Assembly (NCBI GenBank): GCA_031409335.1
Contig: JANNWY010000111.1
Coordinates: 1-51,712 of the forward strand
DNA from: Chthoniobacteraceae bacterium
GTDB taxonomy: Bacteria > Verrucomicrobiota > Verrucomicrobiia > Chthoniobacterales > Chthoniobacteraceae
Reading direction: 5' to 3'
DNA length: 51,712 nt
How positions within the stretch are numbered: the stretch's first letter is position 1; every line of letters starts with the position of its first letter. This document shows positions 1 through 51,712 of this stretch, piece after piece. Under the pieces are notes generated by a model, which did not search any database, was not told the DNA's origin, and was given only the letters and a program-made list of their open reading frames with translations. A program made the translations under genes and the position numbers.

Positions 1-166
1 TTGTCCTTGGCATGTTGCGCCGGCTCGCGCTGAGCTTTGCCATCCCCTGGATTGCGCAAAGGCAACGCAAACACCCACGCACTTCCACCCGCGACTTCCT
101 CGATCATCTGCGGGCGGCAAACTCCCGCCGGGCCTTTGATCTCATCACCGCCAAGTCTCCAACCGC

Positions 167-831
167 GTGGAGAATTTAGAAAAAATCAGCCCTACGTCGA
201 GGACGCGATACTCGCGCGCCGTCTATCAGCCCGCAAAGGCGCTGGCGGATGAAATTTACCGACGGGAAATCCGCAAGACCGCTCCCTCAGAAATGCTGCG
301 CATTTTGTTCACGAGTGGCGGCACCGGTGCGGGTAAGAGCACGGCGCTGGCAATGCTCCACGCCGAGTCGGACCCCAGCGACCAATATGACATTCTCGTG
401 GATGGCACTTTGTCGGACTACACGGCAGCGCGGGCGAAAATTCGGCAGCCGCTCGCCCTCGGTCACAGCGTGGCAATTATCCACGTCCACCGCGCGTTTG
501 CCGAAACAGTGCGGATGGTTGTGAAACGCGCAATCGAGATGGGCCGTGCAGTCACCCTGGACAACATCGCGGCCACGCACTTCCGTTCGGCAGAGACGCT
601 TTTCAAACTCGCGGAAGAGTTCGGCGAGCGGATCGACCTCCGCGTCCTCGAAAACTCCGGCGATAAGCCCGCGCGGACAATTTCTCTAGCCGAACTTGCG
701 AGCAGGAGGGCCAACAGCGTTGACCAACTGCGCAAACTGGCCACACTCTGCTCGTCAATGAATTCCACAGCCTCAAAGTTGACCATCCCGAAATCCATGA
801 AGCTCTCTTCCAAAACGGTTCTCGCCGCTAA
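167..831 (+). pseudogene. Zeta-toxin-like P-loop kinase/ATPase, probably frameshifted near 742 and with a degraded 5' end
   Basis: Walker A FTSGGTGAGKST and downstream LVDGTLS as in zeta-toxin family proteins. The -1 frame after LRKLA reads HTLLVNEFHSLKVDHPEIHEALFQNGSRR-stop (829-831), a more plausible C-terminus. Confidence 0.6.
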
Positions 832-949
832 AGTCCAGCGACCTGCAGCGACGATGCAGGGGAAAACTCTGGCAGACCGTGCAGTGGGGCGCATGGTGAC
901 TGGCCTGAATGCGGCCCAACGCAGCGGTAAGTTTCCGAAGGTCTATTGA
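797..949 (+). CDS. Small basic hypothetical protein (50 aa), possible partner of the zeta-like protein
   Basis: ATG at 797 (MKLSSKTVLAAK...KFPKVY) overlaps the inferred true 3' end of the zeta-like gene. It is currently in frame with ORF 167-949. Confidence 0.4.
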   Translation: MKLSSKTVLAAKVQRPAATMQGKTLADRAVGRMVTGLNAAQRSGKFPKVY

Positions 950-968
950 GAGTCGGCTGGCGTTCATT

Positions 969-2003
969 TTAGCGCGGAAAAGTCGCTCCGATTTGCGCCC
1001 GGATTGCGGCGAGTTCATTGCGGTCGGAACACGGCGAGATAGTCGGTGTCGGATGATTGGAATACCATCGCGCGACGCGTTCCCGGCGATCTAAACCATC
1101 TTTGGCGAGCAGTGCCGCCGCCTTTACAATCGTCGAGGACGGATTGAAGAGCACGATTTTCCCGCTGCTCGCCGCCCGATCCACAGCGTAGCCGTGACAG
1201 ACGAACAACGTCCTTTCGTAGCTGGCCGTGATGCGGCGCTCGTCGTGCCCATCGCAGAGCGCTCGAAAGGCGTAGCTGTGCGCCGCACGCCGACTGAACC
1301 GCACCTTGCAGTTGTCCCAATGGCAGCCCGCGAGTCGAGCCTGCAAGGCGAACGCCTTTCGCTGCAATGCCTGCGGCTTCGCAGCTCGTCCCTCCCGACC
1401 GCGCCACAGCGTAGCACCGCGCTTTGCGCCGTATAAATCTGGCTGCTGTATTCCGTAGGAATCCTTATCCAGAGGATTGTCACAGCCTCCGCGAATTTCG
1501 GGCATTTTCGGACCGTAAAATTGACCGCTCAAATCCTGTGCCGATGCGGGCGCAAAAGGGATTTTGCAGGCGCGTTCGACGCTTGCCGCCGGGGCTGCGG
1601 ATTCCTTGCGTGGCCGTCCGCGTGGGCGTTTTACGTTGCTGGCAGGAACTGGATTTGTGCGAGGTCTCCCACGAGGCCGCGATACGGGGCGGGGGAGATT
1701 GATTGTCGGTGCGATCTTTTCGCCATCATCTGCGAGGGTCGTGTCATTGTGCAGCCGCTGGCCCTGGCGGTCGTAGAAGAGCGAGTGCTTGTCGAAAAGG
1801 AGCTTGGCAGGATCGGCCACCATCACGCCCCAAGTGCTCGTCTTCGATCCGCGCTTGCGGCGCAACTTCGTCTCGAATGCCAGCCCACATTCACGCCGCA
1901 AACGTGAAAGCTCGCGGGTTGCATGTTCGCGGCTGAATCCTGTCTTGGCGCAGAACGCCTTGAGATCCACGTCGCCCCAAATCGGCGACCGTTCGGCAAC
2001 CAT
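969..2003 (-). CDS. Putative DNA-binding/replication-type protein with N-terminal HTH-like segment and two AT-hook motifs; true start uncertain (possible frameshifted N-terminus from ATG 2086)
   Basis: DLKAFCAKTGFSREHATRELSRL resembles an HTH. RPRGRPR and KRPRGRPRK match the AT-hook core. Located inside the att-bounded element. Confidence 0.55.
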   Translation of the reverse strand: MVAERSPIWGDVDLKAFCAKTGFSREHATRELSRLRRECGLAFETKLRRKRGSKTSTWGVMVADPAKLLFDKHSLFYDRQGQRLHNDTTLADDGEKIAPTINLPRPVSRPRGRPRTNPVPASNVKRPRGRPRKESAAPAASVERACKIPFAPASAQDLSGQFYGPKMPEIRGGCDNPLDKDSYGIQQPDLYGAKRGATLWRGREGRAAKPQALQRKAFALQARLAGCHWDNCKVRFSRRAAHSYAFRALCDGHDERRITASYERTLFVCHGYAVDRAASSGKIVLFNPSSTIVKAAALLAKDGLDRRERVARWYSNHPTPTISPCSDRNELAAIRAQIGATFPR

Positions 2004-2209
2004 GAATAGCCACCCTCGCAAGCGGGCGCGGCACGTTGCCGCGCTGCCAGGGCGACGTCCGCGGCAGCGTTGGCGACTGTCTTCATTCCGCCGGCATAAA
2101 GGCAAAGCCTCCCGGCGGAAAAAATCCGCATTTTTCCCTGACTCGCGCGCTCTCGGAATCAAGGCTCACCGCGCGTAAACAACGGGTTGTCCTGACGCCA
2201 AAAACTTCC

Positions 2210-2248
2210 GGGACCTTGGCAAGCGACCAACTTGCCAAGGCCCTTTTT
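2210..2248. terminator. Rho-independent terminator-like hairpin, possibly bidirectional
   Basis: Perfect 10-bp stem CCTTGGCAAG (2214-2223) / CTTGCCAAGG (2231-2240) with a 7-nt loop. TTTTT at 2244-2248 and an A-run just upstream. Confidence 0.6.
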
Positions 2249-2268
2249 GCTGAGAGATATGGATGGTT

Positions 2269-2297
2269 TTAGGTAGTCTTCATTGGGTCACCTCCTT
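2269..2297 (-). promoter_or_regulatory. Strong Shine-Dalgarno plus 4-codon minigene (MKTT)
   Basis: Minus strand reads AAGGAGGTGA-CCCA-ATG AAG ACT ACC TAA. Confidence 0.45.
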
Positions 2298-2461
2298 GCT
2301 ATGTGGAATCCCGCGCAAATAAGCTCCCGTTTGGGAGCTTCCACCCGACGCTCAACCAACATCTCGATCTCGTTTTCTGCGGCACCCGCCTTTGTGATGC
2401 CACGTCTTCACACTGGCCGCTCTTTCCTCGGAAAGCCGTGGTAGCCCCGGCGAAAAAATCG

Positions 2462-2582
2462 TGTGCCGCCCTGTGCCTGTTTGTGCCGCACCTTCACCGC
2501 CCGCAAACCCTTTTCCACAGATGTTTTCCAGCTCACGATGCCGCCTTGTTCCGGGTTGTGCCACCCCCTGCCGGATTGTGCC
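2462..2582 (+). repeat. 10-bp-phased TGTGCC direct repeats next to the att core (candidate integrase arm / excisionase sites)
   Basis: TGTGCC at 2462, 2472, 2482, 2557 and 2577. Degenerate GATGCC 2537, TGTTCC 2547 and CCTGCC 2567 are in phase with the last two. Confidence 0.55.
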
Positions 2583-2600
2583 GAAAACGCCCGTTTCTCT

Positions 2601-2645
2601 ATGGGGTTCAAGAGGTCGCGGGTTCGAATCCCGCCGGCCCGACCA
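2601..2645 (+). mobile_element. att site: displaced 3' half of tRNA-Pro(GGG)
   Basis: ATGGGGTTCAAGAGGTCGCGGGTTCGAATCCCGCCGGCCCGACCA = anticodon loop (GGG), 3' anticodon strand, T-arm GGTTCGAATCC, acceptor strand and CCA. No 5' half lies upstream. Confidence 0.85.
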
Positions 2646-3050
2646 CTTGAAACCAAGTCTGGTAAAGGATTCGCGGGCATAGGCGGGTTTCGATCCAAAA
2701 TCCAGTCAATACACGCCGTCAATACACATTCTGGGCAGCGTGAGCGTGCCAGACAGCACGCAGCGGTGTCGTGCTCTCTGTGAATCGTCGCGCGACAAGG
2801 CGGCCCTGGGGTGCTGCGTTGCTGGGGAACGACGCTCGGGGGTTGGACGAAACCTTTGCGCACGAAGGCCACGCCATGCGATCAGCCGGCCTTTGATCCC
2901 GCTCCAGCGAGGATCAGCCAGCCCTGCAATTCATGCACGGGATTCTTCTCTGAAAACCAAACGCCGAGAGACGCCCTGTGGGATTTTACGACAACTTCCG
3001 CAAAAAAGATGCTCCGTACACGGAGCCACTTTCGCGAAAAATTTTCCTTA

Positions 3051-3076
3051 GTTTTGCGCCCAGAAAGGCACAAAAC
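3051..3076. promoter_or_regulatory. Inverted repeat, candidate XRE operator
   Basis: GTTTTGCGCC-CAGAAA-GGCACAAAAC (9/10 arm match) ends 2 bp before the TTG start of the XRE gene. Confidence 0.4.
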
Positions 3077-3078
3077 TC

Positions 3079-3357
3079 TTGAAATATTACAACATCATAG
3101 GGCCTCAAGTGAGGCGAATCCGATACGCCCGCGATTGGTCCCAATCAGAAATGGCTGCGAAATTGCAGTGTGCGGGCTGGGACATCTCCCGGAGCGGCGT
3201 TTCCAAAATCGAAGCGCGCTTGAAATTCGTCTTGGATTTTGAACTCGATTTTCTGGTGGAGGTTCTGCAAGTCGAGTTGAAGGAATTGTTCCCCAATCAT
3301 CTTCCGGGCGAACGTGCGCATGATCGTCTCACGCGCTTGATGAGCAAAAGATTTTGA
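3079..3357 (+). CDS. XRE-family (HTH_3) transcriptional regulator
   Basis: NIIGPQVRRIRYARDWSQSEMAAKLQCAGWDISRSGVSKIE is a Cro/C1-type HTH. Confidence 0.85.
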   Translation: MKYYNIIGPQVRRIRYARDWSQSEMAAKLQCAGWDISRSGVSKIEARLKFVLDFELDFLVEVLQVELKELFPNHLPGERAHDRLTRLMSKRF

Positions 3358-3494
3358 AATCATCCGGGTTGCGGTAGCGCCGCTCACAAGTGGCGGCGGA
3401 CCCGGTAAGGCTGAAAAAAATCGCCCGCCAGCGGTTCAGGTGCTTATTTTCATGAAGTGTTGCCCGACTCAAAGCTCGTCATTTCCAGAACCTC

Positions 3495-3830
3495 ATGAAA
3501 TCGCCAACCGCAGAATCTTCGTTCAAGCTCACCCAAGCCGTCCGTTCGCTGTTGCGGTGCGAGGAGTTGCAGGGGGATGAGGTTTCCGAAGCCACGCATC
3601 AACTCATCGAGGAAGTGCTTGAAACGGTGGGACAGGTGCAAAGGGAATGCGAGTTCCCGGATCGCGCGGAAATCATTGAGTTTTTTGCCAGGCGTTTGGC
3701 GGATGAGAATCGGGAGATGCTCGTGAAGCGCGTCGTCGCATTAGTGGGAACGCTTTCCAATGAGGAACTGTATTCGAGCTACGCGGAGGCTCGGGATTCC
3801 GAGCGCGGTTTGGGGCAAGGGAAAACGTAG
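3495..3830 (+). CDS. Hypothetical protein (acidic, helical)
   Basis: 111-aa ORF with protein-like composition between the two XRE genes. No motif recognised. Confidence 0.55.
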   Translation: MKSPTAESSFKLTQAVRSLLRCEELQGDEVSEATHQLIEEVLETVGQVQRECEFPDRAEIIEFFARRLADENREMLVKRVVALVGTLSNEELYSSYAEARDSERGLGQGKT

Positions 3831-4042
3831 GCTTCGCTTCCGCCTGCCTTCCCGACGGGCCGGCCAAAATTGAGCCCGGCATCGCTGTGACCGGCGTAAA
3901 TGTCGGCGTCTGCCTGCACGGCGAGCAGTCTGGCAAAATGCAGCGCGGTGCAATCCACATTCACACCAAAGCCCAATGACGATGAGCTTCGTTCTGCCGT
4001 CAGCGGGGCGGACGGCTCGATTTTTGAATCCTTGCCCGCGGC

Positions 4043-4348
4043 ATGGATCACAAGAACGTTGTCGGAAGGGAGGTGGCGCGGATCAGGAGCAATCGCGGCT
4101 TGTCGCAAGCGGATTTGGCGAGGGAGCTTCAGAAATCCGGCTGGGACATCAGTAGAAGCGAGGTCTCAAAAATAGAAATGCGAATCCGGGAAGTGAAGGA
4201 CTGGCAGATGTTGCTTCTGGTTCGCGTCCTCAAAACTCCACACGATTCGTTCTACCCTTGCCTCGATCCAAAAAAGGCGCTTCGTGACGCTTTCGCTGAG
4301 ACGATGACGAGGAAGCCAAAACGATCTTCCCCGCCGGTTGTCGAGTGA
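4043..4348 (+). CDS. XRE-family (HTH_3) transcriptional regulator
   Basis: NVVGREVARIRSNRGLSQADLARELQKSGWDISRSEVSKIE; paralog of 3079-3357. Confidence 0.85.
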   Translation: MDHKNVVGREVARIRSNRGLSQADLARELQKSGWDISRSEVSKIEMRIREVKDWQMLLLVRVLKTPHDSFYPCLDPKKALRDAFAETMTRKPKRSSPPVVE

Positions 4349-4635
4349 GCAGAACGGGCGTCTGCTCGCCCAAGTAAATTACCAATCATCGCGTTCACGC
4401 GCGCGACGATTTTCGCGATGGAGGATTGGTTGTTCCGGCGATGGCAACCGGAGCAGCGAGGCCCTCCCGAAAAAGGGCCGGCTCTAGCTGCGGAGGTTGT
4501 GAGTAACTGCGGCGGAAGGCGGGCGCAGTTATTCAAATCGCCGGAAACAACCGGCTCGAACCTCGGGATTTTTTCTCACGCACCCGAGGACTTCGAGGCG
4601 TCGTTTTCTTGCGCCGTTCATGCAAGCGTAGAGCG

Positions 4636-4829
4636 CGGGGCGCAGACCGACGAAGCCGAGGTCGATCTTGTGACTTTCGAGCGGCTCGATCTGCTCGGCG
4701 CTGGTCATGTCGAAAAGGCTCAGCGCCACGTGAGGATAGAGTTTTTCGGAAGGCTGCGAGCGTCGCCGGGGTCAGTCCGTAGTGGATGTTCGCGATGCAG
4801 CCGATAGGGAGATGCGAGCTTTCCCCGTG
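4636..4829 (-). pseudogene. Internal fragment of a LysR-family regulator (substrate-binding domain start), frameshifted
   Basis: [29 protein letters not shown] / (frameshift) YPHVALSLFDMTSAEQIEPLESHKIDLGFVGLRP matches the LysR linker and ...IDLGF motif. No HTH and no C-terminus. Confidence 0.7.
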
Positions 4830-4947
4830 GCTCATCCCGCGGGACGGCAGCGCGAAGTCGATCGGTGAATTCGAGAACAAGGGTGAGCGCGAGTTCTCCC
4901 CGCCGAATCCCGGCGAGATGCTGAACTGGGTGCTCGTGCTGGACGCC
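4828..4947 (+). pseudogene. C-terminal fragment resembling the putative collagen-binding domain at the end of DUF4038/GH140-type proteins
   Basis: [40 protein letters not shown] resembles the W.xPRxG...F.PP...DWVLVL terminus of that domain. No start codon. Confidence 0.5.
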
Positions 4948-4961
4948 TTGGGGCAAGCCCC

Positions 4962-6209
4962 TCACGGCTTGGGCTTGATGAACAGGACTTCCCCGCGGTC
5001 GATCCAGCCCTTGCGCAAATCGACGCGGAACCAGCCATCGCCATTCTTTTTGTGAAAGCGCGTGCCTGAGCGCGGGCCGAATTCCTTGAGGTCGTATTGC
5101 GCCCACGTCTTGCCCATGTCGGGTGAGTAGATGAATCCCGTGACGTAAGGCGATGCCGGCGCGTAGTGCGCGGCGAGCATGATGCCGTCCTGGATAATCA
5201 TGTTTGCGGATTCGTATTCGGGATTGAAAAGCAGCGTGTGCGCGGCGGGGTTTGCGATGTCCGCCGGGGCGCAGGTGAAGATTCCGCGATCATGTTTTTC
5301 GCGCCGCTTCGGGCCGTTGGCGTCACTGGCCCAATACACTTTGCCGCCGACGAAATTGATGCCGCCGGATTTATGGCGCGAGTCGGAGTTCACGGAGATG
5401 AGGACTTTCCAATCCCACGCGTCGGCCTTCGCGTCGTAGGTGCCGCGCAGCCAGTGGCACTCGGGGCCTTGGCCGCGATCCAGATCGCCGGTGCAAGCAT
5501 AGAAGGCGTTCTCAGCGGGATTGAACGCGACGCTGTGGACGTGACGGCAGATGAGCGGGTTCTTCGCATCGCCCAAAAGTGTGGTCGTGTCCTTTTGCTG
5601 AAAGTCAGGGTTTTGCCCAAATGAATACGCGAGCTTTACCGTCTCGCCGCTGTCGGTGGAGTAGTAGATATTTACCGGCACAGGTCCGCCGATGACGTTG
5701 CAGTAGTTGCCCCACACGAGCATCTCCGCGCCGTTCACGTCCCATGTGTGCTCGCCGTCGAGCGGGTGAAAATACCAGCCGGGTTCGGCTGGGTTCACCG
5801 GCGTGTGCGGGAGATAGTCGCGGCCCTCGCGATCCTTTACGATGATGGGGCGGTGCGTCTTGAGGTTGTCGGTGCTGAGGAAAAGTTTTTCGCGCGTGGC
5901 GAAGAGGATGTTCCCGTTTTTGAGCAGGCAGCTAAACGTGATGTTCTCCGCGTCGGCAAACTCCGCGCGGTGCGGCCAGGTCTTGCCGTTGTCCTCGGAA
6001 AGAAAGATTTTTCCTCCGCCAAACCCGAACGCTTTGTGGTCGCGCTGCGAGTCGATGTAAGGCCCATCCGGCGCGAGGCGGTAAAAAAAATGTTCCGTCT
6101 CCGCCACGTCGGAAAGCGCGGCGGCGAGGTCCAGCGTGCCGTTTAGCAAAAGGCCGCCCGCTGTGGTTGCGAGCCACTGGCGTCGCGTGAATTGTGATGT
6201 GTGATTCAT
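4962..6209 (-). CDS. Tat-exported BNR/Asp-box beta-propeller protein (sialidase-like fold)
   Basis: [13 protein letters not shown] twin-arginine signal. Asp-boxes [16 protein letters not shown] and SPDMGKTW. Confidence 0.85.
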
Positions 6210-6239
6210 GGCGGTTGGGTGATTACTCGTCCAACAACC

Positions 6240-7352
6240 ATGCACACACGCCGAATCAGTTTTGCCTTTTTTCTCCTGCTCTCCGCGCTCGCGATGGCGG
6301 AGAAGCCCGCGTTTCAATACAAGTCCGCGGGCATCGAAGTGCCCGCCGCCACTGCCGATGAGCCGATGGTGAAAGCGTTCGGCCCGGACACGATCAAAGC
6401 GGCGGCGAAGTATCTCGACGACGGCGCGCATCATTGGGTGCGGGAGAAGTCGTGCATCGCCTGCCACAGCACCGGTGTCTATATGGTCGAGCGGTCTGCG
6501 CTGACGAAATTCCTCGGCAAACCCAGCGAAGAAGTACGCGCAAATTTCGTCGAGGCTGTGCCCTCGGCAACGGCCAAATCGGACGGTGCCGCCATCGGCT
6601 CCGTGTGGCGCAGCTCCGGCCTCGCGGCGTGGGACCAGCACGTCACCGGCACCCTCAGCGAGCCGACTGCGCGCTCGCTGCAACGCACGATGACGCTGCT
6701 CACGGCGGAGGGTTTTTTCAAAACCTACGAGCAGGTGGAAATCCCCTACATCACCACCGACTTCGAGCTGACGGTGCAGGCCGCGCGCGCCGTCGTCACC
6801 GCGCCGGGCTGGCTGGCAAATCTCACGGACGCCGACACGCTCGCCCGCGTCGAGCGGATGAAAAAATTCCTCCGCGAACACGAGCCGGTGAATGACTACG
6901 AACTCGCACTGAAACTCCAACTCGCCGCGCTGCTGCCGGAGCTGGTCCCGCAGCCGCAGCGCGACGCCGCGACCGCGATGCTCTGGCGCTGGCAGCAAAC
7001 CGATGGCGGCTGGTCCACGCGGCGCATGTCGGACCTGATGAAATGGCACGAGAAGATGGATCCGAAAGTCGTGGAAATGATCCAGGGCGAACCCGACGCC
7101 GCGAGTCCCGCGAGCGATGCTTACATGACTTCCTTTGCCATCGTCCTCCTGCGTGAAAGCGGCGTGCCCGCGAGCGATGAACGCATACAAAAAGGCATCA
7201 CCTGGTTGAAGCTGAACCAGCGCGTGAGTGGTCGCTGGTGGATGAAGTCGCTCTTCCGCGACACGTATCACTACATCACCTACATCAGCACCGCGCAGGC
7301 TCTCCGCGCCCTCGCGCTCTGCGGCGAAATGCCGAAGCCCACCGGCGATTAG
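6240..7352 (+). CDS. Secreted squalene-hopene cyclase-like / prenyltransferase-repeat (alpha/alpha barrel) protein
   Basis: Sec signal peptide; QW-type repeats WQQTDGGW and WLKLNQRVSGRW; CIACH motif near the N-terminus. Confidence 0.8.
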   Translation: MHTRRISFAFFLLLSALAMAEKPAFQYKSAGIEVPAATADEPMVKAFGPDTIKAAAKYLDDGAHHWVREKSCIACHSTGVYMVERSALTKFLGKPSEEVRANFVEAVPSATAKSDGAAIGSVWRSSGLAAWDQHVTGTLSEPTARSLQRTMTLLTAEGFFKTYEQVEIPYITTDFELTVQAARAVVTAPGWLANLTDADTLARVERMKKFLREHEPVNDYELALKLQLAALLPELVPQPQRDAATAMLWRWQQTDGGWSTRRMSDLMKWHEKMDPKVVEMIQGEPDAASPASDAYMTSFAIVLLRESGVPASDERIQKGITWLKLNQRVSGRWWMKSLFRDTYHYITYISTAQALRALALCGEMPKPTGD

Positions 7353-7496
7353 GCTGCTTTGCACGCCAGCGATTTTGTCTGGGTGGACGAAAGCGCACGC
7401 GCGTCGCCACCGTCCTCGTGTCCACGCACCGCCATCGGGGCACACGCGGGAATCGTTCCGGCAGGATGTCTAATTTCATTCCGGTCTGCTGGTGGT

Positions 7497-7512
7497 GGAT
7501 TGTATGCAATCC
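7497..7512. promoter_or_regulatory. GntR/FadR-type operator palindrome overlapping the gntR start codon
   Basis: GGATTGTATGCAATCC is a near-perfect palindrome with a TTGTA..CAA core typical of GntR-family operators. Confidence 0.6.
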
Positions 7513-8199
7513 ACAATACGGCTCACCAATGGCCCGACCGAACACATCGCCTCGCGGCTGCGAGGAGAGGTCGTGGCGGGGCGGTTCCATGCGGGTGAGC
7601 CGTTGCGGGAGGTCGCGCTGGCGGCGGAGTTCGGCGTCGGGCGGACGCTGGTGCGGCAGGCGTTTGGCGTCCTGGTGAAGGAAGGGCTGCTGAAGGCGAG
7701 GCACAACTGCGGGGTCACGGTCGCGGAGCCGCCGTCGCAGGCTGCGCGGGAATTGCTCACGCCGCTGCGGGTGCAAATCGAGACGTATGCGCTGCGGCGA
7801 TGTTTCGATGCGCTGGATGACGCGGCTTTCCGCGAATGGGATGCGCTGCTCATCCGGCTGCGGCACGCGGTGGAGCTGCGCGACCGAGCGGCGATTCTCG
7901 ATGCGGACTTTGCATTTCATCGCTCCATCCTGGCCCGGGCGGGACTGGAGGAACTGGTGCCGGTGTGGCAGCCGGTCATCACGCGATTGCGCGCGTATCA
8001 CGACCGGCGGAACCGCCGCTTTGACGACGGCCAGCTTCCGCTCATCCACGCGATTCACGAGGCGCTCGTGCGCGTGTTTCGCGAGGGGACGAAGCGCGAG
8101 GCGCTGGCCGCGCTCAGGTCGCACATCGAGGACGGCGAGTTCAACCAGCGCGTGCGGCGCGCGTGGCTGCGGCGACAGGCGGGAAGACAGAAACATTGA
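7504..8199 (+). CDS. GntR-family transcriptional regulator (FCD domain)
   Basis: GEPLREVALAAEFGVGRTLVRQAF wHTH; DADFAFHRSI and HEALV FCD motifs. Confidence 0.92.
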   Translation: MQSTIRLTNGPTEHIASRLRGEVVAGRFHAGEPLREVALAAEFGVGRTLVRQAFGVLVKEGLLKARHNCGVTVAEPPSQAARELLTPLRVQIETYALRRCFDALDDAAFREWDALLIRLRHAVELRDRAAILDADFAFHRSILARAGLEELVPVWQPVITRLRAYHDRRNRRFDDGQLPLIHAIHEALVRVFREGTKREALAALRSHIEDGEFNQRVRRAWLRRQAGRQKH

Positions 8200-8301
8200 A
8201 GACAGAAAAATGAGGACTTGGACTTTTGAAATCGTGTTCCGTCAGGGCTGGCCCAGCCCCTGCCTGTCCCCCATTTTTCTCTCTTTAATTTTTCTCTCTT
8301 C
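8183..8301. repeat. Palindromic GACAGAAAAAT element copy 1 (contains gntR stop, PSD1 ATG and signal-peptide core)
   Basis: Left arm 8183-8212 GAAGACAGAAACATTGAAGACAGAAAAATG; right arm 8272-8301 CATTTTTCTCTCTTTAATTTTTCTCTCTTC; 26/30 complementary by hand count. Confidence 0.85.
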
Positions 8302-11239
8302 CCATGCTGCGGCGGAGGATGTGGCGGCGCATTTTGAGGCAAAGATTCGCCCCGTGCTCATCGAGCGGTGCATCGAGTGTCATGGCGCGGAGAAGCAGAA
8401 GGGCGGGCTGCGGCTGGATTCGCGCGAGGGCTGGGAAAAGGGTGGTGAGTCGGGGACGGCCATCGTGCCGGGGGATGTGGAAAAGAGCGTGCTCATCCAC
8501 GCGATTCGCTACACCGATGCGGATTTGAAAATGCCGCCGGGGAAAAAGGGCGGACGGCTTTCCGAGCAGGAGATCGCGGATTTCGAGGCGTGGGTGAAGG
8601 CGGACGCGCATGACCCGCGCAATCTTGCCGACGTGCCGGCGAAGCACACCGTCGCGGACCCGAAAACCTTTTGGTCGTTCCAGCCGGGGCGCGCGGTGAC
8701 GCCGCCGGACGTGAGCAATGCCGCGTGGGTGCGGACGCCGGTGGATGCGTTCATCCTCGCGAGACTCGACGCGGCGGGCCTCTCGCCCGCGCCGCGTGCC
8801 GATGCGCGGACGCTGGTGCGGCGCGCGTATTTCGACCTGCTCGGCCTGCCGCCGACGCCGCAGCAGGTGGACGCTTTCGCAAACGACACCGCGCCGGATG
8901 CGTTCACGCGACTCGTGGATGCGTTGCTCGCGTCACCCCAATACGGCGAGCGTTGGGCGCGGCACTGGCTGGACGTGGCGCGCTACGCGGACAGCGGCGG
9001 ATTCGAGACGGACGTGTATTACCGCCATGCGTGGCGCTATCGCGATTACGTGGTGAAATCGTTCAACGACGACAAGCCCTACGACCGTTTCGTGCAGGAG
9101 CAAATCGCGGGCGACGAACTGTGGCCGGGCGAACTCGACCAGCAGGGCGCACTCGGCCTTCCGGCGGAGCAGCAGCGCCGGCTCGAGGCACGCATCGGCA
9201 CGGGGCTGTTCGCGCTCAGTCCGCAGATTCACGAGTCGAACATGGATGCGCGGAAGATTTCCTACGAGCGCCTGACCGATTGGGCAGACACAACGGGCGC
9301 GGCGTTCATGGGCCTTACGTTCGGCTGCGCGCGCTGCCACGACCACAAATTCGACCCCATCACGCAGCGCGATTATTTCGCGTTGCAGGCGGCGTTCGCG
9401 CCGAGCGCCATCTTGGAGGAGCCGGTCGTCTCGCCGATGGAACAGACGGATTTCAAACAGCACTACCCGACGCTGCTGGCGGTGGATGAAGCGCGGAAGG
9501 CCGTCCGCCTTTTCGAGCAAAGCGTCGCAGGCCGCGCGCTCACTGCCGACGAGCAAACGCGACGAGCGCAACTCCGCGACGCGCTCGCGCAGCGCGTGCT
9601 CGACATTCCCCCCACCGCCACGTCCGCGCCGAACACCGCGTGGGACGGCATTTTTGAAATCCCCTGCGCTTCCGTGCTCGCCCGCGTGCGCACCGGGCTG
9701 GAGCGCCCGGTGCATGTGCTCAATCGTGGCGACCTCGACCGCGAGCGCGAAACCGTGGCACCCGCGCTGCCCGCATCGCTCGCCGCCGCCAGCGGCACCG
9801 CGCCCGCGCTGCCCGGCCCCGAGGGCAGCCGCGCCGCGCTCGCCCGCTGGCTCACCGACCCGCGCCATCCGCTCACCGTGCGCGTGCTGGTGAATCGCGT
9901 GTGGCACGGGCACTTCGGGCGCGGCCTCGTCGCGTCGCTGAATGACTTCGGGCAAATGGGCGAGCGCCCGTCGCATCCCGAATTGCTCGACTGGCTCGCG
10001 GGCGAATTCGTGCGCGGCGGCTGGAGCATCAAAAAGCTGCACCGCGTGATGATGCTTTCCTCCGCTTATCAAATGGACAGCCGTTTTCAAAACGAGCGCG
10101 CCGCGCTGGCCGACCCGCAGAATCGTCTGCTGTGGAAAGCGAACCGCCGCCGTCTCGAAGCCGAGGCGCTGTGGGACGCGATGCACGCCGTCGCGGGCAC
10201 GCTGAATTTGAAAATGGGCGGGCGTCCCGTCGTCCCGCCGCTCGCCGCGGACGAAGGCGCTCCGGCGAATTGGACCGTCTCCGCCGACCCCGCCGAACAC
10301 ACGCGGCGCGGCCTCTACATTTTGCAGCGGCGCAATTTCCGCTTCCCGATGTTCGACGTATTCGACCTCCCTGTGAACGCCGTCAGCGCCCCCGCGCGCG
10401 ACGTGACCACCGTGGCCCCGCAAGCCCTCTGGCTGCTGAACAACAGCACCGCGCAACGCCAAGCCGCCGCCCTCGCCGCGCGGCTCATCGGCAGTGCCGA
10501 GGAAAGCTGGAACCTGCCCACCTTCGGCCCCGGCCAGCCCGGATGGGAAGGCGCGAAATCTGGCATCCACGCCGGCTGGGCGAAGCGCGTTGCGAGCGAA
10601 AAAAACCCGCCGGATTACGACATCCCCATCGGCACCGTCCTCACCCACGGCGCGACCAGCGTGGCGTGGCGCGCACCGGCTGGCCCCAGCGGCCCGGCGG
10701 AAATCCGCGGCGGACTTTGGAACATCCGCCACATCGCCCGCAGCGGCCCGTGGAAGCTGTGGAAGAACGACACGCTGCTCGCCGAAGGCACGCTCGACGA
10801 CAAATCCGGCACGTCCGCAAAGCCGCTCACCTTCACCCACAACACGCCCCTTCAGCCCGGCGACATCGTGCGCCTCGAAATCCTCGAACCCGACTTCGCC
10901 GGAGTGCGCCTCACCATCACCACGCCGCAGCGCACGCACGACATCGCCGCCGACTTTTCCCTCGAAGCGAATCCCACACCTCTCGGCTGGCAATACAGCG
11001 AAAGCCTCGCCAACGGCGGCACTCCGCTTCCGCGAGTCCTCCTCGCGAGGCGCCTCGAAGACCCCGCCGCCCTCGTCGAAGCCGCATGGCGCACCGTGCT
11101 CGGACGCTCGCCGACTGCGGAGGAAAATGCGGAAGCCAGCGCGCTATTGAAATCCCTCAACGCCGCGCAGCCGCACGCCGCCCTCGCGCAGCTCTGCCTC
11201 GCCCTCTTCAACCTTCAGGAGTTCGCGTATGTGGATTGA
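8210..11239 (+). CDS. PSD1 / planctomycete cytochrome C protein (PSCyt1 + DUF1549 + DUF1553)
   Basis: CIECHG...GGLRLDSRE; YGERWARHWLDVARYADS; CARCHDHKFDPI; HPELLDWLA; RRRLEAEALWD; signal peptide. Confidence 0.93.
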   Translation: MRTWTFEIVFRQGWPSPCLSPIFLSLIFLSSHAAAEDVAAHFEAKIRPVLIERCIECHGAEKQKGGLRLDSREGWEKGGESGTAIVPGDVEKSVLIHAIRYTDADLKMPPGKKGGRLSEQEIADFEAWVKADAHDPRNLADVPAKHTVADPKTFWSFQPGRAVTPPDVSNAAWVRTPVDAFILARLDAAGLSPAPRADARTLVRRAYFDLLGLPPTPQQVDAFANDTAPDAFTRLVDALLASPQYGERWARHWLDVARYADSGGFETDVYYRHAWRYRDYVVKSFNDDKPYDRFVQEQIAGDELWPGELDQQGALGLPAEQQRRLEARIGTGLFALSPQIHESNMDARKISYERLTDWADTTGAAFMGLTFGCARCHDHKFDPITQRDYFALQAAFAPSAILEEPVVSPMEQTDFKQHYPTLLAVDEARKAVRLFEQSVAGRALTADEQTRRAQLRDALAQRVLDIPPTATSAPNTAWDGIFEIPCASVLARVRTGLERPVHVLNRGDLDRERETVAPALPASLAAASGTAPALPGPEGSRAALARWLTDPRHPLTVRVLVNRVWHGHFGRGLVASLNDFGQMGERPSHPELLDWLAGEFVRGGWSIKKLHRVMMLSSAYQMDSRFQNERAALADPQNRLLWKANRRRLEAEALWDAMHAVAGTLNLKMGGRPVVPPLAADEGAPANWTVSADPAEHTRRGLYILQRRNFRFPMFDVFDLPVNAVSAPARDVTTVAPQALWLLNNSTAQRQAAALAARLIGSAEESWNLPTFGPGQPGWEGAKSGIHAGWAKRVASEKNPPDYDIPIGTVLTHGATSVAWRAPAGPSGPAEIRGGLWNIRHIARSGPWKLWKNDTLLAEGTLDDKSGTSAKPLTFTHNTPLQPGDIVRLEILEPDFAGVRLTITTPQRTHDIAADFSLEANPTPLGWQYSESLANGGTPLPRVLLARRLEDPAALVEAAWRTVLGRSPTAEENAEASALLKSLNAAQPHAALAQLCLALFNLQEFAYVD

Positions 11240-11252
11240 GTTTTTTCCAAAC

Positions 11253-12344
11253 ATGCCGCGCGCGCTCCGCAGCCTCGTGCTGATGTCGTGCGCGCTGTTC
11301 ATGCCGGAGCTTCACGCGGACGAACCGACGACTCCGCCCGAGGTGTGGATGGCGGCGCTCCATCTTCCGCGCGACATGGCGGAGCGCGAGGCGGAGTGGG
11401 CCGAGGTGTTGCGCGGAGTGGATGGCTTTAAGTTTTGGTCCGGGCAGCTTGATTGGGATGAAAACGGCACGCCAAGCCAACTCGTGCGGTTGCTCAGCGC
11501 GAAGAAAATCAAGATCGCTTCAGAGCGAATGTATTGGCCGCCGTTCAAGGCCGAAGGCGGCTCCGAAACCACTCACGGGGCCGCTGGCCCGCTCGATGAC
11601 AGCATCGGCGAACGTGCCGCCGCGAACGAACTACGCCGCGCCGCCGCCGTGCAGCAGATGGGCGGTGCGCTGGCCTTGGTGGATGTGGACGACCCACTGC
11701 GGAATCTCATCCATCCGCACTGGCCGGCGCGTTTCGGCGGCGGGTTGAGCAGCGACGATGCCGTGCGCGAAATCGTGGACTACATGCTCGCCGTGCAGCG
11801 TGAGAGACCCGACATCGGCTTCTTCATCATCGTCAATCTGCCGCTCTGGGGCTGGAAAGGACAGCCGAGCTACGTGGGCAATGAATTCCTCGGCGACTAC
11901 CATCCACTCGTCGAAAAACTCATCGCTCTGGCGCGTGAAAGGAAGGCTCCGTTGCGGGGCTGGACGGTGGATTTTCCGCGCGATTACGCGACTGGTGCCT
12001 TGCGGGCCCACTGGCTCGCGGGTCCGCCGTGGAATCCGGCAAGCGTGGACTGGCTGGGCCGCATCCTCGAGCTGGAGCAGTTGGTGAAAGCAGGCGGGCT
12101 GGAATTCAATCTCGTCCTCAACGACAGCATGGCGGGCGAAAAGACGCAGGCCGACCTGAATCGCGCCACGCTCGAAATGCTCGACCTTTACCACCAGCGC
12201 GGAGGCCATCCGCATCGCTACATCGTGCAGAGCTGGTCCCCTCATCCGACCGCTGAGGAAGTGCTGCCAGAGACGAGTCCCGACACGCTCACCGGCCTCG
12301 TGCGAGCCGTCATCCAGCGCGTGAAACCAAGCAAGAATCAATGA
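11253..12344 (+). CDS. Secreted hypothetical protein, possibly a TIM-barrel hydrolase-like fold
   Basis: Signal-like N-terminus MPRALRSLVLMSCALF...HA-DE; typical codon usage; ATGA overlap with the next gene. Alternative GTG start at 11229. Confidence 0.7.
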   Translation: MPRALRSLVLMSCALFMPELHADEPTTPPEVWMAALHLPRDMAEREAEWAEVLRGVDGFKFWSGQLDWDENGTPSQLVRLLSAKKIKIASERMYWPPFKAEGGSETTHGAAGPLDDSIGERAAANELRRAAAVQQMGGALALVDVDDPLRNLIHPHWPARFGGGLSSDDAVREIVDYMLAVQRERPDIGFFIIVNLPLWGWKGQPSYVGNEFLGDYHPLVEKLIALARERKAPLRGWTVDFPRDYATGALRAHWLAGPPWNPASVDWLGRILELEQLVKAGGLEFNLVLNDSMAGEKTQADLNRATLEMLDLYHQRGGHPHRYIVQSWSPHPTAEEVLPETSPDTLTGLVRAVIQRVKPSKNQ

Positions 12345-13753
12345 ACTCCACCCACTGCCATCGCCACGCCGCCGCGTTCTCGCGCCGGGATTTCCTTCGC
12401 CAATCCGCGATCGGCTTCGGCGCGTCGGCACTAGGATTTTTAGCGGCACAAGAGGCCGTCGCCGCGACGAATCCGCTCGCGCCCAAGCCGCCGCATTTTC
12501 CCGGCAAGGCGAAGCGCGTCATCTTTTTCTTCATCGGCGGTGGGCCGAGCCAGCTTGAGACGTTCGACCCGAAACCGGCGCTGGTGAAATACAACGGACA
12601 GCCGATGCCTGAGAGTTTTAAGGCTGAAGGCCTTCAGTTGCAGTTTATGAAAGCGAGCGATGGCAGGCTGATGGCGTCGTCGTTTCCGTTCACGAAACAT
12701 GGGCAGTCGGGGCTGGAGATTTCATCGCTTTTTCCCCACCTTGCGCAGCACGCGGACGACCTCGCGGTGATTCGCTCGTGCCATCACGAGTCGTTCATCC
12801 ACGGCCCGGCCTCCGCCCTCATGAACACCGGCTCGACGCTGCTCGGGCATCCGAGCGCGGGCGCATGGGTCACTTACGGACTCGGCAGCGCGACGGATAA
12901 TTTGCCCGCCTACATCACCATGACCGACGGCGGATTCCGTGCGGGTCCGGCGGTGAGTTATGGCAGCGGATTTCTGCCCGCCATTTATCAAGGCACCGTG
13001 CTGCGTGCCGAGGGCACGCCGATTTCCAATCTCTCGCCCACGAACGCAAACGAGCAGCGCACCGTGCTCGACACGCTCACTCGCTGGAACGCTCGCTTCG
13101 CTGCCGAGCGCCCCGACGATTCACGCCTCGCCGCGCAGCTCGCCAACTACGAACTCGCCTACCGGATGCAGACCGCCGCACCCGACCTCATCGCCATCGG
13201 CGATGAAAGCACCGCGACCCGCGAACTCTACGGCGTGGACAAGGAACCCACTGCGAAATTTGGCCGCATGTGCCTGCTCGCGCGGCGCATGGCCGAGCGC
13301 GGCGTGCGCTTCATCCAGCTCTACAACAACGACTGGGACGGTCACGGCGAGTGCGCACAAAACCACGCCGCCAACGCCGCCCGCACCGACCAGCCCATCG
13401 CCGCACTGCTCACCGATTTGAAAGCACGCGGCCTGCTCGAAAGCACGCTTGTCGTGTGGGCCGGCGAATTTGGACGCACACCCGTGATGCAGGGCGCGAA
13501 TGGACGCGATCACAGCCCCTACGGCTTCAGCGTGTGGCTGGCCGGCGGCGGCGTGCGCGGCGGACAAGCCATCGGCGCGACCGACGAACTCGGCTTCCGC
13601 GCCGTGGAAAACAAAGTCCATGTCCATGACCTCCACGCCACCATGCTCGCCGCCCTCGGCCTCGATCACGAAAATCTCACCTACCATTTCGAGGGCCGCG
13701 CGCGGAGGCTGACGGATGTGTTCGGGCACGTCGTTAGGGAGGTGCTGGCGTGA
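12341..13753 (+). CDS. DUF1501 domain protein (Tat-exported)
   Basis: SRRDFL; AKRVIFFFIGGGPSQLETFDPKP; WAGEFGRTP; GRDH; HVHDLHAT. Confidence 0.95.
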   Translation: MNSTHCHRHAAAFSRRDFLRQSAIGFGASALGFLAAQEAVAATNPLAPKPPHFPGKAKRVIFFFIGGGPSQLETFDPKPALVKYNGQPMPESFKAEGLQLQFMKASDGRLMASSFPFTKHGQSGLEISSLFPHLAQHADDLAVIRSCHHESFIHGPASALMNTGSTLLGHPSAGAWVTYGLGSATDNLPAYITMTDGGFRAGPAVSYGSGFLPAIYQGTVLRAEGTPISNLSPTNANEQRTVLDTLTRWNARFAAERPDDSRLAAQLANYELAYRMQTAAPDLIAIGDESTATRELYGVDKEPTAKFGRMCLLARRMAERGVRFIQLYNNDWDGHGECAQNHAANAARTDQPIAALLTDLKARGLLESTLVVWAGEFGRTPVMQGANGRDHSPYGFSVWLAGGGVRGGQAIGATDELGFRAVENKVHVHDLHATMLAALGLDHENLTYHFEGRARRLTDVFGHVVREVLA

Positions 13754-13764
13754 AGCATGAAACC

Positions 13765-13835
13765 TTCACCACCGGCCCCGCCGACATGGGCTACCCGAGC
13801 ACCGCCCAACTCCCCGACGGCAAGCTCGTCACCGT
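13765..13835 (+). pseudogene. 71-bp remnant of a BNR/sialidase gene 3' end (near-copy of 41481-41551)
   Basis: Encodes FTTGPADMGYPSTAQLPDGKLVTV; 66/71 nt identical to 41481-41551 by hand count. Confidence 0.8.
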
Positions 13836-13860
13836 CATCTTGAAAGCTCGAATCATCTCC

Positions 13861-15264
13861 ATGAAAATTCTCATCCTCATCTTCGCTCTCGCGTCCTTCA
13901 CCGTGGCCGCCTCCGCCGCCGACCCGCGGAAGCCCAACGTCCTTTTCATCGCCGTGGATGATCTCAACGCATGGGTCGGGCACCTCGGAAAAAATCCGCA
14001 GACCCTCACGCCTAACATCGACCGCCTCGCGAAGATGGGTGTCACTTTCACCCATGCCTACTGCGCCGCGCCGGTCTGCAATCCCTCGCGAGCCGCGCTG
14101 ATGAGCGGCCTGCGTCCCGGCCAGACCGGCGTGTATGACAATGGCCAGCGGTGGGAGCCGGTTATTCCCGTCGAGCAGACGCTCACTACCCAGTTTAAGA
14201 AGGCTGGCTATCGCGTGCTTGGCGCGGGGAAAATCTACCATGCCAGCGTGCAACGGCCCGGCGAGTGGGATGAATACTTTACCGAGCGCGGCAACGAACG
14301 CGGGGCGAAGCGCGATGCGAGCGCAAAGGACGACGGCGTGGGTGGCATCAAATTCGCGCCGCTCGACTGCAAGGATAGTGCGCTGCCGGACTTTCATACT
14401 ATTAGCTATGGCATTGAGCGGCTTGGTCAGAAGCATGACCAACCCATGTTTCTCGCGCTGGGTCTGCACAAGCCGCACATGCCTTGGAACGTTCCAAAGA
14501 ATTACTACGACCTGCACCCACTGGATCAAATCGAACTCCCGCCGCACACCACGAGTGACCTCGCCGATGTGCCGCCCGCCGGCCTCCGCATGGCGAAGCC
14601 GGAAGGCGACCACGCGAAGATGCTCGCCTCGGGCCGCTGGAAGGAAGCTGTGCAGGCTTACCTCGCGGCGATTTCGTTTTGCGACGCGCAGATTGGGCGC
14701 TTGCTCGATGCTTATGAAAAATCGCCGGAGCGCGAGAATACGATCATCTGCTTTTGGAGCGACCACGGCTGGAACCTTGGTGAAAAAGAGCATTGGCGAA
14801 AGTTCGCGCTGTGGGAGGAAACCACGCGGATGCCTTTCATCTGGGTCGCGCCCGGCGTGACGAAACCCGGCGGCGTCTGCGCGCAGCCCGTGGACCTGAT
14901 GAGCATCTATCCCACGCTCTGCTCACTAGCTAACATTCCCAAGCCCGCGCATGTCACCGGCGAAAACATCCGCCCGCTGCTCGCCGACCCCGCCGCTGCC
15001 TGGAGCGCGCCCGCCATCACGACCTATCATCTTAACAACCACGCGATCCGCACCGCGCAATACCGCTACATCCGATATGCCGACGGCGGCGAGGAACTCT
15101 ACGACCACGCCACCGACGAGAACGAATGGACCAACCTCGCGACGAAGCCCGAGTTTGCAGACATCAAAGCCGGGCTCGCCAAATGGCTTCCGACAGAAAA
15201 CGCTGCCGAACTCCCGCGTGGCAACCAGGACGGCGAAGCCAGCGCAACTGACACGTTGAAATGA
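13861..15264 (+). CDS. Sulfatase (Cys-type, iduronate-2-sulfatase-like)
   Basis: Signal peptide; PNVLFIAVDDL; CNPSRA (CxPxR); GKIYH; KPHMPW; SDHG; WRKFALWE. Confidence 0.95.
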   Translation: MKILILIFALASFTVAASAADPRKPNVLFIAVDDLNAWVGHLGKNPQTLTPNIDRLAKMGVTFTHAYCAAPVCNPSRAALMSGLRPGQTGVYDNGQRWEPVIPVEQTLTTQFKKAGYRVLGAGKIYHASVQRPGEWDEYFTERGNERGAKRDASAKDDGVGGIKFAPLDCKDSALPDFHTISYGIERLGQKHDQPMFLALGLHKPHMPWNVPKNYYDLHPLDQIELPPHTTSDLADVPPAGLRMAKPEGDHAKMLASGRWKEAVQAYLAAISFCDAQIGRLLDAYEKSPERENTIICFWSDHGWNLGEKEHWRKFALWEETTRMPFIWVAPGVTKPGGVCAQPVDLMSIYPTLCSLANIPKPAHVTGENIRPLLADPAAAWSAPAITTYHLNNHAIRTAQYRYIRYADGGEELYDHATDENEWTNLATKPEFADIKAGLAKWLPTENAAELPRGNQDGEASATDTLK

Positions 15265-17435
15265 AAAAGATGGCTGCTTCTGTCCTTCATTTTTTTGTCT
15301 TACCACGCCGTTATGCGCTGGTTTTTTTACGACAGAAAAATGGAAGACAGAAAGATGGGGCGGGAGGCTTGGGCTGGCTTTGGATGTTGCTGGTTTTGTC
15401 GCTCGGCGTGGCGCGGGCGGAGGAGCCGCTGGACTCGGCGGCCCGGATTCATGCGCTGTCGGCGGAGGAGGCGGATCGTGCGCTGCCGGTGACGCTGGAG
15501 GGTGTGGTCACGTTTTACGACCGGCGATGGAATGCGCTTTTTATTCAGGATCGCAGCGGCGGGTTGTATGTGAAAATCGCGTCCGATAATCCTGCGGTGG
15601 CCACGCTGCGCGCGGGGTTGCGCGTGCAGGTCGAGGGCGTGACGGGACGCGGCCATTTTCTCCCGGAAGTCCGGGGCCGCGATGGCGCGGGGGCCACGGT
15701 GCGGATCATCGGTGAGGCGGCGCTGCCGGAGCCTCTCGCGGTGACGGGCACGCAATTGACCGCTCCCGAACTGGATTGCCAGTGGGTGGAACTTTCCGGC
15801 GTGGTGCGCCCGCCGCGCACTTACCGGCGGGACGCGGTCTTTGCGATCGAGGCCGAGGGGCGCACGTTTTATTGTTACCTGCCGGATGGGGGAAGGCCGC
15901 GCGATCTCGTGCCGGGGATGCTCGGCGTGGGCGTGCGCGTGCGGGCCGTGGCGGGCACGCTTTTCAATGACCGCCGGCAGATGACTGGCCGCGTGCTCTA
16001 CCTGGCCTCGCTCGATCAGGTGCAGGTGCCGGTTGCCGCGGTCGCGCAGGAGGATGTGTTTTTGCGCCCGCTCACCGCCTTTGACGATCTGCTGCGCGGC
16101 GGTCTCCCGGCGGCGCACGATCGGAAAAAGGTGCGCGGGATCGTGATGCTGCCGCTGACCAATGAGGGATTTTTTTTGCGCGGCGAAACGGGTGGCGGGC
16201 TGTGGGTGCAGACTTCGCAGCAGGTGACGGCGAAAAATGTGAGGCCGGGCGACATCGTGGAAGTGGCGGGGTGGCCGGAGGCGGCGGACTACCGTCCGGA
16301 TTTGCGCGGCGGAGTGTTTCGCGTGGTCGGGAATGCCGGGGCGAGGCCGGAGCCGGTGCGCGTGCCGGCGGCGGAATTGCTCGCCGCCGCGCATCACGCC
16401 GATCTCGTGGAGGTGCAGGGCAGCGTGATCGGACGGCTCGACAACGATGAAAGCACGCGCCTCATTTTGTCGGATGGCTCCACCGTTTTCGAGGCGCGGC
16501 TGATGCGTGAGGGCGGCGCGCCCATTCTCCCCGACTGGCCGCGCGACACCCGGCTGCGGCTCACGGGCGTTTGCCAAAATCTCCCCGGCGAGGCGCTGTC
16601 GAACCCCCAGCGCAGCCCGACTTTTATGATCCGGCTCCACCGCCGCGAGGACGTGCAAGTGCTCTCCACGCCGCCGTGGTGGACCACGCGCCGGCTGATC
16701 TGGGGACTCGCGGCGGCGGCGGGTTGCGCACTGCTCGCTGGCGGCTGGGCATTTACCCTGCGGCATCGCGTGACCGCGCAGACTCGCGTGATCGAGGCCC
16801 AGGTCCGCCGCGCCGGAGTGGAGGAGGAAAGGCAGCGGCTCGCGCGCGAGTTGCACGATTCTCTGGAGCAGGAAATGACCGGCGTCGGCCTGCAACTCGA
16901 GACGGCGCTCGCGCGCATGGACGGGCCGCCGGAGCCGGTGCGGCGTTCGGTGGAAAATGCCCGCCGCCTCTTGCAGCGCACGCAGCGCGAGACCCGCGAA
17001 GCCATCTGGGATCTCCGCACCGTGCCGGGCGATCCGCAGGTGCTGCCGGGCCTGCTGCGCGAGGGGCTGGCACCGCTCGTGGAAAGCGCCGGGGCCGAAA
17101 TCGAAATCGTTTGCGACAGCGCACTCCCCGATTCGCTGCCCCGCACGATCACGCATCACCTGCTGCGCATCGCGCACGAGGCGGTCGCGAATGCCCTGCG
17201 CCACGGCCACGCCCGGCAGCTCGCGCTGCGGCTCGTTTTCACCCCGGGCACCGTGACGCTCACCGTCACCGACGACGGCGGCGGCTTCGATCCCGCGCGG
17301 GCGCTCGGCGCGACGCAGGGCCATTTCGGGCTGACCGGCGTGCGCGAACGCGCGGCGAAATGCGGCGGCTCCGTGGAGATAAGCAGCGCGCCGGGCCGGG
17401 GAACTGCGCTAACTTTCACCGCACCGCTCCCATGA
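15261..17435 (+). CDS. Sensor histidine kinase (HisKA_3 / NarQ-like) with a large extracytoplasmic domain; start may be 15384
   Basis: TM helix, then EERQRLARELHDSLEQ, EAVANALRHG, DDGGGFD, GHFGLTGVRERA and PGRGT. Confidence 0.92.
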   Translation: MKKMAASVLHFFVLPRRYALVFLRQKNGRQKDGAGGLGWLWMLLVLSLGVARAEEPLDSAARIHALSAEEADRALPVTLEGVVTFYDRRWNALFIQDRSGGLYVKIASDNPAVATLRAGLRVQVEGVTGRGHFLPEVRGRDGAGATVRIIGEAALPEPLAVTGTQLTAPELDCQWVELSGVVRPPRTYRRDAVFAIEAEGRTFYCYLPDGGRPRDLVPGMLGVGVRVRAVAGTLFNDRRQMTGRVLYLASLDQVQVPVAAVAQEDVFLRPLTAFDDLLRGGLPAAHDRKKVRGIVMLPLTNEGFFLRGETGGGLWVQTSQQVTAKNVRPGDIVEVAGWPEAADYRPDLRGGVFRVVGNAGARPEPVRVPAAELLAAAHHADLVEVQGSVIGRLDNDESTRLILSDGSTVFEARLMREGGAPILPDWPRDTRLRLTGVCQNLPGEALSNPQRSPTFMIRLHRREDVQVLSTPPWWTTRRLIWGLAAAAGCALLAGGWAFTLRHRVTAQTRVIEAQVRRAGVEEERQRLARELHDSLEQEMTGVGLQLETALARMDGPPEPVRRSVENARRLLQRTQRETREAIWDLRTVPGDPQVLPGLLREGLAPLVESAGAEIEIVCDSALPDSLPRTITHHLLRIAHEAVANALRHGHARQLALRLVFTPGTVTLTVTDDGGGFDPARALGATQGHFGLTGVRERAAKCGGSVEISSAPGRGTALTFTAPLP
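15278..15357. repeat. GACAGAAAAAT element copy 2, arms in reversed (back-to-back) order
   Basis: TTCTGTCCTTCATTTTTTTGTCTTA (15278-15302) precedes TACGACAGAAAAATGGAAGACAGAAAGATG (15328-15357); 21/25 complementary. Confidence 0.75.
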
Positions 17436-18070
17436 CTGCCGCCGCCGATCGCTTGCGCATCCTGCTCGCGGACGACCACTTTGTCGTCCGCCTCGGTCTC
17501 GCCGACCTGCTTTCCACCGAGCCGGGATTCACCGTCATCGGCCAGGCGTCCGATGGCGTGGAAGCCGTGGAGATGTTCGCGCGGCTGCGTCCCGACGTGA
17601 TGGTGCTCGATTGGGAACTGCCGCGGCTGACCGGGCCGGAAGTCGTCGCCAGCATCCGCCGCGAGACGCCGGAGGCGCGGCTGATGATCCTCAGCGTCCA
17701 CGATTCCGAAGAGGCCGTCTGGCGCGCGGTCGAGGCCGGCGCGTCCGGCTACGTCCTGAAATCGGCGCGCCGCGAAGACCTCATCGCCGCGATCCGCGCG
17801 GTGGCGGCTGGCGGCGAATTTTTCCCGCCCGCCATCGCCGCCCGACTGCGCGCCCGCCAGTCCCGCACCTCCCTCACGGCGCGGGAAAACGACGTGCTGG
17901 CCTGCGTGGTGGAAGGTCTCGCCAACAAGGAAATCGCCGGGCGTCTGGGCCTCGCCGAACCGACCGTGAAAATGCACCTCGTCTCGCTCTTCGAGAAGCT
18001 GGGCGCGCGCGACCGCACTCAGGCCGCCATGCTCGCCGTGCGCCGCGGATTGATCCGCCCGCCGGGGTGA
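17432..18070 (+). CDS. NarL/LuxR-family response regulator
   Basis: ILLADDHFVVRLG; PDVMVLD; GASGYVLK; LTARENDVL...GLANKEIA...TVKMH; ATGA overlap with the kinase. Confidence 0.95.
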   Translation: MTAAADRLRILLADDHFVVRLGLADLLSTEPGFTVIGQASDGVEAVEMFARLRPDVMVLDWELPRLTGPEVVASIRRETPEARLMILSVHDSEEAVWRAVEAGASGYVLKSARREDLIAAIRAVAAGGEFFPPAIAARLRARQSRTSLTARENDVLACVVEGLANKEIAGRLGLAEPTVKMHLVSLFEKLGARDRTQAAMLAVRRGLIRPPG

Positions 18071-18141
18071 TTCGCGGGATCGCCCGCACCCATCCGATTG
18101 GACGTATAGCCAAAGCCCGCGCCGGGTGTTACCGGGGCATC

Positions 18142-19359
18142 GTGAAGTTTCTCCCCATCTTCGCCGCCGCCTCTTTTCTGATCGCATCCGTCCGTGCCGA
18201 TCAAGTCGTCGTTTGGTCGGACGGCTTTCAGACATCCGCGACCGGGTTCGACATCAACATCGAACCCGCGCGCCAGCTCGGGACGCCGGTGACTTACGTG
18301 GGAAATCCACGGCCTCCCGCGACGCTGGCGAACGACTATCACCAGCAAATCATCGGTCCCAATGCGCCCTTCGGCGACCGCCTGCTGCTCGCTGGCGATG
18401 GTGCGGCGGGCCTGCCCTCTCCCGATCCCACGGTGGGGATCGCGATGGTCTCGCCGAATCGGAACTTCAAAGGCCTGGCCCCGGAAGGAGCCATCGGCAC
18501 GCGCATCACGGTCGATTTTAACGTCTTTGCCAACTCCAACAACACGGGCCGGCACCTCGTGCATGGCGGCATCACCATCGGCGCCTCCGCACCCGTCACC
18601 GCCAGCGCGGCGGCAGTCCCGCATTTTGGCGTGCGGATGGTGGAGGACACGTTCAGCGTCCCGCCCGGTGGGAACTATCTGCAATTCTACGACGGCGGGA
18701 CGGTGGTTGGAAATCTCGTGCCGCATACCGCCGGGACCGGTTCCATTTCCCTGGACCTGCGCGTCTCCGATCCCGCGGACGGAGACCCTTGGGATGGCGC
18801 TGGTTCGACGAAGATCGAAGTCTATGTCAATGCCGCCAAGGTAGGGCAATACGAAAAGACCGGCGGAGGTTATGCCAATAACTATATCACTCTGGAAGGC
18901 TCTCCTGACTTCAATGGTTTTGGGCTTGCCCTTCACCATATTGATAACCTTGCCGTCTGGGCGGGTGTGACGCTGACGCCCCTGCAAGTGTGGCGGCAGT
19001 TGAATTTTGGAAGTTACTTCTCCACCGGAATAGGTGCGGACACCTTCGATGCGGACCAGGACGGGATCGTAAATCTCATCGAGTATGCCGCCGGCACCAA
19101 CCCCAACAAGGCTACTGATACCCCGCTGAAAATCGCCGCCGGGCCGCTGCTCACCGTCACCTATCGCAAAGCCCTGCTGGCCACGGATGTCACCGTCCTT
19201 CTGGAGAAGTCACCGGACTTAACCCCCGGCTCATGGGTTCCCGCAGGCGGTGTGGACGTGGAGACGGCGAACAACGGCGCGATTGCCACCTACAGCAGAA
19301 GCATCCCGTCCACCGGACTGTCGCGCAATTTCGTGCGCTCCCGCGTCATCATTCCCTGA
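18142..19359 (+). CDS. Secreted protein, uncharacterised beta-rich domain (paralog A) plus DxDxDG..EY..GT.P C-terminal module
   Basis: GTG start and signal peptide. Shares LLLAGD, VEDxF..GN..QFYDG, PWDG and GGG(Y/F).NN(Y/F)I.LEGS with the next two genes. Confidence 0.85.
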   Translation: MKFLPIFAAASFLIASVRADQVVVWSDGFQTSATGFDINIEPARQLGTPVTYVGNPRPPATLANDYHQQIIGPNAPFGDRLLLAGDGAAGLPSPDPTVGIAMVSPNRNFKGLAPEGAIGTRITVDFNVFANSNNTGRHLVHGGITIGASAPVTASAAAVPHFGVRMVEDTFSVPPGGNYLQFYDGGTVVGNLVPHTAGTGSISLDLRVSDPADGDPWDGAGSTKIEVYVNAAKVGQYEKTGGGYANNYITLEGSPDFNGFGLALHHIDNLAVWAGVTLTPLQVWRQLNFGSYFSTGIGADTFDADQDGIVNLIEYAAGTNPNKATDTPLKIAAGPLLTVTYRKALLATDVTVLLEKSPDLTPGSWVPAGGVDVETANNGAIATYSRSIPSTGLSRNFVRSRVIIP

Positions 19360-19398
19360 ACCGTCTATCTTTCTAAAAGCTATCAACCCACACTCCTT

Positions 19399-20964
19399 GT
19401 GAATCCGAAATCATTAGCCCGCGCCTTCGCCCTCCTTTCGCTCGTTTCCACCTGCCACGCCTGCCATCTGTGGACGGATGAATTCAATCAAGACGACACC
19501 TTTAACATCAGAGACTTCATCAATCGGCAGGTCTTCGCCACGGGTTCAAACCTAGTTGCGCCGGTTGGTTTCCTGACTAATGCCGTTAACCCCCCTCAGC
19601 CGACAAATTATCACGAACAGATTCAGGGCCATAAGCTGCTCATCGCCGGCGATTCGCTGATCGGCACCTATGATCCAAACCCGCTTTTGAACACGTACGG
19701 CCTGTCCCTGGTCGCCCTGAACAGAAACTTCAACGGCGTCACCGCCGCTAATTTTGCAGCCGGGGTCGTTACCCAATGCGGGAAGCTGTCGCTCATTCTC
19801 GATGCGATGACGAACGCCGCCCCCGGAACCTATGGCTACGCGGGGCTCACGGTCGGTGGAAATACCATCGCGGCCTCCACGACGGTGGGGTTCAGCATCC
19901 GTTTCGTCGAAGATAACAGTTTCGGCTTCGGGAATTTCATCCAGTTCTATGACGGTCAAACGTTGATCCAAAACCTGATCCCCAATCCGGCGGGAGCTGG
20001 CTCCATGAATGTGGAATTGGAGTTCAGCGATTCGGACAACAATCCCTGGGACGGAGTCGGTGCCACCACCATCAAGGTGTATGTCAATGGCACTCAAGTC
20101 GGCAGCACTTTCACGAAGGGCGGCGGCGGCTTCAGCAATAACTTCATCACGATCGAAGGATCGGATGACCAGGTGACTCACAACCTGGGTATTCACACCG
20201 TTGACACGATTACCATCACGGCGGGTGTCTCCCTAACCGTTCACACCGGTCAAACAATCACCCAGAGCACCAGTCTGACTTTGGACTGTCTCGTGATCGA
20301 AGATGGCGGCACGTTCATTCTCGGGTCGCCCGGACCGGCCCCGAGTGCGCCCATCCTCACTGCATCGACAGACAATCCTCCTTCAATCGTGCCCGGTTCG
20401 ACTCCGACCCAAACCGCCGTGGTGGTCAGCCCTCCCAGCCCAATCCCAGCCACGGAATCCGTTTCCCTTGCGGGAGGGCAGGGTAACTATGGAGGCTTGC
20501 TCGAATCGGGTAACGCCAAACCGGGTGTGGCCAGCTTCATGGTAAGTCGCAACGGTCGCTTCACGAGTTCGATCCGGTACGAAGACCGGCGCTACAGGCT
20601 CAGCGGGAAGTTCGACAAGCTGGGGCATTTTGCAGGGCTCGCCCGGAGCCAGGGCTGCGCGCCGCTGGCGGTGGCACTGAGTCTCGATGCCGCGGAACTT
20701 ACCGGGATGATTTCCGACGGCGGCAGGCAGACTGCTTTCGCAGCGGCTCGCGCCGCGTTCACTGCGAAAACCAATCCCAATCTGCCAGCAGGCCGCTATT
20801 TCCTGGAACTGCTTCCTAGAGCGACCGCGGCACCCAGTCTCCCAATTGCTTCCGGGCAGTTGCGGGTGCAATCCAGCGGCTCTGTACGGTTGGTCGGGAA
20901 ACTGCTCGACGGGACACCTTTCAGCCTCGGAGGGACTTCCGCGATGATTCCGCTACCGAAGTAA
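19399..20964 (+). CDS. Secreted protein, same domain (paralog B) plus Pro/Ser linker and a different, possibly truncated, C-terminal beta domain
   Basis: First ~275 aa are collinear with 21028-21930; Pro/Ser/Thr-rich linker. Confidence 0.85.
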   Translation: MNPKSLARAFALLSLVSTCHACHLWTDEFNQDDTFNIRDFINRQVFATGSNLVAPVGFLTNAVNPPQPTNYHEQIQGHKLLIAGDSLIGTYDPNPLLNTYGLSLVALNRNFNGVTAANFAAGVVTQCGKLSLILDAMTNAAPGTYGYAGLTVGGNTIAASTTVGFSIRFVEDNSFGFGNFIQFYDGQTLIQNLIPNPAGAGSMNVELEFSDSDNNPWDGVGATTIKVYVNGTQVGSTFTKGGGGFSNNFITIEGSDDQVTHNLGIHTVDTITITAGVSLTVHTGQTITQSTSLTLDCLVIEDGGTFILGSPGPAPSAPILTASTDNPPSIVPGSTPTQTAVVVSPPSPIPATESVSLAGGQGNYGGLLESGNAKPGVASFMVSRNGRFTSSIRYEDRRYRLSGKFDKLGHFAGLARSQGCAPLAVALSLDAAELTGMISDGGRQTAFAAARAAFTAKTNPNLPAGRYFLELLPRATAAPSLPIASGQLRVQSSGSVRLVGKLLDGTPFSLGGTSAMIPLPK

Positions 20965-21852
20965 GACCCAGGGACATTACTTCCGTCTATTTCACCCCCA
21001 CCTAACAACAACAAACAACACCATATTATGAATACGAAATCGCTCGCCCGCGCCTTCACCCTCCTGCCGCTTATTGCCACCTGCCACGCCACAGACCTGT
21101 GGACGGATGGCTTCAATCAGCCCGACAGTTTTAACATCAGAGACCTCAGCGGCCGGCAGGTGTTCGCCACGGGTTCCAATCTGACACCGCCGATTGGCTT
21201 TCTGACCAATGCCGTTACCCCCAGCCAGCCCACGAACTATCACGAGCAAATTCAGGGCAACAAGCTGCTCCTGGCCGGCGATTCGGCGATCGGCACATTC
21301 AATGCGAATCCGTTGTTGGATACGTTCGGTCTGTCACTGGTCGCGCTGAACAAAAACTTCAACGGCCTGACGACCGCTGCATTTGTGGACGGTATTGTCG
21401 CCCAATGCGGGCAGCTCACGCTCAGTCTGGATGCCATGACCAACTCCGCCGCCGGAACCTATGGGTACGCGGGGCTTACCGTCGGTGGAAGCACCATCGC
21501 GGCTTCGGGAACGGTGGGGTTCAGCGTGCGGTTCGTTGAGGATAACCAGTTCGGCAACGGCAATTTTATCCAGTTCTATGATGGTTCTACGTTGATCCAA
21601 AACCTGCTCCCTAATCCGGCGGGCGCGGGTTTGATGGATGTGGATTTGTATTTCAGCGATTTGGACAACAACCCCTGGGACGGGATCGGTGCCACGACGA
21701 TCAGCGTTTTTGTCAACGATATCCAAGTCGGCAGCACCTTCACGAAAGGCGGCGGCGGGTTCAGCAATAACTTCATCTCGCTGGAAGGTTCCGACGATAA
21801 GGTGACGCACAATATCGGTATTCACACCGTGGATAGCATCACGATTGCCGCA
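19399..21852 (+). repeat. Diverged tandem duplication of ~825 bp (19399-20223 vs 21028-21852)
   Basis: Ungapped alignment of the translated N-terminal domains with long identical stretches (e.g. GTYGYAGLTVGG, TFTKGGGGFSNNFI). Confidence 0.85.
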
Positions 21853-21930
21853 GTCCCGGAGCCCGGCACCGCAGTGCTCGCCGGCCTCGGGGTGCTCGGT
21901 CTCCTGAGCCGCCGTCGTCCTGCGGCGTAG
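21028..21930 (+). CDS. PEP-CTERM sorting domain protein (paralog C)
   Basis: C-terminal VPEPGTAVLAGLGVLGLLSRRRPAA; signal peptide. Confidence 0.92.
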   Translation: MNTKSLARAFTLLPLIATCHATDLWTDGFNQPDSFNIRDLSGRQVFATGSNLTPPIGFLTNAVTPSQPTNYHEQIQGNKLLLAGDSAIGTFNANPLLDTFGLSLVALNKNFNGLTTAAFVDGIVAQCGQLTLSLDAMTNSAAGTYGYAGLTVGGSTIAASGTVGFSVRFVEDNQFGNGNFIQFYDGSTLIQNLLPNPAGAGLMDVDLYFSDLDNNPWDGIGATTISVFVNDIQVGSTFTKGGGGFSNNFISLEGSDDKVTHNIGIHTVDSITIAAVPEPGTAVLAGLGVLGLLSRRRPAA

Positions 21931-21933
21931 TCT

Positions 21934-24900
21934 ATGAAAAAGCTCCTCAGCCGCAGTGTGATTGCGGCGGTGGCGCTCTGCGGACTTCTACTTCCACCAG
22001 CACAGGCGCAACAGCCGGTCATTAGTGAGATCGCCGCCGCCACTTCTCAGCAGACGTTGCGGAAAGACTCCGCGGGTCTGCTGCGGATGGGTTCCGGCAC
22101 AGCCTGGTATGAGCCGGGCTATGATGCCTCATGGTGGCCGTTTGGGCATGGTCGGTGGGGCTACGGTTATAGTGCGGGGACTAATACCCAGACGGCCATG
22201 CAGGGTCGTACCGCCACGCTCTATCTGCGGCGGGAATTTCAGGTGACTGCGGCGCAGGCCGCCAGCACACTGCCGCTATTTTTATATCGGGACTATGACG
22301 ATGGCTGCGTGGTCTATCTCAATGGCCGCGAGGTCGGCAGGCGCAACGCGGGGCCGGCTGGTGCGTTTGTCTTTGCCACGCAGAATGCCTACAACATCCG
22401 TGCCTCTGGGGCGACGGAAGTGCAATCCATGGGAGCGGCGAATGCCTGGCTGGTGCCCGGCACGAACGTCATCGCGGCACAGGTGCTCAATCATACGATG
22501 GACGATGCGAGCATGGATTTTTCCGCCACTTTGGTCATGCAGGGTCCGGTGGAGTTTGCCACGGCAGCCGATGACTGGCGCTGGCTGCCGGGCCTGTGCG
22601 AGCCGAGTGGCGGCGTGACCGATCACAATGACTGGACGACAGCCATCGCCTCGCCGCTCGCACCGGCTCCCGAGTTTCTCGACTGGATCGAACTGCACAA
22701 TCCCGCCGCCGCACCGGTTGACCTTAGCGGCTGGTGGTTATCCGACGATCCGGCGCAGTTGGCGAAATGGACGTTCCCCGCAGGCACGTCGATTCCCGCC
22801 GGGGGACGCCTCGTGGTCGCCGCCTCGGGGCGCAACGTGATCGCTCCGCCGCCGGGTGGGATGCTGCATACGAATTTCAAACTTAAAGACAGTGGCGAAA
22901 CCGTGGTGCTTTCCTCGCCTGCCGGGGCCGTGGTGAGCGCGATGGCTTATCCGAGCCAAAGTGCCCATGCCAGCTACGGACTGTCACCCGTGGGTGGGTC
23001 GCTGAGTTATCTGGAAAAGGCCACGCCCGGCCTGCCCAATGCCGGGCCGGTCTTCAACGCCGCACCGGAACCGCCGGTGGCGGATAAGGAAAGCGGCCAC
23101 TACACAGGCACCTTTAGCGTGGCACTCACCGCAGCCGCGCCCGGCGCGATCATTCGCTATACGGTGAATGGCAGCGAACCCACCGTCACCAGTCCGCTTT
23201 ACGCGGTGCCGTTCGATCCCACTTCTCCTGCGGGCGCATCGCCCCGCTGGGCATGTCTGCGGGCGAGGGCGTTTGTGGCCGGGGCACTGCCTTCGGCCAT
23301 CCTCACGCGGACCTATCTGGTGAACTACGATGCCCGGCTGCGCACCCTGCCTTCGCTGTGTCTCAATGGCGATCCCTCCACCACGTTCTATGGACCGAAC
23401 AGCCTGCTTTCCATTGTTGGCGGCAGCTACACCGGCACGGGTCCGTTTGGGCTGACAAATGTCTGGAAACCCACCGATGCGGCGGTGGACTACAACATTC
23501 CCACGCAATATGGCAAAGCGTGGGAAAAGCCCGCGGAGTTTGAAATCCTCGATGCCCTGCCCGGTGCTCTGCCCATTCGCACCGATGCCGGGCTGCGCAT
23601 TTCCGGCAGCGTCGCCGTGCGGCCTTACTATACTTTTCCCAATGCACAAACCACCCGCTGGGATGGGAGTTTTCTCACCAAGCCATCGTTCAATCTTTAC
23701 TTCCGCGATGACTACGGCGGCGGTCAGTTTGACGGTGCCATTTTCCCGCCCTCGACGGTCGCGAACCACACCAGCTTCCGCCTTCGCGCCGGTCACAATG
23801 ACTATCTGAACCCATTTTTCAAAGACGAGCTGATGCGGCGGCTCTTTTACGATACCGGGCATTCCGCGCTGCTGGGGCGGCTGGCAAATCTCTACATCAA
23901 CGGCCATCACAAGGGATACTACAGCCTTATCGAGCGAGGGCGGGAGGACTTCCTCCGTGAATGGTATCAGGTGGGCAGCGGTTACGATGTCATCGCGCCT
24001 TTCACCGAGGATGCGTCCGATGGCGACAAGGTGGTGCATGATGCGACGCTGGCCTTTTTGCAAACGACCAATTTCACCATGCTGGCCAACTACCAATCCG
24101 CCGCCAGTAAGATAGACCTCGATAACTACCTCGACTATATCCTTATCAATGCGTGGGGAGCGACTGGCGATTGGCCGACGAATAACTTCATCGCCTACCG
24201 CGAGCGCACCACCGCGCCAGCCATCGGCCCGTGGCGCTACCTCATGTGGGACGCGGAGGGAGCGATGGGTGACTTCGGCCACACGGTGAACTACAACACG
24301 TTCACCGCCGACCTGCGCAACGCCCCGTCGCTGCTCATCACGACAGCACCCTATCGTTATTTATGGCCTTCCGCGGAGTTCAAACTGAAAGCCGCCGACC
24401 GCGTGCAGCGTCTCTTTTTTCACAACGGCGCGATGACCCAGGCGAACATTCAATCGCGATTCCTTACACTGCGCGATGAGATGAATCCGACCATGCAATA
24501 TGTGCGCGGTGTGCCGGTGAATGAGACCTTCTTCAATAACTGGTGGCCCACGCGGCGCGGCATCCTTTTCACGCAATTGCAGGGCGAAGGCTTCTGGCCT
24601 GCGACGCTCGCGCCAGTCTTCGCGCCGCACGGCGGCAGCGTGGCGACGGGCAGTATCGTTAGCCTGACTAATCCAAACGCCACCGGGACAATCTATTACA
24701 CGACCAATGGCGAAGACCCACGCCTCCCCGGTGGCGCGGTGAATTTCAACGCGCTGACCGCCGTGAGCGTGGCGATCAACGAGCCGACGCTGCTGAAGAG
24801 CCGTGTGCTCAATGGCGCGGAATGGAGCCCGCTGGAGTCGGCGACGTATTCCACGACACCCGCGCGCATCGTTGTGAGCGAGATTTTTTACAACCCGCCT

Positions 24901-25674
24901 GGGCAAGATGAGAGGGGGGAGTTCATGGAGCTGATGAACGTGGGACCGACCACCGTTTCGTTGAGCGGACTGCATTTCACGGAAGGTCTCGACTATACTT
25001 TTACCAGCGGCACCCTCGCACCCTGCGCGCGGCTCGTGCTGGTAAAAGACGCGGCAGTCTTCGCCGCGGCGCATCCCGGCGTGACGGTGGCGGGAGTCTA
25101 TGCGGGCTCGCTCAACAACGGCGGCGAATTGCTCGAACTCCGCGACTTGGCGAATGGCGTTGTGTTTAGCTTCATCTTTCCCACCACATTCGGCGACGGC
25201 GATGGGCGCTCGCAAGTGCTCCGGCGTCCCGCGACGGCGACCAATGCAACATCCGCAAACGCGACTTCGTGGCGGCCTAGCGTGCAATCCGGCGGTAATC
25301 CCGGCGCGTCGGACTCCGCGACTTTCACCGGACTTGCCGCCGCCGATGCCGACCACGATGGGTGCAAGGCTTTGCTGGAATATGGCTTCGGCACCAGCGA
25401 TGGGGACGGGCAATCGCGGCCTGTCATCCCGACGATCTTTGGAAACGATGGCACGATCTCGGCGACCGCTCCGTGGGCCATCGCAGCGGACGATGTGGAC
25501 ATCATCGCGGAAACTTCCACCGATCTCCAAACGTGGATGCCCGCGCCCGCCGCCCCGACATTCACAGTGCCCGCGAGCGGCGGCGTCGGCACGAGGCGCT
25601 GGCAAATCGCCGCGCCCGTCCCCGCGCCGCAGCGATATTTTTTCCACCTGCGGGCCATCCAAATAACGCCATGA
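21934..25674 (+). CDS. CotH kinase family protein with lamin-tail and chitobiase/FN3-associated domains
   Basis: DWIELHNP..VDLSGWWLSDD (LTD); IRYTVNGSEPT; LYING..KGYYSLIER; DWPTNN; W.YLMWDAE; second LTD SEIFYNP..EFMELMN. Confidence 0.9.
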   Translation: MKKLLSRSVIAAVALCGLLLPPAQAQQPVISEIAAATSQQTLRKDSAGLLRMGSGTAWYEPGYDASWWPFGHGRWGYGYSAGTNTQTAMQGRTATLYLRREFQVTAAQAASTLPLFLYRDYDDGCVVYLNGREVGRRNAGPAGAFVFATQNAYNIRASGATEVQSMGAANAWLVPGTNVIAAQVLNHTMDDASMDFSATLVMQGPVEFATAADDWRWLPGLCEPSGGVTDHNDWTTAIASPLAPAPEFLDWIELHNPAAAPVDLSGWWLSDDPAQLAKWTFPAGTSIPAGGRLVVAASGRNVIAPPPGGMLHTNFKLKDSGETVVLSSPAGAVVSAMAYPSQSAHASYGLSPVGGSLSYLEKATPGLPNAGPVFNAAPEPPVADKESGHYTGTFSVALTAAAPGAIIRYTVNGSEPTVTSPLYAVPFDPTSPAGASPRWACLRARAFVAGALPSAILTRTYLVNYDARLRTLPSLCLNGDPSTTFYGPNSLLSIVGGSYTGTGPFGLTNVWKPTDAAVDYNIPTQYGKAWEKPAEFEILDALPGALPIRTDAGLRISGSVAVRPYYTFPNAQTTRWDGSFLTKPSFNLYFRDDYGGGQFDGAIFPPSTVANHTSFRLRAGHNDYLNPFFKDELMRRLFYDTGHSALLGRLANLYINGHHKGYYSLIERGREDFLREWYQVGSGYDVIAPFTEDASDGDKVVHDATLAFLQTTNFTMLANYQSAASKIDLDNYLDYILINAWGATGDWPTNNFIAYRERTTAPAIGPWRYLMWDAEGAMGDFGHTVNYNTFTADLRNAPSLLITTAPYRYLWPSAEFKLKAADRVQRLFFHNGAMTQANIQSRFLTLRDEMNPTMQYVRGVPVNETFFNNWWPTRRGILFTQLQGEGFWPATLAPVFAPHGGSVATGSIVSLTNPNATGTIYYTTNGEDPRLPGGAVNFNALTAVSVAINEPTLLKSRVLNGAEWSPLESATYSTTPARIVVSEIFYNPPGQDERGEFMELMNVGPTTVSLSGLHFTEGLDYTFTSGTLAPCARLVLVKDAAVFAAAHPGVTVAGVYAGSLNNGGELLELRDLANGVVFSFIFPTTFGDGDGRSQVLRRPATATNATSANATSWRPSVQSGGNPGASDSATFTGLAAADADHDGCKALLEYGFGTSDGDGQSRPVIPTIFGNDGTISATAPWAIAADDVDIIAETSTDLQTWMPAPAAPTFTVPASGGVGTRRWQIAAPVPAPQRYFFHLRAIQITP

Positions 25675-28600
25675 AAACGACACTCAAACACGAAGCGATG
25701 CGACACCTTGGAGTGCGGACGCTTGCTTTGTTTTTCGCGCTGCTCTCGCCGCTGGCGGCGCAGACGCTGCAACTCGATCCCATCGGCGTCGGCGCAGCGG
25801 TGACGGTGACTGGCTCGGGCGGACAGCCGACTTCATCGGTCGAGTTGTTTCGCAATGATGTGTCGCTCGGTTCCACGGCGACCACGGCGTTTGGGCTGTT
25901 TAGTTTTCCGTCGGTCGCGACGGCGAATGGCGATGTTTTCTACGCGGCGGCGGGGCAGGTTTGGAATTTTGACTCGTCCGGCCAAAGTGAGGGCTGGAGC
26001 GGGCTGGCGGGCGATTCGACGGTCGTGAGCGGCGGGCGCATCGCGCTGACGAACACCACCGGCACCGACATCTCCGCGACGCTTTACGGCGACGGACTTA
26101 TCCGCACGCGGGTCCGTGCGCTGGAAGTCCGCGCACGCATCACCGCCTCCGCGCCGCGCAACCTCAGCATCATCCTGCACTCGACCGGCGCGAATGGCGT
26201 CGCGGGCGGTGGCGACGATGGCAGCAGCACACTCGTGAACACGGCGACGCTCGCGCAAACGGCGGATTGGCAGACGCTCGTCTTCGACCTCGGCGTGGAC
26301 CACAACGGCGCGGCGACCGCGTGGGTGGATGGCTCCGCGCCGCTCGGCATCGTCTTTTTCATCGGCGGTGTCGCGGTGGGTGAAATGCTGGAAATTGAGT
26401 CCGTGCGGCTCACCGAAAGTCTCGCGTGGGAATTCACCAGCCCCGGCGATTTCGCCGAGTGGAAGGCGCAAAGCCCGACCACGTTCGCGGCTCCCGGCGG
26501 CACGATGCAGCTTACCGCAGCAGCGGCGGGTTCGGTGGCGATGGCGCGGCCCTTTCGGCCCATCGGCTCCACGCATTTTGTCTCCCTGGTGACTCGCCTG
26601 CGGCAAATCACCGCGACGCAGCCGAATCAATGGACGCTCGGCTGGTTCAGCAATCCCGCCGGTTACGGCACGGGCACGCGGACCATCACGGGCACACTCG
26701 GCAATGGCACTTTCCAAAAATTCACCGTGGACCTCACCACCGCGCCGACCACCGGAAATGCGTGGGGCGCGGGCGGCGCGGCTACGATGAATACGCCATC
26801 GGCGGGATACCGCGCATTGCTCGCCAGCGCAGCGGGTGAAAGTGCGGAGGTGGATTACGTTCGCATCCATCCGGCGGTGCGCTACGGCCCGAGCGTGGCA
26901 GTCACGGCGGCGGGCGCAGCGGTGCCTCCTGCGTATTTCATCAGCAGCAGCGGTGGCCATGATTTGAACAACGGTCGCAGCGCAGCGACGCCGTGGGCGA
27001 CCTTTGCAAATCTCGACGGCTTCACCCTCGGTGCAGGCAGCACGGTGAGCCTCAAGCGCGGCGATACTTGGGCCGCGAGCCGTCTTCATATTTTGGGAAA
27101 AGGAACGCCCGGCGCGCCCATCACGCTTACCGCTTATGGCGAAGGCGCGATGCCGCTCATCACCGGACAAAACCTCACCACTGCGCCGTGCATCCAGTGG
27201 GAAAATCCGTCTGGCGTCCGTATCGATTCGCTGCACTGCCGCGATGCGAAAATCGGCATCTACCTCCGCTACACGGGCGGCAATCTCGACGGCACCGGCG
27301 CGATGTTTAATAACAGCAATGTCCACATCACCGCGTGCCATTTTGAAAACATGGACGAGCGCTGGAGCGCAGCGGACGGCACCATCACCGTGGTGCCACC
27401 CTACGAACTTTCGTTCGGCGCGGGCGTCTGGATTGGCGGCAACATTCCCTCGCCGCCCGGCGGCCCGTGGGCTTCGACGAGCACGCCCATCCTCGACGAT
27501 TTTTCCGTCACCTTCTGCGGGTTCAAGGATGTGAGCATGGGTGTCGGCGCGAACTTTTATTTTCCGCCGGTGTATAAAAGCCGCTTCACGAATTTCCGCC
27601 TCGAAGACTCATGGGTGACGGGTTGCGAGGCCGGCTCCTTCGCCCTTTTCTACGTGGATGGCGGACACGCGCGGCGGGTGGACACCTGGCGCGGCGGCTC
27701 GGTGTTTTATGCCACCGGCACCACGGCGGGATTTCTCCAGGACTGCAAAAATTTCACCGTGGCCGATTGCGAATTTGCCGGCAACAAACGCAACAGCACC
27801 GCCCACGACGGCGTCGGCTTCGACATTGAGGGCGACTGCGACAGCATCACTTTTACGAACAACGTGCTGCACGACAACGACGGCAGCGCGCTGCTCATCC
27901 TCAACACCGTCGCCAATAACACGGCGCTCGGCATGACGGCGAACACGGTCTGGAACAACGCCCGCAATCCCCTGAACAGCGGCGAGAACAACGAGTTCCG
28001 CCACAACCCAACGGGTAGCACGGGAACCTTCAGCAACATCGGCGTGTATCGCGGCGCGAATAACGCGTTCGGCGCGGTTGCGCTCTACGACAGCTCGGCG
28101 CGGTGGACTACGGATTTTGCGCCAAGCAACATCCGCAGTTCGACGAGCTGGGCCTCGGTGTCATCGCGGCCTGTCGCGTGGGATTTCGTCAGCTCCGTCG
28201 AAGGCTGGGGCTCGCAGAATCAATGGACGAGTTTTGCCGCGTCGGGTGGAAGTCTGACTGGCACATCTTCCGGCGTGGACCCTTATGTGAGCGGTCCTTC
28301 GACGTGGGTGAATACGCGCGAGCGCCGCTGGGTGCGCGTGCGGATGAGCCAGACGGCGGGGAGCGTGGGGCAGATATTTTTTCAGACGGAAACGGACGCC
28401 ACTTTCACCGCTGGAAAGAGCATCGCCTTTCCCATCATCGCCGATGGCGCGATGCGCGAATATGCCGTGCCCGTCGGCGACGCGGCGGAGTATCGCGGCG
28501 TGGTGACGCGCTGGCGGCTCGACCCGACGGACGCGGCGGGTTCAACGATGGCGGTGGATTTTTTTGGTGCGCAAGCAGACCCGGCTCTCGTCTTGGTCAC

Positions 28601-29282
28601 GGCGGTTTCCACGCGCTCGGTGGAGGTGCGGTTCAATCAACCGATGCTGCTGCCCGGCGGAGGCGTGATGTCGCCCGCGAACTACGCGCTCACCGGCAGC
28701 GGCATCGGCAGCATCGCCGGCCCGCCCGCGACCGTGAGCCTCGTCTCCACCGCGACCGGCCCGGTCTATCGCCTGACGTGGGTGACCGGCCACATGACTG
28801 GCGCCGCCGCGACGCTCGCCGTGGCGAACGCGCAAAACGCGCGCGGCATTTCCGCAGGCGGACAGCCCCGCACTTTCACCACACTGCCCGAGCCAGACAC
28901 GGACATCGACGGGATGCCGGACGAATGGGAACTCGCGAACGGCTTCAACCCGAACTCCGCCGCTGACGCCGCACTCGATGCCGATGGGGACGGGGTCAAC
29001 AACCGCGATGAATACCGTGCCGATACCGACCCGCGTGACCCAGCCTCGCGCTTCACCATTAGCCAGACGCAGCCGCAAGCACCGGATTTTTCCACGGTGC
29101 GCGTCTTCTGGCCCTCGCGCCCGACGCTGCTCTACACGGTCTATACCTCGCCCGACCTCGTGACGTGGACTGCCGTAAATCCCGGCTCCCCTGCCGTGGG
29201 CACCGGCGGCACGATGTCGCTCGATGTGACCGCGCCGGGACCGAAACGTTTTTACAAAATCACGGCAGTTCGACCTTACTAG
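25671..29282 (+). CDS. Large secreted right-handed parallel beta-helix protein with CBM-like modules and TSP3-like DxDxDG repeats
   Basis: YFISSSGGHDLNNGRSAATPWATF...LKRGDTW...PITLTAYGEG; DGVGFDIEG...NNVLHDNDG; DTDIDGMPDEWE and DADGDGVNNRDEY. Confidence 0.88.
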   Translation: MKTTLKHEAMRHLGVRTLALFFALLSPLAAQTLQLDPIGVGAAVTVTGSGGQPTSSVELFRNDVSLGSTATTAFGLFSFPSVATANGDVFYAAAGQVWNFDSSGQSEGWSGLAGDSTVVSGGRIALTNTTGTDISATLYGDGLIRTRVRALEVRARITASAPRNLSIILHSTGANGVAGGGDDGSSTLVNTATLAQTADWQTLVFDLGVDHNGAATAWVDGSAPLGIVFFIGGVAVGEMLEIESVRLTESLAWEFTSPGDFAEWKAQSPTTFAAPGGTMQLTAAAAGSVAMARPFRPIGSTHFVSLVTRLRQITATQPNQWTLGWFSNPAGYGTGTRTITGTLGNGTFQKFTVDLTTAPTTGNAWGAGGAATMNTPSAGYRALLASAAGESAEVDYVRIHPAVRYGPSVAVTAAGAAVPPAYFISSSGGHDLNNGRSAATPWATFANLDGFTLGAGSTVSLKRGDTWAASRLHILGKGTPGAPITLTAYGEGAMPLITGQNLTTAPCIQWENPSGVRIDSLHCRDAKIGIYLRYTGGNLDGTGAMFNNSNVHITACHFENMDERWSAADGTITVVPPYELSFGAGVWIGGNIPSPPGGPWASTSTPILDDFSVTFCGFKDVSMGVGANFYFPPVYKSRFTNFRLEDSWVTGCEAGSFALFYVDGGHARRVDTWRGGSVFYATGTTAGFLQDCKNFTVADCEFAGNKRNSTAHDGVGFDIEGDCDSITFTNNVLHDNDGSALLILNTVANNTALGMTANTVWNNARNPLNSGENNEFRHNPTGSTGTFSNIGVYRGANNAFGAVALYDSSARWTTDFAPSNIRSSTSWASVSSRPVAWDFVSSVEGWGSQNQWTSFAASGGSLTGTSSGVDPYVSGPSTWVNTRERRWVRVRMSQTAGSVGQIFFQTETDATFTAGKSIAFPIIADGAMREYAVPVGDAAEYRGVVTRWRLDPTDAAGSTMAVDFFGAQADPALVLVTAVSTRSVEVRFNQPMLLPGGGVMSPANYALTGSGIGSIAGPPATVSLVSTATGPVYRLTWVTGHMTGAAATLAVANAQNARGISAGGQPRTFTTLPEPDTDIDGMPDEWELANGFNPNSAADAALDADGDGVNNRDEYRADTDPRDPASRFTISQTQPQAPDFSTVRVFWPSRPTLLYTVYTSPDLVTWTAVNPGSPAVGTGGTMSLDVTAPGPKRFYKITAVRPY

Positions 29283-29294
29283 CTTGGAGAAAAA

Positions 29295-29406
29295 GACAGA
29301 AAAATTCGGGACAGGAAAATGGGACGGGATTTGCACACTTCTATACACAGGCCGGGGGCGCGGAAATGCCCGAGCCCCCATTTTTCTGCCTCCAATTTTT
29401 TCTGTC
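29295..29406. repeat. GACAGAAAAAT element copy 3, intergenic between convergent genes
   Basis: GACAGAAAAATTCGGGACAGGAAAATGGG (29295-29323) ... CCCATTTTTCTGCCTCCAATTTTTTCTGTC (29377-29406). Confidence 0.82.
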
Positions 29407-29429
29407 GTAAAATGAGCTGCGCACCCCGC

Positions 29430-30269
29430 CTAGCCCTCGCCCAGATGCTCGTCGAGCCCGGCGAAATCCTCCGCAACCTCACCCGCGCCGAGCGGCGGGA
29501 CGGCGATGATGGAGTGGGCGGCGAGTTGGGTTTGGTGGGCGCGGCGGTAGTGGAGCGGGGTGGTGCCGGTAAAGCGTTTGAAGCGTTTCACGAAGGCGCT
29601 GTGGTCGTAGAAGCCGGTGTCCTGCGCGATGCGGGCGATGCTGTGGGCGCTGTGTTTGATGGCGTCGAGTGCGTGAAACATTCGCACCTGTTCGACGAAG
29701 ACTTGGGCGGTCATTTTCATGCTCTGCCGGAAGACGCGCATGAAGTGGCTCTCGGAAAAGCCGCACCGTTTGGCGAGGGCGGCGATGGTGACTGGCTCGG
29801 CGTAGTGGCTGTAAACGTGTTCGAGCGCGGGGAGCAGGCGGTTGAGTTCGGAGTCGCCGCCCATGACTTCGCTGTAGGGACGGTTGATGGTGATGAGGCC
29901 GATGATTTTGCCGGCGCGGTTGTGGAGCGGGTATTTGCTGGAGAAGGTCCACTTGGGCGCATGGGCGAAGAAGCCGGTGGCATGCACTTCATTTACCAGC
30001 GGACGCCCATGCCGGAAGACGAGGAGGTCGTTCTGCCGGAAGCTCTCTGCGATGATTTTTGGGAAGAGGTCGAAGTCGGTTTTGCCAACGACTTCCTGTC
30101 CGGGCGGGAGGTTGATGGCGTCTCGCAGTGCTTGGCTCATGTAGAGGTAGCGGGAGTCGAGGTTCTTCACCATGAAGAGCGCGCCGGGGAGCTGCTCCAG
30201 TGCTTGCAGGAGTTGTGTGGTGTCGGCGAGTTCGGTGAAAAACTGGGTCTGGAGTCGTGGTGCGGCGAT
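29430..30269 (-). CDS. AraC-family regulator with N-terminal PAS domain; start possibly a non-canonical ATC at 30269 (first ATG at 30173)
   Basis: PAS: LEQLPGALFMVKNLDSRYLYMS...VVGKTDFDLFP. AraC HTH: LAKRCGFSESHFMRVFR...GFYDHSAFVKRFKRFTGTTP. Confidence 0.9.
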   Translation of the reverse strand: MAAPRLQTQFFTELADTTQLLQALEQLPGALFMVKNLDSRYLYMSQALRDAINLPPGQEVVGKTDFDLFPKIIAESFRQNDLLVFRHGRPLVNEVHATGFFAHAPKWTFSSKYPLHNRAGKIIGLITINRPYSEVMGGDSELNRLLPALEHVYSHYAEPVTIAALAKRCGFSESHFMRVFRQSMKMTAQVFVEQVRMFHALDAIKHSAHSIARIAQDTGFYDHSAFVKRFKRFTGTTPLHYRRAHQTQLAAHSIIAVPPLGAGEVAEDFAGLDEHLGEG

Positions 30270-30275
30270 GAGCGG

Positions 30276-30284
30276 ATATTACCA
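30276..30284 (-). promoter_or_regulatory. Extended -10 promoter (TGnTAATAT) for a probable leaderless araC transcript
   Basis: Minus strand reads TGG TAATAT CCGCTC ATC GCC... Confidence 0.5.
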
Positions 30285-30348
30285 TTATTTGCGGGTTCGG
30301 CCATAGCTTTGTCGGGCGCGGGTGAGTAGGGTCTGCTTGATGTTTGCA

Positions 30349-30449
30349 GACAGAAAAATTTGGGACAGAAAGATGAGGGCGGAGGTTTTAAGCTTCCGTC
30401 ATGGATGGGCGTTTCTGGTTCAGATTTTTCTGTCTCTCATTTTTCTGTC
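30349..30449. repeat. GACAGAAAAAT element copy 4 (contains PSD1 ATG and signal-peptide core)
   Basis: GACAGAAAAATTTGGGACAGAAAGATG (30349-30375) ... GATTTTTCTGTCTCTCATTTTTCTGTC (30423-30449); 22/27 complementary. Confidence 0.85.
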
Positions 30450-33400
30450 GTCCGCCTCTGCCGCCGACGCGCTGGTGTTGATGAATGGTTCGGGAAAAAT
30501 CGAGCGTTACGACATGGCGAGCGGGGCGCATGTGGGGACGCTGCTGAGCGGGCTGCCGCCGTCGAATGTGCTGCTCTTCGATGCGGAGGGGCGGCTGCTG
30601 ATTTCCACCGGGCTGCCGGGCGGCGTGGGGAATGTGCTGCGCTACGATATGCGCGGGAAGCTGGAGACGTGGCTCGATGTGCCGGAGGGTTATGGCGGGC
30701 GGTTGTTTCGCGCGACGGGGATGACGTGGCACGAGGGAGATTTGCTGGTGGCGAGTCAGGGCGATGGGAAGGTGAAGCGGTTCGATGGGAAGTCGGGCGA
30801 ATGGCTGGCGGACGTGGCGCTGGCGTCGCCGGGCGGGATGACGCAAATCGCGATACACGGCGGGCGGTTGTTCGTCACGGATTTCTCCGCGCAGATGGTG
30901 CGTCGTGCATCGGAGAAGCTGGATGGCACGATGAGCGAGGCGTGGGCGCAGCACGCAGCGCAGTCGCCGTGGGGGCTGGTCTTCGATACGGAAGGGCGGG
31001 CGTATTGGAGCACGTCGGCAAACCGCATTCATCGCTTTGATGGCAAGGTGAATGTCGAGTGGGCTGGTGCGGGCGGCGGGTTGAATATTCCCATCGGACT
31101 GGCGCTGGGGCCGGATGGAAATCTCTACGCGGCGAGTTTGCACGGGAAGGTCACGGTGTGGAAAACGGACGCGCCGAATGCGGGCGCACCGTTGCGGGTT
31201 TTCGGCGGTGCGGAGATGAAGGAGCCTATCAGCATCGTGTTCACGGATGCGCCGCGCGGGGCGGAATTTGTCCACGCGCCGCCGGTGGCGGCGGGCGCGG
31301 AATCCGCGGAGAAGGTGGCTTTTTTTGAGGCGAAAATCCGTCCGCTGTTCGTCGCAAAGTGCATCGAGTGTCATGGCGAGAAGAAGCAAAAGGGCGGGCT
31401 GCGGCTCGACTCGCGGGCGGCGTGGCAGGCGGGCGGTGACACGGGGAAGGCCATCGTGCCGGGCAAGGCGGAGGAGAGTTTGCTCATCAAGGCAGTGCGT
31501 TATACGGACAAGGATTTGCAGATGCCGCCAAAGCAGGCGCTCTCGCCGGATGACGTGGCCGTGCTCGTGGAGTGGGTGAACCAAGGCGCGGTGGACCCGC
31601 GCACTGACGCCACCATTTCCACCCAGCCCGCGACGGATGAATGGGCCGCGGAATTTCAAAAGCGGCTGGACTGGTGGAGCCTGAAGCCTTTGCAAAATAC
31701 CGAGCCGCCGGACGTGGCCGATGCCGCGTGGAGCCGCGAACCGGTGGACCGTTTTGTGAAAGCGGCGCTGGATGCTGCGGGCCTCGCGCCCGCGCCGCGA
31801 GCGGAGGCGGAGGTGTTGCGGAGGCGGCTGGCTTTTGTGCTCACGGGGTTACCGCCGGGGGAGGCGACGGATGAGCCTTATGAAGCCACCGTGGACCACC
31901 TGCTCGCCTCGCCGCATTTCGGTGAACGCATGGCCCGGCACTGGATGGACGCGGTGCGCTACACCGACACCTACGGCTACGAATGGGACGTGCCCGCGAA
32001 AGGTTCGCATGAATACCGCGACTACCTCATCCGCGCCTTCAATGGCGACGTGGGCTTCGACCAATTTCTCCGCGAACAACTCGCGGGCGACCTGCTCGCG
32101 CAGCCGCGTCTCGGCGAGAAAAAGCAAATCAACGAGAGCCTCATCGGCCCGATGTTTTACCACATGGGCGAGCATCGCCACGGCAGCAGCCTCGATGCGA
32201 ACGGCGTGCATCAGGAAATGGTGAACAACAAAATTGACGCCTTCTCCAAAGTCTTTCTCGCCACCACCGTCGCCTGCGCACGGTGCCACGACCACAAGCT
32301 GGAGGCCGTCTCGCAGCGCGATTACTACGCGCTCGGCGCGGTCTTCATCACGCCGCGCTGGACGAGCCGTTGCGTGGATGCGCCGGGGAAAAATGACGCC
32401 GCCATCGCCCGGCTCACCGCCCTCCGCGCCAGCATCCGCAGCGAACTCGCGGCCCGCTGGAAGTCCGCGCCCATCACGCCGGAAGGCTGGCGCGCGCCGC
32501 TGGAAGTGAAGGATGCGCCCGTCCCGAAAATCGAAGACATCGCCTATCCGCTGGCCCGCCTCACGAAAGCCGAGGGCGGCATCGAAGCGACATGGAATGC
32601 GCTCGCCAAAGAATGGGCCGACACCCGCGCCGCGCGTGTGAAAGCGAACGCTGCCTTCGCCGTGCTCGCCGATTTTTCGCAGCCGCAATTCCCCGCCGGC
32701 TGGAGCGTCGAGGGCGATGGACTCCTGCATGGCTGGGTGCCGGAAGCCACGCCGCTCATCGCGCTGGAGGGCGATGCGGTCGTCGCCCGGCTGCTGCCGC
32801 GCGGCTATCACACGCACGCGCTTTCCTCGCGGCTGCCCGGCGCTTTGCACATGCCGCCGCAGCATCTGGTCGCGGGCGCTTTCGCCAGTCTGCGGCTCGC
32901 GGGCGGCGAGTTCGGCGGGCATCTGACGATGGATGAAAACACGTTCCTCAATGAGCGCGTCACTTTCTACAACGAGGTGAAGCCCGCGTGGAAAACCTTT
33001 GGCGACACGCCGCTGAAAAGCGGCGTCACGCGCGTCACGCTCGATTTCGCCACCGCCGCGCTGAACCCGAATTTTCCACCGCGCCACGGCATCGCGCCCG
33101 GCCTTCCGGCCACGGACGCGGGCTTTGATAAACGAAGCTGGCTGAGTCTCACCGGCATCGTCACGCACGACGCGGGCGGCACGCCGCAGGACACGCTCGA
33201 CGCCTTCGCCGCGCTCTACGACGGCCCCGCGCCGAAGACCGTGGAGGAAGCGACCGCCCGCCTCGCCGCATGGCTCACCGGCGCCGTGCATCGCTGGTGC
33301 GATGACCAAACGCCGCCGGCCGACGGCCCCGTGCTCGACTGGCTCCTCGCGAATAAATTGCTACCCAACCAAGCCGACGCCGGCAGCCCGCTCGCGTCCC

Positions 33401-34458
33401 TCGTCGCGGAATATCGCCGCGTGGAAAGCGCCATCGCCTTTCCCCGCACCGTCAACAGCATGGACGAGCGCGACACCGCCAAGTGCGGTCTGCAACTCAA
33501 CGTGCGCGGCAACGTGGACGCTCCCGGCGAGCTGGTGATGCCCGACTTTTTGCAAATGTTCGCGGGCCGCAACGACGTCGCGAAAAGCGCCGGCAGCGGA
33601 CGCCTCGAACTCGCCGACGCGCTGCTGCGCCCCGAGCATCCGCTCACCTCGCGCGTTTATGTGAACCGCGTGTGGCAATGGATTTTCGGCGCGGGCCTCG
33701 TCGCTACGCCGGATGACTTTGGCCGCCTTGGCGACAAGCCTTCGCACCCCGAATTACTCGACTGGCTGGCGCGCGAATTTCAGCGCGACGGCTGGTCCAC
33801 CAAGCGGCTCATCCGCCGCCTCGTCCTCAGCGAAACCTTCCGCCAGTCCGGCCTCGTCACCGCCGCCGCCCGCGAGCGCGACCCGGCCAACCGTCTGCGC
33901 CATCACTACCCCACGCGCCGCCTCGAAGCCGAAGCCATCCGCGACACCCTGCTCGCCGTCTCCGGTCGTCTCGACCCCGAGCTCTACGGACGCCCCATCA
34001 ATCCACCGCGCACCGCCGAGGACGCAAACAAACGCCTCTTCTCCGGCCCGCTCGACGGCGACGGACGCCGCTCGCTCTACTTGAAAATGAGCATCATGGC
34101 CCCGCCGAAATTTCTCACCGCCTTCGACCTCCCCGACCTGAAACTCCCCAGCGGCAAACGCAACCTCACCCGCGTCCCCGCGCAATCACTGCTCATGCTC
34201 AACGACCCGCTCGTGAGCACGCTCGCCAAACATTGGGCCGTGCAGCTTTTGCAAACACCACACGCCACGCCGGAGGAACGCCTCACCGCCATGTTTCACC
34301 GCGCCTACAGCCGCGCCCCGCAGCCGCCGGAGCTGGCGCAATGGACAGCCGCCCTGCGCGACTTCGCCACCACCGCCGACCTCATGCACGACGAAGCCGC
34401 ATGGACCCAGCTCGCGCACGCGATGTTCAACACGCAGGAATTCATCCACTACCGCTGA
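30373..34458 (+). CDS. PSD1 / planctomycete cytochrome C protein (DUF1549 + DUF1553) with an N-terminal NHL/SMP-30-like beta-propeller
   Basis: Propeller repeats (PWGLVFDTEG, PIGLALGPDGNLY); CIECHG; FGERMARHWMD; CARCHDHK; HPELLDWLA; RRLEAEAIRD. Confidence 0.92.
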   Translation: MRAEVLSFRHGWAFLVQIFLSLIFLSSASAADALVLMNGSGKIERYDMASGAHVGTLLSGLPPSNVLLFDAEGRLLISTGLPGGVGNVLRYDMRGKLETWLDVPEGYGGRLFRATGMTWHEGDLLVASQGDGKVKRFDGKSGEWLADVALASPGGMTQIAIHGGRLFVTDFSAQMVRRASEKLDGTMSEAWAQHAAQSPWGLVFDTEGRAYWSTSANRIHRFDGKVNVEWAGAGGGLNIPIGLALGPDGNLYAASLHGKVTVWKTDAPNAGAPLRVFGGAEMKEPISIVFTDAPRGAEFVHAPPVAAGAESAEKVAFFEAKIRPLFVAKCIECHGEKKQKGGLRLDSRAAWQAGGDTGKAIVPGKAEESLLIKAVRYTDKDLQMPPKQALSPDDVAVLVEWVNQGAVDPRTDATISTQPATDEWAAEFQKRLDWWSLKPLQNTEPPDVADAAWSREPVDRFVKAALDAAGLAPAPRAEAEVLRRRLAFVLTGLPPGEATDEPYEATVDHLLASPHFGERMARHWMDAVRYTDTYGYEWDVPAKGSHEYRDYLIRAFNGDVGFDQFLREQLAGDLLAQPRLGEKKQINESLIGPMFYHMGEHRHGSSLDANGVHQEMVNNKIDAFSKVFLATTVACARCHDHKLEAVSQRDYYALGAVFITPRWTSRCVDAPGKNDAAIARLTALRASIRSELAARWKSAPITPEGWRAPLEVKDAPVPKIEDIAYPLARLTKAEGGIEATWNALAKEWADTRAARVKANAAFAVLADFSQPQFPAGWSVEGDGLLHGWVPEATPLIALEGDAVVARLLPRGYHTHALSSRLPGALHMPPQHLVAGAFASLRLAGGEFGGHLTMDENTFLNERVTFYNEVKPAWKTFGDTPLKSGVTRVTLDFATAALNPNFPPRHGIAPGLPATDAGFDKRSWLSLTGIVTHDAGGTPQDTLDAFAALYDGPAPKTVEEATARLAAWLTGAVHRWCDDQTPPADGPVLDWLLANKLLPNQADAGSPLASLVAEYRRVESAIAFPRTVNSMDERDTAKCGLQLNVRGNVDAPGELVMPDFLQMFAGRNDVAKSAGSGRLELADALLRPEHPLTSRVYVNRVWQWIFGAGLVATPDDFGRLGDKPSHPELLDWLAREFQRDGWSTKRLIRRLVLSETFRQSGLVTAAARERDPANRLRHHYPTRRLEAEAIRDTLLAVSGRLDPELYGRPINPPRTAEDANKRLFSGPLDGDGRRSLYLKMSIMAPPKFLTAFDLPDLKLPSGKRNLTRVPAQSLLMLNDPLVSTLAKHWAVQLLQTPHATPEERLTAMFHRAYSRAPQPPELAQWTAALRDFATTADLMHDEAAWTQLAHAMFNTQEFIHYR

Positions 34459-34461
34459 CCT

Positions 34462-35892
34462 ATGAAACACACCAACTGCCCCGGCTCCATCCCTCCTGCG
34501 CTCACACGGCGCGGCTTTCTCCAGCAGGCTTCGGCGGGCTTTGGCTGGCTCGCGATGAACGGGCTTTTTTCCAAAGAAGCGCAGGCGGCGGCCCACTTCG
34601 CGGCGCGGGCGAAGAATGTGATTTTCTGCTTCATGGATGGCGGACCGAGTCATGTGGATACGTTCGATTTCAAGCCGATGCTCAAGAAGCATCAGGGGCA
34701 GCCCATCGGCACGAGCTGGACCTCGAAGAGGTCGGACTCCACGGCGGGGCGCGTGTGGTTTGGCAGTCCGTGGGAGTTCCAGCAGCGCGGCGAAAGCGGG
34801 CTGTGGGTGAGCGATTTGTTTCCGCATCTCGCGGGCGTGGCGGACCATCTGTGCGTGGTGCGCTCGATGGTCGGCGAGCTTCCGCTGCACGGGCAGTCGA
34901 ATCTTTTGCTCCACACTGGACGCATCGGCGGACAGGCCCCGAGCCTCGGCGCGTGGGTGTCGTATGGACTCGGCACGGAGAATAAAAACCTGCCGGGCTA
35001 TGTGCTGCTGAACAACGATTGGGTGCCGAACGGCGGGCTGGAAAACTTTGGCAGTTCGTTCCTGCCCGCGAGTCATCAGGCCACCACGATGCGGGCGCGC
35101 GGCACGCCGGTGGACAACATCGCGCCGGTGGATTCCGCCACGATGCAGCGTCGGAAGCTGGCGCTGCTGGCCGGGCAGGACGCGGCGTTTGCGGCGCAGA
35201 GTTCCGAGGCGGCGGACATTGAGGCGGCCATCGCGAACTACGAGACGGCTTTCCTCATGCAGAGCACGGTGCCGGACATCGCGGACATTTCGCACGAGCC
35301 GGAGCACATCCGCAAATTCTACGGACTCGACTCCACCGACGAACACCAGCGCCTCTACGCCACGCAGGCGCTCCGGGCGCGGCGGCTCGTGGAGGCTGGC
35401 GTGCGCTTTGTGGAAATCACCTGCCCGAGTTTCGACGGCAACAACTCGCCGTGGGACCAGCACGGCCAGCTCAAGGCGTTGCACGAAAAGAACGCCCGCA
35501 TCACCGAGCAATCCGTCGCCGCGCTCATCACCGACCTGCACCAGCGTGGACTGCTCGAAGACACCATCGTGCTCTGGGCCGGCGAAATGGGCCGCACCCC
35601 GCACACGCCCGCCATCACCGCCGCCGCAGGCCGCGACCACCATGTGAGCGGCTACACGATTTTCATGGCGGGCGGCGGATTCAAAGGCGGCACGGCGTAT
35701 GGCGAGACGGACGAATTCGGCGCGAACGCCGTGGTGAATCCCGTGAGCGTCCACGACATCCACGCCACGATTTTGCACCAGCTCGGCCTCGACCACACGC
35801 GCCTCACCTTCCGCCACGGAGGCCGCGACCAGCGGCTCACGGATGTGCATGGGCACGTCATCCGCGAGGTGCTGGACGACAGAAAAATTTAA
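34462..35892 (+). CDS. DUF1501 domain protein (Tat-exported)
   Basis: TRRGFL; AKNVIFCFMDGGPSHVDTFDFKP; WAGEMGRTP; GRDHH; VHDIHATIL. Confidence 0.95.
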   Translation: MKHTNCPGSIPPALTRRGFLQQASAGFGWLAMNGLFSKEAQAAAHFAARAKNVIFCFMDGGPSHVDTFDFKPMLKKHQGQPIGTSWTSKRSDSTAGRVWFGSPWEFQQRGESGLWVSDLFPHLAGVADHLCVVRSMVGELPLHGQSNLLLHTGRIGGQAPSLGAWVSYGLGTENKNLPGYVLLNNDWVPNGGLENFGSSFLPASHQATTMRARGTPVDNIAPVDSATMQRRKLALLAGQDAAFAAQSSEAADIEAAIANYETAFLMQSTVPDIADISHEPEHIRKFYGLDSTDEHQRLYATQALRARRLVEAGVRFVEITCPSFDGNNSPWDQHGQLKALHEKNARITEQSVAALITDLHQRGLLEDTIVLWAGEMGRTPHTPAITAAAGRDHHVSGYTIFMAGGGFKGGTAYGETDEFGANAVVNPVSVHDIHATILHQLGLDHTRLTFRHGGRDQRLTDVHGHVIREVLDDRKI

Positions 35893-35994
35893 GACAGAAA
35901 AATGAAGACAAAGATGACTCAATTCACTGGTGGAGAGCGCCGACGCCGTAGCTCCACCTGCTCCATTTTTCTGTCCTCAATTTTTCTGTCGTCC
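35874..35994. repeat. GACAGAAAAAT element copy 5 (contains DUF1501 stop, next ATG and signal-peptide core)
   Basis: GGACGACAGAAAAATTTAAGACAGAAAAATG (35874-35904) ... CATTTTTCTGTCCTCAATTTTTCTGTCGTCC (35964-35994); 29/31 complementary. Confidence 0.9.
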
Positions 35995-37566
35995 GCGTGG
36001 GTCTCAGCGGCGGAGTTCACCATCTCCGTCACCGATGCCGCGACGCAGGGGCCGGTGGCGGCCCGTGTTTATGTGGAAAATGCGGAGACGGGCAGCCGTC
36101 ATTTTGTGCGGGCGCACAGCACGTTGGCCGGGGTGGTTTACGAAAAGAAAAACTGGGCGAATGAGAAGTCCATCGAGCATCACACCAGCGTGCCAGCGGC
36201 TCCGTTTGTGGCGGAGAATTTGCCGGCGGGGACTTACACGCTGACTGTCGAGCGGGGGAAAGAATACTTCCCCGAGACGCGGAGCATCGTGCTGGCGGAG
36301 GGTGAAAAGCGGGCGGTGGAAACGGTGGCGCTGCGGCGGTGGGTGAACATGGCGGAACGTGGTTGGTTTTCCGGCGAGACGCATTTGCACCGCCCGCTCA
36401 ATGAACTGCCGGTGGTGATGCAGGCGGAGGATTTGAACGTCGCGATGCCGCTGACTTATTGGGTGACGAAAGCCTTCACGCCGCCCGCGCAGGGGAACAA
36501 AAATCAGAGCGGCGAAATTCCCGACCGGCTCATGGAAGTGGACGCCACGCACGTCATCTGGCCGCGCAATACGGAATACGAAATCTTCACCGTCGGTGAG
36601 CACAAGCACACGCTCGGCGCGCTCTTCGTCCTCAATCATCGCAGCGTCTTCGACAAAGGCGTGCCCGACTGGAAACCCGTCGCCGAGCAGGCGCGGGCCG
36701 AGGGCGCGGTCATGGACATGGACAAACTGGACTGGCCCTTCGGCATGACGCTGCCGCTCACGTCGGGCGCGACGCTTTACGAACTGGCGAATAATCACAT
36801 GTGGCGTTGCGAGTTTGGCCTCACGAAATGGGTCACGCCCGCGCCCGCCTTTCTCCAGCCTCCGAATGGCGGCACGGGCGGCGACGAGCGCGACTGGCTG
36901 GCCTACACGCTCGGCCAATACTACACGCTGCTCGACGCGGGATTTCGACTCGTGCCGACGGCGGGCACGGCGAGTGGCGTGCATCCGGTGCCCGCGGGAT
37001 TCAGCCGCGTGTATGTGAAAATGGACGGTGCGTTCAGCTACGAAAAATGGCTCGCAGGGCTAAAAGAAGGCCGCAGTTTCGTCACCACTGGCCCGATGAT
37101 TTTTGCCGAGATCAACGGACAGCAGGCTGGCGCGACGCTCGCGGGCGGCAGCGTGAAAATTTCCGCCAAAATCCTCAGCGAACATCCGCTCGCGAACATC
37201 GAAGTCGTCTCCAATGGCCGCGTCGTCGCCACGCTGAAGCCGCAAAACAAACCCACACCCGAAGGCGTTCGGCAAAGCGAAGTCGCCGCCGAAATCCCCG
37301 CCGCGACGAGCGGATGGCTGTGCCTCCGCTGCACCGAAGACCGGCCCGATCGGCGGTTGCGCTTCGCCCACACCGCGCCGTGGTGGAATGAGGTTCCGGG
37401 TAAACCACTGCGGCCCTCGCAGCAGGAAAAGGATTACCTCATCGCCCGCGTGAAGGCCGAAATCGCCCGCAGCACCGGCATCGTCCCCGCATCGGCGCTG
37501 GCGGAATACGAGGCGGCGCTGAAACACTTCGAGACGATGCCGACGGAGGAACGACAAAAAGATTGA
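35902..37566 (+). CDS. CehA/McbA-family (PHP-like) metallohydrolase, secreted
   Basis: YTLTVERGKEY; GWFSGETHLHR; AEDLNV; GFSRVYV; GRSFVTTGPM. Confidence 0.85.
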   Translation: MKTKMTQFTGGERRRRSSTCSIFLSSIFLSSAWVSAAEFTISVTDAATQGPVAARVYVENAETGSRHFVRAHSTLAGVVYEKKNWANEKSIEHHTSVPAAPFVAENLPAGTYTLTVERGKEYFPETRSIVLAEGEKRAVETVALRRWVNMAERGWFSGETHLHRPLNELPVVMQAEDLNVAMPLTYWVTKAFTPPAQGNKNQSGEIPDRLMEVDATHVIWPRNTEYEIFTVGEHKHTLGALFVLNHRSVFDKGVPDWKPVAEQARAEGAVMDMDKLDWPFGMTLPLTSGATLYELANNHMWRCEFGLTKWVTPAPAFLQPPNGGTGGDERDWLAYTLGQYYTLLDAGFRLVPTAGTASGVHPVPAGFSRVYVKMDGAFSYEKWLAGLKEGRSFVTTGPMIFAEINGQQAGATLAGGSVKISAKILSEHPLANIEVVSNGRVVATLKPQNKPTPEGVRQSEVAAEIPAATSGWLCLRCTEDRPDRRLRFAHTAPWWNEVPGKPLRPSQQEKDYLIARVKAEIARSTGIVPASALAEYEAALKHFETMPTEERQKD

Positions 37567-37656
37567 TGACAAAAAGATGAAGACACCCACCACGCACCAC
37601 CGCGCTCCCAGCCCGCCCTCCACTCCCCATTTTTTTGTCATCAATTTTTTCGTCGT
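37551..37656. repeat. GACAGAAAAAT element copy 6 (variant GACAAAAAGAT; contains stop, ATG and signal-peptide core)
   Basis: ACGACAAAAAGATTGATGACAAAAAGATG (37551-37579) ... CATTTTTTTGTCATCAATTTTTTCGTCGT (37628-37656); 26/29 complementary. Confidence 0.88.
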
Positions 37657-40180
37657 CCTCTGCATCGCAACAACCACGGCACACTCCGCCTTGCCCCAGG
37701 TCGACCGCGTCGAAGCCCAGCCGCTGCTGCTGCTCACCCAGCGTCTCGCCGAAGCGTTGCAGTCGATGGGCGCTCCACTTTCCGCGGAACAAACGAAAGC
37801 CCTTGATGCGCTGAACGCCGAAACCGACGACGCAAAAATCACCGCCGACCTCCAGAGCGTGCTCGACCCGCTGTGCATGGCTGCGGTGGAAATCGGCGCG
37901 GATGGCGCGATGAATATCACGCCCGGTGCGGTGACGGAGGTGGAGGAAAATGGCTGGCGCACCGTGCTCGTAAAAGTGCTGAACCACGCGGGCGTGGCGG
38001 CACGCTTGCGTATCGAAAGCCCGAACGCGCGGCCCATTCCCCACGGCCCGCAGGATGACATCGTTAACCGCTGGCTGTCTCTCGCGCCGTGCGATGGACG
38101 CCCGATGGATGCAAACCTCAGCGGCCTCGGCCTCGAGTACCGCGCGGTGCAGATTTCCTCCACGCACGCGGGCGAACGCACGGCGCGCATCGAATTCAGC
38201 GCGGGGCTGCCGGGCGCGAAGGATTCGCCCGTCATCCGGCAGTGGCGCTTTGGCAAAGACGCGGACGGCTGGGGTGATTCGCACGACCTCACGATGGACG
38301 TGCGCGACCACGCGCTGCACCTTACCGCGACTGGAAACGACCCGTATCTCTCCGCGCCGGTCCAGGCACGCGGCGGGAAAATGGTGCTGCGCTTTTGGGG
38401 CAAGACGGACTCGTCGGACATCGGCCAGTTTTTCTGGTGGACGGACCAGCTCCCGCAGCCCGACGGCCAGCGGCAAAAAACTTTCCAGCTCAATGCCGGG
38501 CGCGAGCAGGAATACGCCATCGAGTTTCCCGTCGAGGGCGACCTGCGCGGGGTGCGGCTCGACCCATTGCAGGCAAAAGGTACGTTCCGCATTGATTGGG
38601 CGAGCCTCGAATACGCGCCCGGCGAGAGCGGCACATGGGCCGGTGCGAATGTGACCGTGCGCACGGTGCCGAGCACCGAGGTGAAATTTGCCGTCACCGA
38701 TGCCGACGGCACGGCCTGCATGGCGGCGTTTGAAATCCGCGATGCGCAAGGCCGCGTCTATCCCGCGCAACCGAAACGCCTCGCGCCCGACTTCTTTTTT
38801 CACCCGCAGATTTATCGCGAAACGGGCGAGAGCATCCGGCTGCCGCGCGGCCTCTACACGGTGAAATGTTCGCACGGCCCGGAGAGCATCGCGGAGACAA
38901 AAACAGTCACCGTCGGCGCGGAGCCCGTCACTTTCACCTACGCGGTGAAGCGCTGGCTCGACACCGCGAAACTCGGCTACTGGAGCGGCGACCACCACAT
39001 CCACGCCGCCGGTTGTCTGCACTACGAAAACCCCACGCAGGGCGTGCTTCCGCCGGACATGCTGCGGCACATCATGGGCGAGGATGTGAAAGTCGGCTGC
39101 TGTCTGACGTGGGGGCCGTGCTTCGATTTTCAAAAGCAATTTTTCACCGGCAAGCCCGACGACGTGAGCCGCTATCCGTATCTCCTGCGCTACGACATCG
39201 AAGTGAGCGGCTTCGGCTCCACGCAGTCCGGGCATCTCAATTTGCTGAAGCTCAAGCAGCAAATCCCGGACGGCGGAACTTCAAATAGGCACTGGCCCAC
39301 GCTCGGGATGAACACGCTGCGCTGGGCGAAAAAGCAGGGTGCAGTGACGGGGCCAGCGCACAGCGGCGCGGGCCTCACGCGCTTCGTGGGCCGCACGACG
39401 GGGACCGACGGGCCGCACCGTCTGCCGCATTTCGACGTGCCCGCCTTTGATGGCATCGGCGCGAATGAATTCATCATGCAAGTCACCCATGAAGTGCCCG
39501 GCCCCGACGGCAAACTGGAACCGGCGGTGGATTTCATTTCCACCATGAACACCTCGCGCGAGGCCGAGTGGAACATGTGGTATCAGGTGATGAACTGCGG
39601 CTTCCCCGTCGTCGCGAGCGGCGAGACGGATTTCCCGTGCATGAGCGGCGAGCGCGTCGGCATGGGCCGCGTGTATGTGAAACTCGACGGACGGCTCGAC
39701 TACGACCGCTGGGCCGAGGCACTGCGGCGCGGCGAGAGTTACGTGAGCGATGGCACCAGTCACCTGCTCGATTTCGCACGGAAAGCGGACGGCACTTTCG
39801 CCGTGAAAGCCGCCGCGCGGCTGCCTGGCGAGCCGGACGTGGAGGTGGAGTGGATTGTGAACGGCTACCCCGCCGCCGCGCAAAGAATGAAAGCCGACGG
39901 CACCCTGCGCGAACTCACTTTCGCCGCACCGAAACTGGGGCGCAGCAGTTGGGTCGCCGCACGCATTTTCCCCTCCGCGCACACGAATCCCGTGTGGGTG
40001 AAAGTGGACGGCAAGCCCGTGCGCGAGCGCGCCAGCGCCGAGTGGTGCCTGGCCTCGCTGGAGCAATGCTGGAAGTCCAAACAGCGCACTTACGCCCCAG
40101 CGGAAATGGAGCAGGCGAAAGCTGATTACGAACACGCCCGCGCCACCTACCGCCGCATCCTCGATGAAAGCTCTCGCTAG
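37577..40180 (+). CDS. CehA/McbA-family metallohydrolase, secreted, with an inserted CBM-like module
   Basis: KRLAPDFFFHPQIYR; GYWSGDHHIHAAGC; LTWGPCF; SGETDFPC; RVGMGRVYV; SAHTNPV. Confidence 0.88.
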   Translation: MKTPTTHHRAPSPPSTPHFFVINFFVVLCIATTTAHSALPQVDRVEAQPLLLLTQRLAEALQSMGAPLSAEQTKALDALNAETDDAKITADLQSVLDPLCMAAVEIGADGAMNITPGAVTEVEENGWRTVLVKVLNHAGVAARLRIESPNARPIPHGPQDDIVNRWLSLAPCDGRPMDANLSGLGLEYRAVQISSTHAGERTARIEFSAGLPGAKDSPVIRQWRFGKDADGWGDSHDLTMDVRDHALHLTATGNDPYLSAPVQARGGKMVLRFWGKTDSSDIGQFFWWTDQLPQPDGQRQKTFQLNAGREQEYAIEFPVEGDLRGVRLDPLQAKGTFRIDWASLEYAPGESGTWAGANVTVRTVPSTEVKFAVTDADGTACMAAFEIRDAQGRVYPAQPKRLAPDFFFHPQIYRETGESIRLPRGLYTVKCSHGPESIAETKTVTVGAEPVTFTYAVKRWLDTAKLGYWSGDHHIHAAGCLHYENPTQGVLPPDMLRHIMGEDVKVGCCLTWGPCFDFQKQFFTGKPDDVSRYPYLLRYDIEVSGFGSTQSGHLNLLKLKQQIPDGGTSNRHWPTLGMNTLRWAKKQGAVTGPAHSGAGLTRFVGRTTGTDGPHRLPHFDVPAFDGIGANEFIMQVTHEVPGPDGKLEPAVDFISTMNTSREAEWNMWYQVMNCGFPVVASGETDFPCMSGERVGMGRVYVKLDGRLDYDRWAEALRRGESYVSDGTSHLLDFARKADGTFAVKAAARLPGEPDVEVEWIVNGYPAAAQRMKADGTLRELTFAAPKLGRSSWVAARIFPSAHTNPVWVKVDGKPVRERASAEWCLASLEQCWKSKQRTYAPAEMEQAKADYEHARATYRRILDESSR

Positions 40181-41654
40181 GCTGCTGCTGGCGCTGGGCC
40201 TTGTCGCGAGCGCCTTCGGAGAGCCGCCGCCGAAGCTCGTTACCGTCACCATCTCCCCCGAGGCTCGCGTGAAAGCCGCCGCCGAAAACGGAGCGCGTGA
40301 ACTTCAAAAAGGCGAATGGCGAGAGTTTGAAATCGTCATCGAAAACACCGCCGGAATCACTGCGCCGCTCAGCGTGGAATGCCGACAAGCGATGACCAGC
40401 CCGAGGGATAATTCCCGCGACCGCTGGATGCAAATTGAACTCCGACCTGCTAGCCCGCTGACGGGCAAGCCGCAAGAATCCCGCACGCTCCGGCTATGGA
40501 GCCGCGACGCCGGAGTGCGCACCGCCGTGCTCAATTTCAACGCGGGCCAAGGCACGCAAGACCTCGGCTTCCGCAGCGATGTGACGCTGACTTTTCAATC
40601 AGCGCCGGACGCCGAGCCCACATCGCTCACGCCAGACTTCACAGCCGTCGTCGTCAAAGGCGGCGGACTGTGGCCGCAGATACAGTGTGCGCCGGATGGC
40701 ACGCTGCTCGCCCTCGGCTACAACGCCGCAGCGCACACGACTCTGCCGGGCGATGTAGATGCGTGGGCCAGCACCGACAGCGGGAAGACATGGAACCTAC
40801 GAGCAACCGCTGCCGCCCGACCGGCAAAGACCGCCAACTATTGCCACTGGGCCTCCGGCCTTTCAGCCAAGGGGGACGTGCTCGTGGTGGCCAGCGGCAT
40901 GGACGATGCGGCGAATGAAGAGGGCCGCCGCGCTCCGAATGATGTGCGGGTTTTCCGCTCGGCGGACTTCGGCAAGACTTGGACGAAGAGCGGCACTTTT
41001 CCCGCACGGGTCGGCAGCGGGCTGAAGCCGTATCCCTTCGGTAGCATCGTGCACGGCGCGGATGGCAGCCTGCGGACGGTGGTTTATTCTGCGGATGAAA
41101 AGCACGCCAGCGCTGAAGCCGCGTGGCTGATAGCGAGCCGCGACGAGGGCCGCTCGTGGCAGGCAAGCGGAAAGATTGCTGACGGCATCAACGAAACCGT
41201 GCTGCTCCCGCTGGCAGGAAGAGGCTGGCTCTGCGTCGCCCGCACCTCGAACCGTCCCGCGCCGGAGCATGGTCAGGAACTCCGCCAGTTTCGCTCCGCC
41301 GACGATGGCAAAACGTGGGCCGACGAGGGTATCATCGCCGGTTACCACATGCACCCGCCGCACCTGCTTCGGTTGAAAGACGGACGCATCCTGCTCACCT
41401 ACGGAAACCGCCGCGATGGAGGCATCGAGACGCGCCTCAGCAGCGACGATGGTAAAACGTGGGCATCGGCGCAGCGCCTTTTCACCACTGGCCCCGGCGA
41501 CATGGGCTACCCCAGCACCGCGCAACTCCCCGACGGCAAACTCGTCACCGTTTTCTACACGCAAAAATCCCCGCTGCACGACGGCTACCACATGGGCGCG
41601 GTCGGGTGGATGGCTACGGAAACGACAAAACAAAGAACCTCACCTCAGCCATGA
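40164..41654 (+). CDS. BNR/Asp-box exo-alpha-sialidase-like protein with an extra N-terminal domain
   Basis: Asp-boxes STDSGKTW, SADFGKTW, SRDEGRSW, SADDGKTW and SSDDGKTW; DMGYPSTAQLPDG. Confidence 0.88.
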   Translation: MKALARLLLALGLVASAFGEPPPKLVTVTISPEARVKAAAENGARELQKGEWREFEIVIENTAGITAPLSVECRQAMTSPRDNSRDRWMQIELRPASPLTGKPQESRTLRLWSRDAGVRTAVLNFNAGQGTQDLGFRSDVTLTFQSAPDAEPTSLTPDFTAVVVKGGGLWPQIQCAPDGTLLALGYNAAAHTTLPGDVDAWASTDSGKTWNLRATAAARPAKTANYCHWASGLSAKGDVLVVASGMDDAANEEGRRAPNDVRVFRSADFGKTWTKSGTFPARVGSGLKPYPFGSIVHGADGSLRTVVYSADEKHASAEAAWLIASRDEGRSWQASGKIADGINETVLLPLAGRGWLCVARTSNRPAPEHGQELRQFRSADDGKTWADEGIIAGYHMHPPHLLRLKDGRILLTYGNRRDGGIETRLSSDDGKTWASAQRLFTTGPGDMGYPSTAQLPDGKLVTVFYTQKSPLHDGYHMGAVGWMATETTKQRTSPQP

Positions 41655-44600
41655 AGAAACTCACTGCACTTTTCCTGTTCGCTTTCGTCGCGATGGCCGC
41701 TGGCATCGAGCCTGCAGTGCCCGGCTACACGCCCGCGCTACGGCTGGACGCGAAGGATGCGGGCATCATCCTGCGTCATGGCGATGGGCCGAATCAGTGC
41801 GACATCAATGGTGCCCGTGAGCCGACGCTTATTGAGGATGGCGGAAAGTATTACCTCTTTTACGACGGTGGTGGACCAAAGGGCTGGCTCGCTTGTTTGG
41901 CGACGAGCACGGACCTGAAGACATGGACGAAGCACGGCGCAGTGCTTGATTTCGGTAAGCCCGGCGAGCCGGATGCCGGTTCGGCGCTCAGCCCGTGGTT
42001 CGTGAAGGAAGGCGATACTTGGCACATGTATTATGTCACCGCAGAGGGCACAGCCGGGCCTCCGGGCTTCGTCGCGGCCGGGCCTTACAACTCAGGACAC
42101 GCGAGCAGCAGATCGCTCTTGGGCCCGTGGGTGAAAACGAAGGGCTACATCCCGGTGAAACCGAAGCCGTCCGCCGCAGGCTACCCTCAGTCGATGGCGT
42201 ATCCCGGCCACATCGTGAAGAAGCCGGACGGCGAATTCCTGATGTTCTTCGGCTCGCCCGGAGCCATCGGCATCGCTCGGACTCGCGACTTGCTCGGTGA
42301 CTGGAAGCCGGATGCCGCCCCGCTGTTCGACAAGCATTTCGATTTGGAAAATTCCTCGCTCTATTTCGAGCCGGAAAACCAGACGTGGTTCCTGTTCGTC
42401 AATCACATCAAGGCCACGCCGCCGATGTTCACCGATGCCATTTGGGTCTTCTGGACGAAAGACCTCGAACGCTGGTCTTCGGCGAATCGCGCCATCGCCC
42501 TCGATGGCGTGAACTGCACATGGAGCAAACGCTGCATCGGCATGGCGACGGTGACGAAAGTCGGCAACCGCCTCGCGATGGTTTATGACGCTGCGGGAGG
42601 CGAAAGCATTGACCACCTTGGCCGCGACATCGGCCTTGCGTGGTATGACCTGCCGCTCGTGCCGCCCGTGGGAGGAGTGACCAAAGGATCGAGCTACTCC
42701 GCGGCGGTGCTGCGCCAGACCGAGCCAGCACTGTATTGGGGACTGAACGAGACCAGCGGATTCGCGCAGGACTTGGCGGTCACGCTGGGCGGCCCCAACG
42801 ACGGCGAATATGATAAAGTGAAGCTTGGTGGTCCTGGGTTGCGGCTGTCCGATGGTTTTTCAAAAATGGAACCGCAGGGCGTGGCACCAATTTTTAATCG
42901 CAACGGCGCGGTAACATACGGCTCGTTAAGGAGGACGGCTGGCGTTTCTACCGACAGATACAGTGTCCAAGGCTGGTTCCGGTCAACGGTGCCGTTCGGT
43001 GCCAATGCGGTGCATAATTTGTTCGGGCGAGGGAATAGCATGGAGGAAGCCCGTGACATGGTGGGCGTCGGCGGTTCGTGGAATATGAGTCCACTGGGAA
43101 AGTTGTATTTTTTCGAGCCGGTAACGGGGGCAGTCGTTGCGGGCACGACGATGCTCCGCCCTGATAAGTGGTATCACGTCGTCTTGGTTCGCGACGCCGA
43201 CAAGGTGTGCGTCTTTCTGAATGGCCAAATGGAGATCGATGCCCAGGCGCTTGGCTGGCCGGGAGGCGACGGTGAGCAACTGGCCATCGGCAACCGGACG
43301 GACTATGCGACAAAGCAGACTACCTATGGGTTGACTGGTTTGGTGGCGGAGGTAGGCGTCTGGAATCGCCCGCTGAAAGCTGATGAAGTCAGCGAGCTTT
43401 ATGCGCTGGCCGGCCCGGTTCCGCCGCCGCCGGCCTTTGCCTTGTTCGCTGATGCCGCGACTCCTCAACCGTGCTTTTTGGCGCAAGCCGGGCAGGCCAG
43501 AGCGTTGATCGTGGTGGGACGGGAAAGCGCCCCGTTTTACCGCTGGGTGGCTGGCGAAATACAGCGATATTTACGGGATTTGACCGGGGCGGAATTGCCC
43601 ATCGTGAGCAGCGACGCGATTCCCGCCGGGCAGCCAATCCTGGTTATTGGTGGACCAAAGGCAAATCCTCTGAGCGCATCAATCGAGCAGAAAAACATCG
43701 CCGATTTTGCCGGGCTGAAGCCGGAGGGCTTCATCGTTCAGACTGTTGATGTGGAAGGTCGCCCAGCCGTAGTGATCGGCGGCAACGACGAGACTGCGAC
43801 GATGTATGCCGCCTACGAGTTCTTGGAGCGGCTGGGCCTGGCGTTTCAAATCACCGGCGACATCCTCCCACAGCGCCGCGCGGAACTAAAACTGCCCGTT
43901 GCAAGTGTGCGGATGGAACCGGCCTTGAAGAATCGCGGACTGCACATGCGGCACTTTGTCATGCCCTGGATGGGGCTCGACGACTTTCGTCGAATGATCG
44001 ACCAGATGGCCAAGCTCAAGTTCAACTACCTGGAGTTTTATTGGTATGTGGGCGGGCCGTGGATCGAGCACTCCCACCAAGGCGAAGAAGGGCAGATCGA
44101 TGCCACATATACCAAGGACTCGGGCTATCTCACGTGGAACCTGACGGCGGGCTCCCACACGACAAAGGATGTGAAGATCGGACGAGAGCTATTCAAACAA
44201 GAACGCGTTTGCGCACCGGAATTCGCCAAAGTCCAGAACCAGAAGGAAGCCCAGCAGGTGGCTCGCAAGTGGCTCAAAGAGGCCATCGCTTATGCCCACC
44301 AGCGGAAGATAAAAATCTGGTTGGGCCAGGGAGATTGTCCCACGGTGTTGCCGAACTTGGGGAAGCACAGCCCACTGGCAAATGGCGATTGGGGTGGTGG
44401 CGCGTTGCATATGCCACCGGGAGATTCCGTGGGCGTTGAGATATGGGAGGCGATGATCCACTCGATGATTGAAACCTACCCCGAAGCCGACGGCTACTGG
44501 GTTTGGCTCGCCGAAGCGGGTGTCGCCGGCATGAATGACCCGGCCTCGCAAAAGGTAATCAGCCAATACGAGGTGAACGGCAAACGCCCGCACACTGATT

Positions 44601-45703
44601 CCGACCTCGCCCTGGTTCACTACGGCAAGGAACTCATCCAGCGGCTCAAGGCGCGCCATCCCCAGGCCAAGTTGGGGCTGGCGATGTTAAGCCGCAGTTT
44701 CCTTTTCCCGACTCTGGATAAGTTGGTGTCCAAGGATGTGCCTTTTGCGAGCATGGAAACGGGAGCTTGCTTTTACTACAAACCTCGCCCTGTGCCGATG
44801 GAGCAATTCGGCGGTCTGACCCAGCGGGAAACGTATCTCGTCCCCCGGTTGGACGAGGACGTGAACGAATTGGCGATGCAGTTCAACGTGGGTCTCTACG
44901 AGTTTGATGGCGTGCTGACGGGCAGCGTCCAGCACAAGGTATCCGGCATAGCTCCCCAAGTGGGCAAACTCCGCGGGCTCGAACAGAACGCCCGCTATAT
45001 CGCTGACGGATGCTGGAATCCACGGCTCACCACCGCCGAGTTCTACGAAGCCTACCTTCGGCGGCTTTTCGGCGCGGATGCCCTGGCCGATATGCTCAAA
45101 GCCTACCAAATTCTCCAGGAAAACGAACGGGCCACGGCTTGGCAGGGATTCGCCAATTTCTACAACTACAATGGCCCGGTCTTTATTGATTTGAAGCCAC
45201 TCGCTGCGAACCCCTTCAAGCAGGCTGCCCCCCGCCGCGCTCCCAGTATTGGCTGGGGAATCAACAGGGATGGCTATGCCGACACCATTCCCCGCCTGGA
45301 AGCTGCACTGCGCCTCCTGAAGAAAGCCCGTCCCAAAGTGCTGCCAGGTGCCCTGCCTGAGCTGGACTATGTCATCTTCAAGACCGAGAGTTACATCCTG
45401 CACCTGAAGACGCTCTGCGCATGGCTGGATTGCTTCGTCTCTCACGACAGGGTAGTCGAGGCAAAGAATTGGCAAGACAAGACGGAAGTTAGGGAGCGTC
45501 TCGACCAATGCCGGGCAACGTTCCTCAAAGCGCGCGACCTGACGCGGAAAAGTGCAGGGCTTATGGCCGCCAAGGCGAAGGACGGGGACGAGAAATATAT
45601 CCTCTTTCGTTACAACTTCGGTCTCGTGACCCCCATCGAACAGCTTTGTGATGCGATGGTGAAATGGTCTGTTCCCAAAAATATCGAGCCATCATCCAAA
45701 TGA
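41651..45703 (+). CDS. Multi-domain secreted glycoside hydrolase: 5-bladed beta-propeller (GH32/43/130-like) + LamG + GH20/GH67-type N-domain + putative TIM barrel
   Basis: REPTLIEDGGKYYLFYDG, LATSTDLKTWTKHG; WYHVVLVRD..VFLNG, VGVWNRPL (LamG); LKPEGFIV..IGGND..TMYAAYEFLERLG; IDQMAKLKFNY. Confidence 0.85.
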   Translation: MKKLTALFLFAFVAMAAGIEPAVPGYTPALRLDAKDAGIILRHGDGPNQCDINGAREPTLIEDGGKYYLFYDGGGPKGWLACLATSTDLKTWTKHGAVLDFGKPGEPDAGSALSPWFVKEGDTWHMYYVTAEGTAGPPGFVAAGPYNSGHASSRSLLGPWVKTKGYIPVKPKPSAAGYPQSMAYPGHIVKKPDGEFLMFFGSPGAIGIARTRDLLGDWKPDAAPLFDKHFDLENSSLYFEPENQTWFLFVNHIKATPPMFTDAIWVFWTKDLERWSSANRAIALDGVNCTWSKRCIGMATVTKVGNRLAMVYDAAGGESIDHLGRDIGLAWYDLPLVPPVGGVTKGSSYSAAVLRQTEPALYWGLNETSGFAQDLAVTLGGPNDGEYDKVKLGGPGLRLSDGFSKMEPQGVAPIFNRNGAVTYGSLRRTAGVSTDRYSVQGWFRSTVPFGANAVHNLFGRGNSMEEARDMVGVGGSWNMSPLGKLYFFEPVTGAVVAGTTMLRPDKWYHVVLVRDADKVCVFLNGQMEIDAQALGWPGGDGEQLAIGNRTDYATKQTTYGLTGLVAEVGVWNRPLKADEVSELYALAGPVPPPPAFALFADAATPQPCFLAQAGQARALIVVGRESAPFYRWVAGEIQRYLRDLTGAELPIVSSDAIPAGQPILVIGGPKANPLSASIEQKNIADFAGLKPEGFIVQTVDVEGRPAVVIGGNDETATMYAAYEFLERLGLAFQITGDILPQRRAELKLPVASVRMEPALKNRGLHMRHFVMPWMGLDDFRRMIDQMAKLKFNYLEFYWYVGGPWIEHSHQGEEGQIDATYTKDSGYLTWNLTAGSHTTKDVKIGRELFKQERVCAPEFAKVQNQKEAQQVARKWLKEAIAYAHQRKIKIWLGQGDCPTVLPNLGKHSPLANGDWGGGALHMPPGDSVGVEIWEAMIHSMIETYPEADGYWVWLAEAGVAGMNDPASQKVISQYEVNGKRPHTDSDLALVHYGKELIQRLKARHPQAKLGLAMLSRSFLFPTLDKLVSKDVPFASMETGACFYYKPRPVPMEQFGGLTQRETYLVPRLDEDVNELAMQFNVGLYEFDGVLTGSVQHKVSGIAPQVGKLRGLEQNARYIADGCWNPRLTTAEFYEAYLRRLFGADALADMLKAYQILQENERATAWQGFANFYNYNGPVFIDLKPLAANPFKQAAPRRAPSIGWGINRDGYADTIPRLEAALRLLKKARPKVLPGALPELDYVIFKTESYILHLKTLCAWLDCFVSHDRVVEAKNWQDKTEVRERLDQCRATFLKARDLTRKSAGLMAAKAKDGDEKYILFRYNFGLVTPIEQLCDAMVKWSVPKNIEPSSK

Positions 45704-47058
45704 ACTATTTCATAAAACGCGTCTTCCCACTCGCCGCCAGCCTCCTCGTGTCATTCCTATCTGCGCCCGCAGCGGAGAAACCTGCTGCGCCCGCAACGGT
45801 GCGCGACCGTCTGTGGGTCTGGTCGCATGACGCGAGCTTCGACTGGCCCGCTCACGAGGCTGGAGAGACGCCGGGCAAGAACCGCATGACGCCGGTGGAG
45901 GGCGCGGTGTTCCGCGGAGTGCCCAATGTGATGTTCATTCAGTATCAGGGCATCCCGGCGGCTCCGTTCGAGCAATACTACACGCCTTTCAAGGCGATGA
46001 AGCAGGTGTATTGGACCCTCTCGAACAACGGCAATCAGGTGCATCAACTCGGCAAGGAACAGGATCACGTTTTCCAACTCGCGGCGGCCCGTCCGAACAT
46101 CACCGGCTTGCTATTGGATGATTTTCTCATCGGGCCAATCAACCCAAAGGATGACTCGCATTGGCTTGCGGAAAACAGCATCGCCTTTCCCGTCAGCCTC
46201 ACTCTCCAATGGCCGCAGGCGGTCGAGGCGGATGCCTTGCAGCTCCCGCAGTCCGACTGGCCCGATGGCGGTTACTTGACGGGGAAATTTGCCGTGGATG
46301 TCTCGAACGACGGCGCGCAGTGGAAAGAAGTCATCGCCGATGAAATGCCGGATGAGGCTGGTGCCGCCAAGAAGCTGAGTTTCCCGGTGCAGTCGCTGAG
46401 ATTCCTGCGAGTCCGCGTCCTGTCGTCGCTGGATGAGCCAGTCGCGATGAGTGCGAGGAGTTGCGGACTGAAAGGAGTGACCCTCATGCACAAGGGGCAA
46501 CCCATCGCCCTCACCGGCGCGCAGTTCCAAGCCAGCAGCGAATACCCCGGTCACGAAGCTGGGAGACTCGCATCGTTCAATCCGGCCACGGCTGGTCAGG
46601 CGAAGGTGTTTTCATCGCAAGTGAGCCCGCACGACTTGGCGGAGGCAAAGCGGCGGATGCAGGATGTGGGCGGGCGAAAGCTGGACCTCGCCGTGGTGGT
46701 CTATAGCAACCAGCTCGACGAGGGCATCGTGCCCATTTTGAAGGACGTGGATGTGGTGCTGTTCTGGACATGGAAATCGAGCGACCTGCGCCATCTCGAA
46801 CGCAATCTCCGGCGGCTCAAGCAACTCGTGCCCGGCAAGCGGGTGATTCTCGGCTGCTACCTGTGGGATTTTTCCAACGCGCAACTCATGCCGCTGGAGC
46901 TGATGCAGAAACAAAGCGAGCTGGGCCTCGCATGGCTGAAGGCGGGTGAAATCGAGGGGATGATTTTCCTAGGCAGCAACATCATGGACAAAAACCTCAA
47001 GTCCGTGGCGTGGACGCGGGAGTGGATTGCGAAGGTCGGAAAGGAGGCGCTGCAATGA
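45700..47058 (+). CDS. Secreted hypothetical protein (probable TIM barrel) with an inserted discoidin/F5-8-like domain
   Basis: Signal peptide; TVRDRLWVWSH; GLLLDDF; VDVSNDGAQWKEV...RFLRVRV; LGCYLWDF. Confidence 0.8.
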   Translation: MNYFIKRVFPLAASLLVSFLSAPAAEKPAAPATVRDRLWVWSHDASFDWPAHEAGETPGKNRMTPVEGAVFRGVPNVMFIQYQGIPAAPFEQYYTPFKAMKQVYWTLSNNGNQVHQLGKEQDHVFQLAAARPNITGLLLDDFLIGPINPKDDSHWLAENSIAFPVSLTLQWPQAVEADALQLPQSDWPDGGYLTGKFAVDVSNDGAQWKEVIADEMPDEAGAAKKLSFPVQSLRFLRVRVLSSLDEPVAMSARSCGLKGVTLMHKGQPIALTGAQFQASSEYPGHEAGRLASFNPATAGQAKVFSSQVSPHDLAEAKRRMQDVGGRKLDLAVVVYSNQLDEGIVPILKDVDVVLFWTWKSSDLRHLERNLRRLKQLVPGKRVILGCYLWDFSNAQLMPLELMQKQSELGLAWLKAGEIEGMIFLGSNIMDKNLKSVAWTREWIAKVGKEALQ

Positions 47059-47081
47059 CTCTCCGGGCAGCCGGGTATGCC

Positions 47082-47110
47082 TTGACAGTTTTGCATATGC
47101 GAAATAGATG
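47082..47110 (+). promoter_or_regulatory. Sigma70-type promoter with an IclR-type operator palindrome in the spacer
   Basis: TTGACA (47082-47087), 17 bp, then TAGATG (weak -10). The spacer contains TTTTGCATATGCGAAA (47089-47104), a near-perfect palindrome. Confidence 0.6.
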
Positions 47111-47116
47111 CCGTAT

Positions 47117-47899
47117 ATGAAAACAGCGCGCATTGAAACCAGCGACGTGCCCGCATTCGACCGCGGGCTGGATGTGCTTGAGCACTTGGCCCGGACCAGC
47201 GGCCTCGTGAGCATTACGGACATTGCGGCCGGGACGGGGCTTCCGGTGAATGCGGTGTTCCGACTCATGCAGGCGCTCTTGCGGCGGGGATATGTGTCCC
47301 GTGAGGAGGAGACGAAACGTTTCCGTCTGACGGGAAAGTTGCTCGAAATTTCCCAGCCTCATGTGATGGAAATCAATCTCGGGGCGCTGGCACTCGGACC
47401 GATGCGCGAGCTTCGTGACCAGTCGCGTGAGACGGTGCAGTTGGGCGTCCGCTCGGAGGATGAGGGCGTGGTGATTGAAAGGCTGAACGGACTCCATGCC
47501 TTGCGCATCGGGGTGGAAGTGGGGTTGCGGTTTCGGCTGTATTGCAGTGGCCCCGGCAAGGCGCTGCTGGCCTTTCAACCGGAAAAAGTCCGGGCCGCAG
47601 ACATCAAGCGGTTGAAACTGGAGCGTTTCACCTCCCGGACTATTACGGAGCGGGCTGAACTCACGCGGGAATGCCAGCGCATTGTGGGCCGGGGATACTC
47701 CACGGACCAGGCGGAGACGGAAGAGGGTATTCATTGTGTGGCTGCGCCTGTCTTTGACCGTCATGAGCAACTGTTAGCGGTCGTCTGGGTCTCTGCTCCC
47801 TCGCGGCGAATGCCGAGGGAGGATTTTGCTTCGATGGCTCCTTCCGTGGTTGCCGCAGCCACCGAAATAGCCCGCAAGGTGAAGGGGGCAAACGGATGA
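47117..47899 (+). CDS. IclR-family transcriptional regulator (alternative ATG at 47108)
   Basis: VPAFDRGLDVLEHL..SITDIA..GLP..AVFRL; ETVQLG; YCSGPGKALLA; GYSTDQAE..EGIHCVAAPV. Confidence 0.93.
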   Translation: MKTARIETSDVPAFDRGLDVLEHLARTSGLVSITDIAAGTGLPVNAVFRLMQALLRRGYVSREEETKRFRLTGKLLEISQPHVMEINLGALALGPMRELRDQSRETVQLGVRSEDEGVVIERLNGLHALRIGVEVGLRFRLYCSGPGKALLAFQPEKVRAADIKRLKLERFTSRTITERAELTRECQRIVGRGYSTDQAETEEGIHCVAAPVFDRHEQLLAVVWVSAPSRRMPREDFASMAPSVVAAATEIARKVKGANG

Positions 47900-50800
47900 A
47901 TCGCAGCCCGGCAGTCATTGTTTTTTCGTGGCTGGCTGCGGTCTGTTCCACCGCCCAGTCGGCGCCGGATTTTGTGAAAGACGTGCGGCCTATTTTGCAG
48001 CGCAGTTGCTATGGCTGTCATGGGCCGGAGAAGCAGAAGAATGGGTATCGGCTGGATGTGCGGGACATTGCCATCAAGGGCGGTGAAAGCGGGGAAGCGG
48101 CGATAGTGCCTCACGACGCGAGGAAGAGTCCGCTCATCCGCTATGTGAACGGCGAGGATGAGGAAATGCTGATGCCTCCAAAGAAGAGCGACAAACGGCG
48201 GCTCACGGCGACGGAGGTGGAGACGCTGCGGGCGTGGATTGATGCGGGGCCGAGCTGGCCGGATGAATTTGCAGGCACAACGGACACGAAGCCGCATTGG
48301 TCCCTCATTCCACTGGTGAAGCCTGCGCTGGCTTCTGCAAGTGGGAATCCGATTGATGGGTTCATCGTGGCAAAGCTCGCGGAGAAGAAGCTTTCGCTCT
48401 CGCCCGAGGCTGACCGGCGGACGCTGGTGCGACGTTTATTCTACGACCTCACCGGCCTGCCACCGACGCCGGATGAAGTAGAGTCGTTTGCTTCGGACCG
48501 GGACCCGCAGGCTTATGAAAAGCTGGTCGCGCGTCTGCTCGCCTCGCCGCGCCACGGCGAACACTGGGCGCGGCATTGGCTGGATGTGGCGCACTATGCG
48601 GACACGCATGGCAATGACCACGACCACGCCCGGCCCAATGCGTGGCCGTATCGCGACTACGTGATTCGCGCTTTCAACGAGGACAAGGCTTACGCCCGTT
48701 TCGTGCAGGAGCAGGTGGCTGGCGATGCCTTGTTTCCCACGGACCCGCAGGCCACGGTGGCGCTTGGTTTCCTCGCCGCCGGGCCGTGGGATGAGACGCT
48801 GATGGTGGGCGTGCGCGAAGATACCTTCGACCACCGGCTCGCGCAGGTGCTGGACCGCGATGACATGGTGACGACGGTGATGAGCACTTTTCAAGGCCTC
48901 ACCGTGCACTGCGCCCGCTGTCACAATCATAAGTTCGATCCCATTTCGCAGCGGGATTACTACGCGCTGCAGGCGGTCTTCGCGGGCGTGGACCGCGCGG
49001 ACCGGCCTTACGATGCGGACATGGCGACGCATGGCCGGCGGCGGGATCTGCTGGCGCGAAAAGCGGCCATCGCCCGGCGGGATGCGACGCTGCTGACATC
49101 GCTCGACGCACCGGAGATGCAGCGGAAGGTGGCGTCCATCGCGGAGCGGCAAGCGAGGCGCAGCGAGGCTTGGCAGCCGCTCGACGTGGTGAGCGTGACG
49201 AGCGCGACCGGCGTGGAGACGAGCTTTGCGAGGCAGGTCGATGGCTCGTGGTTTGTGAGTGGCGCACGGACTGACAAGGACACGTTCATCGTGACTGCGC
49301 AGACAAAGGCGAAAGACATTCGCGCCCTGCGTCTGGAGGCGCTGCCGGATGAGCGACTGCCGGGCAAAGGGCCGGGGCGCTATGACCCGGCGGGAAATTT
49401 TCACCTCACGGAGTTTCGCGTGGACGCACAGCCGAGCGGCGGCGAGACGGCGGGCGCGGTGAGGGTCGAGTTTGCCCGCGCGACGGCGGACCACAGCGAC
49501 CGTGGCGATGTCATCGCGAATGCCATTGATGGCCGCGCCGACACGTATTGGAGCATCAATCCGCGCTACGGCGAGGCGCATGAGGCGGTATTTGAATTCA
49601 AAGCGCCGCTTAGTTATGACGCAGGCACTACCTTCATCGTGCGGCTGGAGCAGAATGGGATGGCGGCGCATCAGCTCGGGCGTTTCCGGCTGACTTTTTG
49701 CACCGGCGCGCTCCCGGCGGACCAGCGTGAGCCGCTGGCCGCAGTGGTGGCTGATTTATTGCGCAAGCCGGAGGCTCAGCGCACGCCCGAGGAGCGACGC
49801 GAACTTGCGCTGCAAGTGCTCTCGGCGGAAGTGGAGCGCGAACTCGCCGCGCTGCCCGCACCGCAGATGGTCTATGCGGCCACGCGCGATTTTCCCGCAA
49901 ATGGCAGCCACAAACCCGCGCCGGTGCCGCGCCCGATTCACTTGCTCACGCGCGGCGACCTGAACCAGCCTGCGGAACTCATCGGCCCCGGCGCACTGGC
50001 TTGTTTGCCGGGTCTTGAGGCCACGCTGCCCATCGCGGATTTGAACGAGGAATCCGCCCGCCGGGCCGCGCTCGCCCGCTGGCTCACGGATGACCGCAAC
50101 GCTCTGCTGTGGCGCAACATCGTGAACCGCGTGTGGCACTGCCACTTCGGGCGCGGACTGTGCGACACACCGAACGACTTTGGCAAAATGGGCGGCACGC
50201 CCTCGCATCCCGAGCTGCTCGACTGGCTGGCCGTGTGGTTCCGCGACGAGGCGCATGGTTCTTTGAAAATGCTGCACACGCTCATCGTCACCAGTGCGAC
50301 CTATCGGCAATCCGTGACGCATCGCGAGGATGCCGTGACGCTCGATGCGGACAATCGCCTGGTCTGGCGCATGAATCGCACGCGGCTCACCGCCGAGCAG
50401 GTGCGCGACAGCCTGCTGCAAATGAGCGGTCAGCTCGACCTCGCGATGGGCGGCCCGGCGGCCGTGCAGTTCGTCCATCGCGGCAAGGCGACCTTCATGC
50501 CCGATGGCGGCGCACCCGCGTTTCTCGACTACGAAGCCTTCCCGCCCGATGCGCCGGAGAATAGCCGCCGTGCCATCTACCGCTTCGTTTTTCGCACCGT
50601 GGCCGACCCTCTCATGGACGCGCTCGATGCACCTGATGGCGGTGTGCTCACGCCCGTCCGGAGTCAGTCCACCACGGCGTTGCAGGCCTTCGCGCTGTTG
50701 AATAACGCGTTCATCATCCGCCAGTGCGAGCACATCGCGGCACGGGTGGAAAAGGATGCGCCGGCCAACACCACAATCTTCCGCACTTTCCGCCTGCTGC

Positions 50801-50919
50801 TGCAACGCGAGCCGAACGCCGATGAACTCACGCGCTTCACCGCCTACGCGCAAACCCACGGCCTCGCCAACGCCGTCCACGTCATCCTCAACAGCAATGA
50901 ATTTCTCTACCTCGACTAA
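47896..50919 (+). CDS. PSD1 / planctomycete cytochrome C protein (PSCyt1 + DUF1549 + DUF1553) with central beta-sandwich inserts
   Basis: CYGCHG; HGEHWARHWLDVAHYADT; CARCHNHKFDPI; HPELLDWLA; RTRLTAEQVRD; NSNEFLYLD. Confidence 0.93.
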   Translation: MNRSPAVIVFSWLAAVCSTAQSAPDFVKDVRPILQRSCYGCHGPEKQKNGYRLDVRDIAIKGGESGEAAIVPHDARKSPLIRYVNGEDEEMLMPPKKSDKRRLTATEVETLRAWIDAGPSWPDEFAGTTDTKPHWSLIPLVKPALASASGNPIDGFIVAKLAEKKLSLSPEADRRTLVRRLFYDLTGLPPTPDEVESFASDRDPQAYEKLVARLLASPRHGEHWARHWLDVAHYADTHGNDHDHARPNAWPYRDYVIRAFNEDKAYARFVQEQVAGDALFPTDPQATVALGFLAAGPWDETLMVGVREDTFDHRLAQVLDRDDMVTTVMSTFQGLTVHCARCHNHKFDPISQRDYYALQAVFAGVDRADRPYDADMATHGRRRDLLARKAAIARRDATLLTSLDAPEMQRKVASIAERQARRSEAWQPLDVVSVTSATGVETSFARQVDGSWFVSGARTDKDTFIVTAQTKAKDIRALRLEALPDERLPGKGPGRYDPAGNFHLTEFRVDAQPSGGETAGAVRVEFARATADHSDRGDVIANAIDGRADTYWSINPRYGEAHEAVFEFKAPLSYDAGTTFIVRLEQNGMAAHQLGRFRLTFCTGALPADQREPLAAVVADLLRKPEAQRTPEERRELALQVLSAEVERELAALPAPQMVYAATRDFPANGSHKPAPVPRPIHLLTRGDLNQPAELIGPGALACLPGLEATLPIADLNEESARRAALARWLTDDRNALLWRNIVNRVWHCHFGRGLCDTPNDFGKMGGTPSHPELLDWLAVWFRDEAHGSLKMLHTLIVTSATYRQSVTHREDAVTLDADNRLVWRMNRTRLTAEQVRDSLLQMSGQLDLAMGGPAAVQFVHRGKATFMPDGGAPAFLDYEAFPPDAPENSRRAIYRFVFRTVADPLMDALDAPDGGVLTPVRSQSTTALQAFALLNNAFIIRQCEHIAARVEKDAPANTTIFRTFRLLLQREPNADELTRFTAYAQTHGLANAVHVILNSNEFLYLD

Positions 50920-50922
50920 GCC

Positions 50923-51712
50923 ATGACCACACTTACCCGCCGCGATTTTCTTGGCACTCTGAGCACTGGGCTGGGCGGCATCGCGCTCGCGTCGCTGCTG
51001 CCACGCGATGCCTTCGCTGCGGCGGCGCTGCATCACGCGCCAAAGGCGAAGCGCGTCATCCAGCTTTTTATGAATGGCGGCGCGAGCCAGTGCGACCTCT
51101 TCGACTACAAGCCTCAACTCATCGCGCGGCACGGGCAGGTCTTTGATCCCGGCACCGGCGAGCGGGTGGAGGCCAGCATCAGCACGCCCGGCGCGGTGAT
51201 GAAGAGTCCCTTCGAGTGGGCGCAGCACGGGCAGTGCGGGCGCTGGGTGAGCAGTGCGCTCCCGCACCTCGCGAAGCAGGTGGATGACATGGCGTTTCTC
51301 ATGGCCATGCAGTCGAAGTCGAACGTCCACGGTCCGGCTTCCTATTTGCAGACGAGCGGTTTCCTCTTGCCGGGATTTCCGTGTGCGGGCGCGTGGATTT
51401 CACACGCGCTGGGAAGCCTGGCGGACAATGTGCCGGCGTTCGTGGCCCTGCCGGATTCCCGCGGCCTGCCTTACAACGGGCGCAGTGCGTTCACTTCCGG
51501 CTTCCTGCCCGCCAACCACCAGGGCACGGTTATCAATGCCGCCGCTCCGCAGCCGATCACACATCTGCATCCGCCCGAATGGGCGAAGCACATCACTCCC
51601 GAGAGTCGCGCCGAAGGCCTGGATCTCCTCCGCGGATTGAATGAAACCCACGCCGCGCACCACCCTGACGACAGCCGCCTGCAAGCGCGCCTTCAGAGTT
51701 ACGAGCTCGCCG
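50923..51712 (+). CDS. DUF1501 domain protein (Tat-exported), truncated by the window end
   Basis: ATG at 50923, MTTLTRRDFLG...; AKRVIQLFMNGGASQCDLFDYKP; no stop seen before the window end. Confidence 0.9.
   Translation, partial: MTTLTRRDFLGTLSTGLGGIALASLLPRDAFAAAALHHAPKAKRVIQLFMNGGASQCDLFDYKPQLIARHGQVFDPGTGERVEASISTPGAVMKSPFEWAQHGQCGRWVSSALPHLAKQVDDMAFLMAMQSKSNVHGPASYLQTSGFLLPGFPCAGAWISHALGSLADNVPAFVALPDSRGLPYNGRSAFTSGFLPANHQGTVINAAAPQPITHLHPPEWAKHITPESRAEGLDLLRGLNETHAAHHPDDSRLQARLQSYELA

Follow-up and report, generated by a model that had tools for sequence, protein, structure and literature searches.

Palindromic repeats that supply gene starts and predicted signal-peptide cores in a Chthoniobacteraceae bacterium, and their probable kinship with a long GxxExxY nuclease cassette

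Six palindromic copies at gene junctions

The window analysed here, a stretch of 51,712 nucleotides (contig JANNWY010000111.1, assembly GCA_031409335.1) from a Chthoniobacteraceae bacterium, contains six palindromes with a 15-nt period at its gene junctions. An A-rich arm of two 15-nt units is followed by a T-rich arm that is its reverse complement, and the spacers between the arms are unrelated among the six copies.

Element 1 (8183..8303, plus strand; left arm 8186-8212, right arm 8272-8301) carries in its left arm the stop codon of a GntR gene (8197-8199) and the ATG, at 8210, of a predicted exported DUF1549/DUF1553/PSCyt1 gene (8210..11239, plus strand). The right arm, together with a degenerate third unit at 8257-8271, encodes the predicted h-region of this DUF1549/DUF1553 cytochrome-c protein, and a paralog at C14 has the same element-derived signal. 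A second predicted exported DUF1549/DUF1553/PSCyt1 gene (30373..34458, plus strand) begins at the ATG of element 4 (30346..30452, plus strand), the right arm of which (30423-30452) forms the predicted h-region of a propeller-DUF1549/DUF1553 protein. Element 4 supplies no stop because the upstream gene is divergent. Two CehA/McbA hydrolase genes then follow one another on the plus strand. The first (35902..37566) takes its ATG from element 5 (35874..35994, plus strand), which also holds the stop of a DUF1501 gene (35890-35892), and ends at the stop codon (37564-37566) of element 6, the GACAAAAAGAT variant (37550..37657, plus strand); the second (37577..40180) begins at the ATG of element 6. The right arm of element 5 (35964-35993) is the predicted h-region of the first hydrolase, and that of element 6, read in a second frame, supplies the beginning of the h-region predicted for the second.

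The other two copies are not read through in this way. Element 2 (15273..15357, plus strand), at the 5' end of a gene for a sensor kinase, has its polarity reversed relative to the other copies, with the T-rich arm first, a point absent from the original prediction; the ATG in its arm does not share the reading frame of the kinase, which retains its own h-region downstream. Element 3 (29292..29408, no strand assigned) is non-coding and lies between convergent genes, a plus-strand gene ending at 29282 and a minus-strand AraC gene ending at 29430.

The six positions at gene boundaries, the three stop codons, the four ATGs and the peptides read from the arms are all as given in the original prediction, which was made from the letters of the window. 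Arm complementarity beyond that of shuffled sequence, a check named there, was found in every copy: against 200 dinucleotide shuffles the folding z-scores are -4.7, -3.3, -3.6, -5.2, -8.1 and -8.8, with no shuffle folding as well for five copies and 2 of 200 doing so for the copy at 15278. A 30-nt matrix derived from the arms of the six copies exceeds 25 bits at 16 sites of the 7.9-Mb genome, against none in an order-4 Markov simulation. The window's variant is scarce genome-wide, at about ten copies, of which six lie on the window's contig (binomial P 1.6e-11, from its share of the length) and two at C14, within a related gene cluster. Because contigs from other runs bridge the copies at 29295, 30349, 35874 and 37551, with 0-1 differences, these four are not assembly artefacts; the 35874 copy is also spanned in runs from a second study. 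The stretch compared took in these four but not the copies at 8183 and 15278.

A nuclease-fold gene between matching arms

In many bacteria, arms of this family bracket a gene for a GxxExxY protein of about 260 aa with a PD-(D/E)XK fold. This long form is a tandem duplicate of the fold, the two halves of which align; the catalytic residues are intact in the N-terminal half and degenerate in the second. Across 48 long proteins, D and E are each conserved in 47 and K in all 48. The proteins score 53-73 bits against the TIGR04256 profile (cut-off 35), and the N-terminal half alone lies above the cut-offs of both TIGR04256 and PF13366 (PDDEXK_3). A structure model (pLDDT 94) has two similar halves, with Cas4 and restriction nucleases as the nearest folds; among solved structures none was a close relative (best Z 7.4, rmsd 2.3, 93 aligned), and this result only places the fold. 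The long form comprises 810 clusters at 50% identity. PMC3424549 describes the GxxExxY family (TIGR04256/PF13366) as widespread and transferred multiple times, with its function listed as unknown.

Inverted arms surround the long GxxExxY gene at 41 of 44 loci, and at 38 of 41 where loci were chosen by protein alone. In controls the figures were 1 of 34 (shifted) and 0 of 44 (shuffled). A 15-nt period is present on both flanks at 27 of the 44 loci (0 of 34 shifted). Cassettes have either a single arm or a complete hairpin on each side, and some lie within housekeeping operons. The window's own GACAG arm variant brackets a long GxxExxY gene in four of five arm-rich genomes, including two of the three that were chosen blind. 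The same arms occur at at least 127 loci in six phyla, with up to 403 matches in a genome that has the cognate cassette. Similarity of the arms correlates weakly with that of the proteins (Mantel rho 0.23, 14 of 2000 permutations), in a test where a strict pattern labelled 27 of 48 loci and left 21 unlabelled, and where kin share labels; the tree of the 48 nucleases was a quick one. The original prediction noted that the 15-nt period preserves reading frame. A period of 14-16 nt accompanies the long GxxExxY form, and the sister repeat families of the source genome have periods of 6-9 nt.

A linked mobiliser had been expected to be either a RAYT/IS200-type TnpA or a small nuclease gene flanked by the same repeats. 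The long GxxExxY gene answers to the second description; the first was abandoned, as the genome has 11 Y1_Tnp matches and arms were present at none of the 10 loci examined. Short GxxExxY and four-helix-bundle genes were likewise rejected as partners, since those that are armed carry different arms; in the source genome a 6-9-nt period is found at the short GxxExxY gene and at most of the four-helix-bundle genes. The source genome has three long GxxExxY genes, each with an arm variant unlike that of the window, and no nuclease gene with GACAG arms was found in its assembly. Among eight viral-contig matches, none had the nuclease gene within about 1 kb. No description of the pairing between the long GxxExxY gene and these arms was found in the literature outside most subscription journals.

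Start codons and predicted signal-peptide cores within the arms

Four window copies read through into predicted exported proteins that have no alternative in-frame start, and the gap between their 26-nt arm cores is 49-61 nt. All four predicted signals follow an n-h-c order, carry small residues at -1/-3 and stop where the mature domain of homologs begins. This Sec layout was assessed by alignment to 120 (35902) and 118 (37577) homologs and by eye for 8210 and 30373, export and cleavage being predictions judged by eye and from homolog alignments. At the sequence level, A-rich arms often include both a stop and an ATG; the T-rich arm usually lacks stops in two frames, and one frame is strongly hydrophobic.

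Most orthologs of the element-started genes lack the element and have ordinary signal peptides. An ortholog with 85% identity to the C27 gene shows an intermediate state, having both the element and a native h-region. Orthologs of the 35902 gene were found in 2 of 150 genomes of the family and, with the query used, in none of 300 genomes of the phylum. Judged from these comparisons, signal-peptide use of the arms is recurrent yet recent.

Two further routes to this state were considered. Fission of a gene by the element at 35902/37577 is suggested by the existence of fused CehA-CehA proteins but was rejected: these form a separate clade, and the closest relatives of the element-bearing clade are stand-alone genes (FastTree, midpoint root, clades judged without a clade test). 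Deletions anchored on one side at the arm are not supported by the one ortholog pair available, which retains about 10 nt of native sequence past the arm and requires a second indel in the spacer.

In the source genome, a sister subfamily provides whole signals for four unrelated proteins, a DUF1587/1595 cytochrome, a 3-keto-disaccharide hydrolase, a sulfatase and a protein with a weak DUF7133 match, through both cassette-downstream hairpins and two solo copies. The spacer DNA of these copies has diverged, while their length and hydrophobic residues are constant. All four of the copies with a matching spacer give a complete signal in the same frame, a regularity beyond what recruitment purely by chance would predict.

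It might be supposed from this that the cassette has become adapted as a carrier of a portable stop, start and signal peptide, with or without translational coupling, so that its insertions at the 5' ends of exported genes are harmless or useful. Such an adaptation would account for the four same-frame signals and for a fifth complete one, in L160, for the retention of the element-derived signal in orthologs of 90-93% identity, and for the base-pairing of the AUG within predicted stems. We nevertheless regard it as improbable. In L217, L218, L230 and L236, from other genomes, the sister subfamily is read in another frame, before an intact native signal. Of 135 T-rich arms, 69 are followed by no gene in the sense direction and about 10 lead into signal-like N-termini; only about 5-6 of 32 cassettes with a downstream gene are read through the arm (by eye), the remainder of the genes starting at their own codon. 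Most arms in other genomes similarly precede a gene's own start or no sense gene. Although five of the six window copies lie at starts of predicted exported genes, this is no enrichment, because of the 23 genes in this region of the window 19 are predicted (by eye) to be exported anyway. Coupling to an upstream ribosome cannot operate at 30373, as the upstream neighbour is on the opposite strand. Arms in signal use occupy all three reading frames, and the element-derived signal has been lost from a 97%-identical ortholog that falls within the element-bearing clade. Thus, of the proposed REP/MITE-like element domesticated as a signal cassette, the REP/MITE-like character and the element-encoded starts, stops and cores are retained; signal supply as the element's purpose is not.

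Movement, origin and comparison with known systems

In our preferred reading, to which we give a probability of roughly two in three, the six repeats are gene-less remnants of the long-GxxExxY cassette family, the nuclease having aided their spread, and the arms were later recruited as signals. Recruitment of an arm as start and signal core was most likely by chance, not design.

The nadC-coaX junction illustrates the variability of such sites. Among 28 resolved loci in one genus, 15 are empty, three hold full cassettes, one a gene-less hairpin of the window's family, eight hairpins of a 7-nt family and one another insert, and these states are scattered across the coaX tree. In the source genome, an 86%-identical cassette occupies two unrelated places, C126 and C246, and homology stops at the outer ends of the arms. 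No target-site duplication, which in classical DDE/IS630 MITEs is often TA, is evident at the C126/C246 ends or between filled and empty nadC-coaX sites, the genomes compared being diverged. Several cassettes appear vertically inherited, occupying the same site in related genomes. Because all of this evidence is comparative, mobilisation is something we infer; spread by the nuclease appears likely.

The GxxExxY protein could instead be a domesticated repeat-binding or hairpin-processing factor, acting on DNA or mRNA, with the hairpins arising and spreading by host recombination and replication slippage. PD-(D/E)XK nucleases cut and, to our knowledge, have no obvious strand-transfer chemistry. 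Persistence of cassettes at orthologous sites, the gathering of unrelated 7-nt hairpins at nadC-coaX and the mere ten or so copies in the source genome would also suit a protein that is not a mobiliser. Against it stand the near-obligate flanking by matching arms, which change in sequence with the protein clade, the duplicated cassette that ends at its arms, and the arm matches, up to 403, in a genome with a cognate cassette; we consider this as improbable as an adapted signal cassette. A role for the repeats as operators, or as terminator or RNA-processing hairpins, in the window's gene cluster is very improbable: their concentration on one contig, the copy between convergent genes and the stability of the hairpins would fit, but the arms span six phyla and bracket the nuclease in housekeeping operons, orthologs of the cluster genes mostly lack the repeats, and Rfam gave no match at gathering thresholds.

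On the remnant reading, the long GxxExxY protein, lying between matching arms with its first-half catalytic site conserved, would bind the two-unit arms or their hairpin and then cut. Host repair would copy, insert or delete the unit, and arm-spacer-arm remnants would stay behind at tight junctions within operons. An exported gene might tolerate an in-frame remnant at its 5' end; small deletions could later strip the redundant native start or h-region, and selection would retain the survivors, turning an arm into a signal peptide. As no cassette with the exact arm variant was found in the assembly, the window's copies probably arrived with a transferred gene island.

A broader proposal is tentative and, in our view, rather doubtful: that the long GxxExxY cassette is an undescribed class of mobile element, based on a single-chain, pseudo-dimeric PD-(D/E)XK nuclease without a transposase or recombinase, whose arms double as a stop-start-signal-peptide module that spares secreted-enzyme genes and has repeatedly re-made export signals of the PVC secretome.

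Because the long GxxExxY form almost always comes with defined arms, a substrate can be named for it and a direct biochemical test becomes feasible. The ortholog series, from ordinary signal through element plus native h-region to element only and loss, traces the stepwise origin of a targeting signal from repeat DNA, several independent times in one genome. For annotation, the element-derived N-termini should probably be accepted as genuine and not treated as starts called in error.

In REP/REPIN-RAYT and TIRtron/TIRYT systems, as described in PMC3733652, a small single gene has palindromic or inverted flanking repeats, and gene-less copies are dispersed at gene boundaries, at times within reading frames, PVC bacteria included. 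The arms described here are also dispersed as gene-less doublets at gene boundaries, and the apparent vertical inheritance of cassettes at one site resembles that of domesticated RAYTs. However, where those systems have an HUH Y1 tyrosine transposase, the partner here is a GxxExxY protein of PD-(D/E)XK fold, and the arms are tandem 15-nt units without a GTAG/CGTC-tagged short stem; some right arms end in CGTC, and ends vary family-wide. If the long GxxExxY protein does mobilise the arms, this would be a REPIN-RAYT-like system built on different chemistry. As in a classical MITE, the terminal inverted repeats are shared with an autonomous-type unit, the long-GxxExxY cassette, but the partner has a PD-(D/E)XK fold, unlike the DDE transposase of DDE/IS630 MITEs.

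PMC2229807 describes the Rickettsia palindromic element (RPE) as a conserved 105-146-bp element in frame inside conserved genes, and reports Yersinia YPAL/RU-2 as part of the predicted signal peptide of one gene, YPO1552. Here too a palindromic repeat is read in frame. The likeness to RPE that had been drawn goes little further: conservation is confined to the arms while the spacer varies, copies lie at gene starts and junctions and not inside conserved genes, and, unlike either RPE or YPAL/RU-2, the repeats have taken the place of native signals in many unrelated genes, using three frames, and have a candidate partner gene; among the diverged genomes compared, no target duplication is evident. 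That partner differs in turn from the standard GxxExxY protein (TIGR04256/PF13366) in its second, catalytically degenerate copy of the fold and in its arms of 14-16-nt period.

The element and its surroundings

The six-copy palindromic element of the window is a real feature, and the positions originally predicted for all six copies are correct. Five copies have the layout proposed for them, with two 15-nt units in the A-rich arm, then a spacer, then the T-rich complement; the copy at 15273-15357 has the T-rich arm first. Every copy folds much better than shuffled sequences (z -3.3 to -8.8). In the source genome (G000; 7.9 Mb, 98% complete, PVC-type gene content with DUF1549, DUF1553 and planctomycete cytochrome c) 16 sites exceed 25 bits on an arm matrix, against none in a Markov simulation, and four copies are spanned, unchanged or nearly so, by contigs of other runs. 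The predicted stops, ATGs and peptides also check out, as do starts within the element: the genes at 8210, 30373, 35902 and 37577 have no in-frame start between right arm and mature domain. Translational coupling, which had also been proposed, is plausible at the three stop-bearing copies, because the AUG is base-paired within predicted stems and the stop lies 10 nt upstream; it cannot apply at 30373.

About 10 copies of this arm variant occur in G000: six on the window's contig, two on contig C14 in a related cluster, and two intergenic. The C14 cluster (1-21000) carries, with its two copies, paralogs of several window genes at 72-89% DNA identity. Only one of 40 relatives has an arm match. 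A GTDB genome scan gave at least 127 loci (record titles for 80), which among the matches listed fall in Planctomycetota, Verrucomicrobiota, Acidobacteriota, KSB1, Bacteroidota and one betaproteobacterium; five of these genomes have between 19 and 403 arm matches each (reversed control 0). Such patchiness over phyla, together with local clustering, would be expected of an element carried by transferred DNA. Some arms stand in long arrays (loci L154/L155 and L093/L094; period about 153 nt in L154, steps alternating between 54 and 68 nt in L093) reminiscent of BIME clusters.

Other parts of the window are also repeated. The end of a BNR gene (40164-41654) recurs before a sulfatase gene as a 76-nt, 91%-identical copy (13750-13840 versus 41481-41556), probably a trace of local gene shuffling. 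Neighbouring paralogous genes at 19397-20204 and 21026-21833 share 80% identity, one having a PEP-CTERM-like tail and the other a different C-terminal domain. Positions 1-4600, with a zeta-toxin-like ORF (167-949) and a 397-aa ORF lacking a family match (969-2162), match several further contigs (C190, C228, C294, C151, C171) at 79-99%, suggesting a mobile-element edge.

The arms pair with a long GxxExxY gene

Two kinds of linked mobiliser had been envisaged. A RAYT/Y1 transposase is not borne out, with arms at none of ten Y1-transposase loci examined, out of 11 matches in G000. A small nuclease gene between the same repeats was found: the long GxxExxY gene, with inverted arms at 41 of 44 loci. 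Starting from arms, it adjoins them in 8 of at least 127 GTDB loci (six distinct sites), 47 of the 127 listed having flanks of just 300 nt. Protein-first sampling added 23 metagenome loci and 30 loci from 24 of the 401 genomes of the phylum; flank was sufficient in 44 of 59 loci in total. Upstream and downstream flanks hold an inverted match of at least 19/26 nt in those 41 (38/41 among loci picked by protein alone), compared with 1/34 shifted and 0/44 shuffled controls. A 15-nt period is present on both flanks in 27/44 loci versus 0/34 in the control, with 14 nt in five and 16 nt in two. Arms are alike within a locus and different from locus to locus, and the cassettes have two layouts, arm-gene-arm or hairpin-gene-hairpin. 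The gene is present in all five arm-rich genomes, and in four the window's own variant flanks it, two of the five having been picked in knowledge of this. The three long GxxExxY genes of G000 all have other arm variants; the window copies are therefore orphans in this assembly. No paper on the pairing was found in the literature searched.

The N-half of the protein scores above the thresholds of TIGR04256 and PF13366, the latter listed as an unknown-function family (PMC3424549), and the catalytic D and E-x-K are conserved in 47/48, 47/48 and 48/48 proteins. The C-half, whose profile gives 810 clusters at 50% identity, lacks these residues; its pairwise alignment with the N-half spans 96 columns (E 6e-4, probability 29%), and in the structure model (pLDDT 94, pTM 0.88) an identical helix/strand order occurs twice. 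We read the protein as a single-chain pseudo-dimer with one predicted active site, and guess that the protein spans both units of an arm. Among solved structures, Cas4 and restriction-type nucleases come nearest in fold (best Z 7.4, rmsd 2.3, 93 aligned), a likeness that places the fold and shows no function.

In G000 the short GxxExxY gene, like six of the seven PF05635 four-helix-bundle genes listed, lies between inverted arms built of tandem 6-9-nt units, whose sequence is particular to each gene (C155:8880-9350, C318:21467-21784, C229:22861-23181, C205:36328-36612, C143:1401-1685, C297:9986-10273, C4:56-364; loci L001, L006-L011). At the seventh PF05635 gene (C289) the copies are direct, not inverted.

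Predicted signal peptides derived from arms

The element had been proposed to be a domesticated signal cassette, to be checked by its enrichment at the starts of exported genes. There is no such enrichment in the window: five of six copies stand at exported-gene starts, in line with a background, judged by eye, of 19 exported genes among 23 in this part of the window. Among 135 T-rich arms (80 GTDB loci), 69 have no sense gene, 27 are followed by a stop and 39 by open frames, about 10 of which lead, by eye, into signal-like N-termini; counting window copies, arms are read in all three frames. Of 46 cassettes examined, 32 have a readable downstream gene, about 5-6 of which read through the arm. 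Over 30-nt segments that take in some flanking bases, mean hydropathy of the T-rich arm reaches 2.4 in one frame, and two of its frames are almost free of stops (5/85, 1/85); in the A-rich arm, two frames contain stops in roughly half of cases. Recruitment would therefore be easy. Left arms of other variants provide the upstream gene's final codons or stop at C114:11620-11710 in G000, on C30 (L201) and on C246 (L196).

Domestication finds its strongest point in a sister subfamily of G000, in which four unrelated proteins each get a complete signal of 20 residues, all in one frame, from two cassette-downstream hairpins and two solo copies. The spacer DNA has diverged while length and hydrophobic residues are constant, which suggests selection after recruitment; in other genomes, however, the subfamily is read otherwise.

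Most orthologs, in the comparison that had been suggested, bear ordinary signals. Of 120 homologs of 35902, two, at 93% and 90% identity, keep its element-derived core, one further homolog (86%) has a different arm variant in a different frame, and the remaining complete homologs have ordinary signals. The four closest homologs likewise end in arm-derived residues. In genome G474 the signal of the 35902 ortholog is an ordinary one with no element upstream, a lone left arm providing the stop; DNA homology begins just past one element and extends up to where the next left arm ends. For 37577, element-like N-termini occur in 3 of 118 matches; a 97%-identical match nested among these three lacks such an N-terminus. 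Given this ortholog series, the ancestral state was most likely an ordinary signal, and the element-derived signals would be recent and replaceable. Genome G497 provides an intermediate: in its ortholog (85% DNA identity) of a gene on C27, an intact native h-region comes after the element; in G000 the element alone stands directly against the mature domain. The native h-region is also retained at C14:18733 and at the 15278 copy.

Signs of movement and known systems

Two cassettes of G000, on C126 and C246, have unrelated surroundings and share 86% identity along 952 nt, a stretch that starts at the first hairpin's outer end and finishes at the outer end of the last one. In genus g96, the nadC-coaX junction (L243-L272) could be resolved at 28 of 30 loci: 15 are empty (gap 2-24 nt), three hold a full cassette, one a gene-less hairpin with the cassette's arms, eight hairpins of a 7-nt family and one a different insert, these states being scattered over the coaX tree (FastTree, midpoint root, no clade test). 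Neither comparison shows an evident target duplication. Several cassettes occupy one same site across related genomes, and arm and protein similarity correlate weakly (rho 0.23, 27 labelled loci), both of which count against frequent movement. At least three unrelated hairpin families are gathered at nadC-coaX, and in L253 a hairpin of 9-nt type is nested within one of 7-nt type. In L158, 3' of the nuclease gene, the upstream-gene end, hairpin arm and nuclease-gene start occur again after the cassette, suggesting a tandem duplication bounded by arms.

The nuclease would recognise and cut the arms, host repair would complete insertion or deletion, and element-derived peptides would export their proteins. 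The arm-GxxExxY system resembles REPIN-RAYT/TIRtrons (PMC3733652) in its working and falls outside them because the partner of the arms is not a Y1 transposase. Yersinia YPAL/YPO1552, where a repeat makes up part of a predicted signal peptide, is a precedent for a repeat-derived predicted signal, and the Rickettsia RPEs are one for palindromes in frame (PMC2229807).
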